Positions 1 to 64,000 of a stretch of 64,000 bases of DNA are shown here, one piece after another. Numbering within the stretch: position 1 is the first letter of the stretch; every line of letters starts with the position of its first letter. The translations under genes were made by a program, and so were the position numbers. A model generated the notes under the pieces. It was given only the letters and a program-made list of their open reading frames with translations, was not told where the DNA came from and made no database searches. Location: positions 15,623 to 79,622 of the forward strand of contig BTUM01000031.1 in NCBI GenBank assembly GCA_045863235.1. Direction: 5' to 3'. Source of the stretch: Candidatus Xenobia bacterium (lineage in GTDB: Bacteria > Vulcanimicrobiota > Xenobia > Xenobiales > QWHO01).

Positions 1-383
1 TGGCCCTGGCCAACGCAGCCCAGAATGGTCGCAAGCAGGGAGAGCCCAAGAAAGACGGCCAGACCGGCCAGGCCGAGGGTGGCCGCTTCAGCGTCACTGC
101 CAAAGCCATCGAGCGCGACGGCCAGATGGTGCCGGTCAAGAGCATCTCCATTCACGAGGTCGGCAACTGGGGCGGACGTAAGCCCAAGTCGCGCGACGTC
201 GAGCAGTACTGGGACTCTTGGGACCGGTCCAGCCTGGAGAAGACCAACACCTTTGATAGCCCCACCAAACCAGGCGCCTACTACCAGGTGACGGTGACCT
301 GGGCCGATGGCAGCACCAAGACCGTCGACCGCCAGATGCCCGAAAGCGGCGACTACAACGAGACCATCTACTCCGGCTGGTAA
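1..383 (+). CDS. hypothetical protein, 5'-truncated by window edge (beta-rich C-terminal domain)
   Basis: The frame of ORF 126..383 stays open back to base 3 (ALANAAQNGRKQGEPKKDG...); codon usage looks coding; TAA at 381-383. Confidence 0.7.
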   Translation, partial: ALANAAQNGRKQGEPKKDGQTGQAEGGRFSVTAKAIERDGQMVPVKSISIHEVGNWGGRKPKSRDVEQYWDSWDRSSLEKTNTFDSPTKPGAYYQVTVTWADGSTKTVDRQMPESGDYNETIYSGW

Positions 384-389
384 CCCTTC

Positions 390-596
390 TCAGCCGGTAA
401 TGTCCAGGTTCTTGCCCAGGTAGCGCGAGCGCCGGGCCCGTTCCACCACCTCGTCGGGGAGCTTCACCGGCCGAAGACATGAAGGGCACTGCAGCTCTCC
501 CGCGACAGCCTCCTCGGTGGTCCAGTCGGGCAGCAGGGCCCGACAGTCGGGGCACTGCATGCGCTTGATGGGGTCGATGCGTCCGAGCTCAGCCAT
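390..596 (-). CDS. small zinc-ribbon protein
   Basis: CPDC...CPSC pairs in 68 aa. Confidence 0.7.
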   Translation of the reverse strand: MAELGRIDPIKRMQCPDCRALLPDWTTEEAVAGELQCPSCLRPVKLPDEVVERARRSRYLGKNLDITG

Positions 597-674
597 TCCG
601 AAGAGTTCTCACCCCTGAGCCGGTGCCCTGCCTGGCAGGGCATGGGTCCGGGCTGGCGCGAAATCCCCTGTCTG

Positions 675-1709
675 ATGCTGCTTCTCGGAGTCGATTGCGG
701 CGGTGACCGCAGCCTGTGCGTGCTGACCGATGCGCGGGGCAACTTGCTGGCCGAGGGCCACGCCCCTGCCCCGGGCGAGTCCAACCTGGAGGAAGTCCTG
801 CGGGCGGCCGTCGCGCCCTGCCTCGAGGTCGTGGGCGAAGGCGACGCCACGACGGTGGTGGCCATACCCGGGCTCGATCAGCGCCAGGCCCGCATGCACG
901 CCCTGGCGGTGGTGCGCAAGGTGCTACCCGAGCGCTTGGCGGTCTGGCTCTGCTCCAGCCTCGAGGCCGAGCTGGCAGGCTCGCTGGGGGGCCGCCCCGG
1001 CCTTCTGATCCACGCCGGCATGCGGGCCGCCGCGGCCGGGCTCGAGCGCTCGGGCCGCTTCTGGAGCACGGGCGAGTCGCAGGAGGTGCTGGGCGACGAG
1101 GGCAGCTCGCTGTGGCTGGCCAGCCGCACGCTGCAACTGGCGGTGCGCGGCATGGAAGGCCGCATGGCCCGCAGCCCCCGCCTGGAGCGCACCCTGGTGG
1201 CCTATTTCGGGGTGGACGACCTGAACGAGCTGCTGGCCCTGCTCGACCGCGGCCACCTTACCCCGGGCGAGCTGGCCGGCTCGGTTTCGGTCATTCTCGA
1301 GCTGGCCGCCTACCCCGGTCCCGATCCGGCCTGCCGGGCGCTGATTCTGAAGGCTTCGCGCCAACTGGTGCAGCTAACTCGCCAGGCCTCGGGCCGGGGC
1401 CGCTGGGCCAGCGCACCCACCGCCTCCTGGAGCGGCAGCGCGCTCCACGGCCCCCTGCTGGAGGCTTTCCAGACCGAGGTCTTCAAGTACCTGCCCGAGG
1501 TGCGCTGGCGCCCGCCCGTCTTCCCGACCCCGGGCGGCTGCCTGCTGCTGGCCCTGGCTGCTGCCGCCGTAGGCACCCATCGCGGCAGCGGCGGGCTCAA
1601 GCCGGGACTGACCTCCATCCCCCCCGGGCCGGGGGTGCGCAACGTCGACCAGGACGTGTGGCGCGAGGCCTTCCGGCTCAAGGAGCCGCTGGCCCAGTAT
1701 CGGGCCTGA
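675..1709 (+). CDS. BadF/BadG/BcrA/BcrD (N-acetylglucosamine kinase-like, ASKHA fold) family protein with degenerate motifs
   Basis: LLLGVDCGG N-terminus and LGDEGS motif; start at ATG 675 preferred over 642. Confidence 0.75.
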   Translation: MLLLGVDCGGDRSLCVLTDARGNLLAEGHAPAPGESNLEEVLRAAVAPCLEVVGEGDATTVVAIPGLDQRQARMHALAVVRKVLPERLAVWLCSSLEAELAGSLGGRPGLLIHAGMRAAAAGLERSGRFWSTGESQEVLGDEGSSLWLASRTLQLAVRGMEGRMARSPRLERTLVAYFGVDDLNELLALLDRGHLTPGELAGSVSVILELAAYPGPDPACRALILKASRQLVQLTRQASGRGRWASAPTASWSGSALHGPLLEAFQTEVFKYLPEVRWRPPVFPTPGGCLLLALAAAAVGTHRGSGGLKPGLTSIPPGPGVRNVDQDVWREAFRLKEPLAQYRA

Positions 1710-1881
1710 TATCAGCGACGACCGAATTCAGAATCTTTTCAGGCGCGCTCGGTTTACTACCCACTGGTCGAGCCGCATGGCTCCCGATGAGGAGGAACAT
1801 CATGCTGTACCGCTCTGGATATAGATGCCGATCTCTGTGGTCCATTTTCCGCCGAGCCGTCTGGCGGCGGGGGGCCTGACG

Positions 1882-2208
1882 ATGAACCAGCCCCCGACGG
1901 CCCAGCGAATCGCCTCGATGCAACGACTGCAGCGCCTGATCGAGCTGCTCACCCAGGTCGAGCTGGTGCGCGACCGGCTGGTGCAGGATGTGGCCGGCTG
2001 GAGCGAGCTGCCGCCCGAGGAGGACCTTCGGGCCGTGGCCGACTGGCTGCTCGATTCGAGCCCCCGGGACGTGGGCGAGTATCGTCAGTGCCTGGACTAC
2101 CTGCGCCAACTCGACCAGCGCTTGCGCCAGCCCAAGAGCACCTGGGTCCGGCTGCGCCGCATGGGCGCAGCGATGGAGCCGAGCCGGGCTCGGCGCGCCT
2201 CAACCTGA
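1882..2208 (+). CDS. hypothetical helical protein
   Basis: ATG 1882, coding-like codon bias, amphipathic helices. Confidence 0.55.
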   Translation: MNQPPTAQRIASMQRLQRLIELLTQVELVRDRLVQDVAGWSELPPEEDLRAVADWLLDSSPRDVGEYRQCLDYLRQLDQRLRQPKSTWVRLRRMGAAMEPSRARRAST

Positions 2209-4143
2209 GCGAGTTACCCCGGTCGGTTCCTTGGCGGGCTTGCCTTCCTGAGCCGCCGGTTTGGGCGCGGGAGAGCTCTGCTGAAAGCGAACCTCCCCGA
2301 GCCGATGCTCGCGGGTGATCTCGATCTTTGCCGCCGGACCGACGCTCACGAACTGCCCGTTCTCCATTCGGCCCGGGGTCACGTTGTACTGACCCGAATA
2401 CCCCTGCGGGAAGACCGGGATGTAGACATAGCTCGGACCCGACTCGGGCTTGTTCTCGGTCTGGTAGTAGTATGGCTCGCCCCCGCCGTCGTAGCGGACC
2501 ACCAGCCCGCGCGCATCCACCGGGTTTCCCTGCGCGTCCAGAAAACGCACCTCGATGCCCGGCCCTCCCGGAGGGCGAGAGGGATCGCTGTTGCTCAGCA
2601 CCGAGGCCGGGTTGAAGGCCGCGGTGGGGTCGAACGCCTGAGGGATGGGCCCCACCGGGGCCACCGGGGCGGCCTGCGGGGGCACACCAGGTGGGCTCGA
2701 GTCGCTGCTCGAGCCCTGCGAGCCCGAGCCTTCCGACAACCCTGAGGCACCCGCCATCCCCAGCACGGCTGCAACCAGCCTGCGGGTCACCTCGGACAGC
2801 CCCTGCAAGCCGGGGGCCAGCTGCAGCAGCAGCCGCGTGGCCGGGCCGGGCTGGCCCAGTTGCAGCTCCTGGAGAGCCGTCATGGCCAGCGCCATCAGCT
2901 GGTCCTCGCTGAAAGAGGAGGCAGCCATCAGCTGGTCCTGGGAGGCCGCCGAGGCCTGGCCGGAGGCCGAGCTCCCGCCGCTCGAGGGAGGGCCCTGAGG
3001 GGCCGGGGGCGGCCCCAGGTCAACCTTTCCCTGGCCGCGATACTTGGAATGGCTCAACTCGTTCATGGCCTGCAGCATCTCGGGACTGACCAGATAACCT
3101 TCCTGCCCGGGCCCACGATTGTGGATCCAGAGCGAGACGCTCTGAATGGGAGGACGGGACGGGTCGGCATTCCAGTCCATCACCCGACGGATGAAGCTCT
3201 GGTAAGCTGCAGCTTGCTGCTGAGCATTGAGGTTGCCGCCCCGGGGAATGCCGAACTCGGTGATCTCGATCGGTTTGGCCTGTCCGAACCCGCTGGCGAT
3301 CTGGTGAAGGTTGTCGATGTTGTGAAGACTGTCCTGGTACTCGTGCATGGCGTAGACGTCCACCAGGTCTCCCAGGCCGGCCTGGAGCATGCGGGTGAAG
3401 TACTGGCCCATGTCGCTGCCCCCCGGACTCAAGCCGGCGCTGGCCAGCCGGGCATCGATCCCGCGGCGCTCGAGCTCCTCGCGCACGGCCTGGACGGCGG
3501 CCACGTAATCCTCGGGCGACATCCCCTTGTTCTGATTCTCGAGGGCCAGATTGGGCTCGTTGCCCAGCACGAAGTTGACCCGGGACAGATCCACGCCCCG
3601 GGCCCGCGCCTCCTGCACGAAGTCGCTCACCATCCGGGCATACTCGGCCCGGCCCTCGGGGGTGTCGGGCACGTTGCGCCCCCAGTCGTAGTCCAGCCGC
3701 ATGTTGACCTGACGACCATTCTGCTGGGCCTGCAGCATGCCCGTCAGCAACTGCTCGCGCCGCCTCATCGCCGACGGGTCGTTGGGATTGGTCATCGAGT
3801 TCATCGAGGCCGCTTCCGTCACAAAGCCACCGCCCGTGGCCGCCTGCCAACCTTCCTGCTGCTCGGCCGTCCCGTTCTCGGGGTAGGCCGACAGGAGATG
3901 CAGCCCCAGCAGGTCGGCCGGCTCGGCCGGGCGCCAGGGCGCGCTCTGGTTGGCGGCGGGATCGGGGCGGGGCGACTGGACGGCACTCAGCTCCACGCTC
4001 TCGGTGGCGGAATTCTCCGAGGCCGCGGACGCCCCGCCTGCGGCCCTCTGGCTGGCCCGGTCCCCCACCCGGACCGCACCGCCGGAATCCGAGCCTTTGC
4101 CCACCTTCTCGATCTTGCCGGCCGGTTGCGTCTGCTGAGTCAA
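2200..4143 (-). CDS. glycoside hydrolase clan GH-A (GH5/GH39-like) domain protein with low-complexity leader and C-terminal beta domain
   Basis: FVLGNEPN (acid/base), AMHEY, IEITEFG (nucleophile); TTG start preceded by AGGGGAG. Confidence 0.75.
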   Translation of the reverse strand: MTQQTQPAGKIEKVGKGSDSGGAVRVGDRASQRAAGGASAASENSATESVELSAVQSPRPDPAANQSAPWRPAEPADLLGLHLLSAYPENGTAEQQEGWQAATGGGFVTEAASMNSMTNPNDPSAMRRREQLLTGMLQAQQNGRQVNMRLDYDWGRNVPDTPEGRAEYARMVSDFVQEARARGVDLSRVNFVLGNEPNLALENQNKGMSPEDYVAAVQAVREELERRGIDARLASAGLSPGGSDMGQYFTRMLQAGLGDLVDVYAMHEYQDSLHNIDNLHQIASGFGQAKPIEITEFGIPRGGNLNAQQQAAAYQSFIRRVMDWNADPSRPPIQSVSLWIHNRGPGQEGYLVSPEMLQAMNELSHSKYRGQGKVDLGPPPAPQGPPSSGGSSASGQASAASQDQLMAASSFSEDQLMALAMTALQELQLGQPGPATRLLLQLAPGLQGLSEVTRRLVAAVLGMAGASGLSEGSGSQGSSSDSSPPGVPPQAAPVAPVGPIPQAFDPTAAFNPASVLSNSDPSRPPGGPGIEVRFLDAQGNPVDARGLVVRYDGGGEPYYYQTENKPESGPSYVYIPVFPQGYSGQYNVTPGRMENGQFVSVGPAAKIEITREHRLGEVRFQQSSPAPKPAAQEGKPAKEPTGVTRSG

Positions 4144-4276
4144 GCGCGCTGAGCTCCCCTGGTTGATGTACCGATCCTAAGGCAAGTCGGAGCAAGAAAG
4201 CAGACGATCCAGGCAAACATCTTGTAACCCCTGTGTCAAAAGTGTAACGTTTGAGCGCTGCGTAATGACGGGTCTT

Positions 4277-5449
4277 TCAAGACTTCAGACCGAGCCGAGC
4301 TCGGAGCGTGTCGCCCGGATTGCCGTAGCCCACGTCTTTGATCACCCACCGGTCCTGGTCGTAGCGCAGGCTGAACGAAAGGCGATGAACGTCACCCTTG
4401 GCATCGGTCACGGCGGCCTCCACGGTAGCCGTCTCGGGCTTCTTCTCGCTGATCCAGACCGAGTGCTCGACCACTCGAGCGCGGGCGTCGGTGAACGGGT
4501 CCACGGCCCGCTTGCCTGCCTTCTTCAGGGCCGCGTAGAGGTCCGGGTCGAGGCGGGACTTCTGCTCGCCGATGCGCCCGGCCAGGCTGCCTTCCGAAAC
4601 GTTGCGATACCAGCGATAGAAGCTGTCCACCACCTCGTCGGGCTTGAGATCGGTGAAGAAGTCTCCACCGTCGTAACGCCAGCGGCCCTCCTCGAAGACG
4701 AGGTTGACCTTGCCGATGTAGGGAGTGACGGCGGAGGCTCCCCTGGCCCGGTCGAAGTCGTCGGCCAGCATCCTCAGGCGCACGCGGGCCGAGCCGGCAT
4801 TCTGCTTGAGAACCTCGAGCTTTTCGACGGCCACGGAATTGTTATTGCTCCAGGTGCTGGTGAACTCGGCCAGGCTGGTCCGCTCGCGCGAGCGACGACT
4901 GCGAAGCGCGTAGGCCTCTTCGAACCGGTCGTCGTCGATCAGCTCGTAATAGCTCGTGAGATCAGCCACCGGGTCGGGACCTGACGGGGTCTGGACCGGT
5001 GTTTCAACGGCCGATTGCGTGGAGGCCTGAGTAGGCGTCTCGGATGGTGTCCCCGAGGGGGCCTGGCGCGGCCGGGAAAGGACCGCGAGCAGTCCCAGGC
5101 AGCCCAGAGCCAGAACGACCGCCAGGACCCATCGCCCAGAGTTGGCCGGCTGTCGCGCCGAAGCGGGAGAAGGCGGCGGAGCTTGGGGCGCGGGCTCCGG
5201 CCGGGGCGGACTGAGTGGCGGGGCAGCTTGCGGCCCCGGCGCGGGTGCTGGCTGGGACGGGGCCACCGGAGGTTGCGGCTCTGGCGTGGGGGGCGGACTG
5301 ACTGGCGCGGCAACTTGCGGCCCCGGCGCGGGTGCTGGCTGGGACGGGGCCGCTGGAGGTTGCGGCGCTGGCGGGGTAGCCGGAGCTCCACAGTGAATGC
5401 AGAACTGGGCCTCGGGCTCCAAACGCCGTCCGCAGCTCTGGCAGAACAT
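4277..5449 (-). CDS. zinc-ribbon + Pro-rich + single TM membrane protein with extracytoplasmic DUF3828-like domain
   Basis: MFCQSCG...FCIHCG; WVLAVVLALGCLGLLAVL TM; PDEVVDSFYRWY...DPFTDA. Confidence 0.7.
   Translation of the reverse strand: MFCQSCGRRLEPEAQFCIHCGAPATPPAPQPPAAPSQPAPAPGPQVAAPVSPPPTPEPQPPVAPSQPAPAPGPQAAPPLSPPRPEPAPQAPPPSPASARQPANSGRWVLAVVLALGCLGLLAVLSRPRQAPSGTPSETPTQASTQSAVETPVQTPSGPDPVADLTSYYELIDDDRFEEAYALRSRRSRERTSLAEFTSTWSNNNSVAVEKLEVLKQNAGSARVRLRMLADDFDRARGASAVTPYIGKVNLVFEEGRWRYDGGDFFTDLKPDEVVDSFYRWYRNVSEGSLAGRIGEQKSRLDPDLYAALKKAGKRAVDPFTDARARVVEHSVWISEKKPETATVEAAVTDAKGDVHRLSFSLRYDQDRWVIKDVGYGNPGDTLRARLGLKS
5227..5366. repeat. 87-bp-period internal duplication encoding the Pro-rich linker
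   Basis: cttgcggccccggcgcgggtgctggctgggacggggcc at 5227 and 5314. Confidence 0.85.
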
Positions 5450-5519
5450 TCCGTCAGGTTCGTAACCCACCCTCGAGGGATCCTTTCGCTCGCTCCCAGG
5501 CTCATCCGGACGCCACTGA

Positions 5520-5655
5520 TCCGGACAAATTTAAACACAAAAAACTGCCCAAACACGAGCCGGTTAACAATGCTCCGCAAAGAGTTAAAGATTTGTTTCT
5601 TAGCAGCCAACCTTCGAAAATGTAAAATATCGGTAACAAACATGCTCAGGAGGAC
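5520..5655. promoter_or_regulatory. AT-rich divergent promoter region with AGGAGG RBS (5648-5653)
   Basis: Sharp drop in GC between divergent genes; RBS 8 nt before GTG 5662. Confidence 0.6.
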
Positions 5656-5661
5656 CCTCCC

Positions 5662-7425
5662 GTGTTCATGATCATCGGTGGCGCCTTACTCACCCAGATG
5701 CTGACATCTCCAGGCAACCTGGAGGGGCCTTCCAGTCACCCCAACGACTACCGGGCCATCGAGGGCCTGAGCATGGATGTGAGCAGCCAGGCCAATGGGC
5801 TCACCCCCACCCGTCGCGTCCGCCTCGACGAGCGGATCCAACTGCTCCAGATCAACTCCACCCTGTTCGACCTGTATCGCAACACCGCGGGACAACCGCC
5901 GGTCCTCGGCACCCAGCCCGGTCCGGTACCGGGCCCGCTGCCCGGCCCGATCCCGGGCCCGCCGGGCCCGCTGCCCGGACCTGGTCAGCTCGTGCCCCCA
6001 CCGCAGGTCCAGGGACCGCCGCGCCTGGTCCACCTGGAGGGCGAGCACATCCGCGTGGCCCGTCCGGCCGACCGCCCCCTGGTGCAGGCCGACCCTAACG
6101 GCCTGCTCACCGGCGATACGCAGATCATTCAGGCCTACAACGCAGCCCGCAGCACGCACCACATGACCGAAGGCGCCCTGGGTCGCCCGTTGCGATTCGC
6201 AAGTCCCGATGGCCGGCTGACCGTGAGCCTGGATGACCCTCGGGCCGAATTCGGGGGACCGGCGCATGTCCAACAGGACAGCAGCATCATCTTCCCACGC
6301 AACAACAGCGGCTCAGGCGGAGACCCGGACGTGGTGGCCCACGAGACCGGCCACGCGGTGCTGACCAGCCAGCGCCCCCAATACCGCTACGAAGGGCACG
6401 GCGGCACCGGGGCGGTGCATGAAGCTTACGCTGACGCTACCCAGCTCACTCTGGCCCTGCGCGACCCCGACGTCCGTCGAGACGTGCTGGCCAACCGCGA
6501 AGGCTCGAACATGGCCAGCGTGCTGGGCGAGGGCGCCCACCTCATGCGGCAGAATCCTCAGATCGATGGCCCCCGCAACCCCCGGCTGGGCATCCGCGAC
6601 CTCTCCCAGCCGGCGCCCGAGGGCGACCAGGCCCACGATGCCTCCCAGCGCTACAGCCGCTCGGTCTACCGGAGCATCCTGGACGTGCAAGCCGAGCTGC
6701 GCCGCGAGCAGCCCAACCTTACCGAGGATCAGGCCCTGGAGCGAGCCAACCAGATCGTGGGCGGCAATGCTCTGCGCGCTGTGGACTTCCTGCCGGTGGG
6801 CCCCTCGGCCACCCTGGAAGACCTGGCCCGGGCCACGCTGAGAGCGGGGGACCGAGACCAGGACGGCCGCTACCGGGCCCTGATGGAGCGCAACTTCCGG
6901 GCCAACGGCATCCAGGTAGGCGGCCCCAGCGACCGGCTGCGCGAAGCGGGCTACCAGGTCATGGGACAAAACCCGGCCCTGCGCATGCCGGCCGGGCTGC
7001 GCGAGGGCGCCCAGTTCGGCCCATCGGTAGGCACCGAGCGCCCGGCCGGAAGCGGCCCGGGCACGGTGGCCGAGGACTACCTGCGCACCAACCGCGAGGC
7101 GCTCGGCCTGCCTGAGGGCGTGAGCTACCGGGCCCACCAGCTCATCCGCAACGACCGGGGCGAGACCTTCGTGCACTACTCGGACGGCCAGTCACTGACC
7201 GACCCGGACAACCGCAACTACCTGCTGCTCGCGTTCGATCGGGAGGGCCGGCCGATCCACCTGCAAGATAGCGTTCCGCCTCCACCTGCGCCCGCGCCGC
7301 AGTTCGCTCCCTGGCCCGGCCCCGGCCCCAGCCCGTTTCCGCTGCCCGACCCGGGGAAGCCATTCCCTGAGCCCCCGCAAGTCCCGGAGGCCCCCCGCTT
7401 GCCGGCCCTGGGAATCGTCGCCTGA
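5662..7425 (+). CDS. thermolysin-like (M4/M36-like) zinc metallopeptidase
   Basis: VVAHETGH zinc motif plus downstream GAVHEAYAD third-ligand motif; strong RBS. Confidence 0.8.
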   Translation: MFMIIGGALLTQMLTSPGNLEGPSSHPNDYRAIEGLSMDVSSQANGLTPTRRVRLDERIQLLQINSTLFDLYRNTAGQPPVLGTQPGPVPGPLPGPIPGPPGPLPGPGQLVPPPQVQGPPRLVHLEGEHIRVARPADRPLVQADPNGLLTGDTQIIQAYNAARSTHHMTEGALGRPLRFASPDGRLTVSLDDPRAEFGGPAHVQQDSSIIFPRNNSGSGGDPDVVAHETGHAVLTSQRPQYRYEGHGGTGAVHEAYADATQLTLALRDPDVRRDVLANREGSNMASVLGEGAHLMRQNPQIDGPRNPRLGIRDLSQPAPEGDQAHDASQRYSRSVYRSILDVQAELRREQPNLTEDQALERANQIVGGNALRAVDFLPVGPSATLEDLARATLRAGDRDQDGRYRALMERNFRANGIQVGGPSDRLREAGYQVMGQNPALRMPAGLREGAQFGPSVGTERPAGSGPGTVAEDYLRTNREALGLPEGVSYRAHQLIRNDRGETFVHYSDGQSLTDPDNRNYLLLAFDREGRPIHLQDSVPPPPAPAPQFAPWPGPGPSPFPLPDPGKPFPEPPQVPEAPRLPALGIVA

Positions 7426-7523
7426 AACTGGGCCCGATGCTTCTCCAGCGACGAGCGCAGAACACACCACCTCAATCCTGACCGGAACAGGGGCTTATCC
7501 CCGACCCAGCGAAACTCTCCCGG

Positions 7524-8735
7524 ATGATCCCTCCCCTGCGCAACGACAAGGAAGTCCGCAAGGCTGCCCGCGAGGCGATCGGGGGCCGCACCGAGGACAT
7601 GGAGAAAGCCCTGGAGCAGATCGGCGTCCACGGTCACAACAGTGACGTGCAGGACGTGGCCAACGTGGGCCTGATGGCCATGCAGGGGGTGGAGACCGGG
7701 CACGAGACCACCGAACTGGCCCGCCGCCAGGCCGGTAGGGCGGCGCTGGATGTCCTGAGCAGCGAGCACGACCCCAAGGGCAGCGTGCAGGGCGTGGGGC
7801 GCGTGGGCGAACAGTTGACCGACCCCAGCAACGCCTTTGCTCTCAACCTGAGCGGGGCCGAGACCATCTTGCAGGCGATCCAATCGGCCGCCATCCCGGG
7901 AGCCATGGGAGCGGCCATCGCCTTCACGCTGAAGCTGGGCGAGAAGCTGCGCGAGCCGGGACGCACCGCTACCCAACACAGCTCATTCACCCCCGAGCGC
8001 CCCGAGCACATGCTGGGCCCGGGGCAGAACTTCGACTTCGTGGGGGTCTCAGCCGTTTACCACGCCGCCTTCTCCAACCTGGTCTCGCTCGATCTTCGGC
8101 CCCAGGTCGGCGAGCAGATGACGTCAGTGGAGCTGGCCGACCTGGGCAACTCGATGCTGCTCTACGCCGGCGAGGCCAACGCGAAGTACCCCGGCTACCT
8201 CGAAACCCCGGACACTCCTCAGGTGGTGGCCAGCGAGGTGCTCGCGCGCCTGCCCGAGACCGCCAAGGCTACCGAGGATACCCGTCGCTGGGCCGAGCTG
8301 GGCATGAAACTTCTAAGCGACAACCCGCAGGCAGCCGGCTGCGAGATCATCCTGAAGGCTGTCTCGGACAAGAAGCCTGCCAACTCGGTGACCTTGCTGG
8401 CCATCGGACGCCAGGCCCTGGAGGCGCTGCCCGAAGAGCGGCGCGAGAGCTTCGCGCAAAACGTGCTGTACCAGGCCGTCAGCCAGCGCCAGCGAGAGAG
8501 CGAGGAGCCCATCAAGGGCGCCTGGGCGGCGCTGAACGAGATGGCCGGGCGGGTCTCGCGCAACGAGCTCTCGGCCAGCCAGGCCGTGCTCGGAGGGGTG
8601 GAGCAGCTCTCCCAAACGGACCCGTGGCTCATGCACGGGACCACGACGCCCAGCAACGCCGGTATCGCGGCCAATGAGCACGTGGTCTTCGTGCCGGGTG
8701 GGCGCCTCAAGGTGCGCAAGCCCCCGACCAGTTAA
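7524..8735 (+). CDS. hypothetical helical protein with conserved C-terminal motif
   Basis: 403-aa ORF with coding bias; ends GIAANEHVVFVPGGRLKVRKPPTS. Confidence 0.75.
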   Translation: MIPPLRNDKEVRKAAREAIGGRTEDMEKALEQIGVHGHNSDVQDVANVGLMAMQGVETGHETTELARRQAGRAALDVLSSEHDPKGSVQGVGRVGEQLTDPSNAFALNLSGAETILQAIQSAAIPGAMGAAIAFTLKLGEKLREPGRTATQHSSFTPERPEHMLGPGQNFDFVGVSAVYHAAFSNLVSLDLRPQVGEQMTSVELADLGNSMLLYAGEANAKYPGYLETPDTPQVVASEVLARLPETAKATEDTRRWAELGMKLLSDNPQAAGCEIILKAVSDKKPANSVTLLAIGRQALEALPEERRESFAQNVLYQAVSQRQRESEEPIKGAWAALNEMAGRVSRNELSASQAVLGGVEQLSQTDPWLMHGTTTPSNAGIAANEHVVFVPGGRLKVRKPPTS

Positions 8736-8755
8736 GCCAGGACCAGGAGGGAAGG

Positions 8756-9112
8756 TCAGGCCGACTCGGCCAGAAGCTGGCGCTGGCTCGCGCCCAGCCG
8801 CAGCCAGTGCTGGCCCTGGTCCACCGCCGGGATGGAGAGCACCAGGTACATCCCCGGGGCTGGCGGCTGAGCCAGGTCGCGACCCACCAGCTCGGAGGCG
8901 ACCTCGAGCGAGGTGACCGCCAGGGTGGTGGAGAGTACGCCCTCCTCGAGCTTGATGTCGCGAAGGTCAAGGCTGTCGATCATCTCCAACCCCTCTTCGT
9001 CGCACGGATCCACCACCATCACCACCGGGCTCCCCTCGCCGCGGCGGAAGGCCTGCCGGGCCAGTTGCTCGATCTGGTCCAGGTTCAGGTCAACCAACTC
9101 GTTCTCGATCAT
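8756..9112 (-). CDS. hypothetical protein
   Basis: Globular-looking 118 aa; AAGGAG upstream of ATG. Confidence 0.65.
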   Translation of the reverse strand: MIENELVDLNLDQIEQLARQAFRRGEGSPVVMVVDPCDEEGLEMIDSLDLRDIKLEEGVLSTTLAVTSLEVASELVGRDLAQPPAPGMYLVLSIPAVDQGQHWLRLGASQRQLLAESA

Positions 9113-9262
9113 CAGGTCGCGGACTCTCCTTCAGCTTGAATGTGTTTCCATTTTAGCATGGAAAAAAATTCTGCATAGAAGACACCTGTTCGATTTTACC
9201 GGATACAAACTACCAGGACTGTTCGACAGGCGAGGCCTGGCGGGGCCTGAAGGAACACCAGC

Positions 9263-10006
9263 GTGCGCATCGTCACTTTGAATATTTTTCGAGGAGGTGG
9301 AGACCGCTTCGAGCGGATTCTCGAAGTCCTGAAGGGGTTGAGCCCCGACGTGGTGGCCCTGCAGGAGTGCCTGGGCTGGGAGGACGGGGTGCGACTGGCC
9401 GAAGCCTCACGCGTGTTGGGGCTGAGCCAAACCTTTCTGGGACTTGCCCGCCCGCGCCCGAGCGGGCTCTCCTATCACGTCGCCTTGCTCAGCCGCTGGC
9501 CCCTGGCGAACCGGGTGACCTATGCCAATCCCGGCGTCAACGCCCATTGCGCCGCCCGCGCCAGCGTGCAAGGGGTGGAAGTGCTGACCACCCACCTGGA
9601 CGGGCACGATGAGGACTTGCGCCTCGCCGAGGCTCGCTGGCTGAGCACGCTGGGACTGCAACACCGGCGCGCTGTGCTGGCGGCCGACCTGAATTCGTTG
9701 TCGCCCTATGATCCCTACCCCGCTGACCTGGACGAGCGACTCGAGCGGGCGTGCATTCTCAAGTATGGCCGACAGGCTCGCCGCGACGTGATGTTCGAGT
9801 TTCACCGGGCCGGTTGGCGCGACGCCCTGTACCTGCGGGGACAGCCCTCAGAGTGGGTGACCGCGGTCCGAGAAGGCATCTGCTTTCGCACCGACTACGC
9901 GCTGGTGGCCCCCACCCTGACCGCCCAGGTCGAGGAGTGCCGGGTGCAGCCCGTCGGGGAGGATGTGTCCGACCACTGCCCGGTGCTGCTCTGTTTGAGC
10001 CTGTAG
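9263..10006 (+). CDS. endonuclease/exonuclease/phosphatase (EEP) family protein
   Basis: IVTLNI, DVVALQEC, TTHLD, ADLN, RTDY, SDHCPV motifs. Confidence 0.9.
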   Translation: MRIVTLNIFRGGGDRFERILEVLKGLSPDVVALQECLGWEDGVRLAEASRVLGLSQTFLGLARPRPSGLSYHVALLSRWPLANRVTYANPGVNAHCAARASVQGVEVLTTHLDGHDEDLRLAEARWLSTLGLQHRRAVLAADLNSLSPYDPYPADLDERLERACILKYGRQARRDVMFEFHRAGWRDALYLRGQPSEWVTAVREGICFRTDYALVAPTLTAQVEECRVQPVGEDVSDHCPVLLCLSL

Positions 10007-10017
10007 TCCCCGCTCAG

Positions 10018-10239
10018 GACGAAAATGCATTCGGGGCTCCGGTTCGGTGATGGATCATGATCCGCTTCCGGGCAGGATCACGACGAAAACGTATTCGGGG
10101 CTCCGGCCCGCTGATGGATCATGATCCGCTTCCGGGCAGGATCACCACGAAAACGTATTCGGGGCTCCGGCCCGCTGATGGTTCATGATCCGCTTCCGGG
10201 CAGGATCACGACGAAAACGTATTCGGGGCTCCGGTTCGG
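10018..10239. repeat. intergenic tandem repeat, 64-bp unit, ~3.5 copies
   Basis: Units start at 10018, 10082, 10146 and 10210; contains the palindrome GGATCATGATCC. Confidence 0.95.
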
Positions 10240-10279
10240 GGGCTGGGCCACCCGGTGAGTCGGATGCGCCCGTGGCCGT

Positions 10280-12412
10280 TCAGTCGTTGCCAGCCACGAC
10301 CACGTTGTCGAAGTAGACCCCATCGGCGGTGATCGACCGGTCGGTCTTGAGGCGGAAGCGCACCTGAACGTCCTTGCCATCAAAGGCGGACAGGTCGATG
10401 GACTGCTTTTTCCAATCCGACTCGCCGGTAAAGTTGGCCAGGGGGCTCCAGCGGCGGCCGCCGTCCTGGCTGGCCTCCACGAACAGGTTGTCGTGCCGGT
10501 CCTCCATCTGGTGCTTGAGGTCGAAGTAGAGGCGCGACCCGGTCATTCCGGCCAGCGAGAATCTCTGGCTGGTGACCGACCAGTCCTTCTTGTTGCCGTA
10601 GTTGCCACCGGGGCTGTCGGTCCAAACCTTGCCGCGACCCGGCATTTCGACCTGGGCCCAGGTGCCCTGAGCGGTCCACTTCTCGGCTCCGCCATCGGCG
10701 TTGTCCTCGAAGGCTACCCTGGCGGCGGGAACCTGGACCTGGGTGGTGGACAGCTCCGAGCCGTTGCCGGCGTTGTCGACCGCCTTGAGGGCGAAGTAGA
10801 GGGTGCGCTCGGAGCCGGCCGGGGTGAGATCCACCCGCGCGTTCTCCTCCAGGCCCGAGTTCTGAGGGCGTCCGGTCGGAATCAGGGCGGCCCGCTGGAA
10901 GGAGGCCTCGTCGGTGATGGGCTGATCGGACATGCGCAGCTCGTAGCTCGAGGCGTTGCCCTCGGTGCCGTCATCGCCGGGAGCCACCCAGCCCAGGCTG
11001 ACCAGGCGCGAGGTGACGGTTCGGCTGCCGAAGTTGGCGGGAGCCGAGGGCGGCGTCTGGTCGTTCTCGAGGGCGTTCTTGGCATTGAGCTTGCCACCGG
11101 TGACCGCCTTGCCACTCAAAGCAGTGATCGGGATGGCGCCCCGCAGGATGCGGTCCTTGATCTCCTCGTTGGAGGCGTTGGGGAAGGCCGAGACCACCAG
11201 AGCGGCCACGCCGGAAACGTGGGGGCAGGCCATGGAGGTGCCGCTCATGGTGCCGTACCGGCCGTCCTTTACAGTCGAGTAAATGTCCACGCCGGGCGCG
11301 CCGATGTCCACCGTGGTGGCTCCGTAGTTGGAGAAGGAGGCCAGGCGGTCGCGGCTGTCCAGAGCCGCCACCGAGACGATGTTGCCCAGGTCGTAGGAAG
11401 CCGGGTAGGCGGGGCTGCGGTCGTTGTTGTTGGACTCGTTGCCGGCCGCGAAGATGTGCAACGCGGGCGAGGCCTTGAGAGAGTCGTAGAGAGCCTGGTT
11501 GAACCCGCCGCCGCCCCAGGAGTTGGAGGTGATGCGGGCGCCTTTCTCGGTGGCGTACATGACCGCCTTGATGGCCCCGGCCGTGGAGCCCGAGCCCGAG
11601 CCGGAGAGGAACTTGGCAGCCATGATCTGCCCTTCCCAGTTCACGCCCACCACACCGTGGCCGTTGTTGCCCTCGCCGGCGATGGAGCCGGCGCAGTGGG
11701 AGCCGTGGCTGTGGTCGTCGAGCGGGTTGCCGTTGTTGGCAAAGCTGTTGATGCCGAAGACGTCGTCCACCAGGCCGTTGCCGTCGTTGTCGATGCCGTC
11801 GCCGGGGACCTCGCCGGGGTTGCGCCACATGTTGTTGCGAAGGTCGGGATGGTTGTAGTCCACGCCGGTGTCGATGACGCACACCACCGGGCCGCCGTCG
11901 CGCTTGCCGGTGGTCACGCTCCAGGCCTCGGGGGCCTCGATGTTGCGCATGCCCCAGAGCCGGTTGTCGAGGTCGTTGGGGATCTTCTGCTCGGTCGCCT
12001 TCAGCACGTCGTTGGCGCAGGCGTAAGCCACCTGAGAGTCCTTCTCCATGGCGGCGATGGCCTGAGCCGTGGTCATCCCGTCAGCCAGCTTGAGGTGGAC
12101 CAAGTCGCCCCCGAACTCTTGCAGCATCTGGTCGGGCACCCGGAAGCGCTCGATCATGCTGGCGCCGTAACGCGAGGCGAAGTCCTCCATGCCCTGCAGG
12201 GTCATCCCTGGCTTGAGCTTGACCAGCACCTCCCCCTCGTAGTGCTCGGCCAGCTTGGTCTCGAGCGAAGCGGCTTCCTCGGCGGTCTCCTGCAGGATTT
12301 TGGAGAGGTCGAGCTGCACCGAGTCCTGGGGCCCCTCGTTCCTGGGCGGCGCGGCGGCCGCGGCGGGGGCGCTGTAGGGGCGGACCGGGGATGAGTTGAG
12401 GGAGTGGATCAT
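10280..12412 (-). CDS. subtilisin-like S8 serine peptidase with propeptide, FN3 and C-terminal beta-sandwich domain
   Basis: VIDTGVD, HGSHCAG, AAGN, SGTSMACPHV; AGGAGG before ATG 12412. Confidence 0.93.
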   Translation of the reverse strand: MIHSLNSSPVRPYSAPAAAAAPPRNEGPQDSVQLDLSKILQETAEEAASLETKLAEHYEGEVLVKLKPGMTLQGMEDFASRYGASMIERFRVPDQMLQEFGGDLVHLKLADGMTTAQAIAAMEKDSQVAYACANDVLKATEQKIPNDLDNRLWGMRNIEAPEAWSVTTGKRDGGPVVCVIDTGVDYNHPDLRNNMWRNPGEVPGDGIDNDGNGLVDDVFGINSFANNGNPLDDHSHGSHCAGSIAGEGNNGHGVVGVNWEGQIMAAKFLSGSGSGSTAGAIKAVMYATEKGARITSNSWGGGGFNQALYDSLKASPALHIFAAGNESNNNDRSPAYPASYDLGNIVSVAALDSRDRLASFSNYGATTVDIGAPGVDIYSTVKDGRYGTMSGTSMACPHVSGVAALVVSAFPNASNEEIKDRILRGAIPITALSGKAVTGGKLNAKNALENDQTPPSAPANFGSRTVTSRLVSLGWVAPGDDGTEGNASSYELRMSDQPITDEASFQRAALIPTGRPQNSGLEENARVDLTPAGSERTLYFALKAVDNAGNGSELSTTQVQVPAARVAFEDNADGGAEKWTAQGTWAQVEMPGRGKVWTDSPGGNYGNKKDWSVTSQRFSLAGMTGSRLYFDLKHQMEDRHDNLFVEASQDGGRRWSPLANFTGESDWKKQSIDLSAFDGKDVQVRFRLKTDRSITADGVYFDNVVVAGND

Positions 12413-12584
12413 GATTCCTCCTGTGCTGATGGCCATTGCATCCTAATGGGTTCAAGCCTCGGGAGGGTGAACGAGTTTTGAACAATTCGAACATGGCCAG
12501 CGAAGCGCGCAGTTGGTCGTGAGCCTGGAGCTCCGGGGACATGAGCCCGGTCCTGCGAGCTGCGCCAGGCGCACCGGCTCAACG

Positions 12585-12614
12585 AAAGAGAGCCCCGGCA
12601 TTGCGGGGCTCTCT
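12585..12614 (-). terminator. intrinsic terminator of 12636..12977
   Basis: 11-bp stem agagagccccg/cggggctctct followed by T-rich tract on minus strand. Confidence 0.75.
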
Positions 12615-12635
12615 GTCAACTCGAACCGGCAGACT

Positions 12636-12977
12636 TTACTTGATGCGGGCCAGACCGCCGGGCTCCAGGATGACCTGGGTGGCGGTGATCAGGTCCACGT
12701 CGTGCCACTCGAGCGAGTTGCCATCGGAATCCTCGACCCGAATGTCCCACAGCTCGGCCTCGGTATCGGGATCGAAAACGACCAGAACGTCTCCACCGGC
12801 GATCAGCTGCTTGCCGCCGAGGAGGTCTTCCTCCCAGTCTTTGGAGTCGGCCGGCGCGACGTAGAGGGCGAAGATGTCAACGCCCGTGCGGTTGAAGAGC
12901 TGGAAGTCCTGGTCACCTGCCAGAGCCGGCAGGACCAGAGTGATGAGGGCTACCAGGATGAAGGCATACTTTCGCAT
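12636..12977 (-). CDS. small secreted protein
   Basis: Sec signal peptide (MRKYAFILVALITLVLPALA); DFQLFNRTG...YVAP...WEEDLLG pattern. Confidence 0.8.
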   Translation of the reverse strand: MRKYAFILVALITLVLPALAGDQDFQLFNRTGVDIFALYVAPADSKDWEEDLLGGKQLIAGGDVLVVFDPDTEAELWDIRVEDSDGNSLEWHDVDLITATQVILEPGGLARIK

Positions 12978-12987
12978 GCCGGGGCGG

Positions 12988-13064
12988 TTCTACACTCCCG
13001 CGCGTTGACCTCTTGAGAATTGAAACGCGCGGGAGTGGAGACAATCTGTTCAACGGCGCCTTAG
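12988..13064 (+). repeat. dispersed palindromic (REP-like) element, copy 1
   Basis: Hairpin actcccgcgcgtt...aacgcgcgggagt; matches the reverse complement of 47344-47417. Confidence 0.85.
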
Positions 13065-13082
13065 AAGAACCCGGATCCCGCT

Positions 13083-14024
13083 TCAGGGGGCCAGAACCAC
13101 GACAGGGGCGCCCGGCTGCCCAACCTGGAAGAGATAAGCAGGCGCCTTGTCGCCAGCGGTTTCCCAGGAAGCAAGGACCCGCTGGCCGTCGGGCGAGACC
13201 GCCCAGAGCTTCAGGCGAGACACGTCGTTGCCCCAGCGCTGCACAGCCTTGCCTTCCGACCAGACGCCGGTGGCGTCGGCGGTGTAGAGCCGGCCCTGAC
13301 TGTCCCACTGCACAGGGGAGCCCAGTCCCTTCAGCACGAGGGGGCTCTTGGGACGGGCCAGGTGCACGATGCGAGCGCCCCAGCTGCCGTCAGATTTCGG
13401 ATAGTTGAGCAGCAGGCTGTCCGCGCGTGGATGCCATTGCACCCCGACATAAGATGCAGGCACTCGGGAGACCATCTGAGCGGCGCCGTTCTTGACCAAC
13501 CAGATCTCGGTGCTCCAGGTGGTCTTGCCGCGCACCGTGCGGCGCAGCACCAGTTGCTTTCCATCCGGCGCCAGCGTGGCCGAGGCCCGTATGCCCTCGG
13601 GCAGAGGGGCGACCACCCGGGTCCGCCCGCTCAGATCGACGGCCAGCAGGTAGCGGTTATCGGCGCTCAGGAAGAAGGCCTCCTGGCCTGTGCAGCTCAA
13701 CGGGACGGCCGCAGCCGGCAATTGGATGCGGCTCTCGGGCCCGCCCGGAGTCAGGATGCGCACGCCACCTTGTCCCTCGTCGAGCACGATCTGGCCCTGG
13801 GGTGTCCACCCCACCAGCGAGATTCCGCGCTGGGGCAAAGCCTGCTTGAACATCTGCCCTTCGCGACCGAGCACCCAGAGCTCGAGGCTGGCGGGACCCC
13901 CGACCAGCATCGCCAGGCGCTGGCCCGTTGGCTCCCACTGGGCAGTCAGGACCTGACGCTCGCTGTCGGCACGAGCGGTGGCCAGAAGCAAGACGACCAG
14001 CAACCCGGTGACAAGCTTTCGCAA
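13083..14024 (-). CDS. secreted beta-propeller (TolB/WD40-like) protein
   Basis: Signal peptide; repeated W-x-P-x-G / SPDG blade motifs. Confidence 0.7.
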   Translation of the reverse strand: MRKLVTGLLVVLLLATARADSERQVLTAQWEPTGQRLAMLVGGPASLELWVLGREGQMFKQALPQRGISLVGWTPQGQIVLDEGQGGVRILTPGGPESRIQLPAAAVPLSCTGQEAFFLSADNRYLLAVDLSGRTRVVAPLPEGIRASATLAPDGKQLVLRRTVRGKTTWSTEIWLVKNGAAQMVSRVPASYVGVQWHPRADSLLLNYPKSDGSWGARIVHLARPKSPLVLKGLGSPVQWDSQGRLYTADATGVWSEGKAVQRWGNDVSRLKLWAVSPDGQRVLASWETAGDKAPAYLFQVGQPGAPVVVLAP

Positions 14025-14099
14025 AGGCCCTCCGATCCTATTGTAGCAAGCCTGCGCAACTGTTGAAAAATCTTAACCTCTGTTCGACAGGAGGGGAGG

Positions 14100-15905
14100 T
14101 TGAAAGAAACTAACCACCCGAACGTGAGCACCCCACTTCACCTCCTCAAGTCCGTCTTCGGCTACGAGTCGTTCCGAGGATTGCAGGCCGGCATCATCGA
14201 GCACGTTTTGCAGGGCCAGGATGCCCTGGTCATCATGCCCACCGGGTCGGGCAAGTCGCTCTGCTATCAGATTCCTGCCCTGGTCAAGCCGGGTCTGGCG
14301 GTGGTCGTCTCGCCCCTGATCGCCCTCATGCGCGATCAGGTTCAGGCCCTCCGCCAGTGCGGCGTGCCGGCCGCATACTTGAATTCAAGTCTATCCCTGG
14401 AGCAGGCCCGCGAGGTCGAAAGCCAGGCAGTCAGCAACCAGCTCAAGCTGCTTTACGTGGCCCCCGAGCGGGTAGCCACCGAGCGCTTCCGCAGCTTGCT
14501 CAAGCGACTCGACCCGTCCCTGTTCGCCATCGACGAAGCCCACTGCGTCTCGCAGTGGGGGCACGACTTCCGACCCGAGTATCTGGAGCTGAGTCGCCTC
14601 CATGAAGAGTTCCCGGACGTGCCCCGCCTGGCCCTCACGGCCACGGCCGACCAGGCCACCCGCGAGGACATCCTGGCCCGGCTCGGGCTGCACCAGGCCC
14701 GCTCCTTCATCGGCGGCTACGACCGGCCCAACATCCGCTACACGGTCGTACCCAAGGAGAACGGCAAGAAGCAATTGCTCGAGTTCCTGCGCGAGCGTCC
14801 GATCGACCAGAGCGGCATCGTCTATTGCCTGTCCCGCCGCAAGGTGGAGGAGGTGAGCGCCTGGCTCGTGCAGCAAGGGCGAAGGGCGGTTCCCTACCAC
14901 GCTGGCCTCGACACCCAGGTGCGCAACCTCCATCAGGAAAGGTTCTTGCGCGAGACCGGTCTGATCGTGGTGGCCACCATCGCCTTCGGGATGGGCATCG
15001 ACAAACCGGACGTTCGCTACGTCGTGCACCTGGATATGCCCCGCTCGATCGAGGCCTACTACCAGGAAACCGGTCGAGCCGGGCGCGACGGCCTGCCGGC
15101 CGAGGCCTGGATGGCCTATGGCTTCGCCGACGTGGTTGCCCATCGCCAGATGAGCGCCCAGTCCCAGGCCCAAGACTCCTTCAAGCGCGTCGAGCAGCGC
15201 CGGCTGAACGCCTTGCTGGGCTACTGCGAGACAGTGCGCTGCCGGCGCCAGGTGCTCTTGGAGTATTTCTCCGACAGCTGCGCCCCCTGCGGCAATTGCG
15301 ACACCTGCCTGGCCCCGGTGGAGAGCTGGGATGGGACCGAGGTGGGCCAGAAGGCCCTGTCGGCCGTCTATCGCACCGGCCAGAGATTTGGCGCCGGCCA
15401 TCTGATCGACCTTCTGCGCGGTCACGAGACCCCGCGGATGCGCTCGCTCGGCCATGTGTCCCTGCCCACCTTCGGGGTGGGCAAGGAGCTCGACGAGAAA
15501 CAGTGGAGCTCGGTGTTCCGCCAGCTGGTTGCGGCCGGCTACCTCACGGTCGATCTGGCCGGGCATGGGAGCCTGACCTTCACCCCACGCAGCTCAGCGC
15601 TGCTCAAGGGCCAGGAGCGCATCGAGCTGCGCCGGGACCGCAAGCGTTCGAGCAAGTCCGCTCCTCGCTCGACCACGATGGACGTGGACGTGGACGAAGG
15701 CCTGCTGGCCCGCCTGAAAGCCAGGCGCCGAGAGCTGGCCCAGGAGCAGAACCTGCCCCCTTACTGCGTGCTGCACGACTCCACCCTGATCGAGATGGCC
15801 CGCTCGCGCCCCGCCAGCCGGGCCGAGCTATCGCGCATCTCAGGCTGGGGCGAGGTGAAGCTGGGTCGCTACGGGGATGAGTTCCTGGCCGTGCTCAGCG
15901 CTTGA
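14100..15905 (+). CDS. recQ: ATP-dependent DNA helicase RecQ
   Basis: MPTGSGKSLCYQ, DEAHCVSQWGHDFRPEY, QETGRAGRDG, RQC cysteines, HRDC domain. Confidence 0.97.
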   Translation: MKETNHPNVSTPLHLLKSVFGYESFRGLQAGIIEHVLQGQDALVIMPTGSGKSLCYQIPALVKPGLAVVVSPLIALMRDQVQALRQCGVPAAYLNSSLSLEQAREVESQAVSNQLKLLYVAPERVATERFRSLLKRLDPSLFAIDEAHCVSQWGHDFRPEYLELSRLHEEFPDVPRLALTATADQATREDILARLGLHQARSFIGGYDRPNIRYTVVPKENGKKQLLEFLRERPIDQSGIVYCLSRRKVEEVSAWLVQQGRRAVPYHAGLDTQVRNLHQERFLRETGLIVVATIAFGMGIDKPDVRYVVHLDMPRSIEAYYQETGRAGRDGLPAEAWMAYGFADVVAHRQMSAQSQAQDSFKRVEQRRLNALLGYCETVRCRRQVLLEYFSDSCAPCGNCDTCLAPVESWDGTEVGQKALSAVYRTGQRFGAGHLIDLLRGHETPRMRSLGHVSLPTFGVGKELDEKQWSSVFRQLVAAGYLTVDLAGHGSLTFTPRSSALLKGQERIELRRDRKRSSKSAPRSTTMDVDVDEGLLARLKARRRELAQEQNLPPYCVLHDSTLIEMARSRPASRAELSRISGWGEVKLGRYGDEFLAVLSA

Positions 15906-17004
15906 CCTCGGCCAACAGCACGGCCATGTCGTCGGTCAGCTTCCCGCCCGAGTGCGCCGCCACCGCATCCTCGATCTTCTTGAGCAGGCCGTGGCAATCC
16001 AGGTTGCGGTGCTCCTTCACAAGCTGGGTCAGCCGGTCGAGCGTGAAGATCTCTCCGTCCGGGCTGCGCGCCTCGTTCACGCCATCGGTGAACAAGATCA
16101 CGCGGTCGCCTTCCTCCAGTTTGAGGCTGCGCTCCTCCCACTGCACCTGCTCGAAGATGCCTACCGGAATACCGTCCGAGCGGGCCAGCTCGACCTGGCC
16201 ATCCTTGCGCAAGATGAGACCCTGATTCTGTCCGGCCGAGGCGTAGGTCAGAGTGAACGTCTCTTCATCGTAGACGGCATAGAACAGGGTGGTGAACCAG
16301 TTGGAGTCGTGGCTGGCCAGACGCACCAGGCGCCGGTTGAGCTTGTCGATGACCACCGAAGGGGAGGGGCTCTGCTTGCCCCATTCGTACATAAACGACA
16401 TGATGATCGCCATCAGCATCGAGGCCGGGATCCCCTTGCCCATCACGTCGCCCACGCAGAACACCACGTAGTGCTCCTGAAAGGGTCGAAAATAGAAGTA
16501 GTCCCCACCTACCGTGGCGGACTGGTGCAAAGCTCCGCAGATCCGCATGCGGCCGAAGTCGTAGTCAGCCGGCGTGAGGGCCATCTGCAGGGTGCGGGCC
16601 AGGCTCAGGTCTTTCTGCACCCGTGATTGCAACCGCTTGACGTCCTTGAACTTGTCCAGGGTGACGACGATGAACAGGGCTACCAGGCTCCACTGGAGCA
16701 ATTGCACCAGATCGGGCAGGATTTGCACGGTCCAGGGGATGCCGTGGCGCAGCCAGGCGACATGGTAAGCCGCCAGGGCGATCGGGAGAACCACCAGACC
16801 ACGGGCACCGAAGACAAAGGCACCCAGGATGACCGGCAGAAAGAAGAGGTCGGCTGGAATGGGGAGCGGCGTAAAGGTGTAGGCCAGCCCTAACAGCAGG
16901 GCGATCAAAAGCGCCCAGACCGCCGCCAGTTTTCCCCGGGGACGGGATAGAACCAACCGCTCGACCGAAGCGTCGACCACCTTGAGCCAGTCAGGAATCA
17001 GCAA
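15895..17004 (-). CDS. membrane-bound PP2C/SpoIIE-family (RsbU-like) phosphatase
   Basis: N-terminal TMs; VGGDYF, GDVMGKG, FTDGVNE, DDMAVL. Confidence 0.92.
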   Translation of the reverse strand: MLIPDWLKVVDASVERLVLSRPRGKLAAVWALLIALLLGLAYTFTPLPIPADLFFLPVILGAFVFGARGLVVLPIALAAYHVAWLRHGIPWTVQILPDLVQLLQWSLVALFIVVTLDKFKDVKRLQSRVQKDLSLARTLQMALTPADYDFGRMRICGALHQSATVGGDYFYFRPFQEHYVVFCVGDVMGKGIPASMLMAIIMSFMYEWGKQSPSPSVVIDKLNRRLVRLASHDSNWFTTLFYAVYDEETFTLTYASAGQNQGLILRKDGQVELARSDGIPVGIFEQVQWEERSLKLEEGDRVILFTDGVNEARSPDGEIFTLDRLTQLVKEHRNLDCHGLLKKIEDAVAAHSGGKLTDDMAVLLAEVKR

Positions 17005-17087
17005 GGGCCGGAAGGTTCGGGGAGTATCCAGTATTTCCTTGGAGGAGAGAGCCAGGAGGAAAGGAATCCTCCCCCGCTTTGCGTGGA

Positions 17088-17921
17088 ATGCGAATCTTGG
17101 TGGCCATCGCCTTGCTGGCAGGGGGGTTCGGGCTGGGCTACCTGGCCGGCGGCCGGGGCTCGGCCTCCACTGTGGCCAGCGTGAACGGTGAACGAATCGC
17201 TCGTGGCGAGTTGAACAGAGAGCTGGAGGCTCGCTTCGGGGCCGAGGTGCTCAACGACATGATCAAGGCCCGCCTGGTGGCTCAGGAGGCCAGCAAGCGC
17301 AAGCTCGCCATCACCCCCGAGGAGCTCAAGAAGCGCGTGGACGCCATGCTCACCGAGCCGGCCGTCAAGGCCATGATCGAAGCCGGGCGAGTAACCCGGA
17401 CCGATCTCGAGCGCAACCTGGCCACTGTGATGCTACTCGACAAGCTGATTCTGTCCAGCATCACCACCGAGCAGCAGAAGACCTACTTCGAAGTGCACCA
17501 GGAGGAGCTCGAGATGGTGCGGGCCCGCCACATCCTGAGCGCCACCGAGGAGGAGGCGCAGCGGCTGGAGGTCAAGCTCATGGAAGGGGCCGACTTCGCC
17601 AAGCTGGCCCGCGAGTATTCCCTGGACGAATCCAGCCGCAACAAGGGCGGCGATCTGGGCTATTTCCGGCGTGGTGAGATCGATCCCACCGTCTCCGAGA
17701 TCGCCTTCCAGACCGAGGTGGGCGAAGTCTCCTCCATCGTGCCCACCCGATTCGGCTACCACCTGCTGCAGGTGACCGGCAAGAAGAACGACTTCAAGTC
17801 GCTCCAATCCAGCGTGCAGGAGGCCATGCTCGAGGCCCGCCGCACTGACTTCGTCAAGGCCCTGGAGAAGGGCGCCAGAATCGAGCGCAAGCTCGTCCCC
17901 AAGGAGAAGGCCGACAAATGA
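17088..17921 (+). CDS. PrsA/SurA-like parvulin peptidyl-prolyl isomerase
   Basis: N-terminal anchor, VASVNGERI, VRARHIL, FAKLAREYS, KGGDLG, FGYHLL. Confidence 0.9.
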   Translation: MRILVAIALLAGGFGLGYLAGGRGSASTVASVNGERIARGELNRELEARFGAEVLNDMIKARLVAQEASKRKLAITPEELKKRVDAMLTEPAVKAMIEAGRVTRTDLERNLATVMLLDKLILSSITTEQQKTYFEVHQEELEMVRARHILSATEEEAQRLEVKLMEGADFAKLAREYSLDESSRNKGGDLGYFRRGEIDPTVSEIAFQTEVGEVSSIVPTRFGYHLLQVTGKKNDFKSLQSSVQEAMLEARRTDFVKALEKGARIERKLVPKEKADK

Positions 17922-18709
17922 CCCCCCGACCCGGAACGCCCGAGTTCGAGAGCCTGCGACCCTTTGACCGGCTGGTGGCCATCATGCAGGCCCTGCGCGC
18001 CGAGGGGGGGTGCCCCTGGGATCGCGAGCAGACGCACCTTACGCTGGTGCGCTACCTGGAAGAGGAAGCCTACGAGGCGGTGGAGGCCATCGAAGCGCTC
18101 GACTTCGAGCGCATGCGTGAAGAACTGGGCGACGTGCTGCTGCAGATCGTGTTCCACGCCCAGATGGCCCGCGAGGAGGGGCGCTTCGACGCCGACGCCG
18201 TCTGCCAGGGGATCGTGGACAAGATGGTCCGTCGCCATCCCCACGTTTTCGGGGAGGCTGGCTCGCTGGAGACGGCCGGGGAGGTGCTGCAACGCTGGGA
18301 GCAGATCAAGCTCGAAGAGAAGGGCGCCAGCAAACGGGAATCGCTGCTCGACGGCATTCCCCCCAAGCTGTCGGCCCTCTTGCAGTCCGAGCGCGTGCAG
18401 GGCCGGGCGGCCGAGGTGGGCTTCGACTGGCCCGACCTTCCCAGCGCCCTTGCCAAGGTGGCCGAGGAGCTCGAGGAGGTCGGCCGGGCCCGCACCCACC
18501 AGGAGGCCGAGGCCGAGATTGGCGACCTCTTGTTTGCCACCGTCAGCGCGGCTCGCAAGCTGGGCGTGAATCCCGAGACCGCCCTCAGGCGAACCCTGCA
18601 CAAGTTCGCCCGGCGCTTTCGAGCGCTGGAGGAGCAGAGCGCGAGGCCTCTGGGCGAGCTCTCGACGCAAGAGCTTCTGGCGGGTTGGCGGGCGGCAGGG
18701 AAGGATTGA
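17918..18709 (+). CDS. mazG: nucleoside triphosphate pyrophosphohydrolase MazG
   Basis: GCPWDREQT, EELGDVLLQIVFH, RRHPHVF, GFDW, EIGDLLF. Confidence 0.95.
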   Translation: MTPRPGTPEFESLRPFDRLVAIMQALRAEGGCPWDREQTHLTLVRYLEEEAYEAVEAIEALDFERMREELGDVLLQIVFHAQMAREEGRFDADAVCQGIVDKMVRRHPHVFGEAGSLETAGEVLQRWEQIKLEEKGASKRESLLDGIPPKLSALLQSERVQGRAAEVGFDWPDLPSALAKVAEELEEVGRARTHQEAEAEIGDLLFATVSAARKLGVNPETALRRTLHKFARRFRALEEQSARPLGELSTQELLAGWRAAGKD

Positions 18710-18741
18710 CCTGCGCTGACACGAAACCCGCGGCGACAACG

Positions 18742-20699
<1,958 letters not shown>

Positions 20700-20796
20700 A
20701 GCGCGCCGGGCACCTGGAGCGAAGCGGGCCTGTGATTTGCCGCGAAGAACCTGAAGGGCCCGACTTCTGCGCGCTGCGCTCATCAGGACAAGAGTT

Positions 20797-21522
20797 CTGA
20801 GAAGACTCTTACGCGTTGCTCTGGCACTGGGGTTGCTGGCGGCTGGTTGCTCGCCGCCCCCCGGGGGCTATCTCGAGTTTGCCTGTGAGCCCATCGCCCC
20901 GGAGCGGGTCAGCGAGCTGGCTGGCCGCTATCGGCAGGGTCTGGTGGTGGGCATCGACGCCAACAGCGAGGCCGAGGCCACCCTGGCCGCAGCCCGTCGG
21001 GCCGGGGCCCGCCTGCACGTCTACCTGGAGGGGCCCGGGGGGCCCACCGGCGCGAGCTGGGCCCCTGACGAGCTCGAGCGCATCCAGGCGGCGGCTCGCG
21101 GTCAGGGCATCGATACCGGTCGCCAGGACTGGATGACCGAGTGGGAGCAACGGGGCTGGAAGAGCCATACCCTGGAGCAGCTCAAGCGATACCGCTCCCA
21201 GGGCTTCGAGTCGGCCGAGATCGACAATCTCTACCGCAACTCTCAGAGCCTGGTGGACTTCTATCGCGAGTATGCCGGTTGGTGGCGCCAGGGGCTGGTT
21301 CCCCGGGCGATGCTCAAGAACGTGAGTCCGGAGGACATGGACTCGCTGTCAGCGGCGATCGGCTCGGGCGAGCTTCCTCGTGCCATGTTCGCCGACTTCG
21401 CCATCTTTGAGTCCAGCGCCGGCGACCCGAGCGAGCCCGTACGGTTGGCCGCCGAGCTCGGGATCAAGACCCTGATCAGCCAGGACACCCACGACTATCG
21501 CGCCAGTGGGGTCTTTCCGTAG
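20797..21522 (+). CDS. lipoprotein, GH114-like (polygalactosaminidase-like) domain
   Basis: Lipobox LAAG-C; frame extends upstream of 20833 to CTG 20797 giving (M)RRLLRVALALGLLAAGC; GFESAEIDNL, MLKN, DFAIFE motifs. Confidence 0.6.
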   Translation: MRRLLRVALALGLLAAGCSPPPGGYLEFACEPIAPERVSELAGRYRQGLVVGIDANSEAEATLAAARRAGARLHVYLEGPGGPTGASWAPDELERIQAAARGQGIDTGRQDWMTEWEQRGWKSHTLEQLKRYRSQGFESAEIDNLYRNSQSLVDFYREYAGWWRQGLVPRAMLKNVSPEDMDSLSAAIGSGELPRAMFADFAIFESSAGDPSEPVRLAAELGIKTLISQDTHDYRASGVFP

Positions 21523-22728
21523 CTCCCGAAAGGCACCCGGCGCCGGATCGGTCCAGAGCAGCCGCTCGCCGGAGTATTTGATCCACGAGAAGCACTCGCG
21601 CAGCGTGTAGAAGGTCCAGAGCGCGGGGTGCTTCCAGGAGGGTCCCTCGAAGCTGGGAGCCGGATAGGCGACCAGCCCGAGCTGGCGGGCCATGGCCACG
21701 GCCCGGGCCGTATGGAACGGGTCGGTGGTAACCAGACAGGTCCGCCAGCCCTGCTCGCGCATCACCTCGCGGGCATACAGCATGTTCTCGAGCGTGGTGT
21801 GCGAGCGGGTCTCCACGAAGCAGGCCTCGGGCGGCACGCCCCGCTCGATGGCCCAGCGACGGGCGCTCTCGGACTCGATGGCTCCCGAGTCGCCCTGCCC
21901 TCCAGTCAGGATCAGGGCCCGTGCCCAGCCTTCCCGATAAAGCTGCACGGCGTGCTTCATCCGCCCTTCCAGCGAGTGGCCCAGCTTCCCATCGGCGTCC
22001 ACACGGGCCCCGGGCACGATGATGCAGTCCACCCGGTGCAGGTCGGTCTTCATCCCGGCCAGGGTGATCCAGCCAGCCAGGGAGAAAAAGGCGGTCAATC
22101 CGACCAGCACCGCCTTGCCCAGCCACCGTGGAGCGCTCTCGCCCAGGCTGCGCTTCCAGGCCAGGTAGCCGGCCACCGCCATGACCAGGAAGACGCCGTA
22201 TTGGAAAGCCAGAAGATACAAGCTCTTTTTGGCGTAGAGGAGGATGGTCATCACGTTGACCGCGATCCAGAGCTGCCAGTTCTCCAGATACTTGCGGGCC
22301 AGCATCCACTGGGCGACGACGCTCATCAGGGCCTGGGTGGCGTCGAGATAAGGTAGGGCGGCCCGGGTGGAGCGGTCGAGCACAGCGCCCACGCCGGCGC
22401 CTCCCACGGCGATCAGGCAGAGCAGACCGAGCAGCATCTTACGGGGAGCGCGCGAGACCTCGAGCTCGGCGCCCTCCTTCCCGCCGTGCTTCCACTGATA
22501 CCAGCCGTAGAACTGGATGACGAAGAAGAACACCTGCAAGGCCGCGTCGGCCAGAAGATCGGCACGGAGCACCACCACGAAGGTGAGAGCCACCTGCACC
22601 AGCCCGATGGGCCAGCACCAGAGGTTCTGGCGCACGGTCAACCACACTGAAATCAAGCCGAGCAAGAATGCCAGACCCTCCAGGTTAAAGAAGCTGGCCA
22701 CCATCCAGGACGCCAGGAAGCTCAGCAT
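21349..22728 (-). CDS. pnuC: fusion: nicotinamide riboside transporter PnuC + YdcF/DUF218 domain
   Basis: N-half RQNLWCWPIG, YGWYQW, PYLDA, AQWMLARKYLENW; C-half IIVPGA, LTGGQG, SHTTLEN, VTTDPFHTARA, REC. Confidence 0.85.
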   Translation of the reverse strand: MLSFLASWMVASFFNLEGLAFLLGLISVWLTVRQNLWCWPIGLVQVALTFVVVLRADLLADAALQVFFFVIQFYGWYQWKHGGKEGAELEVSRAPRKMLLGLLCLIAVGGAGVGAVLDRSTRAALPYLDATQALMSVVAQWMLARKYLENWQLWIAVNVMTILLYAKKSLYLLAFQYGVFLVMAVAGYLAWKRSLGESAPRWLGKAVLVGLTAFFSLAGWITLAGMKTDLHRVDCIIVPGARVDADGKLGHSLEGRMKHAVQLYREGWARALILTGGQGDSGAIESESARRWAIERGVPPEACFVETRSHTTLENMLYAREVMREQGWRTCLVTTDPFHTARAVAMARQLGLVAYPAPSFEGPSWKHPALWTFYTLRECFSWIKYSGERLLWTDPAPGAFRELRKDPTGAIVVGVLADQGLDPELGGQPYGLARVAGAGLKDGEVGEHGTRKLARADRR

Positions 22729-24020
22729 CGGTCGCTGGTGTAGCGCACCATCTTGCGCCCCTCCATTGGCTCGCGGCGCACCTGAATGCGCCCCAGCAGA
22801 GGCTCCAGGGCCCCCCGCAGTTCAGCCTCCTCCACCTCGCCCTGGTAGCGCAGCACGAGCGAGCCGTCAGCTTGCTGGTGCAGGTGGTACTGGGGCACGG
22901 GGAGCGGCTTCATGACCTCAGTGACGTCGATGTTGTTGACCAACCGACCGTCGGCGGCCAGAAAGGCGACCGGCTGGCGCCCCTCGAGCCCCACCAGCAC
23001 CGGGGTGCGCCCGCGCATTTCGAGCGAGGCATAGTCTCCGGTTCGGTAGCGCAGCAGGGGAATGAAGGGGTTGCGCCCTCCCGTGAGCACAACCTCACCC
23101 CGCTGAGCCGGGCGGTCTTCATCGTCGAGGATCTCGACGTAGAGGTCATTGGTCAGCACCTGGTGGCCCGTGCCCAGATCCACCGCCAGGCAGCGGGCCT
23201 CGCACAGCGAGTAGAGGTCCAGCACCGGGCAGCCGAAATGGCCCTCGAGCTCGGCGCGCATCCCCGGCGAGAGGTTCATGGAGGTGGAGACCAGGGCTCT
23301 GGGGCGGGTCGTCAGGGGCAGCTTCTTCAGCTCGAGAAAGGCCAGCGGGTCGCCCGAGTAGACCTCCACCTGGCACTCGTCCAGAAAGCGCACCCGATCG
23401 TCGGGATGGTGCCATTGAGCCGGGTGGAGGTTGAGCTTGAGATAGCCCGCCTGGCCCAGGTAGGTGGAAACGCACGGGTAGGTCAGGGTGTTCTCCTGGT
23501 GACCCACCAGGGCCAGGGCCACCCGGGTGCCTCCGGTGAAGGCAACCTGTGCCAGGGCCAGGGCTCGCTCGAGAGCGACCAGGTACTTGTTGGACGACTC
23601 CGGGTCGGCCAGGACCCACATCTTGCTGGCGGTGGTGCCGCTGGTGTAGTACATGATGAGATCGTCCAGCGGCTGATCGTCGCTCACGAACTCCCACGGC
23701 TGGCGCGCCAGCTCGCGGCGATCAAAGGTAGGCAAACCCTCAAAGTCGCCCGTCCAGCCTCCGTAGCGCCGGTAGAAGGGCACCCTGGCCAGGCAGCGCT
23801 GGGCGAACTCATCCAGCCACTCGGGTTGACCCTCCCAGCCGGGCGGCCGGGCCGCCTGGTCGGCGGCGTAGGCGCGCACTCTGCGCAGGCCCTCCTGACT
23901 TAGCATGTCGCCGCAGGCATAGTTGTAGCGCGGCGCGGCCGGGTGCTCGCTGAGCCAGCGCAAGGTTTCGCGCCCGCGCTGATCGAGCAAAGGGAAGCGC
24001 TCCTCCAGGGTCAGGGTCAT
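22722..24020 (-). CDS. phenylacetate-CoA ligase-like / CapK-family AMP-binding protein
   Basis: VPFYR, YTSGTT, DLYSLCEA, GEVVLT, LLRYRTGD, GR. Confidence 0.85.
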   Translation of the reverse strand: MTLTLEERFPLLDQRGRETLRWLSEHPAAPRYNYACGDMLSQEGLRRVRAYAADQAARPPGWEGQPEWLDEFAQRCLARVPFYRRYGGWTGDFEGLPTFDRRELARQPWEFVSDDQPLDDLIMYYTSGTTASKMWVLADPESSNKYLVALERALALAQVAFTGGTRVALALVGHQENTLTYPCVSTYLGQAGYLKLNLHPAQWHHPDDRVRFLDECQVEVYSGDPLAFLELKKLPLTTRPRALVSTSMNLSPGMRAELEGHFGCPVLDLYSLCEARCLAVDLGTGHQVLTNDLYVEILDDEDRPAQRGEVVLTGGRNPFIPLLRYRTGDYASLEMRGRTPVLVGLEGRQPVAFLAADGRLVNNIDVTEVMKPLPVPQYHLHQQADGSLVLRYQGEVEEAELRGALEPLLGRIQVRREPMEGRKMVRYTSDRC

Positions 24021-24610
24021 TCCCGCCCCCAGGCGGCGGCCGCCTCTTCCGCCGCTTTGCGAGCCATCTCCTCGCGGATCTCGCGGGCCCGCCGCTCGGC
24101 CGCCTGGGCCTCCTTCACCACACGCGCCCGCTCAACCGAGCTGAGGGTGACTAGCCGGTCCTGAGCCTGCTCGAGCGACTCGCCGGCGGGACGCAGGTTG
24201 AGCGCTTTGAGGGCCAGGCGCACGAACTCCTCGCGCCGATCCGGGTCTTGTACAAGCTGGTCGGCCTGCACGTAGGGAGATAGCTCTTCCATCCGGGTGG
24301 AGAGCCATTCTCGGGCGCGCTCGGCGGCACGAGGGACGCGCCGCAGCTCGCTCGCGAAAAGCAGCCAGGCCCCCACCAGGATGAGTCGCAACCGGTTGCG
24401 GTGCGCGTTGACGGCTTTGGCGCTGGGATAGCAGAAGCCCTCGGGGTCGGTCAGCGGCGAGCCCCCCATGGCCTCGAGCAGGTCGGAGACCACTGCGGCA
24501 ACGTCGATTTTTCCCTGGCCGCCCGGGCGGCGGGGCTCGGCCAGAAAGTCAGGGGGGCATTCGCCCAGGCGGCGGGTGAGCGCCTCGAGGATCGGTCCTT
24601 CGTGCTCCAC
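24017..24610 (-). CDS. conserved-looking hypothetical protein coupled to the CapK-like gene
   Basis: ATGA overlap with downstream gene; DPDRREEFVR...LRPAGE...DRL, coiled-coil tail. Confidence 0.8.
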   Translation of the reverse strand: MEHEGPILEALTRRLGECPPDFLAEPRRPGGQGKIDVAAVVSDLLEAMGGSPLTDPEGFCYPSAKAVNAHRNRLRLILVGAWLLFASELRRVPRAAERAREWLSTRMEELSPYVQADQLVQDPDRREEFVRLALKALNLRPAGESLEQAQDRLVTLSSVERARVVKEAQAAERRAREIREEMARKAAEEAAAAWGRE

Positions 24611-24652
24611 GGAAAGGGGTTCTGCCCGGGCGAGCGGTCCCCTGGTTTCGAG

Positions 24653-25120
24653 CTACCGGGTGGATGGGACATAGCCTCGGATGTGATCCTGATTGCGCTC
24701 GATGGCATCCAGGATGCGGTGGGCCCGGGCTGCCCGCTGATACCTGAGCGCGCCCACCGCCAGCGCGCCCGCTGACAGAGCCATCATCCCCACGCCCGCC
24801 CAGGTGGCCAGGGGTAGACCTGGCACGATCACTGAGGCAGCGGTGCACAGAGCGCCGGCGACCACTCCTAAGCAGGCGGTCGGATACACGTTCGAGCGGC
24901 CCAGATAGACGTCGAAGCTGTAACCCGGCGGGATGCCCCGCCCGTGTTCGCTGGCCAGTCGGTGCATCTCATACAGATCCTTGCCCGGAGCCTGGCTGAG
25001 GGTCTCCAGGTCTTGCTCGGCCCGCTCGGCTCCCTCGAAGTCGTTGGCGCCAATCAGCAGGGCGCGACGCTGCCTGAGGGCGGGTTCGATGACGGATCGC
25101 GCGGGTGAGGTGATCTCCAT
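24653..25120 (-). CDS. hypothetical protein with two-TM hairpin
   Basis: Hydrophobic segment ACLGVVAGALCTAASVIVPG...AGVGMMALSAGALAVGAL. Confidence 0.6.
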   Translation of the reverse strand: MEITSPARSVIEPALRQRRALLIGANDFEGAERAEQDLETLSQAPGKDLYEMHRLASEHGRGIPPGYSFDVYLGRSNVYPTACLGVVAGALCTAASVIVPGLPLATWAGVGMMALSAGALAVGALRYQRAARAHRILDAIERNQDHIRGYVPSTR

Positions 25121-25217
25121 GCCGTCCAGCTTAGCCGTTCTGGGACCAGGGTGATGAACACTTTGCGCCGCGAGGTTAACCGGCTGTTACGAAACAACCG
25201 GGGGATCTGTTCGGTTC

Positions 25218-27494
25218 TCAATCCCGGGTCAGATCGATCGAGAGTCCGGCCGGGGAGTCGATGCCGGTGAGAGCGCGCACCGGCGCCGGGGAGATGTTGC
25301 CGCTCATCTGGCTGGCTCCGGCAAAGATCTTCACCCCGCCCGTGGCCAGGCTGAAGCCGTCGGCCAGGTAGAGCTCATCGCGCTCCCAATCCACCACGAC
25401 CCCGGACGAGCCCCCCTGGAGCCCGATGCTGAATCCGCCAATGAACGCGGCCCGGGTCGGATTGTCCGTGGTATCGGCAGCGTTGTAGATCAGGATCTGA
25501 GGCTCAAAGTTCGTCGGCAAGCTCTTCGGGTCGGTGCTCCGGACATACAAGCGACGCGTGTGCGACTCGTAGAAAAGGTCGTGCGGCTCCACCAGGCCAT
25601 CGGAAATGCTCCGGTCAGCGCTGGTGTTGCCATCGACCAGACCGGTCAGGGCGGAGACGTTGTCATAAACGTCGACCTTGCCGGGCAGAGCTCCAGAGGG
25701 GCCGACCACGAGGAACAGGCGATCGGCGGCCGGATCGTAGACGCATGACCGCGCTTCCCGCGGCGTGGGCGCACCGTACTGAATGGTGGCCCTCACGGTC
25801 CGTCCGGCCGTGCTGGCGTTGTCGAAAATCTCGACCTGGCCCAGGCTCTGCTCGCTCACGAAGAGGCGATCGTTGGCGTTGTCGTAGGCGACACCGCGAG
25901 GGAACCCACCGGCAGCAAGGCTGTCATCGGCCGGTCCGTTGTTGGTGGTGGCGTTCAGGAAGATCAGGACCTGGCCGGCATCCCCATCCGCCAGCCATAG
26001 CGTGTTGCTGATCACGTCGATGAAAAGGCTGACCGGCCGGGCGAGAGGGCCGGTCTGGGTCGCGGGGGGCGCCGCTCCGTCCAGCAGCGGGCCGACTCCA
26101 CGCCCCATCACAAAACTCGACATCCGAGGGATGGCCAATGGGTTCCCCAGCACGTCGGGCGACTCCGACACGTAGAGGCGCCCCTGGAAGAGGCTCACCA
26201 CGATATTCCCGGAGGTCGCCGCGGCGGCATTCGGGCTGGTGGCGACCAGCGTGGCGGTGCCGGCCGTGTCGGCCAGGGCCACGTTGAAGCTGGCAAGTCC
26301 GTTCACGGCATTCTGGGTCAGGGTCCCGGTCAACCTCAGGTTGGCGGGTCCGGAGTTCAGTCCCAGCGTGACGGCCTGGCTGGTGTCGAGCCGGTCGCCA
26401 AACTGGTCCAGGACCTCGACCTGCACGCTGAAGACCTGGTTATCTTTCGCCGTGGCGGGCACGCTGAAGAAGCTCAGGGTATCGGCCACCAGGGCGTCCA
26501 CCGTCAGAGGGGAGGTGGCCGCGGTCAAGCCATCGGAAGTGGCGGTCAGCTGGAAATTGCCCGCCTGGGCGGGCGACACCCCGGTAAAGGTGGCCACGCC
26601 GTTCACCGCGTTCACTGTGGTGGTCCCATTGAGGTTCAGTCCGCCCAGCGTGACGCTGTTCGTGCCGGTGGCCAGCAGGTTGCCGAACTGATCCAGCACC
26701 TGGACCTCGATGGTGCCGAGGTCCTGCCCCACGGCGCCGGTCGTGGGCGGGGACGAGAAGCCCAGCGACGAGGCCACGGGGGCCTGGTCGAGGATGTCGA
26801 AGGGGAGGCTCTGCTCCGAAGAAAGAGCGTCGGATGCCGCCTGGAGGCGATGCTGGCCCTGACCCACGATCAGCACGCTGAAGTCGGCCACGCCGTCGAC
26901 GGCCTGCGCCTGCGTGGTGCCCGAGAGAACACCCGTCCCCTGGCTCAAAGTGAGGTTGATGGTGCCGGTGAAGGGGGCGATGTTGCCCTGGTTGTCCAGG
27001 GCAACGACCTGCACGTCCTGAGCGGTACCCGAGGCGGCGTCCTGAGGATGTAACAGAAAGGCCAGCTGCGCGGGGCTGGTTCCGAAGAGGGGGACGGTGG
27101 AGTCGGGCGGGGCTCCGGTGAGCAGCACCTCGATCTCGAGCAGAGTCGGGCCGGGCAGGGTTAGAGTGACCACCCGGTCAGAGAATCCAAGCAGGTTACC
27201 CTGGTCATCGAAGAACAGAGTTCGGATCAAGTACCTCGCCACCTCGAGCTCGAGGGTCAGCTGGTCCACGCGGGCCGACCTGAGGCTGGCGACCTGGTTT
27301 CCGGCCTCATCGAAGGCCTGCACTTCCAGGCTGGCAATGCCCGCGGGCAGGCGCGCCGGCGGGAAGTCGAAGCGGAGCTGCAGGGCTCCGATCGGGGGAG
27401 CGGTGGGACCGCCTCCAGATCTCTGATCGCCTCGGCCGCAGCCGGGAGACACGAGCAGGACAGCCAGGAGCAGGAGCCAGATTCGAAGCCGCAT
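25218..27494 (-). CDS. large lipoprotein with tandem Ig-like repeats and C-terminal beta-propeller
   Basis: Lipobox VSPG-C; three repeats VQV..LD..G[ND]...[TS]V[TN]L...AV[DN]G[VL]A.F; YD..DRLF blades. Confidence 0.8.
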   Translation of the reverse strand: MRLRIWLLLLAVLLVSPGCGRGDQRSGGGPTAPPIGALQLRFDFPPARLPAGIASLEVQAFDEAGNQVASLRSARVDQLTLELEVARYLIRTLFFDDQGNLLGFSDRVVTLTLPGPTLLEIEVLLTGAPPDSTVPLFGTSPAQLAFLLHPQDAASGTAQDVQVVALDNQGNIAPFTGTINLTLSQGTGVLSGTTQAQAVDGVADFSVLIVGQGQHRLQAASDALSSEQSLPFDILDQAPVASSLGFSSPPTTGAVGQDLGTIEVQVLDQFGNLLATGTNSVTLGGLNLNGTTTVNAVNGVATFTGVSPAQAGNFQLTATSDGLTAATSPLTVDALVADTLSFFSVPATAKDNQVFSVQVEVLDQFGDRLDTSQAVTLGLNSGPANLRLTGTLTQNAVNGLASFNVALADTAGTATLVATSPNAAAATSGNIVVSLFQGRLYVSESPDVLGNPLAIPRMSSFVMGRGVGPLLDGAAPPATQTGPLARPVSLFIDVISNTLWLADGDAGQVLIFLNATTNNGPADDSLAAGGFPRGVAYDNANDRLFVSEQSLGQVEIFDNASTAGRTVRATIQYGAPTPREARSCVYDPAADRLFLVVGPSGALPGKVDVYDNVSALTGLVDGNTSADRSISDGLVEPHDLFYESHTRRLYVRSTDPKSLPTNFEPQILIYNAADTTDNPTRAAFIGGFSIGLQGGSSGVVVDWERDELYLADGFSLATGGVKIFAGASQMSGNISPAPVRALTGIDSPAGLSIDLTRD

Positions 27495-27695
27495 GGAGAT
27501 CCCCAATCACAGGTTGAGCGGGGTTGTTCGCGGTCTGTCCCAAGCGGCCTTCCGGTGGCTCTCTGGCAGCCCGAGCGCGGGCGGATTTTACCGCTCTGAG
27601 AGCGTTAAAGCGCGGGCGCAATGACTTCCAAACGCCCAAAGGTTAACCAGGATTTGACACCCGCCCGGGGCTTCGGAGTACACGATGCGGGGCAG

Positions 27696-28547
27696 ATGAG
27701 CCTTATCCGAATCGACCGACCGGCCTTCGAGCAGCGTTTCCTCGAGTGTGCCCGCAAGCATCTACCACCCGAGCCGGCCAGCGAGCCGACCGAGAGCTAC
27801 CAGCCTTCTTCGCAGGCCACCAGCCCGCCCGCCAGACTCTCCCTCCAGGGAGCCATCACCGCGCTCAACCTGGCTTCCGGCCTCACCGGCCTTCCCCTCG
27901 TGGCGCTCACCGCCCAGGAAGCTGCCCGAGAGCTGGTGACCCCGGCCCAGGAAGGACAACTGGCCGATACCCGGCTGCGCGGCTATGCCGACCGGCTGAC
28001 TTCCGACGAGCGCGTGCAGCAGAGCTGGGAGAAGGTCAGCCAGCTCCTGCCCGGAGCGGGCTCCGCCCCGAAGGTCGTGGACCTTTCGCTGGTCTACGCC
28101 GAGGCCGACAGTCGCGAGATGTATGTGGGCAAGCAAGCCCTGCAGGGCGATCTGGCCTCGGACGAAGTGTTGATCTTCACCCTGGCCCACGAGGAGGCTC
28201 ATCGGCGCCATCGCGATTCGGCCGGGACGGCCGGGCTGGAAGCCCTGCTGGAGGTCGCGCCCGGGCGCGAGTCATTCCAGGCCCTGCGGGACGGCTGGCA
28301 CTCCAACGAGCTGCAGGCCGACCTGGTGGGGGCCGAGGTGGCGGCCCGGGCGGGGTGCGACCCGAAGCCGATTCTGGCCTTCTTGCTGAGCTGTCCGGAG
28401 GACATGCAACACCCTTCCGGCGCCAGGCGCGCCGAGGTCGTGCGCGAGCGCATGGCCGAGTTGGGAGCGGTCATCTCGGAGGCTGAGCTCGCCGCCCTGG
28501 AAGATCGTATGACTGCCTTGCGACCGGGGGAGAAAGGTTCCGTCTGA
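27696..28547 (+). CDS. M48-like zinc metallopeptidase
   Basis: FTLAHEEAH, ELQADLVG, HPSGARR; start uncertain (27621 or 27696). Confidence 0.8.
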   Translation: MSLIRIDRPAFEQRFLECARKHLPPEPASEPTESYQPSSQATSPPARLSLQGAITALNLASGLTGLPLVALTAQEAARELVTPAQEGQLADTRLRGYADRLTSDERVQQSWEKVSQLLPGAGSAPKVVDLSLVYAEADSREMYVGKQALQGDLASDEVLIFTLAHEEAHRRHRDSAGTAGLEALLEVAPGRESFQALRDGWHSNELQADLVGAEVAARAGCDPKPILAFLLSCPEDMQHPSGARRAEVVRERMAELGAVISEAELAALEDRMTALRPGEKGSV

Positions 28548-28564
28548 GAAGGGGCGAATTTCCA

Positions 28565-28909
28565 ATGAGCATGAGCCAGCCCGAGGATCGTAAGAAACGA
28601 CGTCAGTTCCTGGCCGACATGCTGTTTGCCGGCGGGGGTCTGGCCGCCGCCGCGTTGCTGGCCAAGAGCTACGCCCCTCAGCCCACCGTAGCCCAGGCGA
28701 CCCCGACGCCCACCACCACACCCTCGAGCTGCCCGACCCCCGAGGGCCCCTATCCGGGCGAGATGCTGATCGAGCCCCAGGTGGGCGGCAAACCCGTGGC
28801 CCAGCCCCAGGCTCCCCTGGGAGGAGAGCCGCTCGCTCCCCAGCCGCCCGGGCCTCACCCCGAAGGCGACGTGGCCGCCCCTCAGAGTCCGCAGAAGCCG
28901 GGCCCCTGA
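28565..28909 (+). CDS. small Pro-rich Tat-signal protein
   Basis: KRRQFL twin-arginine motif followed by hydrophobic stretch. Confidence 0.7.
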   Translation: MSMSQPEDRKKRRQFLADMLFAGGGLAAAALLAKSYAPQPTVAQATPTPTTTPSSCPTPEGPYPGEMLIEPQVGGKPVAQPQAPLGGEPLAPQPPGPHPEGDVAAPQSPQKPGP

Positions 28910-29098
28910 CTCGCCTCTTTCTGAACGGTCCCAAGCTGAAGGGCCCGACTTCGGCGTGAAGTGATCAGGCGCTGAGGAGTTGGCAAACAACGGCAACAAG
29001 CCGGCAACGTCCGTAACGAATTGCTAGCATTTACTTCCCGCCAGGACCCGCCCGGAGCGTTAGGATGCTCTCAGACACCCATGGCAGGAGGAACTCAC

Positions 29099-29818
29099 GT
29101 GGACGCTCTGCAGCAGCTCAACTCCCTCGGTGGTCCAGGCTTCGGATTCTCGCCGGGTCTCTCGGCCTTCTCGCCCGGAGCTGCCGGGGCCCGCTGCCTC
29201 GGGGGCTGCTGTGGAATGCAAAATCCCTTCGCGATGATGATGCTGCAGAACCAGATGCTGACCCAGATGCTGAGCATGTTGATGCAGCTGATGAGCCCGT
29301 CGGCGAGCTCGCTGGGCGGCTCCCCTTCCTCGCTGGGCGGCTCCTTCTCCCCCGCCTCGACGGGCGGCTCCTCCTCGCCTTCTTCCACGGGAACGGGATC
29401 GAGCTCGGGCGCCGGCAGCGGGGCGGTGGACGCCTCCCAGTTCCAGGGCGGCACCGAGACCGGCCGCCGACTGGCCGCCGAAGCCCAGAAAGAAGCAACC
29501 AACGGCGACAGCAGCGGGGGCTGGTGCTTCCGCGACGCCGGCCGAGCCCTGGCCAAGGTGGGCATCAACACCAGCGGTGCCAGCGCCTACATGGCCGCCG
29601 ACCAGCTGGCCAAGAACCCCAAGGTCAAAGAAATCAAGGTCTCCCAGGCCGACCTGCCCAAGCTGCCCCCGGGCGCCATCGTGGTCTGGGACAAGGGGCC
29701 GGGCCATCCGCACGGGCACATCAGCATCGCCCTGGGCAACGGCAAGGAAGCCAGCGACCTGCTGCGCAACCAGATCACCAACTATGGCACCAGCTTCCGC
29801 GTATTCATGCCGATCTAG
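29099..29818 (+). CDS. CHAP/NlpC-P60-like cysteine amidase with low-complexity N-terminus
   Basis: GWCF (catalytic Cys), GAIVVW, HGHISI; AGGAGG before GTG 29099. Confidence 0.75.
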   Translation: MDALQQLNSLGGPGFGFSPGLSAFSPGAAGARCLGGCCGMQNPFAMMMLQNQMLTQMLSMLMQLMSPSASSLGGSPSSLGGSFSPASTGGSSSPSSTGTGSSSGAGSGAVDASQFQGGTETGRRLAAEAQKEATNGDSSGGWCFRDAGRALAKVGINTSGASAYMAADQLAKNPKVKEIKVSQADLPKLPPGAIVVWDKGPGHPHGHISIALGNGKEASDLLRNQITNYGTSFRVFMPI

Positions 29819-29821
29819 AGC

Positions 29822-30589
29822 TTGTCTGATCCGCTCTTTGCCTACCTCGAAGAGCTGCAGGGAGCCGAGCCGTGGGGCCACGTGCTGGATGCCGGCACGG
29901 GCTGGGGCTCGGCCTCCTGGCTTTTGGGCCTGCCCCTGGCCAGCTTCACCGGCGTAACCGGGGACGCGACCTGGGCCCGCCAGCTGCGCACCGACTTTGC
30001 CCCGAGGCTGCGCCCTTTCGACCGCTTCTTGAGCGGGAACTGGGCTGACCCGGGCCTGCTCGAGGGCGAGCTCTTCGACACGGTGGTGGCCGACTATCTG
30101 CTGGGCGCGCTCGACCGCTGGGCGCCCTACCGCCAGTACGACCTCTTCCAGAGACTGCATCACCTGGTGGGCAAGCGGCTCTACGTGGTCGGCCTGGAGC
30201 CCTATCCCGAGCCGCCCTCCAACGAGGATGAGAAGTTGGTGCTGGAGATCGCCCGACTGCGCGACGCCTGCCACCTGCTTGCCGGCCAACGCCCCCACCG
30301 CGAGTATCCCCTGGCCTGGACGCTGGAAGCCCTGCGCAGGTCGGGCTTTGAGGTACGCGAGAGCCGTCTCTATCCCATCGTATATGCCCGGCGCTTCGTC
30401 GAGGAAGAGCTCGACCTGACCCGACGCACCATCGAAAGCCTGAAACCGGCCAGTCTGGCCCGAGCCCTGGGCGCAGTGGAAAGGGACCTGCGAGCCCGGG
30501 CCCTGCGCCACCTGGAGCGGCGCGGAGGGCTGGCGGCCGGGGCCGACTACGTCGTCGCGGCCCGACCGGCGCGGGAAGGAGCGCCCTGA
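29822..30589 (+). CDS. class I SAM-dependent methyltransferase
   Basis: VLDAGTGWG motif I, FDTVVADYLLG. Confidence 0.85.
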   Translation: MSDPLFAYLEELQGAEPWGHVLDAGTGWGSASWLLGLPLASFTGVTGDATWARQLRTDFAPRLRPFDRFLSGNWADPGLLEGELFDTVVADYLLGALDRWAPYRQYDLFQRLHHLVGKRLYVVGLEPYPEPPSNEDEKLVLEIARLRDACHLLAGQRPHREYPLAWTLEALRRSGFEVRESRLYPIVYARRFVEEELDLTRRTIESLKPASLARALGAVERDLRARALRHLERRGGLAAGADYVVAARPAREGAP

Positions 30590-30609
30590 CAGGTGACGAA
30601 TTTTCACGC

Positions 30610-31428
30610 GTGAAGAACCGCACCCCCCGCGTCATTGCGGCGCTCTTGCTGCTGTTGGCGCTGCTGGCGCCCGCTCGGGCACAGGACGTGGACCAACCCG
30701 AGCCTCCCGAGACCTTCAAGCTGGAAGAAGGCAGCGTGCGGGTGCTGGACAAGTTTCGACGTCCGTTCCTGTTGCCCAAAGGCACCGCCTGGATCGGGGC
30801 GCGGCTCGACCTCGACGCCGAGGGGATGAGCCCGTTCATCAAGGACTACGAGGTTCTGAGCGCCGGAGGCGTGGATTACGAGGTCAAGCAAGACGCAGAC
30901 TATGTGAAGTTCCCCCTCGAGAACGGACGAGCCACCGTGCGCTTCGTGGCCTTCACCGATTCGGCCAGCAACCCGGTGCTCTACGAGCTGGTCTTCCTGC
31001 ACAAGGTGAAGGGCAAGGACGTGGTCATCCCTTTGAACGATGCGGCCTGGCGGGCAGGCGACCCCTCCACCGTGGGCTCGCGCACCCTCAGCACCCCGCG
31101 CGACCGGGCTCCCAACCAGAGCTGGGAGTGGGCCCTGCTGATCGGCTTCGTGCTGGCGGGCGTGGTGCTGGCTTATGTCCTCTTCGGGCGCAGTCTTTTC
31201 GCCCGCATGCTCAAGGTCAAGAGAATGGAGGTCACCACCGCGCTGGGATACTCCAACCTGCTGGTGCTGCTGGGCCTGGGCCTGGTGCTGTTGTGCGGGG
31301 CGGGGCTCTACATGTTCCCCAAGATCCTTTGGGGTAAGCAGGTGATGATCTACCTCGTGGTCGGCGGGGGCTGCCTGGCCGGGCTGGGCGCGGGTTACGG
31401 CGCCGGCGTGGTGCTGACAAAGGCCTGA
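30610..31428 (+). CDS. signal peptide + extracytoplasmic domain + three-TM membrane protein
   Basis: Sec signal (ALLLLLALLAPARA); three C-terminal hydrophobic helices; TGATG overlap with next gene. Confidence 0.8.
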   Translation: MKNRTPRVIAALLLLLALLAPARAQDVDQPEPPETFKLEEGSVRVLDKFRRPFLLPKGTAWIGARLDLDAEGMSPFIKDYEVLSAGGVDYEVKQDADYVKFPLENGRATVRFVAFTDSASNPVLYELVFLHKVKGKDVVIPLNDAAWRAGDPSTVGSRTLSTPRDRAPNQSWEWALLIGFVLAGVVLAYVLFGRSLFARMLKVKRMEVTTALGYSNLLVLLGLGLVLLCGAGLYMFPKILWGKQVMIYLVVGGGCLAGLGAGYGAGVVLTKA

Positions 31429-34400
31429 TGGACACTCCCGGCGCCCAGGCCGACCTGATCCGCATCCGCCCCACCATCTTGATCGGGCTGGGAGGCACCG
31501 GCGGCGACGTCATCTTGCGCGTGCGCAAGCGCTTCTACGAGAAGTACGGCACGCTGTCGGAGTTTCCCATCGTGGCCTACCTGTGGCTCGACACCGACAA
31601 GAGCGAGAAGCACATCCTGGGCAAGGAAGTGCGCGAGTTCGTGCGCATGACCGACGTCGAGCGGTTGATGCTCACGATCGGCGACACCACCGTCATCACC
31701 CAGAACCTGAAAGAGCCCAACAACGCCCACATCGACAAGTGGTGGTACCCGGGCCTGAACGCGCTGGGCCAGATGAACGAGGGCGCGGGACAGATCCGCG
31801 CCTACAGCCGGCTGGCCTTCTTTCACCACTACAAGACCATCCGCGCGGCCGTGACCGAGGCCAACACCCGGGTGCGCGATCCGCACGCCATGGAGCGGAT
31901 GATGCACTCGAACATCCTCAAGGACCAGGGCATCCTGGCTCAAGTCGAGTTCAACCAGCCCACCAACGTCTACCTGGTCACCTCCATCGCCGGCGGGACC
32001 GGCAGCGGGCTGTTGCTCGATACCGCTTTCATGATCAAGGACCTGTTCCAGGAAGGCAACGTCACCCTCAGCTCGTTTCTGGTCTTCCCCGATCACTTCG
32101 GCACCATCACCAACGAGAAGATGAAGGCCAACGCCTACGCCCTGCTCAAGGAGCTGAACTACTACAAGTATGGCAGCCACACGTTCGACGCCGAGTGGTC
32201 GCTGGGAGTCACTGCCCGGGTTCCCATCCCCCCCTTCGACTACTGCTACGTCTTCGACAACCAGAACGCGGCCGGCCAGGCCACCGGCGGCCAGCCCGGC
32301 AGCCAGGAGCTGATCTTCGAGCTTCTGGCCGACTCTATCTTCAAGGATTTCTCCCACGGCGAGTTCGCCGACCACAAGCGCAGCGCCCGGGTCAACCTGC
32401 GCCAGTACATGAACAAGACCTACGAGCACGCCCATCCGCGCTTCAAGCAGAACTTCATCCAGCGCTACCAGTCGTTTGGCATGTCCACCATCGTGGTACC
32501 CCACGCCCGCATCACCACCGCCTGCGCCTACAAGCTGGCCACCGAGGTGGTGGACCTGTGGTCGGGCCAGAGCAAGGCCTCTTTCAACCAGGCCGATCTG
32601 CCCCGTTTCGTCAAGGAAGACTTCCTGCCCGCCCTGCACCTTCTGGAGGACGACTCCAAGCGCAAGAACGAGATCCTCTTCTCTCTGCTCGATCCGGGCG
32701 GCCTGGCCGACCCCGACAAGGGGCGCAACCAGGGCCTGCTCGACGAGTTGAGCAAGTGGTCGCAGGAGGTGCTGCGCAACGTGGAGCGCGGCCAGCTCGG
32801 CCCGCGCCAGACCCTGCGCGACTTTCTGGAAGAGAAGTTCGGCGAGCAAGAAAAGCGCCTCAAGGCCGAAGAGCTGGGGGCCGAGCCCGAGAAGTGGGGC
32901 CACTTCCCGCGCACCATCCGGGCCAACCTGGAGGCCCTGGAGAAGCGCGCCAGCGAGGACATCCGCAAGAAAGCGTTCCAACTCGTCGATCAAAAGAACG
33001 ACAGCCTGAAGTACTCCGAAGCCGTCTTGAACGAGACCGTCGAGGTGTTGCGCTCGTTCGTGACCACTTTCCAGAAAAAGCAGAGCGACATTCAGGACGT
33101 TCTGGTCCGGCGCCAGAAAGAGGCCACCCGCCGGCTGCAGGAAGTGGGGCGCTACCAGAACCGCTCCAACCTGGACGGGCGTAAGGGCATCATCCTGGCT
33201 TACGTGGCCGAGCGCTACCTCGAGTCGCTGGTGGGCGACAACCGCACTCCCGGCCTCTTGCGCTGCCAGCTGCAGGCCCGCGTCTACAGGGAGGGAGCCG
33301 AGCTGATCGAGCGGTTGGCCCGGGCCATCCAGGGCAGCGAGCGTCCCGATGGGCGTCGGGGCGGAGGGATGGTGGATCAGCTCACCTCCCTGGCCCGCGA
33401 CCTCGAGGGGCTCAAGAACGAGCTGGCGGGCGGGTTCAAGTACTTCAGTCAGAAGGATCCCCAGCCCCAGGCCCTGGTTCTCTACGAGCCCACCGACATC
33501 GAGAGCAAGTACTACCCGGCCTACGTCAAGGGCACCGAGACGGTGCAGGCGGTCAGCAAGGCCGTGCTCAAGCGGCTGGAGCGGGCCGTCACGGGCCTGG
33601 CAGCCGACATCGCGGCAGGGCGCACCGAGGAGTGGAAGCGGGCTCTCTTGACCGAGTCGCGCAACCTGTTCGCCGGGCTGAAGACCGACTTTCACGTGGT
33701 CAAGGTGCTCTACACCACGATGGACGAGCAGACGCGCAACAACCACCTGCGCCAGATGTACTCCCGCTCGGCCTACTGGGCCACCAGAAGCGGCCTGCAT
33801 GGGACCTTCCAGCTGCCTGAAGAGCAGATCCACACCATGTGCGGGTTGCCCTCAGCGGCCGGCATGAGCCCATCGGACGCCGCCGAGCTGACCGGCTACC
33901 TCAACCAGCTCAAGGCCTATCTCACCCGCGAGGTGACCGGCAAGCTGAACTTCTATCCCATCCCCGAATCGAGCGAGATCATCTTCTACCAGGAGGCGGG
34001 CGGCTTCCCCATCAACTACATGGCCCGCTTGACCGATCTGCGCGGCTCCTACCTCAAGCTTTACACCAACGGCGAGCCGCTGCACATCGACTGCAACGAC
34101 AAGAAGTTCCCCGACCTGATGGTGCTCAACCAGGAAGAGCGGCGCTCTCTGGAGGAAGCCTACGAGTGCTGGGTGCTCGGCTGTCTGTTCGACGTGCTGG
34201 AGTTCAAGGGGGGCGAGTATCTGTGGCAGGAGCGCGACGGTTTCCAGATGCGCCCGCACCCTCTGGGGGATCGGCACATGATGCTGGTCAAGCTGACCAC
34301 CGGGGCGGCCACCCGCGAGAAGCTCTACAAGCTCGTCAAGCAGCGGCGCGACGCGGTGCTCTCCACCCAGGACGAGCAGGAGATGGCCGCCTACTGCGCC

Positions 34401-34667
34401 CTGCTCGAGCATTACAAGCGCGAGGCTTACGGCGAGAAGTGGGGCAAGGTCTCCAGCGAGTCGGAGCTACCCTTCGAGGACATGATGACGGTGCGGGTTC
34501 TCTCCGATGAGGTGCAGCACGTGATGGAGTCCCCTCTGGTACGCTCGCTGGGGCCCGACGCCATCGGGCAGAAGGCCGAAGAGGTGATGGCCCGGGCCGA
34601 GCAGTTCACCAGGAAGCGCGAGGACGGCAAGCTGGCCCTGCTGGCGGCCACCAAGACCAAGCCCTAG
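31428..34667 (+). CDS. tubulin-like (Tubulin_2 / FtsZ-superfamily) GTPase domain protein with long helical C-terminus
   Basis: IGLGGTGG, GAGQIRAYSRLAF, SIAGGTGSG, ANAYALLKEL. Confidence 0.9.
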   Translation: MDTPGAQADLIRIRPTILIGLGGTGGDVILRVRKRFYEKYGTLSEFPIVAYLWLDTDKSEKHILGKEVREFVRMTDVERLMLTIGDTTVITQNLKEPNNAHIDKWWYPGLNALGQMNEGAGQIRAYSRLAFFHHYKTIRAAVTEANTRVRDPHAMERMMHSNILKDQGILAQVEFNQPTNVYLVTSIAGGTGSGLLLDTAFMIKDLFQEGNVTLSSFLVFPDHFGTITNEKMKANAYALLKELNYYKYGSHTFDAEWSLGVTARVPIPPFDYCYVFDNQNAAGQATGGQPGSQELIFELLADSIFKDFSHGEFADHKRSARVNLRQYMNKTYEHAHPRFKQNFIQRYQSFGMSTIVVPHARITTACAYKLATEVVDLWSGQSKASFNQADLPRFVKEDFLPALHLLEDDSKRKNEILFSLLDPGGLADPDKGRNQGLLDELSKWSQEVLRNVERGQLGPRQTLRDFLEEKFGEQEKRLKAEELGAEPEKWGHFPRTIRANLEALEKRASEDIRKKAFQLVDQKNDSLKYSEAVLNETVEVLRSFVTTFQKKQSDIQDVLVRRQKEATRRLQEVGRYQNRSNLDGRKGIILAYVAERYLESLVGDNRTPGLLRCQLQARVYREGAELIERLARAIQGSERPDGRRGGGMVDQLTSLARDLEGLKNELAGGFKYFSQKDPQPQALVLYEPTDIESKYYPAYVKGTETVQAVSKAVLKRLERAVTGLAADIAAGRTEEWKRALLTESRNLFAGLKTDFHVVKVLYTTMDEQTRNNHLRQMYSRSAYWATRSGLHGTFQLPEEQIHTMCGLPSAAGMSPSDAAELTGYLNQLKAYLTREVTGKLNFYPIPESSEIIFYQEAGGFPINYMARLTDLRGSYLKLYTNGEPLHIDCNDKKFPDLMVLNQEERRSLEEAYECWVLGCLFDVLEFKGGEYLWQERDGFQMRPHPLGDRHMMLVKLTTGAATREKLYKLVKQRRDAVLSTQDEQEMAAYCALLEHYKREAYGEKWGKVSSESELPFEDMMTVRVLSDEVQHVMESPLVRSLGPDAIGQKAEEVMARAEQFTRKREDGKLALLAATKTKP

Positions 34668-35204
34668 ATGTTGTGCCTGCGCTGCGGAGCCAGCCCTCCG
34701 GCAGGCTCGAAGTATTGCCCTCAATGCAACGCGCTCTTGCTCCAGGCCGCCCCTCAGGAGCCGCGGGCAGGCCTTTCGCTCGAGGAAGGGCGCGAATATC
34801 CGGTGCCGCAAGAGCGCTTCCTGACCCACAACCTGAACGTGCTGCACGACCTTCTCTATCACAATCTCGAGGAGGTACCCGGCTATCTGAGCGAGTTGCG
34901 CGGGCTGCTCGAGGAGTTCGCCGGTCAGGCCGTGCCCCAGCTCCTCGAGCTCTTGCTGGTGGAGGAGCAGGCCGACCCGGAGGGCAGCTTTGTGCCCGAG
35001 GTGCGCTATCTGATGGTGCGCGGGGTGGATCTCTTCCGAGAAGGACTGGATCGACTCGAAGGCGCCCTCTCTCCGCTGGACGAGGCGGAAGCCGAGTCGG
35101 CCTTCGAGACCCTCTCGCAGGGCAACGATCATCTGTGCGGCGGGCTGCTCAAAGTGGAGGAGCGCCAGCAAGAACTCCTTCGGCGCGTCGAGCGCGCGCC
35201 TTGA
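34668..35204 (+). CDS. zinc-ribbon + helical-bundle protein
   Basis: CLRCG...YCPQC; ATG abuts TAG of the tubulin-like gene. Confidence 0.8.
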   Translation: MLCLRCGASPPAGSKYCPQCNALLLQAAPQEPRAGLSLEEGREYPVPQERFLTHNLNVLHDLLYHNLEEVPGYLSELRGLLEEFAGQAVPQLLELLLVEEQADPEGSFVPEVRYLMVRGVDLFREGLDRLEGALSPLDEAEAESAFETLSQGNDHLCGGLLKVEERQQELLRRVERAP

Positions 35205-35372
35205 TGCCCTCGAAACAGCTTTTTCTCACGCAACGTGCCCGAACCGTCAACATCCGAACGATTAAGAGTTTACAATATTTCGAAAAACGTTAAGGTTTTT
35301 GTTGCAAACGGACTGTTTACCCTGGTGCCGGAGGTCGTGACAGAGAACTATCCGGCCAAGGAGGAACACAGC

Positions 35373-35843
35373 ATGAGTTTACTGAGCGGAATCGGCGACA
35401 TCGCGAAGGGCGCCGTCGGGATTGCCACCACCCCCCTGCGCAAAGGACTGGAGATCGCGGGAACGGGGCTGGAAACAGGCGGTAAGGTGCTGGGAAACCT
35501 GGCCGAGGGCGATCTGGCCGGAGCCGCCTCGGCGGCCGCCAACGGCACGGTCCAGCAGTTCAAGAACGTGGTCTCCACCCCGGGCGAGGTGCTCGGGGAC
35601 GCCAAGGAGATGGCCGGCGGTTACGGCGACGTGCTGACCAGCGGGGTCAAGCTGGTGGGAGAGCCGGTGCGGGGCGCGGCGCGCCTGGTCGGCAACGGGC
35701 TGGAGACGAGCGGCTCGACCCTCACCAACCTGGCCGAGGGCGATGTGGGTGGAGCCATCAACGCCCAGGTGCAGGGTGCCGGCAACGCCTTCGGCATCGT
35801 GGGCGACACGGCCAAGAACCAGGTCAACAACCTGGTGGGCTGA
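35373..35843 (+). CDS. Gly/Ala-rich amphipathic protein with internal duplication
   Basis: AAGGAGGA RBS; GLETGGKVLGNLAEGDLAGA vs GLETSGSTLTNLAEGDVGGA; own terminator. Confidence 0.8.
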   Translation: MSLLSGIGDIAKGAVGIATTPLRKGLEIAGTGLETGGKVLGNLAEGDLAGAASAAANGTVQQFKNVVSTPGEVLGDAKEMAGGYGDVLTSGVKLVGEPVRGAARLVGNGLETSGSTLTNLAEGDVGGAINAQVQGAGNAFGIVGDTAKNQVNNLVG

Positions 35844-35857
35844 GCTTCGTCGGATCG

Positions 35858-35889
35858 AAGAGCCGGGCTCCACAAGCCCGGCTCTTTTT
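35858..35889 (+). terminator. intrinsic terminator
   Basis: aagagccgggct-ccaca-agcccggctctt followed by T tract. Confidence 0.85.
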
Positions 35890-35898
35890 GCGTTGTGC

Positions 35899-36270
35899 TC
35901 AGGCGGCGGGCGGGGAAAGCTCCTCCAACCGGGTAACTCGCTCGTCCAGGCTCTGAAGCTGCTGGCCGAAGCTGCCCTGCTGGTTCTGCACCGCCGTCAA
36001 CATGGAATCGAAGCGCTGGTCGAGCAGGCGCAGGCGGCCTTCGACCTGGCGGATGCGCTCGTTCCACTCGGCTCCCATGCGAGTCGTCTCTGCGCTCATA
36101 TGGGACATCTGGGCGGTCACCTGGGCGGCAAGCTCGACCATTTGGGCGCCCAGTCGGCCCGTCTGGCTTTCCATCTGGTTTCCCAGGTCCTTCAGGGCGG
36201 CGCAGGTAAACGCAAAGTCTCCCCGCACCTGGCGCTTGAGATCATCGATTTCCTCGCGATAATCGGGCAT
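35899..36270 (-). CDS. coiled-coil hypothetical protein
   Basis: Heptad pattern; GGAGGAAG upstream. Confidence 0.7.
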   Translation of the reverse strand: MPDYREEIDDLKRQVRGDFAFTCAALKDLGNQMESQTGRLGAQMVELAAQVTAQMSHMSAETTRMGAEWNERIRQVEGRLRLLDQRFDSMLTAVQNQQGSFGQQLQSLDERVTRLEELSPPAA

Positions 36271-36397
36271 CTCAGACTTCCTCCTCCGGCAAATTATAGC
36301 ATGCCGAGAGTGTAGCCAGCCCGAAGTTTTGACTCGTGAACCGTTATGAACCTGTTATGAACACTGGATTGTAAGGTTAGCAGAAAATGAACTGCCC

Positions 36398-39115
36398 TCA
36401 AGGGCTGACCAGCAGCGGATAGACGGCCTCGAACGAGCGAGGGATCAGGCCCAGCTCCTTCTCGAAGTGAGCCAGGGTATCGCGATACTGGCGCAGAGCC
36501 TCGCCCTTGCGATTCTGCAGCGCCAGGGCCTCGATCAGGTCGATGTGCAGCTCCTCGCGCAGGTCATCCTGGGCCAGCCCGGCCCGGGCGGTCTCTTCCG
36601 CCAGGCGGCCCTGTCCCATGGCCAGCCGGCAGCGGGCCAGCTGGTGATGAGCCCGCAAGCGCAGCTCGAGATAGTGGGCCCGGGGCCCTTCGACCCAGGG
36701 CTCGTCGAAGCTGGCCAGAAAGTCGCCCCGGTAGAGCTCCAGGGCGCTCTGCAGCTGCTCGGCCGCCTCGGCTCCCTCGGCCAGCCGGCTGGCGGCGGCC
36801 ATCAGCCGGGTCTCGAAGTCTTCCAGGTCGAGCGAGGCGTCCAGGTGCAGTTCCACCGTGCCCGACTTGCGGCTGCGCCGGATCACCTCTTGCTCCACCC
36901 CCACCTGGCGCAGCACGGTGCGGATCTGGTGCAGGGCGTGGCGCAGGTTGGAACGTCCGCGGGTCGGGTCGGCCTCGGGCCAGAAAGCTTCCACCAGCAC
37001 CCCGTCGGCGTGGGCCGCTCCCCGGCGGTGGGCCAGCATCGCGAAGAGGCGCAGGGCTTTGCGGGTGGGCCAGTCGCTCTCGCCGATCACGCGACGTCCT
37101 GCCTCCAGGCGCACGTCTCCCAGGCAACGCAGGCGCAGGCGCTCGACCGGCTCGGCCGGCTCGCTCTCGCGCAGGGGTCGCAGCAACCAGACCGCGCCCG
37201 GACCGGGGAGATCGAGGCCTTGCTCGGCCTGTCGGGCCGGCTCGCTCTGACCGAGGAGGTGCAGCGCCTCCGACTGCAGCCACGGATTGCCCAGCTCTCC
37301 GGCCTGCTCGGCCACTCCGGCCAGCACCCCGGCACGTTCGGCACCGCTCAGGGCAGCCACGCTGGCCACCGCCATCAGCTCGCCCATCTTGTTGCCGTAG
37401 AGCTCAAACTGCTCGGCGGCCTCCTGGAAGGCCTCCTGGGAGCGCTGCACCACACCCAGCCCCATCAGGCTCCAGCCCACCAGGTGGGTATCCCCCAGCA
37501 ACCGCGCCTCGCGCAGGCTATCCTCGAAGGAGGCCACAGCCTGGGCTCTGCGCCCCAATCCGAACAACGACAGCCCCAACGGAAAGCGAGCCAGCCCGGG
37601 CAGCCGGGCCATCCCCAGCTCGCGGGCCAGCTCGAAGCTCTCCTGGGCCTGGGCCAGAGCCGTCTCGTAACGACCGGCCAGGGCCTCGACTGTGGCCGAG
37701 ATGCGCAGCGCGTGGGCGCGGGCCGCCTGATCGCCGGCCAGCTGCAGGCTCTGATCCACCGTCGCGCGGGCCGGCTTCAGCTCGCCCCGAAAGGCCTGGA
37801 TCAAGGCCGCGTAGTTAAGGCACTTCAGCCGTTCATCGCGGTCGGAGCCTTCCAGGGACTGGCCGTAGAGCTGCAGGGCCTGGCGATAGCGGCCGGTGTT
37901 CAGGCAAACCCCGGCCAGCGAGATGCGCGCCTTGAGGTCGGAGTCGGCCCGGCCCAGCAGCAGGGCTTCGGCTTGCTCCGACCGGCCCAGGCAGCTCAGC
38001 GCGTTGGCCTGCACCACGGCCAGCTGGTCCGGGCGACCCACCCGCTCCACGGCGCCGATCACGAACTGGTACTGACCGCGAGAGCAGAGCCCGGCGGCCA
38101 CCTGCTCCAGGAGCTCCCGGGCCCGGGTCTCCTGCCCGGCGCTCAGAAAGAGCTCGAAGGCCGGCTGGGACTGGCCCAGCTCGGTGAAAAGCTCGGCCAG
38201 CTCGAGGCTCCGCTGACGACGCATCTCGGCCCCCAGCCCGGCCGCCACCTGACCGGCCAGCAACTGGTGCAGCAGCACTCCTCCGCCCGGGTCGCGCTGC
38301 ACCAGAAAGCGCTTCTCCAGGGTTTCCAGGGCCGGTCCCAGGCAATCGCCCGGCAGGCCCACCGGGCTCAGGGCGAGGAGCTCCAGGGCCCTCCGCTCCT
38401 CGGGACCAACCTGGCCGAGCACCTCACGAAGCAGGTAGTCACGCACCGCGGCCGGGGCCTCGCTGAGCTTACCGGGCAGCAGCCGCCGGCTCACGATCAG
38501 GCTGGCCAGCAGCTTGATCAACAGAGGATGGCCGCCGGTGGCCGAGGCCAGCTCGGCCAGCGGGGGCAGCTCGCTCTCCAGGCCCGGGTGCAGGGCCAGC
38601 AGTCGCTCGAGCAAGAGGCGAGCCATCTCGGGAGGCAGCTCCTCGAGCCGCTGCTCGAAGATGTCCACCCGGTCGAGCGGCGCCACCGGCAGGTCCTCGC
38701 GGGAAACCAGCACCACGCGCGCCGACAGGTAGGTCTGCAGTAGCTTGACCAGGGTATCCAGGTCGGCCGGACGCAGCAGGTGGGCGTCGTCGATGACAGC
38801 CAGCCGATCGCTCTGGTTCAGCCAGCGGATCTGGATCAGCAACCGATCGCGCACCGAGGCAGTACCTGCTTCCCCGCCCGAAGCCGCCTCCAGGGCGGCG
38901 GCCAGGTCCTCCAGTCCCCCGTCGGGGAGGCAGCGCAGGTAGAAACCGCGCCGCCCTGGCTGGCGGTGCAGCAGAGCCAGTGCCAGCGAGGTCTTGCCGA
39001 TGCCCGCCAGCCCGGTGATCAGGAAGAGATGGCGGTGAGCCAGTACGTCGCTCAGCCTGGTCAGCTCGCTCTCGCGGCCCAGGAACGTCTCGGGGGGACG
39101 AGGCAGCAGGTCCAT
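36398..39115 (-). CDS. STAND-type NTPase + TPR + C-terminal winged-helix/BTAD transcriptional regulator
   Basis: FLGRESEL, GLAGIGKT, VIDDAH, TGGHPL; C-terminal WPTRKALRLF, FWPEAD, LYRGDFL, DDLREE. Confidence 0.88.
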   Translation of the reverse strand: MDLLPRPPETFLGRESELTRLSDVLAHRHLFLITGLAGIGKTSLALALLHRQPGRRGFYLRCLPDGGLEDLAAALEAASGGEAGTASVRDRLLIQIRWLNQSDRLAVIDDAHLLRPADLDTLVKLLQTYLSARVVLVSREDLPVAPLDRVDIFEQRLEELPPEMARLLLERLLALHPGLESELPPLAELASATGGHPLLIKLLASLIVSRRLLPGKLSEAPAAVRDYLLREVLGQVGPEERRALELLALSPVGLPGDCLGPALETLEKRFLVQRDPGGGVLLHQLLAGQVAAGLGAEMRRQRSLELAELFTELGQSQPAFELFLSAGQETRARELLEQVAAGLCSRGQYQFVIGAVERVGRPDQLAVVQANALSCLGRSEQAEALLLGRADSDLKARISLAGVCLNTGRYRQALQLYGQSLEGSDRDERLKCLNYAALIQAFRGELKPARATVDQSLQLAGDQAARAHALRISATVEALAGRYETALAQAQESFELARELGMARLPGLARFPLGLSLFGLGRRAQAVASFEDSLREARLLGDTHLVGWSLMGLGVVQRSQEAFQEAAEQFELYGNKMGELMAVASVAALSGAERAGVLAGVAEQAGELGNPWLQSEALHLLGQSEPARQAEQGLDLPGPGAVWLLRPLRESEPAEPVERLRLRCLGDVRLEAGRRVIGESDWPTRKALRLFAMLAHRRGAAHADGVLVEAFWPEADPTRGRSNLRHALHQIRTVLRQVGVEQEVIRRSRKSGTVELHLDASLDLEDFETRLMAAASRLAEGAEAAEQLQSALELYRGDFLASFDEPWVEGPRAHYLELRLRAHHQLARCRLAMGQGRLAEETARAGLAQDDLREELHIDLIEALALQNRKGEALRQYRDTLAHFEKELGLIPRSFEAVYPLLVSP

Positions 39116-39128
39116 CGAGGCAGGCTTC

Positions 39129-39992
39129 TCAGCCGACCCGGTTCCACTCCTCCACGTACTCAAAAAGGCCCGGGTCGCGCTGGCGCAAGAGCTCGCGCTC
39201 GGCCTGATTGTTGAGATAGAAGGCCACGCCCTCAGCCAGGTACTCGTAGACTTTGTGGCTGCGGGCGGCGTACTCGCTGACCACGTGCTGCTCGGCGTCG
39301 GGACGATACTCGCGGGGCTCGGCGAAGCGGTCGGTCTCGCGCGGCGCGAAGACGGTCTCGGCCAGCTTCTTGCCGGTCCAGGCGGTGCCGACCACGGCCG
39401 CCGCGGCCGCCACCGGCACCAGACCGGTGGCCAGCGAGGCGCCTACAGCCAGGGCGGTCACCAGGGCCGGGGTCCTGGCTCCCCGAGCCCAGCCCTCCCA
39501 GTCGCGGGGCTGAGTCTGGGGCGAGGCCGTGCGGGTCAGGTAACCCCGGTAGAGGTGCTCGAGGCGGCTGTCCAGCTGGGAGGCATACGGCTTGTCGAAC
39601 CGGCTGAAGAAGCGCTGCACGGGGCCGAGCTTGCTCTGGCGCTTGAGGAAGTCGAGCGCGTGGGTGATTTCGTGGAGAGCCGCCCGGCGCCGCTCGTTGG
39701 GGGCCCAGCTGGGGTTCAGGTCGATCCGCTTCTGATAGCCGTTCTGGATGCCGCCGATCTGGCTCGGCAGGCACTTGTAGCTGATCCGGTAGCCGGCCGT
39801 GCACAGCTTCTCGACCTGCTCGGGTGTGAACGACTCGAGCACGCCGAGCAGCTCCGCGCGCAGCTCGCGGGTGGCATACTGGGGGTTGAGCAACTGGTCG
39901 AGCGCCTGCGCCGCGTCGGAGCGGCCGGCCTGCTCGGGGATACGAGCGGCGACGGAGCGGACGGGCAGGTTCAAGAGGCCGTTGATTCTCAC
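39129..39992 (-). CDS. anthrax lethal factor-like (ATLF/PPEP-type) zincin with hydrophobic hairpin insert
   Basis: LHEITHALD, SEYA...YEYLAEGVAFY, LRQRDPGLFEYV; GTG 39992 start inferred. Confidence 0.7.
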   Translation of the reverse strand: MRINGLLNLPVRSVAARIPEQAGRSDAAQALDQLLNPQYATRELRAELLGVLESFTPEQVEKLCTAGYRISYKCLPSQIGGIQNGYQKRIDLNPSWAPNERRRAALHEITHALDFLKRQSKLGPVQRFFSRFDKPYASQLDSRLEHLYRGYLTRTASPQTQPRDWEGWARGARTPALVTALAVGASLATGLVPVAAAAAVVGTAWTGKKLAETVFAPRETDRFAEPREYRPDAEQHVVSEYAARSHKVYEYLAEGVAFYLNNQAERELLRQRDPGLFEYVEEWNRVG

Positions 39993-40056
39993 ACGAGCAT
40001 TATCGCTCCAGGGCTTGAAAGTTCCCTGAAGCAACACGTTGTGCCATCCTCCAGGC

Positions 40057-40280
40057 TCAGGACAACCCGGGAAAGACGCGGGCGCCCTGGTAGTGCTTGA
40101 GTGCAAGACCAAAGGCCTTGCTGTCGGTGGGTAGCTCGTGAAGACGGGCCTCGAGCTGGCCAAAGGGGATGTGCAGGGCTCCCGGCAGTGTGCCCTGGCT
40201 GGCGATCTCCTCGCTCTCGCGCACATCGAGCAAGAGGGCGTCTTTCAGGGCTTCGTCCAGGTCCCGGGCAGGATCTGCAT
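40057..40280 (-). pseudogene. rhodanese-like domain remnant
   Basis: Manual translation LLLDVRESEEIASQGTLPGALHIPFGQLEARLHELPTD; ATG 40280 is out of frame and the active-site Cys loop is missing. Confidence 0.7.
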
Positions 40281-40281
40281 A

Positions 40282-40776
40282 TCAGGGCACCGGCTGGAAG
40301 GTGGCCGCCGACTGGGCGAACAGCTTGGAAACGCCGCTCCACCTGGACTCGAGCGACGTGCCCGTAAAGAGATAGGTCTTGCCCCGGGCCACGAACCAGG
40401 TGCTGTGAAACTGCAGCTTGCGGCCCTGCATGGTCATCTTCCAGATCATCTGGTGTCCTGGCGTGGAGCCGAGCTTGACGGACTTCTCGGAGACGATGGT
40501 GGCCTGGGCCGACTTGATCTGCTCGCGGGTGATGCGGGTGAACTCGTCGAGCTTGCTCACCGGCTGGATCATGATGTTGATGTTGGCCACGAAGCCGCCC
40601 TGATCCACCCCTGTGAACACAGACGAGGCCTTGATCTGAGCGGCCCTGTCAGGGTGGCTCTTCCAGCCGGCGGGGGGCACCAGTTGGTAACCTGCTTTCT
40701 TGTCCACGAAGGGCTTTCCCGGCGCAGCCAGGGCCAGCGCGGCCAGCAGAAGAACGAGAGCCAGCCTGAGCTTCAT
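40282..40776 (-). CDS. secreted PsbP/DcrB-like protein
   Basis: Signal peptide; YQLVPPAGW, FVANINI, YLFTGT, F..SAATF. Confidence 0.75.
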   Translation of the reverse strand: MKLRLALVLLLAALALAAPGKPFVDKKAGYQLVPPAGWKSHPDRAAQIKASSVFTGVDQGGFVANINIMIQPVSKLDEFTRITREQIKSAQATIVSEKSVKLGSTPGHQMIWKMTMQGRKLQFHSTWFVARGKTYLFTGTSLESRWSGVSKLFAQSAATFQPVP

Positions 40777-41840
40777 GGGCTCTTGCGGGCCACGCGGCTG
40801 GACCCGAAGACGATCCAGTCAGGGGTCTCGACCACCGATCCCCCGACCGTTGGGGCGCGACCTCCGAGCAGGGCCGCCTTCAGGTGATCTTCGGTGAGGC
40901 CGCGCTGCAGCCAGCGTTGCTTGTCCTCCTCGAACCGGCGGCGCGACCAGTCGTCTTTTGCGTCCTGCTCTTTCTTGACCAGGCTGGTGGCTGCGCAGGT
41001 CAGAGCCTGCTCACGCTCCTCCTCGGTGTAAGGCAGCTTCTGGTCGAGCAGTCGCCCGATGGAGCCCAGCAGGCTATCCTGTGGGGTCTTGCGATAGCGC
41101 TCCACCGCCTGTCCCAACTCGCCGGGCGCGTAGATCACCCGGCGAGCGCGATTGACGTCCTCCAATCGCAGCTCCACCAATCCCTCCGCGATCAGGCCCT
41201 TGACGGCCTCGGCCAGAGGGGACGGCGTCTGGCTCTGGAACTCGAGAAAGGCCTTCAGGTCCGGAAAGAGGCCTTCCAGCTCGCGTGGGAGAGCCCGGGT
41301 GAGAGCCTCGGCAGCGGCCTGGCGCACCTCGTCGTCCGAGCCGGACGCAGTGGGTTTACGTCGGGAGGCCGACCGAATCACCTTTTCGTCCACCTGCTCC
41401 TGAGTCAGAAATCCGTGGCGCACGGCCGAATGCAGTCGTCCGGCCGGGTCGTCCACCCCGTAGCCAGTGTGCCGGCAGGCGGGGTAGACCGCCTTGAAGG
41501 CCCTGGAGCCTAGCCGGGCCAGGGGCTGACGCTCGAGCATGACCTCCACCTGGGCCTTCACGTTCTCGCGGTTGAGCGCCCCGGCCCCGCGCAACTGGGC
41601 CAGCTCGGTGGAGATCTGGCCCATCCGCTCGGACATGCGCCGCGAGGTAGCACGCTCCTCGGCGCTCTGAAAATCGGCCGCCTCGCAATACATATAGGTG
41701 CCGTAGCACTGCTGCAGCTCGGCCTCCAGCTCGCGAATGCGGTTGGCACTGGTTTCGACCGGCGCCTCGGCCTTCGGCTCGGACTTGCGTCGGGCGGCCA
41801 CCTGAGGCAGGGTCGGCTGGAACGGCTGGATGGGGTTCAC
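40773..41840 (-). CDS. hypothetical helical protein with conserved C-terminal motif
   Basis: 355-aa ORF; ends SVVETPDWIVFGSSRVARKSP; ATGA overlap with downstream gene. Confidence 0.75.
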   Translation of the reverse strand: MNPIQPFQPTLPQVAARRKSEPKAEAPVETSANRIRELEAELQQCYGTYMYCEAADFQSAEERATSRRMSERMGQISTELAQLRGAGALNRENVKAQVEVMLERQPLARLGSRAFKAVYPACRHTGYGVDDPAGRLHSAVRHGFLTQEQVDEKVIRSASRRKPTASGSDDEVRQAAAEALTRALPRELEGLFPDLKAFLEFQSQTPSPLAEAVKGLIAEGLVELRLEDVNRARRVIYAPGELGQAVERYRKTPQDSLLGSIGRLLDQKLPYTEEEREQALTCAATSLVKKEQDAKDDWSRRRFEEDKQRWLQRGLTEDHLKAALLGGRAPTVGGSVVETPDWIVFGSSRVARKSP

Positions 41841-41924
41841 CTGAGCAGGATATCACTTCAGGGGCCTTTCAGGGAAGACGCTTAGACTTCTCGGTATGAA
41901 ACTTGCCCCGGTCGGCGACGCTCT

Positions 41925-44366
41925 GTGATCTCTGCCCTGAGGGGACTGTTCGCCCGGCCCGACCAGAAGCGGGCCCGGCAGGCTCTGGCGGGCGAGGGCC
42001 CCCTGAGCGACCGCTTTGAGAAGGTGCACAGCCAGGCCGAGAAGCCCGAGGCTCGAGCCATCCTGGAGCTGACCCGGCAGGCTTCCGAGCAGGCCAGCGG
42101 GGTCCATCGCGAGGCCCTGCTGCGCACCGGTCTCGAGAGCCTGGTGCAGAGCGTGGACGCAAGCGGAGGGGCCCTGGCCGGACTCGGAGCCCGCCTGCTG
42201 ACCTCGGTTTCCGAGCCCACGGAACGAGTCCGGGTGGCCCGCGCAGTGCTCGATCACCTGGGAGAGAATGCCCCCGAGGATGAAACACGCGAGTCAGCCC
42301 GCTTTCTGCGCGCAGTGACCGCGGGGGCCCACTACCTCAACAGCCAGAGCGCCGGCGCCCGGGCCGGGCTGGAGAGCCTGGCCGCCGGGGGCTCACTGCC
42401 CGTGCAGGCCCTGGCTGCGGCGGCAGAAGGCTTGCAGGGCGAAGGGCGGGACGATGCGGCGGCCATGCGGCGCAAGGCGGTCGAGCTCTTGTCCGGGCAG
42501 GATCCACTGGCCCGCATGGGCCACCTGGCCCTGGACAAGATGCGCTTCTCGGATACCAGCTCCCGCCTGGTGGAGCGCACCCTGGAGCTGGAGGGGACCG
42601 AGCTCCCCGAGGCGGCTCTGGCCCTGCTCGACTGCGCATACGTGGGAAAGGACTCGCAGGGCAACTGGGCCGACGAAAGGAGCCCCGTGGCCCGGGTGCT
42701 GCTGGCCGAGCTGGGAGGCCCGCTGGCAGATTCCGCCCGAGCCCTGCTGGACGCCTCCAGCTATTCGGCCAGCAATGAGGCCATTGCCAGGGCGCTGATC
42801 CCCGCTGCCCCGGGAGTCACGGAAAGCCAGCAGGCGGGCATGTTCCTGACAGCCCTGCAGGGAGCCCTGGCCGCCAAGAATACCGAGGGCACCTACAAGG
42901 ACGACAGGACCCCGGTAGCCCGCCAGGCGGCCCAGCACTTCCAGGCCAGCGCCGATCCGGCCGTGGCTCGACTGGCTCGCATGGCTTCGGCAGCCCTCGA
43001 GGGGCGCAAGTTCACTTCCAGCAACGTGGCCATCGGAGAGGTCTTCCTGAGGGCGCTCCAGGGCGGCTCGAAGGACCCCTACCCGGTGGCGGCTGCGATG
43101 ATCGAGGGGTGCACCAGCGCCGATAACAGCGAAGGAACCTGGCAGCCCGACCGGGCCACGGTGGCCCGACAGCTGGTGACCGCCCTCAAGAGCCAGGAGA
43201 CCGATCCCGGCAGGCTGCGTCTGCTGGGCATGGCCGAGGCGGCCATGGGAGAATCGCTCGGTTTCGCCACCACCACCGAGCAGGTCGCTCTGCAGGCCTT
43301 CCGGGGCATCGGTTCGACCCGCGACTCCGACCTGGGTCGGTTGGCCCGCGTCATGGTGGAGAATTCCCAGGCCGGGCGGACCACCGAGCAGGCCTACAAG
43401 GACGACAAGACCGTGGTCGGACTTCGTTGCGCCGCCTACCTGGCAGCTCATGGCGAGCAACCCTCCACGCGCGACTGGGCCAGCTTCCTGCAGCTCTCGC
43501 TCGACCGCATGACCTTCACCACGACCGGTGAAGGCGTGGCCAGCGTGGTCTTCGCGGCCATCGCCGCCGGCAAGCCGTCCGACCCCGCTTCGCTGGCCAG
43601 GGCGGCCCGCCAGATGGTGCAGGAAAGCTATGCCGGCAAGACTTCCGACGGTCGCTACGAGGATGACAAGGCGAAGGTGGCCCGCAACGCCGTCGATCAC
43701 CTGGTCACACTCCAACCCGAGCCGGCCAGCCTGATGCTGCAGGCCTGCCTGCAAGATGCGCACTACTCCACGTCCATCGCCTCCCTGGCCGATACTGGCC
43801 TGGCAGCCCTGGCCTCGGGCAAGAGATCGCCGGCCGAGCTGGCCTCGCTGGGCAAGCAACTGATCGCCTGCGGCGAGGTCACCAGTGCCAAGCAAGACCG
43901 GGGGCCGCTGGCGATGGCCGTGTTCCGAGCCCTGGCCGAGCACGAGCAAGATGACTCCCTGTGGGCTGCTCATGGCATGATGAATACCTCAGTCGACTTC
44001 CGGGTGCGCCAGGCGGTGGCCGGGATGATCCTGGACGCCTGGGCATCGGGACGGCTCGAGACGTTTCTGGAGAGAGAGCTGGCCCAGGCAGCCCCCCACC
44101 CGGGCAACCATTCCATGATGCTCCAGGGGGCCTTGCGAGCCGTGGCCGCCACCCGGGGCGAGGCGGCGGTGCAGGCGGCCGAGCAGGCCATCGCCCGGGC
44201 CGGCGACAGCCCTCAGGCGCTGTTCGAGGCTCTCAAGAATCTGCCCGACGTCCGCCGCGAGGTGAAGAATCTGCTCGCCGCCGTTGCGGAGAAGAAGGGC
44301 GGAGCCGTCGAGGAGCGCGCTCAGTATGTGCTGGTGGGCGGGGTACGCATCCGCAAGGCCGCTTAA
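41925..44366 (+). CDS. alpha-helical repeat protein (~80-aa units) with conserved C-terminal motif
   Basis: 813 aa; repeated K[DNT][ST].G.[YW]..D[RK]..VAR; ends AVEERAQYVLVGGVRIRKAA. Confidence 0.85.
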   Translation: MISALRGLFARPDQKRARQALAGEGPLSDRFEKVHSQAEKPEARAILELTRQASEQASGVHREALLRTGLESLVQSVDASGGALAGLGARLLTSVSEPTERVRVARAVLDHLGENAPEDETRESARFLRAVTAGAHYLNSQSAGARAGLESLAAGGSLPVQALAAAAEGLQGEGRDDAAAMRRKAVELLSGQDPLARMGHLALDKMRFSDTSSRLVERTLELEGTELPEAALALLDCAYVGKDSQGNWADERSPVARVLLAELGGPLADSARALLDASSYSASNEAIARALIPAAPGVTESQQAGMFLTALQGALAAKNTEGTYKDDRTPVARQAAQHFQASADPAVARLARMASAALEGRKFTSSNVAIGEVFLRALQGGSKDPYPVAAAMIEGCTSADNSEGTWQPDRATVARQLVTALKSQETDPGRLRLLGMAEAAMGESLGFATTTEQVALQAFRGIGSTRDSDLGRLARVMVENSQAGRTTEQAYKDDKTVVGLRCAAYLAAHGEQPSTRDWASFLQLSLDRMTFTTTGEGVASVVFAAIAAGKPSDPASLARAARQMVQESYAGKTSDGRYEDDKAKVARNAVDHLVTLQPEPASLMLQACLQDAHYSTSIASLADTGLAALASGKRSPAELASLGKQLIACGEVTSAKQDRGPLAMAVFRALAEHEQDDSLWAAHGMMNTSVDFRVRQAVAGMILDAWASGRLETFLERELAQAAPHPGNHSMMLQGALRAVAATRGEAAVQAAEQAIARAGDSPQALFEALKNLPDVRREVKNLLAAVAEKKGGAVEERAQYVLVGGVRIRKAA

Positions 44367-45184
44367 GCCCTGACCATTCGTGAAGCGCGCCACTCGAGCA
44401 GCCTGTGCACCGGCTCGAGCGGGAAGGGCCAGCCCAGCATCAAGATGATGTGCTCGGCTCCGGCCGCCACATAGTCGTCGAGCTTGTCGAGGTCGTCGGG
44501 TCGCATGATGCCGACCGTGCGCTCGACCTCCTTCGGGTTGCGGCCCACTTCGGCGCACCACTGGTCCAGGATCTTGTTCTTGTGAGCGAAGTTCTCGGGC
44601 GGCCCGAAGCCGTTCCAGAGGTGGGCGTGTTTGGCCACCAGCTTGAGGGTCATCTTCTCGCCTCCGCCTCCGATCATGATCGGCAGCGGATTGCGGATGG
44701 GCCTGGGAGTGAGGCGCTTGAGGCGCTCCTCGATGATGGGCAGGTTCTCTCCCAACTGCTTGAGTCGTCCAACCGCGGTGCCGAACTCGTAGCCATATTC
44801 ATTGTAGTCGCGCTCGAACCAGCCCGAGCCGATGCCCAGGATCAATCTTCCATTGCTCACATGGTCGACCGTGCGAGCCATATCGGCCACCAGGTGGGGA
44901 TTGCGATAGCTGTTGCAGCCGACCAGCAGGCCGATCTCGGCCTTCGCCGTGCGGCAGGCCATGGCCGTCAGCAACGTCCAGGCCTCGAAGTGATCGCCCC
45001 GGCGAGGAGACTCCACCGGGGGCACGTCGGCCATGGGCGCTCCCTCCTCGCCGTAGAGAGGGTAGAAGTGGTCCCAGGTCCAGAGCGTGTCTACCCCCAG
45101 CCGGTCGCATCCCTCCACGGCCTCAATGAACTCGGGATAGGTGCAGTGCTGCGGGTGCAGCTGAACTCCGACGCGAATCGCCAT
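44363..45184 (-). CDS. LLM class (putative F420-dependent) oxidoreductase
   Basis: WTWDHFYPL, NSYRNP, GIGSGWFERDY, IGGGGEK. Confidence 0.92.
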   Translation of the reverse strand: MAIRVGVQLHPQHCTYPEFIEAVEGCDRLGVDTLWTWDHFYPLYGEEGAPMADVPPVESPRRGDHFEAWTLLTAMACRTAKAEIGLLVGCNSYRNPHLVADMARTVDHVSNGRLILGIGSGWFERDYNEYGYEFGTAVGRLKQLGENLPIIEERLKRLTPRPIRNPLPIMIGGGGEKMTLKLVAKHAHLWNGFGPPENFAHKNKILDQWCAEVGRNPKEVERTVGIMRPDDLDKLDDYVAAGAEHIILMLGWPFPLEPVHRLLEWRASRMVRA

Positions 45185-45242
45185 GTGGACAGCCTCCAGT
45201 AGAAGATCCCCCGGGCCAGCTTCTTGCTTGCCCTGAACTCCC

Positions 45243-46247
45243 CTACTCGAGCACGATCTTCTGCAGCGTACCGTTTCTGCTCATGGCGTAGAGGCTGCCA
45301 TCGGGAGCCTGGGTCAGATCGGCCGGCTGGATGGGCAGCTTCTGCAGCGTGCTGCCCGTAAGGGCATCCAAAGCCTCCAGCGACTCGGGATGCTGCACGA
45401 ACACGGTGCCATCGGGATGCACGAAGCAGCCCAGCACCTGGGCGCCGGTATCGAGCTTCCAGGTCTCGCGGCCCTCGGAATCGAGCAGCGCCACATGGCC
45501 ACGCTGGGTGGAAACAACCACCTGACCGGCCGGCCCGACATCCGGCCGATTGTTGTAGGTTTCGCCCGTCTCATACTGCCACTTCAGCTCGCCCGTCTTG
45601 CCGTCGAAAGCAGACAGCATCCCGTTGTAGCCGGTGCTGTAAACGGTGCCTTCCACTCCCATCTGAGGAGCATGTCGGGGGCCGCCCGTGTCAGCGGGAG
45701 CCTTCCAGCGCGTCTGGCCCTGGCTGTCCAGGCTGACAATCTGTCCGGTGCCGCTGTAACGCCCGGTGAGCACCAACCAGCCATCCGGCCCGGGGCTGAT
45801 GCAGCGAGCATCCGGCAGGGTGATGCTGAAGGGAACTTCCAGTCCCGCTGGCCCGCCCTCGCTCAGAGCTGCCAGTCCACGCTCGGTGGCCACCACCGCC
45901 TGCTCTCCATTGTAACCCTCGGCGGTTGGGCGCAGCCCGGCGTGAAAACCCCACTTGCGCTCGCCCGAGCTGGCATCCACTCCCATCAACTGGCCGTCCA
46001 CCCCTTTCATGACGGCAGTGGAGCCCATGCTGCCCTGCAACGTGCCCGTCCAGGTGTGCGCGGTGGAGAGTCGGCGGCCGCTGGCTGCGGAGAACCGGTG
46101 CAACTCGGAGCGCTTGTCGGGCGTCTGGGTGCCTACGTAAACCTCGTCCCCCGCCACCACGGCCTTGCTTGGCTGTGGCCCCACCTCGGCTTTCCAATCC
46201 AGGCGCGCCAGAGCGGCGGCGCTGGGCAGAGAAGCGATGTTGAGCAT
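45243..46247 (-). CDS. PQQ-binding-like beta-propeller protein without signal peptide
   Basis: A.D..TGE.KW blade repeats; GGAGG before ATG 46247. Confidence 0.8.
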   Translation of the reverse strand: MLNIASLPSAAALARLDWKAEVGPQPSKAVVAGDEVYVGTQTPDKRSELHRFSAASGRRLSTAHTWTGTLQGSMGSTAVMKGVDGQLMGVDASSGERKWGFHAGLRPTAEGYNGEQAVVATERGLAALSEGGPAGLEVPFSITLPDARCISPGPDGWLVLTGRYSGTGQIVSLDSQGQTRWKAPADTGGPRHAPQMGVEGTVYSTGYNGMLSAFDGKTGELKWQYETGETYNNRPDVGPAGQVVVSTQRGHVALLDSEGRETWKLDTGAQVLGCFVHPDGTVFVQHPESLEALDALTGSTLQKLPIQPADLTQAPDGSLYAMSRNGTLQKIVLE

Positions 46248-46331
46248 GCAGGTCCTCCGGATTCTTGGTCTCGGGCCAACCATACCGGGGGGGTCTGAAA
46301 AATTTCAGACCGGCCGGCTATCTTCACAGGG

Positions 46332-47297
46332 ATGAAGGTCGCCGTCCCTGTCCTGGCACTCTCCATGCTCGGCTTCTGCGCGGGGCCCCATCCCCAGCCA
46401 ACTCTCACGGTATACGACGACTTCGTGCGCGCCGAGGAGCCGGGGGTCACCACCCACGGAGAGCTGGTGGAAGGCGTACTGGTTCGGCTGGGAATGCAAC
46501 CCGGGGAGATCGGCCGCGTACAGGTCTCGCTGCGAAGCGGACAGGAAAGCCTCGAGCAGGGGCTGGATCCTTACATCCGCAACCGCTTCCTCACGCCCAT
46601 GCAGGCCACGGCCGAGCAGTTGCAGGAGCAGTCGGCGGGAGTGGTGAGCCAGTCGCAGGGGGCCTCCGACTCGAGGGTGGTCGAGGCCCTGGTGGGCCGC
46701 GCCGACTGGCGAGCGACCCTGGAGCGCGAGCTGGGCCTGACGGCGGGGACAGACGAGAAGAGCTTCCTCCAGGCCCTGGTGGACCGGGTCAGCCGGGTGC
46801 GCCGCACCGACCCCCAGATTCAGGCCGCCCGGAGCGAATTGCTGGCGGCCGGCCGGAAGGCCAGCGAGAACGGCGTGGCCCGGTTCGTCTCGGCGGGCAA
46901 CAATGGGGAGCTCTCGCGCACCCTGGAGCGGCTCGGTGTAAAGGTCGATGCGAACTTTTACAGCAACTGGCTGGCCGACCCTCACGCCACCGTGGTGGGG
47001 GCCTCGGACGACGGAGGCGTGGTAGCTGAGCTGGCCTCCCCCGACGCCGGAGCCTGGCTGGCGGCAGACGGGGTCAACGTCCCGCTGGTGATCGATGGGC
47101 GACTGGAGGAACACTCCGGTTCCTCCTACGCAACCCCCCAGGTGGCCCGGGTGGGCCATCAGGGCTGGCTGGCCGGCGTGCCTTCCGCCGACCTGGGCGA
47201 GCGGCTGGCCGAGAGCGCCGACCCGGTGCCGGGCGGCGAGAGCTGGGTGGGAGCAGGCATCCTGTCCGAGGAAGGCTTCTGGAACCGGGTGCGGTAG
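46332..47297 (+). CDS. compact S8-like (subtilase) serine peptidase
   Basis: YDDF, THGELV, SAGNNG, SGSSYATPQVA triad order. Confidence 0.7.
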   Translation: MKVAVPVLALSMLGFCAGPHPQPTLTVYDDFVRAEEPGVTTHGELVEGVLVRLGMQPGEIGRVQVSLRSGQESLEQGLDPYIRNRFLTPMQATAEQLQEQSAGVVSQSQGASDSRVVEALVGRADWRATLERELGLTAGTDEKSFLQALVDRVSRVRRTDPQIQAARSELLAAGRKASENGVARFVSAGNNGELSRTLERLGVKVDANFYSNWLADPHATVVGASDDGGVVAELASPDAGAWLAADGVNVPLVIDGRLEEHSGSSYATPQVARVGHQGWLAGVPSADLGERLAESADPVPGGESWVGAGILSEEGFWNRVR

Positions 47298-47305
47298 CCA
47301 GACCG

Positions 47306-47417
47306 CTAAGGCGCCGCGCGTTGAACACTTCAGGAATTGGCGCGGCGCCGTTTCAATAGATTGTCTACACTCCCGCGCGTTCCAATTCTGAACAGATCAA
47401 GGCGCGGGAGTGTAGAA
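47306..47417 (-). repeat. dispersed palindromic (REP-like) element, copy 2 with an extra hairpin
   Basis: Reverse complement matches 12988-13064; additional ggcgccgcgc...gcgcggcgcc hairpin at 47310-47349. Confidence 0.85.
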
Positions 47418-47442
47418 GTCCAGCCGCAAACCCATTTGGCGC

Positions 47443-49101
47443 TTAGATCGAGACTTCGTCGCGCTCTCCCCCGCCGCCAGCGCCACTCTTTTGAGCGCGC
47501 ACCAGCGTGTAGTAGAGCGTCTCCTTCCCCTCGGGGCGGATCTCGAGGCGGGCCTCGGGGCCCTCCCAGCGGACCGAGGTGGCCTCGGGGCTGCCGTTGA
47601 CCTCCACCTCGGGCTCAGGCACCACCGACAGGCTCCCGAAGCGCTGGCGCAGGCGGGCAAGCTCCAGGCCGTTGGGGCTGCAGATCAGGTAGCTGCCGGC
47701 CAGGTAGGGCAGGCTCAGCTCCTCATCCTCTCCCGGACCCTCCAGGCGATAGGCTGACCTGAGCCCGAAGGCGGCCCAGGCCACCAGCAGCGCGACGGCC
47801 AGCCCTCCCAGGCCGAGCAGGCCGAGCATGATGGCCCCCAGCGGGTTCGCGCGGGTGCGCACGATCAGCTTGCGCTGAAAGGAGATGCTGCGCTGGTTGT
47901 CCTGTTGATCCCCCCCCTGGTAGACCATCAGCTCCTCGATGGCAGCCAGGTTGGGCACGTGGGCCACCCGCTCGGTCATCTCGGGAGAGAGGGAGGGGCG
48001 CAGGTCCCCCTCCTCCACCCCTTCGCGCGACAGCTCGATGGTAGCTCGCAGCTTGACCTGGCCTTCGATGTCCTGGAGATAGCTGGCGAACAGGTCGCTC
48101 AGGAAGGGGCGCTCGAGCTTGAGGGGGGTCTCGCGGGCCTGCAGGTCGATGAGGAAGAAGTCGGCGCTCTCCTGGCCGGCGTCCACGGTCAGCTTCTGGG
48201 GGGTAACCTTCTTGCTGAACTTCTGCTCGCCGGCCTCGGGGTAGCTGTCGGGGATGGTCAGCTCGACCTCGGCGTCCTCCATCGTGGCATCCACGATCTT
48301 CCAGCCCTTGAGGTGGGAGCGAACCCGAAACTTGAGCTGGCCGGCCAGCTCGTCTCCCTCTTCGAAATTGAGCACCGTGGTGCCGCCCTCTTCCTCCACC
48401 TGGTGCTCGCCGAAGGGAGTCTGGACCTGCAGCTCTTTGCCGAAGTCGAGCACCGAGCGACCCGGGTCGCTGTACAGAGGACGAAACAGCACCCCCTCGT
48501 AGCCAGTCTTGCGCTTGACCTCGCTGGCCAGCTCGTCCACCCAGCCCGCGTCTGGCTCAGCCTTGACCAGCAGGTACATCACCAGGGCCTCACCCTGATG
48601 GTCGGTGCGGGCGAGCGGAAAAAAGTAGACGTGGGTGAAGGCCGGATCGCCGGCCAGGCGCTCGTAGAACTGACGATCGCTGCGGTTGCCGGCCAGATTG
48701 TTCTCGTTATCGGTGAGGATCCAGGTCAGCACCACATCGGATCGATTCTGCTCCAGGGCCAGATCAAGACAGCGGTTCATGTCGGTGGCCCCACCGCCGG
48801 GAACGGGGAGTAGAGCCGGGTCGAACGACGACAGGGGCGCCGAAGGAAGCGCCGCCCGCCCTTCGCGGGCATCGGTCGCGGCGTCGGAGAAGGGCACGAT
48901 GGTCAGGGAGTCCGAAGCGGCGAAGCGCTCGCCACCCGGCGCAAACAGCTTCTGCACCAGCTCGCGCACGGTCGGGCCCCATCCCTCGCGGGTGGCGTAG
49001 CCCCGGTCGCGCATGCTCCCCGAGACGTCCAGCATCAAGACGTGCTGGGTCTCGGCGGCGACCGGCGCGAGCAGCAAGAAGAGCAGCAGAAGCAGCCTCA
49101 C
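47443..49101 (-). CDS. secreted vWA domain + TM + cytoplasmic FHA-like beta domain protein
   Basis: Signal peptide, LDVSGSM MIDAS, GATD, ILTD; TM near C-terminus; VEVNG in tail. Confidence 0.8.
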   Translation of the reverse strand: MRLLLLLFLLLAPVAAETQHVLMLDVSGSMRDRGYATREGWGPTVRELVQKLFAPGGERFAASDSLTIVPFSDAATDAREGRAALPSAPLSSFDPALLPVPGGGATDMNRCLDLALEQNRSDVVLTWILTDNENNLAGNRSDRQFYERLAGDPAFTHVYFFPLARTDHQGEALVMYLLVKAEPDAGWVDELASEVKRKTGYEGVLFRPLYSDPGRSVLDFGKELQVQTPFGEHQVEEEGGTTVLNFEEGDELAGQLKFRVRSHLKGWKIVDATMEDAEVELTIPDSYPEAGEQKFSKKVTPQKLTVDAGQESADFFLIDLQARETPLKLERPFLSDLFASYLQDIEGQVKLRATIELSREGVEEGDLRPSLSPEMTERVAHVPNLAAIEELMVYQGGDQQDNQRSISFQRKLIVRTRANPLGAIMLGLLGLGGLAVALLVAWAAFGLRSAYRLEGPGEDEELSLPYLAGSYLICSPNGLELARLRQRFGSLSVVPEPEVEVNGSPEATSVRWEGPEARLEIRPEGKETLYYTLVRAQKSGAGGGGERDEVSI

Positions 49102-49129
49102 CAGCGGCGGTTTCGCGCCCGGGCCGGGC

Positions 49130-50410
49130 TCAGACCTGCAAAGGCAGGGCCGCCACGCCGCCCCAGGCGTCGGACACGAACAGGTGGGTGCTCGTCAGCA
49201 CGGGTGAGACCCCCCCGGGCTCGGGGGGCGACAGCACCTTGCGCGAAGCCAGCACCTGGAAGTGATCCGGGCTCAACTCGAGGAGATATGCGGTTCCATC
49301 GGCTGCCGCCACCAGGGCCCGGTTGCCCACCACCAGGGGCTCGCTGGTGCAGTGCTGGGGGATCTGCTGGTGGGAAACGCGGCCCGAGTGCAGGTTCACC
49401 CGTCGCAGCATGCGCCCGTGGCAGGAGACCACGTCCTCTTGTGAGGCCCCCAGAGCGAACAGGGGCTGGGGGCTCGGCTCGCAGATGGCCAGCGGGGCAC
49501 CACCGGCCGGGTCGAGGCGATAGAGAGCCCCGTCGCTGGCCGCCACCAGCGCGAAATCGGTGCGCCCCAGCAGCGGGCACGGGGCCAGGGGGGTGGGAAG
49601 CCGCGCTTCGCCCAGCGAGCGACCATCGGGGATGTGATAGCTGAACAGGCTCCCCCCGCCCTCGGCGGCCAGCAGGTGATCGCCCACGATGGCCAGGGCA
49701 AGAAAGGCGTGCTCGGGGTGGAGGCGGCCGGGCGAGCGCTTCCAGAGCAACTGCAGGCCCTGACGGGTCAACTCGAAGACGTGCAGCCAGGCCGAGTCCT
49801 CCGAGCTGGTGGCCAGGGCGGCGTAGCGACGGCCGTCCGAGGCCACGTGCGAGCATACGTTTCCTTGCAGCTCGATGACCCGCTTGCGGGTGCCCGAGCC
49901 GGGACTGACCTCTAACAGATCCACCAGATCGGCCGCGTAGAGACGGTCCTGGGCGGCCACCAGCAAGAGCTCGTCGAGCAGGGCCGGCGAGGCCACCACC
50001 TCGGTGACTCCCGGTAGGGGTTTGGAATGGAGCGGGGCCGGGCCCGTGGGGGCGGCGAAGATCTCCACCCGTCCCTGGCGGTCCAGGCGAACCATGAGCT
50101 CTGAGGTCACCAGAGGAGAACCGGCCACGGGCTGGCTTTGAGAAGACTGGTAGACCCAGGCGGCGGGTAGATCCGAGTCGAGCGCCAGGCTCGCTCGCAG
50201 GGCCGGCGCCCCGCTCTGTCCACCGCGCGTGCTCCAGCCCCGGGATTGGAGGGCGCTGCCGCAGTGACGGCAGTAGCGAGCCAGCACCCGATTGGGGGTG
50301 TGGCAGTGGGCGCACGACACCAGGGGACGACCGCACTCGGAGCAGCGACCCTGGGCGGGGTCGGCCAGGGGATGCTCCTCGCGGGCCAGATAAGGACACT
50401 CGCCGGACAC
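49130..50410 (-). CDS. double zinc ribbon + PQQ-like beta-propeller protein
   Basis: CSECG, CAHC, YCRHCG; ASPAL, DGALYRLD blades; GTG 50410 start inferred. Confidence 0.8.
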   Translation of the reverse strand: MSGECPYLAREEHPLADPAQGRCSECGRPLVSCAHCHTPNRVLARYCRHCGSALQSRGWSTRGGQSGAPALRASLALDSDLPAAWVYQSSQSQPVAGSPLVTSELMVRLDRQGRVEIFAAPTGPAPLHSKPLPGVTEVVASPALLDELLLVAAQDRLYAADLVDLLEVSPGSGTRKRVIELQGNVCSHVASDGRRYAALATSSEDSAWLHVFELTRQGLQLLWKRSPGRLHPEHAFLALAIVGDHLLAAEGGGSLFSYHIPDGRSLGEARLPTPLAPCPLLGRTDFALVAASDGALYRLDPAGGAPLAICEPSPQPLFALGASQEDVVSCHGRMLRRVNLHSGRVSHQQIPQHCTSEPLVVGNRALVAAADGTAYLLELSPDHFQVLASRKVLSPPEPGGVSPVLTSTHLFVSDAWGGVAALPLQV

Positions 50411-50559
50411 GACTGGCCCATTCTGCCGCGCGGGAACAAATCCCGCCCGAGTGCGACAGAGCAAGGAAATTCGGAGGTTCGGGGAGGTTTGCAGGACCTG
50501 GGGTAGAACCTCTGGATCAGGGGAGAGTCTGAGATTTGCGGCGTGCGAGGCGGTAGACG

Positions 50560-52170
50560 ATGGCAAACTTGAATGATTGGGCCTCCAACAACGAGGGAGG
50601 ACCGGGCAGCGGCGGTCGCGCCCCCCTGCCTCCACCCCCTCGCAGCGGGTCCCTGCCCCCGCCCCCTCCACGCCCGAGCGCCCTGCCTCCTCCCCCGTCG
50701 GCAGCAACGCCCACTCCCAGCACCCTTCCGCCCCCGCCTTCAGCCCGGCCGGCCGGGGTGGGCACCTCCTGGCCAGCCTGGGGGGAGGAAGAGGAAGACG
50801 TTCGCAAACCTCTGCCCAAGACGCCTACCTCGAGTCAAAGCCGGCCAGCCGCCCGTGGAGGGCCGCCCGGCGCGGCCCCGAGCTGGCCAAGCTGGGCCGA
50901 GGAGGAGGAAGACGAAGGTCCTGCTCGACCGTCCGCCCGGGGCAAGTCCTCCGGTTGGGATTCGGAGAGCAAGGCATCCGGCCGTAGCTCCGCCTCATCG
51001 TCCATGCCGGCCTGGGCGGCCGATCAGCCCGAGGCCCAGGAAGGCTGGCTGACAAGCGCCCCGGCAGCGACGCCCAAAGGAGGGCTACCTCCGGTCGCCC
51101 CCCCGTCCGAATCCCAGGCCGAGGCCACCTCCTCGGCGGCCGTCTGGGAGAGCGATGGCTTGATGGGTCCGGCCACCATTCCGGTGGACGACTCCGACCC
51201 GCTGCCCAGCATGCGCCCCTCGGACGCACACAACAAGAAAATGCTGATGATCGCCGTGGGCCTGCTGCTGCTGGTGGTGGCCGGCCTGGGATTCATGCTG
51301 ACTCGCCCGGCTGCCAAGCCGGTGGCCGTCGCCACTGCCGACGTCCTGCAGCCCTCCGAGCTGATGGACAAAGCCCGGGGCATGGCCGAGAAGAAGAACT
51401 ACAAGGGTGCCTCGCTGGAAGCCGAGGCAGCGGCCACCATGCTCCAGGCCTCCCTGGACAAGGACCCGACCAACGCTGAGCTCAAAAAGCAGTGGATCCA
51501 GGCCGAAGAGCTGCTGGCCTCGATGTATCTCAAGTCAGAGCAGTTCGACCGGGCTTACAAAACCTACAAAGAGCTGCACAACAACACCGGCGTGAAGAAG
51601 TACGCCGCGTCCGCCCAGGAGGCCGAGAAGCTGCGCCTCAAGGCCATCCGCGCCGAGGGTCAGGCGAAGCTCGACCTGGCCAAACAGATGCTCAAGAGCA
51701 ACAACCCCGCCGGGGCCATCATGGAAGGTCTGCACGCCGAGCAGCTCTTCACCGACGGCAAGGGCACCAGCGCCCAGAGAGCGGCCGTCTGCTACACTCT
51801 CGGTCGGGCCTTCGAGGCCCAGCAGCAGGACGAGCGAGCCGAGGAGTATTACAAGAAGGCCGTGACCCTGGCTTACAACGGGGAGTATGCCGCCGCCCTG
51901 GCCCGGGTGCGCAGTCGCACCGCGCCGGTGATCGTCACCGCCCCCCAGGTTCAGGAAGTGGAAGTCGTCAATAGCGTGCCGCAGGGGCCTCGCAATGTGC
52001 GGCGTGTCGTTCGGCGACCCGCCCCTGCACCACCCCGCGTGGTCGCCCAGCCTCCGCCCCCGAAGCGCCCAACCGTGGCGGCCCCGCCCGTGAGCCGGCG
52101 CCCTCCCAAGAGCAGCGGGCCGCCCAAGTTCAGCTCCGATAACGACCCCAGCAAGTTCAAATACTATTAA
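50560..52170 (+). CDS. Pro/Ser-rich N-terminus + TM + TPR-like membrane protein
   Basis: TM MLMIAVGLLLLVVAGLGFML; YTLGRAFE...AEEYYKKAV TPR; GAGG upstream. Confidence 0.8.
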   Translation: MANLNDWASNNEGGPGSGGRAPLPPPPRSGSLPPPPPRPSALPPPPSAATPTPSTLPPPPSARPAGVGTSWPAWGEEEEDVRKPLPKTPTSSQSRPAARGGPPGAAPSWPSWAEEEEDEGPARPSARGKSSGWDSESKASGRSSASSSMPAWAADQPEAQEGWLTSAPAATPKGGLPPVAPPSESQAEATSSAAVWESDGLMGPATIPVDDSDPLPSMRPSDAHNKKMLMIAVGLLLLVVAGLGFMLTRPAAKPVAVATADVLQPSELMDKARGMAEKKNYKGASLEAEAAATMLQASLDKDPTNAELKKQWIQAEELLASMYLKSEQFDRAYKTYKELHNNTGVKKYAASAQEAEKLRLKAIRAEGQAKLDLAKQMLKSNNPAGAIMEGLHAEQLFTDGKGTSAQRAAVCYTLGRAFEAQQQDERAEEYYKKAVTLAYNGEYAAALARVRSRTAPVIVTAPQVQEVEVVNSVPQGPRNVRRVVRRPAPAPPRVVAQPPPPKRPTVAAPPVSRRPPKSSGPPKFSSDNDPSKFKYY

Positions 52171-52212
52171 CAGCAGTTTACAGTCTGTTCACATTTGATC
52201 CAGAACGGCAAC

Positions 52213-52241
52213 AAATCCCTGCCCCCCGGCGGGGATTTCTC
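52213..52241 (+). terminator. possible intrinsic terminator
   Basis: aaatccctgcc-cccc-ggcggggattt stem downstream of 50560..52170. Confidence 0.45.
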
Positions 52242-52284
52242 TTGTAGACTGAGTGCAAGAGAACTTGAAGCTTTGGAGGCCACG

Positions 52285-52437
52285 ATGCACCAGCCGTTCT
52301 ACCGCCGTCCTGCCCGCGAGCGCATCCGCAACGCCAACCGTCGTCTGCGTCAGGCACTGCAGGAGCCGATGGACCGGGTGCTGCTGTTGTCGTGCGCGCG
52401 CGACTACGTGCTGGGCCTCCTGCAACAGGCTCCCTGA
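52285..52437 (+). CDS. small hypothetical protein (50 aa)
   Basis: GGAGG RBS before ATG 52285; coding-like codon use. Confidence 0.5.
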   Translation: MHQPFYRRPARERIRNANRRLRQALQEPMDRVLLLSCARDYVLGLLQQAP

Positions 52438-52520
52438 CCCGGTCCTCAGTCCTCCCGAACCCCGAGCCGTCGTGCGCGACGGTTTACTTTTTTTTCAGGC
52501 CCGGTGGGGATCATGCCAGC

Positions 52521-53222
52521 ATGCTGATCCACACCCACGAAACCGTCCGTCCCTCGCTGGCCTGGGGCGTCCACCTGTTCACCGCCAGCGGGGTCCTGCT
52601 CGGCTTCCTGGGCCTCTGGAGCGCCCTGGAAGGGGACTTCGCGACCGCCTTCCTGTGGCTGCTGGGGGCCACCGTCGTGGATGCCGTGGACGGCTTTCTG
52701 GCCCGGGCCGTCCGGGTCGAGGAAGTCTTGCCCCAGATCGACGGACGCCGCCTGGACGATCTGGTCGACTTCGTGACCTACGTGGTGGTGCCGGCTTTCA
52801 TCATGGTCAAGGCGGGCCTGCTCTCCTGGCCCGAGCTGGCCGGTTTTCCTCTGATGGCCAGCGCGCTGGGCTTCTCCAACCAGGCGGCCAAGACCCAGGA
52901 CCATTACTTTCTGGGCTTTCCCAGCTACTGGAACATCGTGGCCCTCTACCTGTGGAGCTACCAGGCTCCCCCCTGGTTGGCGGGCCTGGTGGTGATAATC
53001 CTGTCCGCCCTCGTGCTGGTGCCCATTCGCTACATCTACCCCACCCGCACCGCCTGGGGCAAACCATTGACCCTGATCCTGTCGGCCCTCTGGACCCTGC
53101 AGCTGCTCTGGCTGCTGCTGCACCCCGGCCAGGGAGGCTGGCTCCTGCACCTGAGCCTGGTGTATCCGCTCTACTACCTGCTGGCCTCGCTCTATCTCCA
53201 CTTCCGCAAGGAGCCACAATGA
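52521..53222 (+). CDS. pcs: phosphatidylcholine synthase (CDP-alcohol phosphatidyltransferase family)
   Basis: VHLFTASG, DAVDGFLAR, DGRRLDDLVDF, KT.DHYFLGFPSYWN, YIYP. Confidence 0.85.
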   Translation: MLIHTHETVRPSLAWGVHLFTASGVLLGFLGLWSALEGDFATAFLWLLGATVVDAVDGFLARAVRVEEVLPQIDGRRLDDLVDFVTYVVVPAFIMVKAGLLSWPELAGFPLMASALGFSNQAAKTQDHYFLGFPSYWNIVALYLWSYQAPPWLAGLVVIILSALVLVPIRYIYPTRTAWGKPLTLILSALWTLQLLWLLLHPGQGGWLLHLSLVYPLYYLLASLYLHFRKEPQ

Positions 53223-53629
53223 GAACGCTGTTGCTCAGCTCGATGCTACTGGCGGCGGTGGCCGCTCAGGGGATGTTCGACCTGGTGCCAGGCCGCTGGA
53301 CGGGCCCGGTGCAGGGGCTGGAGCTCAGCCTGGAGATCGGCCCGCCGGATGAGAAGCTGATGGTCTGGTCCATCCGCCGTCCCGACCGCACTCCGGTCAA
53401 GGTGCGCGGGCACTACAAGGTGACCTCCGCCAAGCGGCCCACCTTCGCTGAGTTCCGCATCGTCGAGGTGGACGGCTCAACCGAAGCCACCCTGCAGGGG
53501 GTGCGCCTGGCCGCCGGCAGGTCGGTGCGCATCGGCCTGGACCATCCCGAGGCGGACACTCTGCAATTGGACGTATTCCACGAGGACCTGTCCCACGCGT
53601 TTCGGGCCGACCTGAAGAAGCAGCCCTGA
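53219..53629 (+). CDS. secreted beta-barrel-like hypothetical protein
   Basis: AAGGAG RBS, ATGA overlap, signal peptide, GRW motif. Confidence 0.7.
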   Translation: MRTLLLSSMLLAAVAAQGMFDLVPGRWTGPVQGLELSLEIGPPDEKLMVWSIRRPDRTPVKVRGHYKVTSAKRPTFAEFRIVEVDGSTEATLQGVRLAAGRSVRIGLDHPEADTLQLDVFHEDLSHAFRADLKKQP

Positions 53630-53635
53630 AACGGA

Positions 53636-53665
53636 AGGAGCGCCGGGGAAATCTCCGGCGCTCCT
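53636..53665. terminator. hairpin terminator between convergent genes
   Basis: aggagcgccgg...ccggcgctcct 11-bp stem. Confidence 0.7.
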
Positions 53666-53754
53666 CTGTCGTCAAGGCCTGAGCAGAATTCTAGCGCAGT
53701 GATGCAAAAGTGCTCGAAGAGGGCTTATGCATCACTCCTGCGCTCAACAGCCGG

Positions 53755-55311
53755 CTAGACGGCGACCTTGTTGCGCTCGATCTTCATCTTGCCGTCTTCC
53801 CAGGTGACGATCCCGATGTACGGGCGGCCGTCCTTGTCGAAGCGATCGGCCGGCTTCATCACGTAGTTGGGCTCGTTGTAGCGGATGCGGCCCTCGGCGA
53901 TGTAGCGCTTGAGGTTGTTCTCGGTGCGCTGGCGCAGCGAGACATCCTTGCCCAGCGACTCGCGGCTGTCAACCGGAATCTTGAGCTCGGCGCCCTGGAA
54001 CATGCCGAAGTCGTTGCCGCTGAGGGTGAGGCGCAGGTTGCGCACCGGGCCCTCGTCCTCGCCGAGCAGGCTCTTGGTAGGCGGGTTGGGATCGGTGGGC
54101 GGGTCGCTCGGCGGCTCCTCGGGCGGCGGCGGAGGCGGCGGCGGCTCGGCCACCAGGATCTCGCGCTTGACCATGACCTCCTGAATCAGGTCGGCGTACT
54201 CGCCGTTGTTCAGGTTGCGATCGGAGGAGACGAAGGCGTTGGCCATGTCGCGGAAGGTGAACTCGCCCCGCGGAGCCTCGGCCATCAGGTTGGCCAGCAC
54301 TTTCAAGCCGTCGTCGGCCGTCTTGGCCAGCGCTTCGGCCGTGGTCAGACCGGCCGCTTTGTTGCGCTCGTTGATGCCATTGAGAATGTCGTAGAAAGCG
54401 CCCGACCAGAGGCGCGAGAAGTTGTGCACCTCGCTGCCGAGTTCGTCGGGGTTGGGCGGGTTGAAGGGCAGCTCGGCCGGGTCCTTCCAGGTGAAGCTGT
54501 TGACCGCGTTGCGGGTCCAGTTCCCGCCGGTGCGATTCTTCTTGGTCTCGTCGTTGATGGCGATGCCCAGCTCTTCGCCCAGGGCCGACATGATGTTCTT
54601 CTTGGACAGGTCGCCGCCGGTCTCGATCAGGACGCGGGACCGGGTGCGCTCGTCCTTCAGGGCGAACAGCATGGCCAGTTTGTCGCCGAAGGACTCGTGG
54701 AAGGCGCCCACATCGGGGGCCCAGGCGTCGAAGTAGTCAGGGCGCAGACCGTCGAGGATGGCGTGGCCGACCTCGTGGGCCACCACCTCGCCCGAGTCGC
54801 CGGAGTAGACGTCACGGCCGAGCACCGCGTCGTGGTGGTGGAAGAAGTTCACCGAGCGCTCGTCGCGCGCGTAGTAGGCATTGATCATGTCGCCGCCATC
54901 GGCGTTGACCTCCAGCTTGTGGTCGCCGAAAGCCCAGGCGATCGGCTGGCCGGTGGCCTGCTCGAAGATCTCGACGGTCTTGGCCACGCCCGAGAAGGTG
55001 ACGGCGGCGTGATGGCGGTGGTCACAGGTGGGGAAGTGGAAGCCGCCCTCCTCGTTGGCGGTCAGTCCGCCGTTGAGCTTGGCCCGGTCGACTTCGGGTC
55101 CGCTCTCTCCGACCAGCACGTTCTTGACGGTGGTGGAGGTGGGAGCAAAGACGGCCGGATCCTGGGGGTTAAAGCTGAAAACGGTATCCTTGGGCTGGGG
55201 CGGAGCCGGGGGCTCGGGCTCGGGCGGGGTGGGCGGGCAGGGCGGATTCTCATCCTGGGCGCGCACCGGCAGAGCGTAACTGAAGTTGGAGGGGGCCAGT
55301 GTCTGTATCAT
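53755..55311 (-). CDS. thermolysin-like (M4/M36-like) zinc metallopeptidase, paralog of 5662..7425
   Basis: INAYY, VVAHEVGHAILD, GAFHESFGD, EVHNFSR; AGAGGAG RBS. Confidence 0.88.
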   Translation of the reverse strand: MIQTLAPSNFSYALPVRAQDENPPCPPTPPEPEPPAPPQPKDTVFSFNPQDPAVFAPTSTTVKNVLVGESGPEVDRAKLNGGLTANEEGGFHFPTCDHRHHAAVTFSGVAKTVEIFEQATGQPIAWAFGDHKLEVNADGGDMINAYYARDERSVNFFHHHDAVLGRDVYSGDSGEVVAHEVGHAILDGLRPDYFDAWAPDVGAFHESFGDKLAMLFALKDERTRSRVLIETGGDLSKKNIMSALGEELGIAINDETKKNRTGGNWTRNAVNSFTWKDPAELPFNPPNPDELGSEVHNFSRLWSGAFYDILNGINERNKAAGLTTAEALAKTADDGLKVLANLMAEAPRGEFTFRDMANAFVSSDRNLNNGEYADLIQEVMVKREILVAEPPPPPPPPEEPPSDPPTDPNPPTKSLLGEDEGPVRNLRLTLSGNDFGMFQGAELKIPVDSRESLGKDVSLRQRTENNLKRYIAEGRIRYNEPNYVMKPADRFDKDGRPYIGIVTWEDGKMKIERNKVAV

Positions 55312-55456
55312 GTCTGTGTTTCTCCTCTGGTGGTGTCCGCACCGAGGATAAACGACGTGGGCTCGGGGGTCTTGTTCGGCGAGGTTAACAGCCGGTCATG
55401 CCACCCTGAAAATTGCCTGAAAGGGGGCGGACGGCCCCACGGCAAAGCACCCGGGC

Positions 55457-56209
55457 ATGTTCGCCCAGATCGTCGAAGGACTCCGCTCCCTGGTCATCTC
55501 CGACCGTGCCGCGACGCTGGAGGAGCGCCGCAAGATGGCGCGCATCCAGTGCAATTTCCCCGTGCGCGTGCGGGCCGGCTCGAAGTTCCTGCAGGCCCGT
55601 GTCACCAACCTGGGGGTGGAGGGGATGCGGCTCAAAGGCACCCAGTCCTTCCCGAAGGGCACCCCCGTGACGGTGGTCTACCAGCACCAGTCTTCCTTCG
55701 AGGAGCTCAGCTCGGTGGACGGCCACGTGGCCTGGGTCCGCCGAGCGCCGCGTAGCAACGAGGTCCTGATGGGCATCCGCTACGAGTACACCCAGCGCAA
55801 CTGGGTCGACTTCGTGCTGGGCCTGATCGGCATGACCGACGAGTCGGTCTTCCAGCGCCGCCGTTTCGTGCGGGCCGAGGGGTTGATGGCCGCGAAGCTC
55901 TCCGTGCCGGGCCGCATCCCCCCCCAGAAGTGCTGGGTGATCAACCTGAGCCTGGGAGGAGCGCTGGTCGACTCCCCCACCATGCTCGGGCCGGGGGCCA
56001 CCGTCAAGCTCGACCTGGGCCCGGTGGGGAAGCTGCGGCCGGTATCGGTGCTGGGCCTGGTCCGGGAGTCGCGCGAGTCCGACAGCGGTCAGAGCTTCCA
56101 ACTGGGCCTGGAGTTCAGCAACCTGGACGCGCCCGGCACCAGGGCTCTGGGACGCTACGTCATCTGGTCGCTCAAGGAGAGCGCCAACAACGCCCCTCCG
56201 CCTACATGA
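55457..56209 (+). CDS. tandem PilZ-domain (c-di-GMP receptor) protein
   Basis: ERRKMAR...NLGVEG and QRRRFVR...NLSLGG. Confidence 0.85.
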   Translation: MFAQIVEGLRSLVISDRAATLEERRKMARIQCNFPVRVRAGSKFLQARVTNLGVEGMRLKGTQSFPKGTPVTVVYQHQSSFEELSSVDGHVAWVRRAPRSNEVLMGIRYEYTQRNWVDFVLGLIGMTDESVFQRRRFVRAEGLMAAKLSVPGRIPPQKCWVINLSLGGALVDSPTMLGPGATVKLDLGPVGKLRPVSVLGLVRESRESDSGQSFQLGLEFSNLDAPGTRALGRYVIWSLKESANNAPPPT

Positions 56210-57137
56210 ACCGATCGACCCCCTGGACCCCCTGTGAGCGCCGGTCCTCGGCGTAACGGTAGGGCTCGTCGAGCAGCTCGTTGACCCGGTCCATCACCAG
56301 GTCGGTGACGGCTCGAAAGCGCTCGCCGTGCTGGCGGGCGGCCCCTCGCGTAAGCGGCATGAACGGCTCGTCGATGCGATAGGGGGCCAGCTCGGGACTG
56401 TCAGGCTCGATCGGCTTGCCGATGCGGTAGACGATGCGCCCTCCTCGCGACAAGGGGTAGTTGTCTGGATAGACCCGATCCGAGCCATTGCACCCGATGG
56501 GCACGATGGGCACCCTCAAGTGCAGCGCCGTCTGGGCGATGCCGGTATGACCCTCGGAGAGACGCCGGCTGCGGGTGCCCTGAGGGAAGACCAGCACGTT
56601 GGTCCGGTGCTCGAACAGGGCCTCCTGGTTGAGTCGGTCGATCTCGCCCACCATGGCCTCCCAGCGCTCTTCGAACCGCTCCAGGTAGCCCTGGCCCAGT
56701 TCCGGAGGAAGCTGCGAGGAGTCGCCCGAGTCGAGGGCGTCGCGGATGGCCCGATACTCGCTGTCTGACGGGCGCCGGCCGGCCGCCCGGCGAAAGTCGT
56801 GGGTCAGTAGATAGCCCCGCGAGGGCAGGGGAATGTTGTTGGTGCACTCGAGAAAGAAGGACACGAAGCGATTGTGGTAGTACTTCCCCTTGACCCAGGT
56901 GGCCGTGAACGGGCGCTTGTTGAGGTAGAAGAGATACTGCAGCGGGAAGTAGTTGTACATGTCGGTGTGGTTCATCCCCAGCAAGCAAGGTTGGTCGGGC
57001 AGGTTCTCCAGGCCCTCCAGCACCAGCTCGGTCTTGGGGATGGCGAAATTCCAGCGCAACAAGCAATGGGCCACGACGAGGTGACCCCAAGGAACGCGGC
57101 TGAGGCGCACTTTCTTGAGTCGGGCCAGATCCAGCAT
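56202..57137 (-). CDS. lysophospholipid/glycerol acyltransferase (PlsC-like)
   Basis: NHTDMYN, VFPQGTRS, PIVPIG; true start ATG 57137 within long ORF. Confidence 0.85.
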   Translation of the reverse strand: MLDLARLKKVRLSRVPWGHLVVAHCLLRWNFAIPKTELVLEGLENLPDQPCLLGMNHTDMYNYFPLQYLFYLNKRPFTATWVKGKYYHNRFVSFFLECTNNIPLPSRGYLLTHDFRRAAGRRPSDSEYRAIRDALDSGDSSQLPPELGQGYLERFEERWEAMVGEIDRLNQEALFEHRTNVLVFPQGTRSRRLSEGHTGIAQTALHLRVPIVPIGCNGSDRVYPDNYPLSRGGRIVYRIGKPIEPDSPELAPYRIDEPFMPLTRGAARQHGERFRAVTDLVMDRVNELLDEPYRYAEDRRSQGVQGVDRFM

Positions 57138-57200
57138 GGGGGCTCGCCTTCGTTGCCGGTCGGGGGGGACCCTGGTAACCCGCGGCGAAGCCACGGGGCA

Positions 57201-59549
57201 ATGCCCGCAGCCCCCAGGGCGCCCTCGCCCGACATCGCGCGCCTCTTTCCGTTCCCTCTGGACGACTTCCAGGTAGAGGCCATGGAGTCCATTGCGGCCG
57301 GCGAGAACGTGGTCGTGTGCGCTCCCACCGGCTCGGGCAAGACGGCCATCGCCGAGTATGCTCTGCACCGGGCCCACCAGCGCCAGCTGCGCTGCTTCTA
57401 CACCACGCCGCTGAAGGCGCTCTCCAATCAGAAGTTCCACGACCTGCAGCAGCTGTTCGGAGAGGACCAGGTGGGCCTCTTGACCGGGGACATCTCGGTA
57501 CGCCGCGATGCCCCCATCGTGGTGATGACCACCGAGGTCTTCCGCAACATGCTCTACGGCACCATCCTGGGCGACGTGCACGCCAACCTGCAGGGAGTGG
57601 TCTCGGTGATCCTCGACGAGTGCCACTACATGAACGACGTCGAGCGGGGCACCGTGTGGGAGGAGTCGATCATCTACTGCCCGCGCGAGATCCAGCTGGT
57701 GGCACTTTCGGCCACGGTGGCCAACGCCCCCGACCTGGTGGACTGGATCTCGGCCACCCACGCCCCCACCCGCCTGATCCAGAGCGACTACCGCCCGGTT
57801 CCCCTGAAGTTCTACTACTACTTCAAGTCGCTCAAGCCGCTCTTGAGCGAGTCCGGCTCGCTCAATCCGGCCCTTCGCCAGATCTCCCCCCCGCCCAAAC
57901 GAGACGGCTTTCGCAAGCCCAAGAAGGAGGACCGTCCCGAGAAGGTCAGCCCTGAGAACGTGGTGCGGGCCCTGGCCGAGCGCGAGATGCTGCCGGCCAT
58001 CTACTTCGTCTTCTCGCGCCGGGGCTGCGAGCTGGCCCTGCGCGCCTCTCAGGGCGCGGTCACCCTCACCCTGGCCGAGGCCGATGCCATCAAAGCCTCG
58101 CTCAAGGACTTCCTGCGCGATAACCCCTTCCTGATCGATCATCCCCACCTCCCCTACCTGCGCCAGGGCCTGGCGGCCCACCACGCGGGCCTTCTGCCCC
58201 CCTGGAAGTCGCTGGTGGAGCGACTCTTCCAGCAGGGCCTGATCAAGTGCGTGTTCGCCACCGAGACGCTGGCCGCGGGCATCAACATGCCCGCCCGAAC
58301 CACGGTCATCTCGGCCATCTCGAAGTACTCCGACGAGGGCCACCGTCCCATGACCGCCAGCGAGTTCCTGCAGATGTCGGGCCGGGCCGGCCGCCGGGGG
58401 ATGGACACGGTAGGGCACGTCGTGGTCGTGCACCATCCCATGGAACGAGTCGAGGAGGCGGCCAAGCTGGCCCGGGCCGAGGCCGATCCCCTGCTGTCGC
58501 GCTTCACTCCCAGCTACGGGATGGTGCTCAATTTGTTGCAGCACCACTCGCTGGAAGAGTGTCGCCAGCTGGTGGAGCGCTCCTTCGGACAGTTCCTGGC
58601 CGAGCGGGTCAAAGGCTCGCTGGGCACCCGCTCGCTGAGCCTGCAAAAGCGTGTCGAGGAGCTGTCACGCCCGCTCTGCCCCGAGCGTCCCGGCGACCTT
58701 CCCGCCTATCACAAGCTCAAGGACAAGGAGCGCAGCCTGCACCGTCAGATCGAGGCCATGAGCCGGGGGATCCGCCCGGGCAATCGCGGCCTCAAGGAAG
58801 CCATCGCCCAGCTCAAAGACCAGAAGCAAGACGTGCGGGGGATGATGGAGCGCACCCCCTGCCACGAGTGCCCGGTGCGGCGTCCCTGCGGTCACAACCA
58901 CGCCATGCTGGCCGAGCTGACCCGCGAGAAAGGCGACCTGGGGAAGCTGGCTCGCCGGGTGGAGACGCCCTACTGGAAGCAGTTCACCCGCCTCAAGGAC
59001 CTGCTCGAGGCGCTGGGCTACATGCAAGACGACAGGCCGACCGAGCTCGGCCTGCTGGCGGCCTACCTGCGGGGCACCAACGTGGTGCTGCTGACCGAGG
59101 TGGCCCGCTCGGGCATTCTCGAGCGCCTCAACGCCGCCCAGCTGGCGGCGGTCATGACCGCTCTCTTGACCGAGGATACCCGCCAGGTGCCGGGCATCCG
59201 GCTGGCTCCCTCCACGCCGGCCCGCCGGGCCGTGGGCGAGGTGCAGAAGGTGGCCGAGGCGGTGCTGCGCTGGCAGAAGCGCTTCGAGGTGGAGGTGCCG
59301 GCCATGGTCAACCCGGTCTTCTCGGGCCTGGCCGAGGCCTGGGCCGAGGGGGCCACCTGGGAAGAGGTGCGCGACCGGGCCGGCATGGACGAGGGGGATG
59401 TCGTGCGCGCCCTGCGCCGCACGCTGGACATGGCCCGCCAGTGGTCGCGGGCTCCCGGGCTGCCGCCGGTGCTGGGCGAGCGCTGTCGCGAGGTGGACGA
59501 GCGCATCGGGCGCGATCAGGTCAAGGCGTCGCTGCTGGTGATCGAGTAG
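57201..59549 (+). CDS. Ski2/HelY-like DEAD/DEAH-box RNA helicase with DSHCT domain
   Basis: APTGSGKT, PLKALSNQK, DECHYM, ATETLAAGINMPA, QMSGRAGRRG, DEGDVVR. Confidence 0.93.
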   Translation: MPAAPRAPSPDIARLFPFPLDDFQVEAMESIAAGENVVVCAPTGSGKTAIAEYALHRAHQRQLRCFYTTPLKALSNQKFHDLQQLFGEDQVGLLTGDISVRRDAPIVVMTTEVFRNMLYGTILGDVHANLQGVVSVILDECHYMNDVERGTVWEESIIYCPREIQLVALSATVANAPDLVDWISATHAPTRLIQSDYRPVPLKFYYYFKSLKPLLSESGSLNPALRQISPPPKRDGFRKPKKEDRPEKVSPENVVRALAEREMLPAIYFVFSRRGCELALRASQGAVTLTLAEADAIKASLKDFLRDNPFLIDHPHLPYLRQGLAAHHAGLLPPWKSLVERLFQQGLIKCVFATETLAAGINMPARTTVISAISKYSDEGHRPMTASEFLQMSGRAGRRGMDTVGHVVVVHHPMERVEEAAKLARAEADPLLSRFTPSYGMVLNLLQHHSLEECRQLVERSFGQFLAERVKGSLGTRSLSLQKRVEELSRPLCPERPGDLPAYHKLKDKERSLHRQIEAMSRGIRPGNRGLKEAIAQLKDQKQDVRGMMERTPCHECPVRRPCGHNHAMLAELTREKGDLGKLARRVETPYWKQFTRLKDLLEALGYMQDDRPTELGLLAAYLRGTNVVLLTEVARSGILERLNAAQLAAVMTALLTEDTRQVPGIRLAPSTPARRAVGEVQKVAEAVLRWQKRFEVEVPAMVNPVFSGLAEAWAEGATWEEVRDRAGMDEGDVVRALRRTLDMARQWSRAPGLPPVLGERCREVDERIGRDQVKASLLVIE

Positions 59550-59647
59550 AGCTCTGCCGTCCACGCAGCTGGGCCATCGCGCCAGCCAGCTCCTATCGGC
59601 CTGCTCCCGGTTTTCGGTCAGGGCATCGGAGTGCTGGTCAGATAGAC

Positions 59648-59783
59648 GATCTGCTCCAGGCCCGCGAAGATTTGGGGTGTGGAGCGGCATCGGGTTGGCC
59701 GCGGCGATCGAGGGCTGGATCTGCTCCAGGCCCGCGAAGATTTGGGGTGTAGAGCGGCATCGGGTTGGCCGCGGCGATCGAGG
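59648..59783. repeat. intergenic direct duplication, 66 bp x2 (period 70)
   Basis: gatctgctccaggcccgcgaagatttggggtgt[g/a]gagcggcatcgggttggccgcggcgatcgagg at 59648 and 59718. Confidence 0.95.
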
Positions 59784-59861
59784 CGATAAGCAGGTCGGCA
59801 GGGCGGGCCCGGCAGGCAGCCCCGCGGAGGTTTCGCCGACGATTCTAGCCAACCTTGCACC

Positions 59862-60641
59862 ATGCTGGCGTTGCTCGTGACCCTGGCAAGCCTGGTCTGC
59901 GCCCTGTGGGCCTATCGCCTGGGCCGGACGCGCTTCTGGCTGGTGGGATACATCCTCCCCCTGGCGATCATCCTGGCCATCGGCTGGATCCGCCAGACCA
60001 ATGCCGACTTTGAGTGGCCCTGGACGATCATGATGAGCGGGCGGCGCGAGTTCGTGCTGCTGGCTCTCTCGATCGCGACGCTGCTGGTCACCCCTCTCTC
60101 GCGCCTGCCCACCGCTCGCAATCGCCGGGCGGTAATCATTCTCACGGTAATTCTGGCTGGCTACGCGGGAGTCTATCCCTTCCTGAGCCCCGCCCTGTCG
60201 CGCTTGCAGATCGAAGCCATGCAGACCCGCCTCGACGCGGACGGCGTCTGTCTGCAGAACAGCAGCTACACCTGTGGACCGGCGGCCGCGGTCACGGTGC
60301 TCCGGCGCCTGGGAGTGGAGGCAGATGAGCGTCCCCTGGCGCTGGAATGCGGCACCTGCCCGGCCACAGGCACTCCCTGCGATCAGCTGGCCGAAGGGAT
60401 CGAGCGGCTCTACCCGGAGGTGGAGTGCCGCTTTCAGCGCTTTGAGCAGGCCTCGGACATGCCGGTCGACACGCTGGCGGTCGTGCGCCTGGGACCCTTC
60501 GTCGATCACTATGTGGCCGTGCTGGAGGTGAGCTCCGACCGGGTGGTGCTGGGTGATCCGCTGGATGGGAAACGGACCATGTCGCACCTGGAGCTGGAGG
60601 CCAGCTGGCGCGGGTTGGGGCTGGTATTGAGCCGGCGATAG
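59862..60641 (+). CDS. membrane protein with C-terminal peptidase C39-like domain
   Basis: Four TMs then QNSSYTCGPAA (Q...C), HYVAV, GDP. Confidence 0.85.
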   Translation: MLALLVTLASLVCALWAYRLGRTRFWLVGYILPLAIILAIGWIRQTNADFEWPWTIMMSGRREFVLLALSIATLLVTPLSRLPTARNRRAVIILTVILAGYAGVYPFLSPALSRLQIEAMQTRLDADGVCLQNSSYTCGPAAAVTVLRRLGVEADERPLALECGTCPATGTPCDQLAEGIERLYPEVECRFQRFEQASDMPVDTLAVVRLGPFVDHYVAVLEVSSDRVVLGDPLDGKRTMSHLELEASWRGLGLVLSRR

Positions 60642-60720
60642 GAGGCTTGCTCATGACCAGAGGGGGCCCTACACTGGTGGGGTGATCCTCTGCTCTATCA
60701 CGAAGGCGGGCAGGCGGTAA

Positions 60721-62601
60721 GTGGACTCCACAGCTCAGTCTTTCCGCATCGCGCTCGAGGCCGGGCGGGCCGCCGAGGCCGCCCGGCACCTGCGCGAGTA
60801 CGCCCGCCAGGGAACGCAGAGGCTCGAGCATGAGGCCCTCTCGGTCGAGCAGCTGCGCACGATGCTCGGCGACCTACCGGACCGACTTCAGGCGGCCTGG
60901 TGGGCGCTGCACCACCACCGGGCAGGAAACCATGCGGCCAGCGCGGCCTGGATCGCGTGGATGAGGAGCGACCAGGACGATTGGCGCAGGGAGGCTGCTC
61001 GCGCTTTGAGCCGCGGAATCGAGGGCCCCGAGTGGTGCGTCTGGCTGGTGGCCCGCCTCGCCGAGGTGGACGAAGAGGCCTGCCTGTCAGCTGCCGCAGA
61101 GGTTGGTCACACGCGCCTCGCCGCCTGGCTCAGACGCCTGGACCGGGTCGACCTGACCGAGAGACTGCCGCCCGAGCCGGCCGGGCCGCAGCACTTGCCA
61201 GGGACAATCCACCTGGAAATGACACTCCAATCGGCCTGGAGCTGCAGCTATCGAACTTACTCGGTCCCGGTTCCAGGCGGTATTCTCGATGCTGTTGAGC
61301 GCGCGGCGGGCGATGACCCCTTCCTTCCTCAAATGGAGCCCCGGCGCGGCCCCCTCGAAGACGAGCGCCTGGATGAGCTCCTTCGGAGCGACCAGGTCGA
61401 CCAGCTGGAATCCGACCTGAGCACGCGGTTCGGCTTCAACCGCGAGCCCCAGAGCCGCCTGTGGAACCTGGCCTACCTCGCGTTCTTTCAAACCGTCCAC
61501 GACCCGGACCTTGCTCACGAGGCGGCCGAGCTGGCCGGAATGTCGATCTGGGGCCGACTCGTCATGGACAACCTGGAGCAGCCCGAGCTGGCTTTGCGCT
61601 GGGCGCTCGAGGCACCGCCCCCCCGCAGACCTCGGCTGCTGGCGTTCCTTCTCCAGTCCCTGACAGGGAAGCCGGGCCTGGTCTACTCCCCCCGGCTGAC
61701 CGAGGAGCACGAGCGCCGTCTCGACCTGTCGGATGAGTTTCTGGCGGCCTGTCGCCTCGCTTTGCGCCTGGAGGATCTGACTCCGGTGGACCTGGACGAC
61801 TTTCTGGCCCTCCCCCCCGAGAGAAGCTGGGAGGTTCTCGAAGCGCTGGGAAACGGGCTGGCACGGCGCGATTTCGAGTGGGGCACCAAAGTCCGCGGCG
61901 AGGCGGAGCGGCGACGCGCCCAGGTCTTTTCCGCAGAGATCGCCCGAGCCCGGGACCCGCTGGAGCGCTGCCTTCTGGAGGCCGCCCGCGGCAACATCTC
62001 CGCCGTGCTGCCGTGCTTGTCTCGTCTCGAGAACAAGGGATACGAGGTCCGGGCTCGCCTCGGGAAGGCACTGGTCGAGCAGGGTCGGCTCCAGGACTTA
62101 CTCGAGTTGGGGGAGTTCGAGGACGAAGTTGCATACCTGTACGAGGCTCGCCGCGACTGGAGCCGAGCCAGGGAGAACCGCTCCCCCTGGAAGCTCCTGG
62201 CTCTAGCTCAGCGACAGCACCTGGTCGGAGACGAGTCGGCCGCCGTAACGACAATCCAGGAGCTTTTGTCCTCCGAGCTCGCCGAGCTCATCGACCCGGG
62301 GCAGTGCGCCTGGCTCCCCAACGACATACTGGACCCCATCCTGGAGCGCTGCCAGCGCAAGCTCAATGGAGACAGCGGCTGGTATCGGTTCGTCGACCTG
62401 CTGCTGGTCCCAGAGCTCAGAGGTCGAGTCAACTGGCTCTATGAGCGCGCGCTGTCACGACCCCACGAGGCCTATGCCATGGCTGCCGGACTCGTCGCCT
62501 TCGAGGATCAGGGCCGCGAGCTCTTCGACGTTTTCCGCGAGGCTGCGATTGGGCCAGGCACCCGCTCGCCTGGCCCGGATGCTCCGCCCGGGGCAGGCTA
62601 G
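60721..62601 (+). CDS. hypothetical alpha-helical protein
   Basis: 626-aa ORF rich in L/E/R/A, no recognisable motif. Confidence 0.65.
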   Translation: MDSTAQSFRIALEAGRAAEAARHLREYARQGTQRLEHEALSVEQLRTMLGDLPDRLQAAWWALHHHRAGNHAASAAWIAWMRSDQDDWRREAARALSRGIEGPEWCVWLVARLAEVDEEACLSAAAEVGHTRLAAWLRRLDRVDLTERLPPEPAGPQHLPGTIHLEMTLQSAWSCSYRTYSVPVPGGILDAVERAAGDDPFLPQMEPRRGPLEDERLDELLRSDQVDQLESDLSTRFGFNREPQSRLWNLAYLAFFQTVHDPDLAHEAAELAGMSIWGRLVMDNLEQPELALRWALEAPPPRRPRLLAFLLQSLTGKPGLVYSPRLTEEHERRLDLSDEFLAACRLALRLEDLTPVDLDDFLALPPERSWEVLEALGNGLARRDFEWGTKVRGEAERRRAQVFSAEIARARDPLERCLLEAARGNISAVLPCLSRLENKGYEVRARLGKALVEQGRLQDLLELGEFEDEVAYLYEARRDWSRARENRSPWKLLALAQRQHLVGDESAAVTTIQELLSSELAELIDPGQCAWLPNDILDPILERCQRKLNGDSGWYRFVDLLLVPELRGRVNWLYERALSRPHEAYAMAAGLVAFEDQGRELFDVFREAAIGPGTRSPGPDAPPGAG

Positions 62602-62704
62602 GACTGGTTGACCAGACCAAATGACGAATCGAGGTGCCACGGCCTGTAGCTGGCTCAGAATCCAACAGGCAGAACCACGCTGGACAGACAGAGACTGGTT
62701 GATC

Positions 62705-63328
62705 CAGCCCGAACGCGGGCTCAGGCCGCCTGTGAAAAACCGACGTTCCCCCCTTGTGGGGCCAGGCTCAGGCCTGACCCCCCACCCGAGCCCGAACGCC
62801 GGTTCGTTCGCCGGCGGGTGGAGCCAGGTTCAGGCCTGACCCCCGACGCCCGAACACCGGTTCGTTCCCGCCGGGGACAAACGGATGTTCGCTCCCCGGG
62901 TGGAGCCAGGCTCAACCCTGACTCCCGACCCGAGCCCGAACGGGGTTCGTTCCCGCCAGAGACAAACGGATGTTCGCACTCCATCACAGATGCTCGCGCC
63001 GGGTGAGCTCCGCTCACCCAAGCCCGAACGCGGGTTCATTCCCGGGCTCGTGAACGTTGGAGTTGCTCAGGCCTGACCCGAGCCCGAACGCGGGCTCGTT
63101 TCCTCCTGGGACAAATAGATCTTCGCTGCCCGGGCGCACCCAGGCTCAGGCCTGACCCCCGAACGCGAGTTCGTTCCCCGCTGGGGACAGACGAATGTTC
63201 GCGTCCCGGGTGGAGCCAGGCCCAGGCCTGACCCTCGAGCCGAGCCCGAACGCCGGTTCGTTCCCGCTGGGGACAAACGGATGTTCGCGGCCCGGGTGGA
63301 GCCCCATCACAGATGCTCGCGCCCGGGG
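62705..63328. repeat. mosaic array of short palindromic modules (BIME-like)
   Basis: CCCGAAC at 62708, 62791, 62849, 62935, 63023, 63083, 63158, 63245 with recurring TCAGGCCTGA, GGACAAACGGATGTTCGC, GGGTGGAGCCAGG. Confidence 0.9.
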
Positions 63329-63741
63329 CGTAAAAGCCCCTCGCGCTCGGCCTGCTCGACGAGCAGCAGGCGTTCTTCGCATTGATCGAGCCGCTGGGGG
63401 TGCAGCCCTCGATCTTGACGTCCAACCAAGCCCCGGTCGCTGGCAGAGCCGCGAGAGTCGGTTGAGCCACCGACTGTCACTCCATGCAGGTCCGCCCCGC
63501 CCAATGGCTCACCCCTCCAAGTCCACCCAGAGCCCGGTGCAGTATTGCACGAGAAGAACCGGCCTTCGAGGTGGCCAACACGTGGGCACCGACTTCTTCC
63601 TCGACTACGCTCATTCCGGCGCTGCCGCCAATGGCAGGGGTGCAACCTTGCCGGCTTGTTCAATCGATGACTCGTCGGGTTGACACGCCGCTGACCTCCA
63701 GTTGCCCGACTGACGTCACAACAACCCGCTAACCTGGCGCT

Positions 63742-63966
63742 GTGACGAGCAAACACATTCTTCTGGATACAGTGCTGGATGCTATGCTGGCCTGCCTATC
63801 CACGGCAATGGCTTCCTATCTCGCGTGGCAACTGGCCTACGAGGTCCTCGAGGGGTTCTATCCTCGCTGCGGTTGCGGTCCGATTCGCCATTTTCCTCAA
63901 GATTTCGACTTCTTGCTCGGCTTCTTCACCCTGATTCTGGCTCCAGGATTAACGACCACCAGCTAA
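63742..63966 (+). CDS. possible small membrane protein
   Basis: Two hydrophobic segments around RCGCG; weak codon bias. Confidence 0.35.
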   Translation: MTSKHILLDTVLDAMLACLSTAMASYLAWQLAYEVLEGFYPRCGCGPIRHFPQDFDFLLGFFTLILAPGLTTTS

Positions 63967-64000
63967 AGCTGGTGGATTTGAGTAAACGACTCAAGTCGTT

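Follow-up and report, generated by a model that had tools for sequence, protein, structure and literature searches.

Proteins that end in the same short tail make up about 3% of the proteome of a Candidatus Xenobia bacterium (186 of 6,264 called proteins, by profile scan), and the tail, taken together with a predicted promoter and a characteristic N-terminal head, allows candidate substrates of an as yet undescribed secretion machine, derived from the flagellum, to be listed from sequence. The first members were encountered in the window, a 64,000-nucleotide stretch of one contig of this genome, where a first-pass annotation had noted that three otherwise dissimilar orphan proteins end alike. 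On re-reading the sequence, the three reading frames and their tails were found as described, as was the divergent arrangement of the second and third genes; the bodies of the three proteins are indeed unrelated, with only self-matches in an all-against-all BLAST comparison and no Pfam family. The relevant features of the window, in which proteins with the tail are called carriers, are the following.

7524..8735, plus strand: carrier 1 (P0001), an orphan of 403 amino acids; no upstream regulon promoter detected
8664..8717, plus strand: the atypical tail of carrier 1 (14.0 bits; 15.9 bits held out)
39129..39992, minus strand: tail-less regulon member (promoter 23.4 bits)
40773..41840, minus strand: carrier 2 (P0002), an orphan of 355 amino acids with a type-III-like head; it has distant orthologues without the tail
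40782..40835, minus strand: tail motif of carrier 2 (29.5 bits)
41847..41852, minus strand: -10-like element TATCCT, six bases 5' of the GTG at which carrier 2 starts, so that a leaderless transcript is predicted
41856..41872, plus strand: regulon box TTCAG-N5-TTTCAG, a direct repeat with an 11-bp period between the divergent pair (26.9 bits with its -10 element)
41883..41888, plus strand: -10 element TAGACT, 10 bases 3' of the box
41896..41928, plus strand: leader ORF of 10 codons, located where the transcript is predicted to begin, with a TGA that overlaps the GTG of carrier 3
41925..44366, plus strand: carrier 3 (P0003), an orphan of 813 amino acids; a structure search gave nothing above TM 0.22 by query
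44307..44360, plus strand: tail motif of carrier 3, near consensus (38.4 bits)
46332..47297, plus strand: gene without the tail, its regulon promoter borderline at 18.3 bits
52521..53222, plus strand: tail-less regulon member (promoter 22.5 bits)
53755..55311, minus strand: putative zinc peptidase without the tail, with a type-III-like head (head score 5.1) and an upstream double box
55406..55422, minus strand: perfect double box TTTCAG-N5-TTTCAG upstream of the peptidase, with TAACCT 21, not 10, bases further on

The tail motif is real and belongs to a far larger set than the three proteins in which it was noticed. When the profile was trained on the even-numbered contigs alone, so that the window, on an odd-numbered contig, was held out, 95 of 101 held-out matches fell within 35 residues of the C-terminus, against 8.6% expected (log10 P -92); carriers 1, 2 and 3 scored 15.9, 27.8 and 34.2 bits with this profile, the median of all genes being -16 bits, and shuffled proteomes gave no match. 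The genome-wide consensus, about 20 residues long and preceded in carriers by a linker of small residues, is [GAS]-[VIL]-x-E-x4-[VL]-x-[VIL]-G-G-V-R-[VL]-[RK]-[RK]-R. The originally proposed pattern thus stands as a shared motif, but its [PG]-[GS] element is only a minor variant, since the consensus has G-G at that place. The tail is kept at the protein level, as its codons follow genome usage, and a DNA repeat or a recent duplication was ruled out by the same codon usage and by a median pairwise identity of 47% between the 60-nucleotide tail sequences. Bodies of carriers are diverse: 189 carriers, collected at a looser cut-off, fall into 91 unrelated clusters. Two false positives were recognized, a P-type ATPase (14.1 bits), which is still counted among the 186, and a protein that is presumably an FHA protein (13.4 bits). 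The atypical tail of carrier 1 is kept in all four of its homologues (15.2–16.7 bits), and in a paralogue (C22:1328) the motif, at 27 bits, is internal. Seven internal copies reach at least 20 bits, tandem copies exist, and in one protein family the motif is conserved about 200 residues from the C-terminal end in three families of genomes.

The tail is predicted to fold as a three-stranded β-meander, with strands at positions 13–15, 19–22 and 25–28 and a core pLDDT of 83–84. Neither Pfam nor the PDB contains a matching family or fold; the Pfam family of the Ig-like C-terminal domain of type IX secretion was matched by none of 100 tails or 140 carriers, and the top rows of a Foldseek search were GAPDH meanders at a non-significant E of 0.5. 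The end of the tail is basic in genus g1, but since genus g6 has an acidic version, basic residues at the end do not form the core of the tail.

Upstream of the carriers lies a predicted leaderless promoter built on a direct repeat, which is present at 99 of the 186 carriers and at 98 of 6,078 other genes; a model trained on non-carriers only still places a site upstream of 97 of the 186. No promoter site was detected for 68 of the 186, carrier 1 included. Between the divergent genes of the window the box that adjoins the -10-like TATCCT of carrier 2 faces the opposite way, and a reverse box scores 18.1 bits. An assembly frameshift at 41896-41925 was ruled out, as no indel is seen there in four runs of four studies, runs with a small share having been excluded. 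An RNA-run contig begins exactly at 41896; contigs cannot show transcript starts. The geometry of the promoter invites comparison with the Pho box, which has 11-bp repeats placed 10 bp before the -10 element, and the tail-less members of the regulon include PhoD, GDPD, 5'-nucleotidase, endonuclease I and a glycolipid synthase. The genes could then respond to phosphate starvation as a regulon that has nothing to do with type III secretion, with the tail as an intracellular docking or degradation tag, but we consider this very improbable: neither PhoU nor a PstS-type protein was found in the genome under searches with positive controls, the 367 promoter sites mostly precede orphans that carry the head, a terminal degron fits poorly with the internal copies, and Family 1 encapsulin (PF04454) gave no match where the control was positive in 3 of 14.

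The head is a type-III-like N-terminus that carriers and tail-less regulon genes have in common, and its statistics rest on the 99 carriers with exact starts and two control sets of 209 and 626 proteins. Isoleucine or valine occupies position 3 in 70% of these carriers, against 21% and 16% of the respective controls; an aliphatic residue or proline is found at position 3–4 in 87% (controls 50–52%), and the first 12 residues are free of acidic residues in 59% (42–44%), whereas the serine rule of type III heads is only weakly met (28% versus 12–15%). A head model trained on tail-less members separates the carriers with AUC values of 0.81 and 0.87, although the rod and hook-type proteins of the export cluster itself score poorly. 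A Sec-like start, by a hydrophobicity rule, occurs in none of the 99 carriers, compared with 52 of 209 and 142 of 626 controls, in line with the original suggestion that the tag is specific to the lineage and marks a family of cargo proteins.

A single flagellum-derived export cluster, flgB-flhA, is located at C27:54-79 kb and contains FlhA, FlhB, FliP, FliQ, FliI and FliF; FliR was not cleanly matched, and no flagellin was found in the genome. The structural operon of the cluster has no strong regulon box, and one filament gene has a box of 18.9 bits. The filament gene encodes a protein of 81 amino acids that is modelled as one helix, has no PDB match and, by its size, copy number and position, would be a filament subunit.

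What separates carriers from the tail-less genes of the regulon is the nature of their bodies. Enzyme families were recognized in 29 of 72 tail-less members but in only 1–2 of 140 scanned carriers, where, as 110 of the 140 have no family at all, "non-enzymatic" means that no enzyme family was found; carriers with known domains include propellers and MAM domains, the others being orphans. The product of 53755..55311, which we take to be a zinc peptidase from its HExxH motif and which has no Pfam match, had been put forward as a weaker example of the tail. With scores of -14.5 and -11.9 bits it is no carrier, and its type-III-like head and upstream double box make it a likely tail-less enzyme of the regulon.

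These observations bear on the proposal, made when the tails were first seen, that they act as secretion tags comparable to the terminal signals of T9SS, T4SS or T1SS. The promoter and the co-occurrence of the genes do tie the tail to a secretion machine, but the tail itself is probably not the export signal, because the motif persists at internal positions and because carrier 2 has five distant orthologues without it, the two located in genomes retaining both promoter and head. The proposal would require a separate machine, for example a pilus or a type II-like system, and could draw on the strict C-terminal position, the absence of Sec-like signals, the basic end in g1, and the 23 PilB/PilT-type ATPases and three secretins of the genome. 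Type II and pilus systems, however, take periplasmic or prepilin-processed substrates, g6 has the acidic version, and head and promoter are common to carriers and tail-less hydrolases. Moreover, the T4SS coupling protein (PF10412; control positive in 7 of 14) and the phage-type sheath (PF04984; control positive) gave no match in this genome (G000, 97.6% complete), and the T6SS sheath (PF05943; control positive) none in eight genomes. We regard a terminal export signal as decidedly unlikely. With regard to T1SS, a Pfam scan of 140 carriers showed no RTX family; a gp19 tube profile was silent, as was its control. The earlier interpretation is thus partly supported, its options of a chaperone-binding or an assembly tag being the better readings.

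We tentatively favor an assembly role, in which the folded tail docks some 190 non-enzymatic binders onto a common partner after export led by the N-terminus through the flagellum-derived type III machine. One promoter type, evident as a sequence pattern, lies upstream of carriers and tail-less enzymes alike; the shared head would direct carriers and enzymes alike to the export cluster that lacks flagellin; tail-less hydrolases would be released, and the tail would anchor the propeller, MAM and orphan proteins to a scaffold on the cell surface, most probably a putative filament of the 81-residue subunits, where they would serve as a variable repertoire for recognizing a putative prey or host. 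A bolder version, which we think rather unlikely in its entirety, is that flagellar parts were independently turned into a secretion machine whose cargo would bear two addresses: the head would export several hundred co-regulated proteins, and the tail would clip about 190 binders onto the filament as exchangeable heads that recognize prey or host, the tail-less hydrolases being set free.

Alternatively, a cytoplasmic chaperone or adaptor, such as a stand-alone paralogue of the FlhA C-domain, of which the genome has five genes, might read the tail before export and set the timing or priority of one class of type III substrates; chaperones of flagella are known to bind C-terminal regions of their clients, and those of type III systems short β-motifs. 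The lineage-specific charge switch of the tail fits a co-evolving protein partner. This possibility is nonetheless doubtful, as genus g5 lacks tails despite 11–19 FlhA-type matches per genome, no CesT-family match was obtained (with the control silent too), and the absence of the tail from enzymes would be left unexplained. It is quite improbable that the tail acts after delivery, by oligomerizing carriers or by targeting a structure in or on a prey cell: a β-meander at the chain end and the tandem copies would suit a self-assembly module, and a basic end might attach to membranes or to nucleic acid, but charge reversal between genera fits poorly with one conserved target.

The favored docking onto a filament can be set beside the distribution of the genes. 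Fifteen genomes, spread over six families of the Eremiobacterota (Vulcanimicrobiota), contain the tail; they are related and hence not independent, and all 15 have the gene for the 81-residue protein, as against 0 of 85 genomes of family f14. No tail was detected in 33 of 48 genomes with this gene, only part of them tested with the broadest profile and genus g2, whose subunit is 62–77% identical, among them, nor in two more filament-gene genomes titled Bryobacterales and Blastocatellia; the single marginal matches inspected in g5, f5 and f14 were all internal. Absence of the tail from family f3 (0 of 16) proved to be an artefact of sensitivity, g6 having acidic tails, and loss of the filament gene in g5 was ruled out by a divergent 81-residue gene at the same place in G047. 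The genome assembly contains no 16S gene.

We found no paper on the tail or on the regulon promoter, and to our knowledge type III substrates have no shared C-terminal module; if type III-like substrates do share one, this would add a novel level of sorting. Because binders have the tail and enzymes do not, the way of life of these sludge bacteria, which are uncultured, becomes open to testing, and a folded docking module of 20 residues is potentially useful as a protein tag. T9SS C-terminal domains and dockerins, the latter docking cargo to a scaffold after export, are 60–80 residues long and need Sec signals. The tail resembles them as a portable C-terminal module on unrelated proteins, but it has 20 residues, none of the 99 carriers is Sec-like and no tail matches such a family. 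The XVIPCD of antibacterial T4SS effectors is a module of about 120 residues with a glutamine-rich tail that binds VirD4 and is found on toxic effectors (PMC8740702); it too is a folded C-terminal module on unrelated cargo without Sec signals and with one partner (here predicted), whereas our tail has 20 residues, no coupling protein was found and the cargo mostly lacks enzyme domains. The N-terminal signals of Pseudomonas syringae type III effectors share with carriers the aliphatic residue or proline at 3–4 and the scarcity of early acidic residues, and are not strictly required (PMC3338616); the likeness concerns the head, not the tail, and the serine rule is weakly met. Predation in the phylum has been suggested only from gene content (PMC9259500). 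The mosaic adhesive trimer fibres of Bdellovibrio, phage-like trimeric fibres (PMC10769870), likewise offer a large, variable repertoire of binders, although such domains are absent from the 140 scanned carriers and a predatory role is here putative. In the Kil system of Myxococcus, a Tad pilus with a needleless T3SS* bears four minor-pilin Tip complexes (PMC12075869). Our model shares with it variable, interchangeable domains on a predator's filament, a display that is here conjectural, and a type III-like basal body; it differs in that a portable tail marks about 190 proteins and that a helical subunit of 81 residues is encoded beside a flagellum-type cluster.

The tail, a motif of about 20 C-terminal residues, is a real, undescribed and phylum-restricted protein module borne by a co-regulated candidate secretome. 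The three carriers in the window and their tails were recovered exactly as the first-pass annotation had given them, and the bodies of the proteins are, as it claimed, mutually unrelated, with no Pfam family found for any.

7524..8735, plus strand: carrier 1
40773..41840, minus strand: carrier 2
41925..44366, plus strand: carrier 3

The peptidase at 53755..55311, proposed as a weaker possible match, is not a carrier, its tail score being below zero. Elsewhere in the window, a gene run surrounds a 1,079-residue tubulin-like protein (PF13809).

29021-35843: gene run around the tubulin-like protein
36398-39163: AAA/TPR/BTAD regulator, after the tubulin-like gene run

The expected C-terminal placement was borne out across the whole genome (G000, 8.36 Mb; 6,264 genes called with a codon model built for this analysis, an approximate set in which starts are often too early): 181 of 191 profile matches of at least 16 bits lie no more than 35 residues from the C-terminus, against 8.5% expected. 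When the profile was trained on even contigs and applied to odd ones, 95 of 101 matches were terminal. Three shuffled proteomes gave zero matches to the tail profile, and 35,950 uncalled frames gave five, every one terminal. Codons at the conserved columns match genome usage, and selection therefore acts at the protein level. With cut-offs of 14 bits and 40 residues, G000 encodes 186 carriers, one of them a known false positive (an ATPase). Carriers range from 150 to 1,838 residues, and a looser cut-off yields 189, of which 34 adjoin another carrier gene (11 expected). The 140 of these that were scanned for families comprise 110 without any, 21 β-propellers, five MAM-domain proteins, two weak matches, an HD domain and the false-positive ATPase.

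AlphaFold models of 100 tails predict a fold of three short strands, and searches of Pfam, the PDB (sequences and folds) and the ESM Atlas found no match to the tail. The preceding linker is enriched in G, S, A, P and T (50% versus 36%), and from 0 to about 30 free residues follow the tail. Seven proteins have the motif internally, with another domain downstream, and two proteins have two copies each; the tail's behaviour is therefore that of a portable mini-domain for which the chain end is dispensable. A stand-alone export signal is an unlikely description of such an element. One internal-tail family keeps the motif about 200 residues before the end across families f1, f3 and f4 of the phylum. 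In a conserved family of internal-tail proteins, about eight tandem 20-residue β-type repeats follow the motif, and no Pfam family was found for the three members scanned.

G000:C3:76161, C3:123379, C32:68044, C135:163; L223, L256, L276: members of the repeat-bearing internal-tail family

Another case of a separable tail is the tail-less 155-residue paralogue of carriers C2:61290 and C111:1439 at window 24653-25120 (G000:C31:40275-40742). An orthologue of carrier 3 in genome G043 (L185:907-1398, P0017) is about 150 residues long and retains head (the shared N-terminal pattern) and tail around an in-frame internal deletion, which is either genuine or a misassembly.

The stretch is present in sequencing runs from sludge, digesters and wastewater. 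A first profile, scored for no more than 49 matches in any one genome, gave at least three tail matches in 13 of 161 genomes of the phylum, and a second added two of genus g6 (35 and 13 matches), bringing the total to 15 genomes in six families. Inspection of 29 matches in 30 loci found 25 terminal, the other four being marginal and from tail-less genomes. Tails are basic in genus g1 and acidic in g6; both retain hydrophobic residues in alternation plus one glycine, and the profiles match with E = 3.6e-6. A search of 1.84 billion representatives returned 18 matches, 17 of which score as true tails.

Upstream of carriers lies TTCAG-N5-TTTCAG-N10-TAnnnT-N6/7-start, in which we take the direct repeat to occupy the -35 position and the -10 element to be spaced for leaderless transcripts. 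This 11-bp TTTCAG direct repeat followed by 10 bp and TAnnnT, often leaderless, is an undescribed promoter conserved across the order. It precedes 99 of 186 carriers versus 98 of 6,078 remaining genes, or 118 versus 207 when leadered genes are counted too; a model trained on non-carriers only still finds 97 of the 186. About 367 sites occur in G000. Among 61 genomes the exact pattern occurs 72–81 times per genome in g1, 51–61 in g6, 25–37 in g5, 5–19 in g4 and 0–2 in family f14, and a reversed control pattern 0–3 times. Carriers 2 and 3 form the divergent pair originally described, with the promoter between them (window 41856-41888); none was found for carrier 1. A leader reading frame may be translationally coupled to carrier 3; a variant at 41922, present in four runs, is synonymous in its frame.

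41896-41928: 10-codon leader ORF, its stop overlapping the carrier 3 start

The head is common to carriers and tail-less promoter genes: isoleucine or valine occupies position 3 in 70% and 47% of them, respectively, as compared with 21% and 16% of controls, and none of the 99 carriers and 7 of the 98 tail-less genes have Sec-like signals, versus 25% and 23% of controls. PMC3338616 gives three N-terminal patterns for Pseudomonas type III substrates; the head agrees with two, and weakly with the serine rule. Among 72 of the 98 tail-less genes, scanned at a stricter E-value, 29 match enzyme families (three fall short of the curated threshold), among them peptidases C11, C26, C92 and M48, endonuclease I, PhoD, 5'-nucleotidase, amylases and acyltransferases. 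One tail-less regulon protein (L025:10950-12611, G000:C66) weakly matches, below cut-off, a metallopeptidase domain of the lethal-factor type.

Seven close homologues of carrier 2 have the tail and five distant ones stop before it; two homologues of the latter kind, in genus g5, still have both the head and the promoter (30.7 and 24.5 bits). The one g5 genome examined has a complete flagellum-derived cluster and a divergent 81-residue gene, but no tails were detected in g4 or g5 with any of three profiles. Promoter, head and machine therefore exist without the tail.

In G000 this cluster comprises flgB, flgC, fliE, fliF, two fliG, fliH, fliI, fliJ, a transglycosylase gene, fliK, a rod/hook-type gene, fliM, fliN, fliO, fliP, two fliQ, flhB and flhA; next come three identical genes for an 81-residue putative filament subunit, one of which has the promoter box. 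The 81-residue gene is present in 48 of 161 genomes, among them all 15 with tails, and flagellin presence varies independently. Searches of G000 found no flagellin, T4SS coupling protein, phage-type or T6SS sheath, or encapsulin; 23 pilus-type ATPases and three secretins are also encoded and may offer another export route. G000 has five stand-alone FlhA cytoplasmic-domain genes (C80, C3, C1, C106, C107), and g5 genomes have 11–19 FlhA-type matches each. The highly divergent 81-residue gene noted above for g5, at the conserved position in G047 (L278:3984-4229), was missed by the profile search. Relatives of the 81-residue protein outside the phylum occur in records titled Bryobacterales and Blastocatellia (L136, L140), in which no tails were found.

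We suggest that the type III-type cluster would export proteins via the head, that the tail could then serve as a docking element, and that tailed proteins may be displayed on the filament and the system used in predation. Docking after export is our leading reading of the tail, with slightly less than even probability. A cytoplasmic adaptor that reads the tail is a distinctly weaker candidate; self-assembly or prey targeting seems improbable, about as much so as the stand-alone signal. A Pho-type intracellular role is the most doubtful, and very much so. PhoU and PstS-type proteins were not found in G000 (97.6% complete, 8.4-Mb), which is unusual; phosphate may be gained from prey. PstS-type matches occurred in only three of eight genomes tested.

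In the accessible literature on Eremiobacterota, Xenobia, Vulcanimicrobiota, names in Eudoremicrobi- and flagellum-derived predatory systems, with subscription papers mostly outside it, we found neither tail, promoter nor machine. The sections consulted of PMC11484240 and PMC9758169 do not mention secretion, whereas those of PMC9259500 propose a predatory lifestyle and enumerate secretion genes in a related family. Comparable described systems include XVIPCD (PMC8740702), the Myxococcus Kil pilus Tips (PMC12075869) and the Bdellovibrio MAT fibres (PMC10769870). Portable C-terminal tags are a known kind of element, and the present module would count as a new category only once its display on the filament had been demonstrated.

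Follow-up and report, generated by a model that had tools for sequence, protein, structure and literature searches.

We tentatively read the 64,000-nucleotide stretch of DNA analysed here (the window) as carrying the anchor and FtsZl1 genes of a six-part, three-locus system, quite possibly one trans-envelope machine for contact or adhesion. In window coordinates the features are:

29021-29818, + strand: CHAP-like amidase gene, beside the protein A gene in congeners
29822-30589, + strand: methyltransferase-like gene, so called from a motif spotted by eye, Pfam giving no match
30610-31428, + strand: protein A, 272 aa, three transmembrane (TM) segments, from open reading frame (ORF), hydropathy and alignment
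31428-34667, + strand: protein B, 1079 aa, FtsZl1 / Tubulin_2 by ORF and PF13809 match, laid out as a GTPase-like domain (17-376), a long helical region (~365-745), a probable alpha/beta domain (~760-900) and a C-terminal tail
34668-35204, + strand: protein C, 178 aa, zinc-ribbon and helical, from ORF
47443-49101, - strand: vWA partner, orthologous to the gene that precedes A in intact operons
49130-50707, - strand: zinc-ribbon/propeller partner, ortholog of the first gene of intact operons

The initial annotation had described A, B and C as a coupled three-gene unit, and the ORF coordinates were confirmed, as were both junctions, TGATG (an overlap, 31426-31430) and TAG-ATG (34665-34670). Protein B matches PF13809 with 225.7 bits against a cut-off of 27 (E 1.3e-66), spanning model positions 1-356; the suggested Tubulin_2 assignment is thus borne out, and B is by sequence a member of the FtsZl1 / Pfam Tubulin_2 family. 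The GGTGSG tubulin signature picked out earlier lies in the stretch S-I-A-G-G-T-G-S-G at residues 186-194, of which S186, G189-G192 and G194 are invariant in 67/67 homologs, and the GGGTG(S/T)G-type GTP-binding loop takes the form of the variant AGGTGSG at 188-194. The T1-T6-type nucleotide-binding motifs align with those of FtsZ. The T7-aligned positions, placed by eye, vary among homologs (E312 is E in 29/67 and D315 is D in 24/67), and the alignment of 67 homologs reveals no conserved acidic residue of the T7 catalytic type, so that FtsZ-like polymer dynamics are not established for protein B.

The description of ~700 residues as helical or coiled coil is borne out only in part: the coiled-coil signal is strongest at ~450-680, with a profile match to apolipoprotein A-IV helices (454-676, E 1.5e-5), whereas ~760-900 has a mixed alpha/beta look by eye. 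A crude heptad score tops out at 480-560, and the central coiled coil is a feature judged to be present by crude methods only. From the strand and helix pattern we hypothesise that ~760-900 may be a displaced tubulin C-terminal domain. Residues 745-900 gave no match to FtsZ profiles, the PDB or Pfam, and profile-profile sliding windows of ~760-900 against FtsZ alignments (29 and 53 sequences) did not rise above background, in a test of such low power that true N-terminal FtsZ homology itself scored only E 0.0016. A phmmer search of the PDB with protein B returned 0 matches, the ESM Atlas returned for the protein B region only Tubulin_2 clusters, below 0.9 and with no model among them, and hydropathy revealed no TM segment. 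The gene is under purifying selection (dN/dS of 0.06 and 0.17 against two congeners); the protein is 58-66% identical across neighbouring families and evolves at only ~2x the rate of RpoB.

Hydropathy agrees with the signal peptide and three TM segments proposed earlier for protein A: a signal-like N-terminus, a beta-rich outside domain of ~140 aa and three C-terminal hydrophobic segments (~171-199, 208-241 and 245-263), TM1 and TM2 being joined by a conserved amphipathic loop. Searches for a known family gave no Pfam match and only a sub-threshold NCBIfam match; the ESM Atlas and PDB gave no usable match, and the protein's own Atlas model has a pLDDT of 0.45. The family counts 61 representatives at 50% identity, the longest of them at most 335 aa. 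The A gene lies immediately upstream of the B gene in 14/15 orthologous loci; protein A is, on these comparisons, a true conserved partner of protein B and is predicted to be its membrane anchor. Compared with the 3-TM modules of other clades, protein A scored 27.2 for Latescibacterota, 19.3 for Ignavibacteria and 15.8 for genus g2, with nil in 2 of 7 sets, while 28 unrelated membrane proteins used as controls had a mean of 9.7 (sd 2.2), the top control being itself such a 3-TM gene; homology of these modules to protein A is a weak lead.

One ortholog each of the six non-stator parts is present in this genome, spread over three loci: the A-B pair, the vWA and propeller pair 13 kb away within the window, and the Hsp70 and GrpE partners on another contig. 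The members beyond A and B lay outside the view of the initial annotation. The vWA partner comprises a signal peptide, a vWA domain, a beta-rich stalk, one TM helix and a cytoplasmic beta-rich domain. Its MIDAS-type residues (D25, S27, S29, T106 and D131) are intact and are kept in at least 18 of 20 aligned sequences, a search with the family profile hits integrin I domains (E 1.4e-6 at best), and VWA_2 is matched by 5/20 family members. Its cytoplasmic end may bear a likeness in pattern to an FHA-like fold; Pfam gave no FHA match there. The propeller gene, which lies 28 bases upstream of the vWA gene, encodes a double zinc ribbon and a PQQ-type beta-propeller without a signal peptide (Pfam matches DZR, PQQ_2 and propeller, all below cut-off), and its true start is probably ~300 bases inside the longest ORF, since relatives align from ~residue 100. 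The Hsp70 partner, of zinc-ribbon/Ig/Hsp70 architecture, keeps all ATPase motifs and the substrate-binding beta domain, and the GrpE-like partner scores 35.4 bits against a cut-off of 25.8. The MotA/MotB stator appears to be absent from this lineage: in this genome the MotB-type profile had 0 matches, single-protein stator queries were also negative, and the MotA-type profile had one weak match (E 6e-4).

In relatives these parts form one operon, comprising zinc-ribbon/propeller, vWA, 3-TM anchor, FtsZl1, Hsp70, GrpE-like and, optionally, MotA-MotB genes, and such intact operons were found in Vulcanimicrobiota relatives, Acidobacteriota and Latescibacterota, among other groups. The stator end, a MotA/ExbB-like gene and an OmpA-domain (peptidoglycan-binding) MotB-like gene, is found in many intact operons, not all. 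In operons that have it, the MotB-like partner is similar to Zorya ZorB (E 4e-13), an observation that counts against reading the system as a contact machine. A B ortholog is found in 16/61 genomes searched, and of these 14/16 have a vWA ortholog and 15/16 an Hsp70 ortholog. Among the 45 genomes without one, three show a vWA match, namely one congener that is 65% complete and two genomes whose intact operon is more distant, and two, both congeners of 64-65% completeness, show an Hsp70 match. Retention is imperfect: in 2/6 g4 genomes (97% and 94% complete) no vWA ortholog turned up, even when the query came from a congener, and one g4 genome yielded no Hsp70 ortholog. Within the order the B ortholog is patchy (1/10 g3 genomes and 2/4 g8 genomes), and some relatives hold a second, diverged copy of the system, a trait of mobile systems. 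The Ignavibacteria show the same operon split independently, with the vWA gene located elsewhere in 5/5 genomes and paired with the propeller in 3/3 loci read; a dedicated Hsp70 was not found in any of the five.

The scattered parts are co-inherited vertically. Supported splits shared with the RpoB tree number 10/10 for B, 6/6 for A, 9/9 for vWA, 8/9 for Hsp70, 6/7 for the propeller and 3/4 for GrpE, a congruence that vertical inheritance would produce in any genes and that alone is no proof of interaction. Genus g2, nested with support of 100/100 among lineages with the scattered system, has lost the scattered parts and carries an unrelated intact operon instead. A, vWA, propeller and Hsp70 were each found in 0/8 g2 genomes, with the B ortholog also absent, and all 8 hold a phylogenetically distinct, contiguous vWA-like/3TM/tubulin operon, with a propeller in 7/8. 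This replacement counts as a single event, its carriers being kin and not independent.

In the machine that we favour, the surface vWA protein would bind a ligand through its metal site and the signal would cross the membrane to the cytoplasmic beta-domain, with the zinc-ribbon/propeller protein acting as adaptor. Protein A, via its three helices and amphipathic loop, would tether FtsZl1 to the membrane's inner face, where the GTP-bound form would use its long helical arm to build a local scaffold. An Hsp70-type ATPase dedicated to the system, aided by a GrpE-like exchange factor of its own, may dismantle or reset this scaffold, and an ion-driven MotA/MotB stator would be an optional add-on. 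We infer the physical contacts from gene context. Because the parts are inherited together, track the RpoB tree and are exchanged as a set, we lean towards a lasting cell-surface machine rather than a transient anti-phage cassette; the evidence suggests a retained, cognate trans-envelope machine, not a mobile defence island. Its likely role is a constitutive one, in surface or cell contact or in shaping the envelope, and not one triggered by phage. We also entertain a bolder version, which we consider distinctly doubtful: a bacterial counterpart of integrin adhesion sites in which a vWA receptor at the surface, dependent on metal, and the 3-TM anchor would recruit a tubulin-fold scaffold, the C-terminal tubulin domain being displaced ~400 residues by the helical arm, invariant basic residues replacing the T7 aspartate in the GTP cycle and a private Hsp70/GrpE engine driving disassembly. 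In Xenobia with large genomes and possibly a predatory habit it would be a core machine of the cell, retained through operon break-up and swapped only as a whole set.

The initial annotation had instead proposed that A, B and C, with the amidase and methyltransferase perhaps co-transcribed, form a self-contained system, which is now very improbable and largely refuted by neighbourhood data. Beyond the tight gene junctions, protein C is a real gene under purifying selection (dN/dS 0.047), probably co-transcribed with A-B, and in 1/8 g2 loci the unrelated tubulin-like gene has a C paralog 3 kb downstream. Against this, and in contrast to the conserved 3-TM gene, only one of 13 informative relatives, whose B protein is 98% identical, has C next to the B ortholog; the closest homolog of C in congener G004 sits on another contig; and no C-family match was found in the 80 loci fetched by the protein B profile. 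The CxxC-CxxC motif reported for C is present at residues 3-20 (Pfam zinc-ribbon matches are weak and below cut-off), and C is, by sequence matches, a member of a dispersed lineage paralog family, with four full-length paralogs at unrelated loci in the same genome and 3-5 matches per genome in 4/5 relatives searched. We therefore rejected C, adjacent so rarely and with dispersed paralogs, as a system component. The amidase and methyltransferase genes, beside A in 2/15 orthologous loci, both of congeners, were likewise rejected as partners, being genus-level neighbours only; in G004 they lie within a ~13-kb stretch, on the same strand, that parts vWA from A. A promoter and terminator scan found one promoter-like site, between C and the gene that follows it; terminators were about as frequent as chance would give (7 vs 5.4). 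Parts of the window are matched by 21 sequencing runs; in the four inspected (unstranded contigs), coverage is alike over genes and spacers.

Two further readings share the A-B core. One, following Makarova and Koonin, is dynamin-like membrane remodelling or repair, in which the GTPase head and helical arm would bend or fuse the inner membrane wherever A marks it, vWA and Hsp70 would regulate, and adhesion would play no part. This published prediction (PMC2875224) fits a GTPase with a long amphipathic helical region and the constant 3-TM neighbour; it leaves unexplained the outward-facing vWA domain with its intact metal site and the peptidoglycan-binding stator of many operons, B has no TM segment, and any lipid binding is a prediction. 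We regard this reading as unlikely. The other is an envelope-surveillance or anti-invader system, Zorya-like or like those of Kaur et al. 2020, whose vWA protein would sense attack and whose FtsZl1 would polymerise as effector, domesticated by this lineage with loss of the stator. For it speak the match of the MotB-like partner of intact operons to PADLOC ZorB1, the patchiness across phyla and within the order, the second copies and the one replacement event, together with the pairings of tubulin with vWA and of Hsp70 with GrpE, which are themes of GAP1-N2 conflict systems (PMC7159879). Those tubulin and Hsp70 themes are, however, non-overlapping as described by Kaur et al. (PMC7159879) and largely from Firmicutes and Actinobacteria; PADLOC matches at E<=0.01 number 0/6 for the system proteins of this genome; no conserved nuclease or toxin gene occurs in the operons mapped; and the parts are unlinked and vertically inherited, with the slow rate of B given above. 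GAP1-N2 (PF20013) and DO-GTPase2 (PF19993, the DO-GTPase model used) each had 0 matches in this 97.6% complete genome (control positive in 1/14 for each), and a GAP1/DO-GTPase conflict system was rejected on these searches. Of the earlier link to vWA- and GTPase-associated conflict systems, the vWA partner thus stands, in trans, and the GAP1-N2 and DO-GTPase2 side does not. We consider a defence role unlikely.

Few branches of the tubulin superfamily diverge as far as FtsZl1, and the locus adds evolutionary evidence on which genes are real parts: the core consists of propeller, vWA, 3-TM anchor and FtsZl1, with Hsp70/GrpE and the stator as options. Beyond this parts list, the kind of system is addressed, since persistence after operon break-up, adherence to the species tree and replacement as a set resemble the behaviour of a cognate working machine more than that of a transient defence island. 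Neighbourhood scans miss or mis-assign such systems after fragmentation.

Protein B differs from FtsZ in having no FtsZ_C match and no conserved T7 acidic residues and in lying outside any division cluster; two FtsZ_C matches, in separate FtsZ genes, occur elsewhere in the genome, so the statement that B is not FtsZ holds. Its likeness is to the FtsZl1 family predicted in 2010 (Makarova and Koonin, PMC2875224), for which our literature searches found predictions only. According to that paper, these proteins have ~1050-1150 aa with a domain like FtsZ at the N terminus, a central coiled coil and a C-terminal domain that is mostly helical, unlike those of FtsZ and tubulin, and occur beside canonical FtsZ with vWA and membrane partners. 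A vWA gene is associated there with the majority of FtsZl1 operons (PMC2875224); the association is in trans here (47443-49101) and in cis in relatives. The supplement of PMC2875224 lists vWA-FtsZl1-MotA-like-OmpA operons, a single nearby GrpE gene (Chloroflexus) and a single DnaK gene (Magnetospirillum), whereas the portions of PMC2875224 drawn on here do not define the set of six genes that includes 3-TM anchor, zinc-ribbon propeller, zinc-ribbon/Ig/Hsp70 and GrpE. The present system also differs in having no P-loop GTPase or kinase partner, in occupying three co-inherited loci and in that no stator was found. With Zorya, MotAB and ExbBD it shares, through relatives' operons, an end of MotA/ExbB-like gene and OmpA-domain MotB-like gene matching ZorB models; in this genome that stator was not found, and neither ZorC/D, ZorE nor other Zorya proteins had a PADLOC match among 10 system proteins scanned. 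No FNIII-repeat component was found among the system proteins scanned. The DO-GTPase/GAP1-N2 systems resemble it in their coiled-coil tubulin-domain protein, membrane vWA, Hsp70, GrpE and membrane-proximal setting (PMC7159879), but are described there as mobile neighbourhoods, whereas the system here is vertical and dispersed.

The window lies on contig C31 of an 8.36 Mb genome (97.6% complete), and its closest named homologs come from Vulcanimicrobiota/Candidatus Xenobia. The initial annotation proposed a translationally coupled unit of a 3-TM gene (30610..31428), a tubulin-like gene (31428..34667) and a zinc-ribbon gene (34668..35204), all on the + strand. We confirmed the three ORFs and both junctions, together with the membrane topology of the first product, the tubulin-type loop of the second and the two CxxC pairs of the third. 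The 1079-aa central protein is a Tubulin_2 family member as proposed, with the Pfam model matched end to end (E 1.3e-66), and is hereafter called FtsZl1.

The unit itself stood only in part. An FtsZl1 ortholog was present in 16 of 61 genomes searched (our own genome counted), and in the 15 relatives the surroundings of the ortholog were retrieved over a wide span. The 3-TM gene is directly upstream of FtsZl1 in 14/15, and in the exceptional relative it sits on another contig, downstream of the vWA gene; it also precedes FtsZl1 in Acidobacteriota loci. Its family is small (61 representatives), and no known domain was found in it. The zinc-ribbon gene, in contrast, is not a conserved member: it adjoins FtsZl1 in one of the 13 relatives having downstream sequence (two loci, ending at or just past FtsZl1, were excluded). 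Four full-length paralogs are dispersed in our genome, and in congener G004 a different contig carries its best homolog. The upstream amidase and methyltransferase, suggested as possibly co-transcribed, also drop out, being beside the 3-TM gene in two congeners only.

The zinc-ribbon gene and its paralogs on contigs C109, C117, C74, C61, C34 and C27 form a lineage-expanded zinc-ribbon plus helical-bundle family that includes 410-550 aa forms with repeats; the ribbon was the only Pfam family found. Further downstream are a Gly/Ala-rich repeat protein gene (35235-35890), which has a promoter-like site to itself (35247-35276) and a hairpin past the stop, and a 921-aa STAND/AAA-TPR-BTAD (SARP/AfsR-like) transcription regulator (36398-39163, - strand). 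RNA-run contigs of the Gly/Ala-rich gene were the deepest among the pieces listed in two runs (24 and 19.7), a weak hint.

An intact operon around FtsZl1 is seen in other phyla and in further families of the same order. It runs zinc-ribbon/propeller, vWA, 3-TM, FtsZl1, zinc-ribbon/Ig/Hsp70 and GrpE-like, and some examples add a stator pair (MotA-like and MotB/OmpA-like genes). Cyanobacterial loci hold only vWA, FtsZl1, MotA and MotB, operons already in the 2010 supplement (PMC2875224). The vWA protein keeps its metal-binding residues and matched integrin I domains, in the Hsp70 every ATPase motif and a substrate-binding beta domain are retained (family profile against DnaK, E 2.6e-62), and the GrpE-like protein scores above the Pfam cut-off. 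The genus g8 operon has two extra genes between GrpE and MotA (locus L135:401-1444 and 1375-2697), without Pfam or PADLOC match, encoding a 347-aa protein, by eye possibly a degenerate Hsp70-like fold, and a beta-rich 440-aa protein.

In our genome, each non-stator part is present in one copy, distributed over three blocks:

Window, 30610..34667, + strand: 3-TM and FtsZl1 genes
Window, 50707-47443, - strand: propeller and vWA genes
Contig C28, 29845-33850: Hsp70 and GrpE genes

An operon-type stator was searched for in this genome and not found. In G004, the propeller-vWA and 3-TM-FtsZl1 blocks keep their order on one strand, ~13 kb apart, with the amidase and methyltransferase inside the gap. 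Because the blocks face each other here and in relative G001, we infer insertion, then inversion, as the simplest history of their separation. The three modules recur in genus g5, each on a large contig of its own, and genus g4 has vWA alone, 3-TM-FtsZl1, and Hsp70-GrpE with the propeller nearby. Genome G041 is cut elsewhere, into propeller-vWA-3-TM and FtsZl1-Hsp70-GrpE. In Ignavibacteria, vWA is away from the tubulin locus in 5/5 genomes and the propeller-vWA pair in 3/3 loci read; a dedicated Hsp70 was not found there. About a dozen Ignavibacteria genomes (L071-L086) place FtsZl1 in a stable housekeeping context, with neighbours that look by eye like efp, accB, accC, a reductase, a 3-TM gene and a zinc ribbon of FmdB type.

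The scattered parts are inherited together. Among the 16 genomes with FtsZl1, 14 have the vWA ortholog and 15 the Hsp70 ortholog; the missing orthologs were still not found with congeneric queries and may be real losses. Supported splits shared with RpoB were 10/10 for FtsZl1, 6/6 for 3-TM, 9/9 for vWA, 8/9 for Hsp70, 6/7 for the propeller and 3/4 for GrpE (10-16 shared taxa, partial sequences included), and all conflicts involve long-branched g4. Genus g2 is nested among the fragmented lineages (support 100/100, two of eight g2 genomes in the tree), and a search there for the resident FtsZl1, 3-TM, vWA, propeller and Hsp70 found none of these five. Each of the eight g2 genomes has a vWA-like/3-TM/tubulin operon in one piece, with an Hsp70-like gene nearby in 4/8; the tubulin of this operon is long-branched and groups in another clade. 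Although this is one event, it fits a swap of the cognate parts as a set with function kept.

A second, strongly diverged propeller/membrane protein/tubulin/Hsp70 operon occurs in g4 and g5 genomes (L157, G013:C9; L300, G007:C1; also G019, G023, G031 and G035), in G013 among polysaccharide-synthesis genes. In G030 and G037, which lack the resident system, a MotA-like gene comes after a distant tubulin-like gene (L298, L299).

Across 67 homologs of FtsZl1, the motifs that we take to be tubulin loops T1 (G20-G25), T2 (D55-T56-D57), T3 (G119-R124), T4 (S186-G194) and T6 (D277, N280) are fully or almost fully invariant, and guanine-nucleotide binding is therefore likely on sequence grounds. FtsZ has catalytic acids in T7, whereas the residues aligned to them by eye are variable in FtsZl1, so hydrolysis by the FtsZ mechanism is not supported; K317, R318 and N323, which follow, are invariant and R321 nearly so. 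A long helical region lies C-terminal of the GTPase-like part. Residues 760-900 resemble by eye a displaced tubulin C-terminal domain, but four sequence tests for this domain did not show it. FtsZl1 diverges at ~2x the RpoB rate, and the genome's two FtsZ genes are both away from it.

Two further Tubulin_2 proteins are encoded in this genome. The 1459-aa protein at C59:17769-22148 (partly covered by L002) has a degenerate GTP loop and a long helical region and ends in a P-loop (Walker A-like) domain, features that make it a tubulin-like/NTPase fusion; congeners have similar long frames. The other (C36:66255-68960, L003; 901 aa) is degenerate, and the system's partner genes were absent nearby.

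Our favoured reading, held tentatively at somewhat under an even chance, is a machine of vWA receptor, 3-TM anchor, FtsZl1, propeller and Hsp70-GrpE, in which we infer all contacts. A membrane site would be marked by the vWA receptor at the surface together with the 3-TM anchor, and FtsZl1 would assemble there under GTP control, with the propeller as adaptor and the private Hsp70/GrpE pair resetting the assembly; in other lineages a stator could add force or ion flux. Pure membrane remodelling, which overlaps this reading, is rather unlikely, as it leaves the outward-facing vWA unexplained. A defence system is unlikely: the ZorB likeness of the optional MotB and the patchy spread speak for it, but PADLOC matched none of the six parts of our genome, a search for DO-GTPase/GAP1 markers found none, and inheritance is vertical. 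A predatory lifestyle was suggested, in the available text of PMC9259500, for a marine family that belongs to this phylum and is treated there alongside Xenobiaceae; linking it to the machine would be speculation.

FtsZl1 has the same layout as that given by Makarova and Koonin (PMC2875224), who in 2010 predicted the family along with a loose operon. In the accessible text of PMC9871819 the family serves only as an outgroup, and our search of mostly freely accessible papers found no FtsZl1 experiment and no account of the six-gene set. The locus adds three things to this picture: fragmentation of the system, vertical co-inheritance of its parts, and its replacement as a whole.
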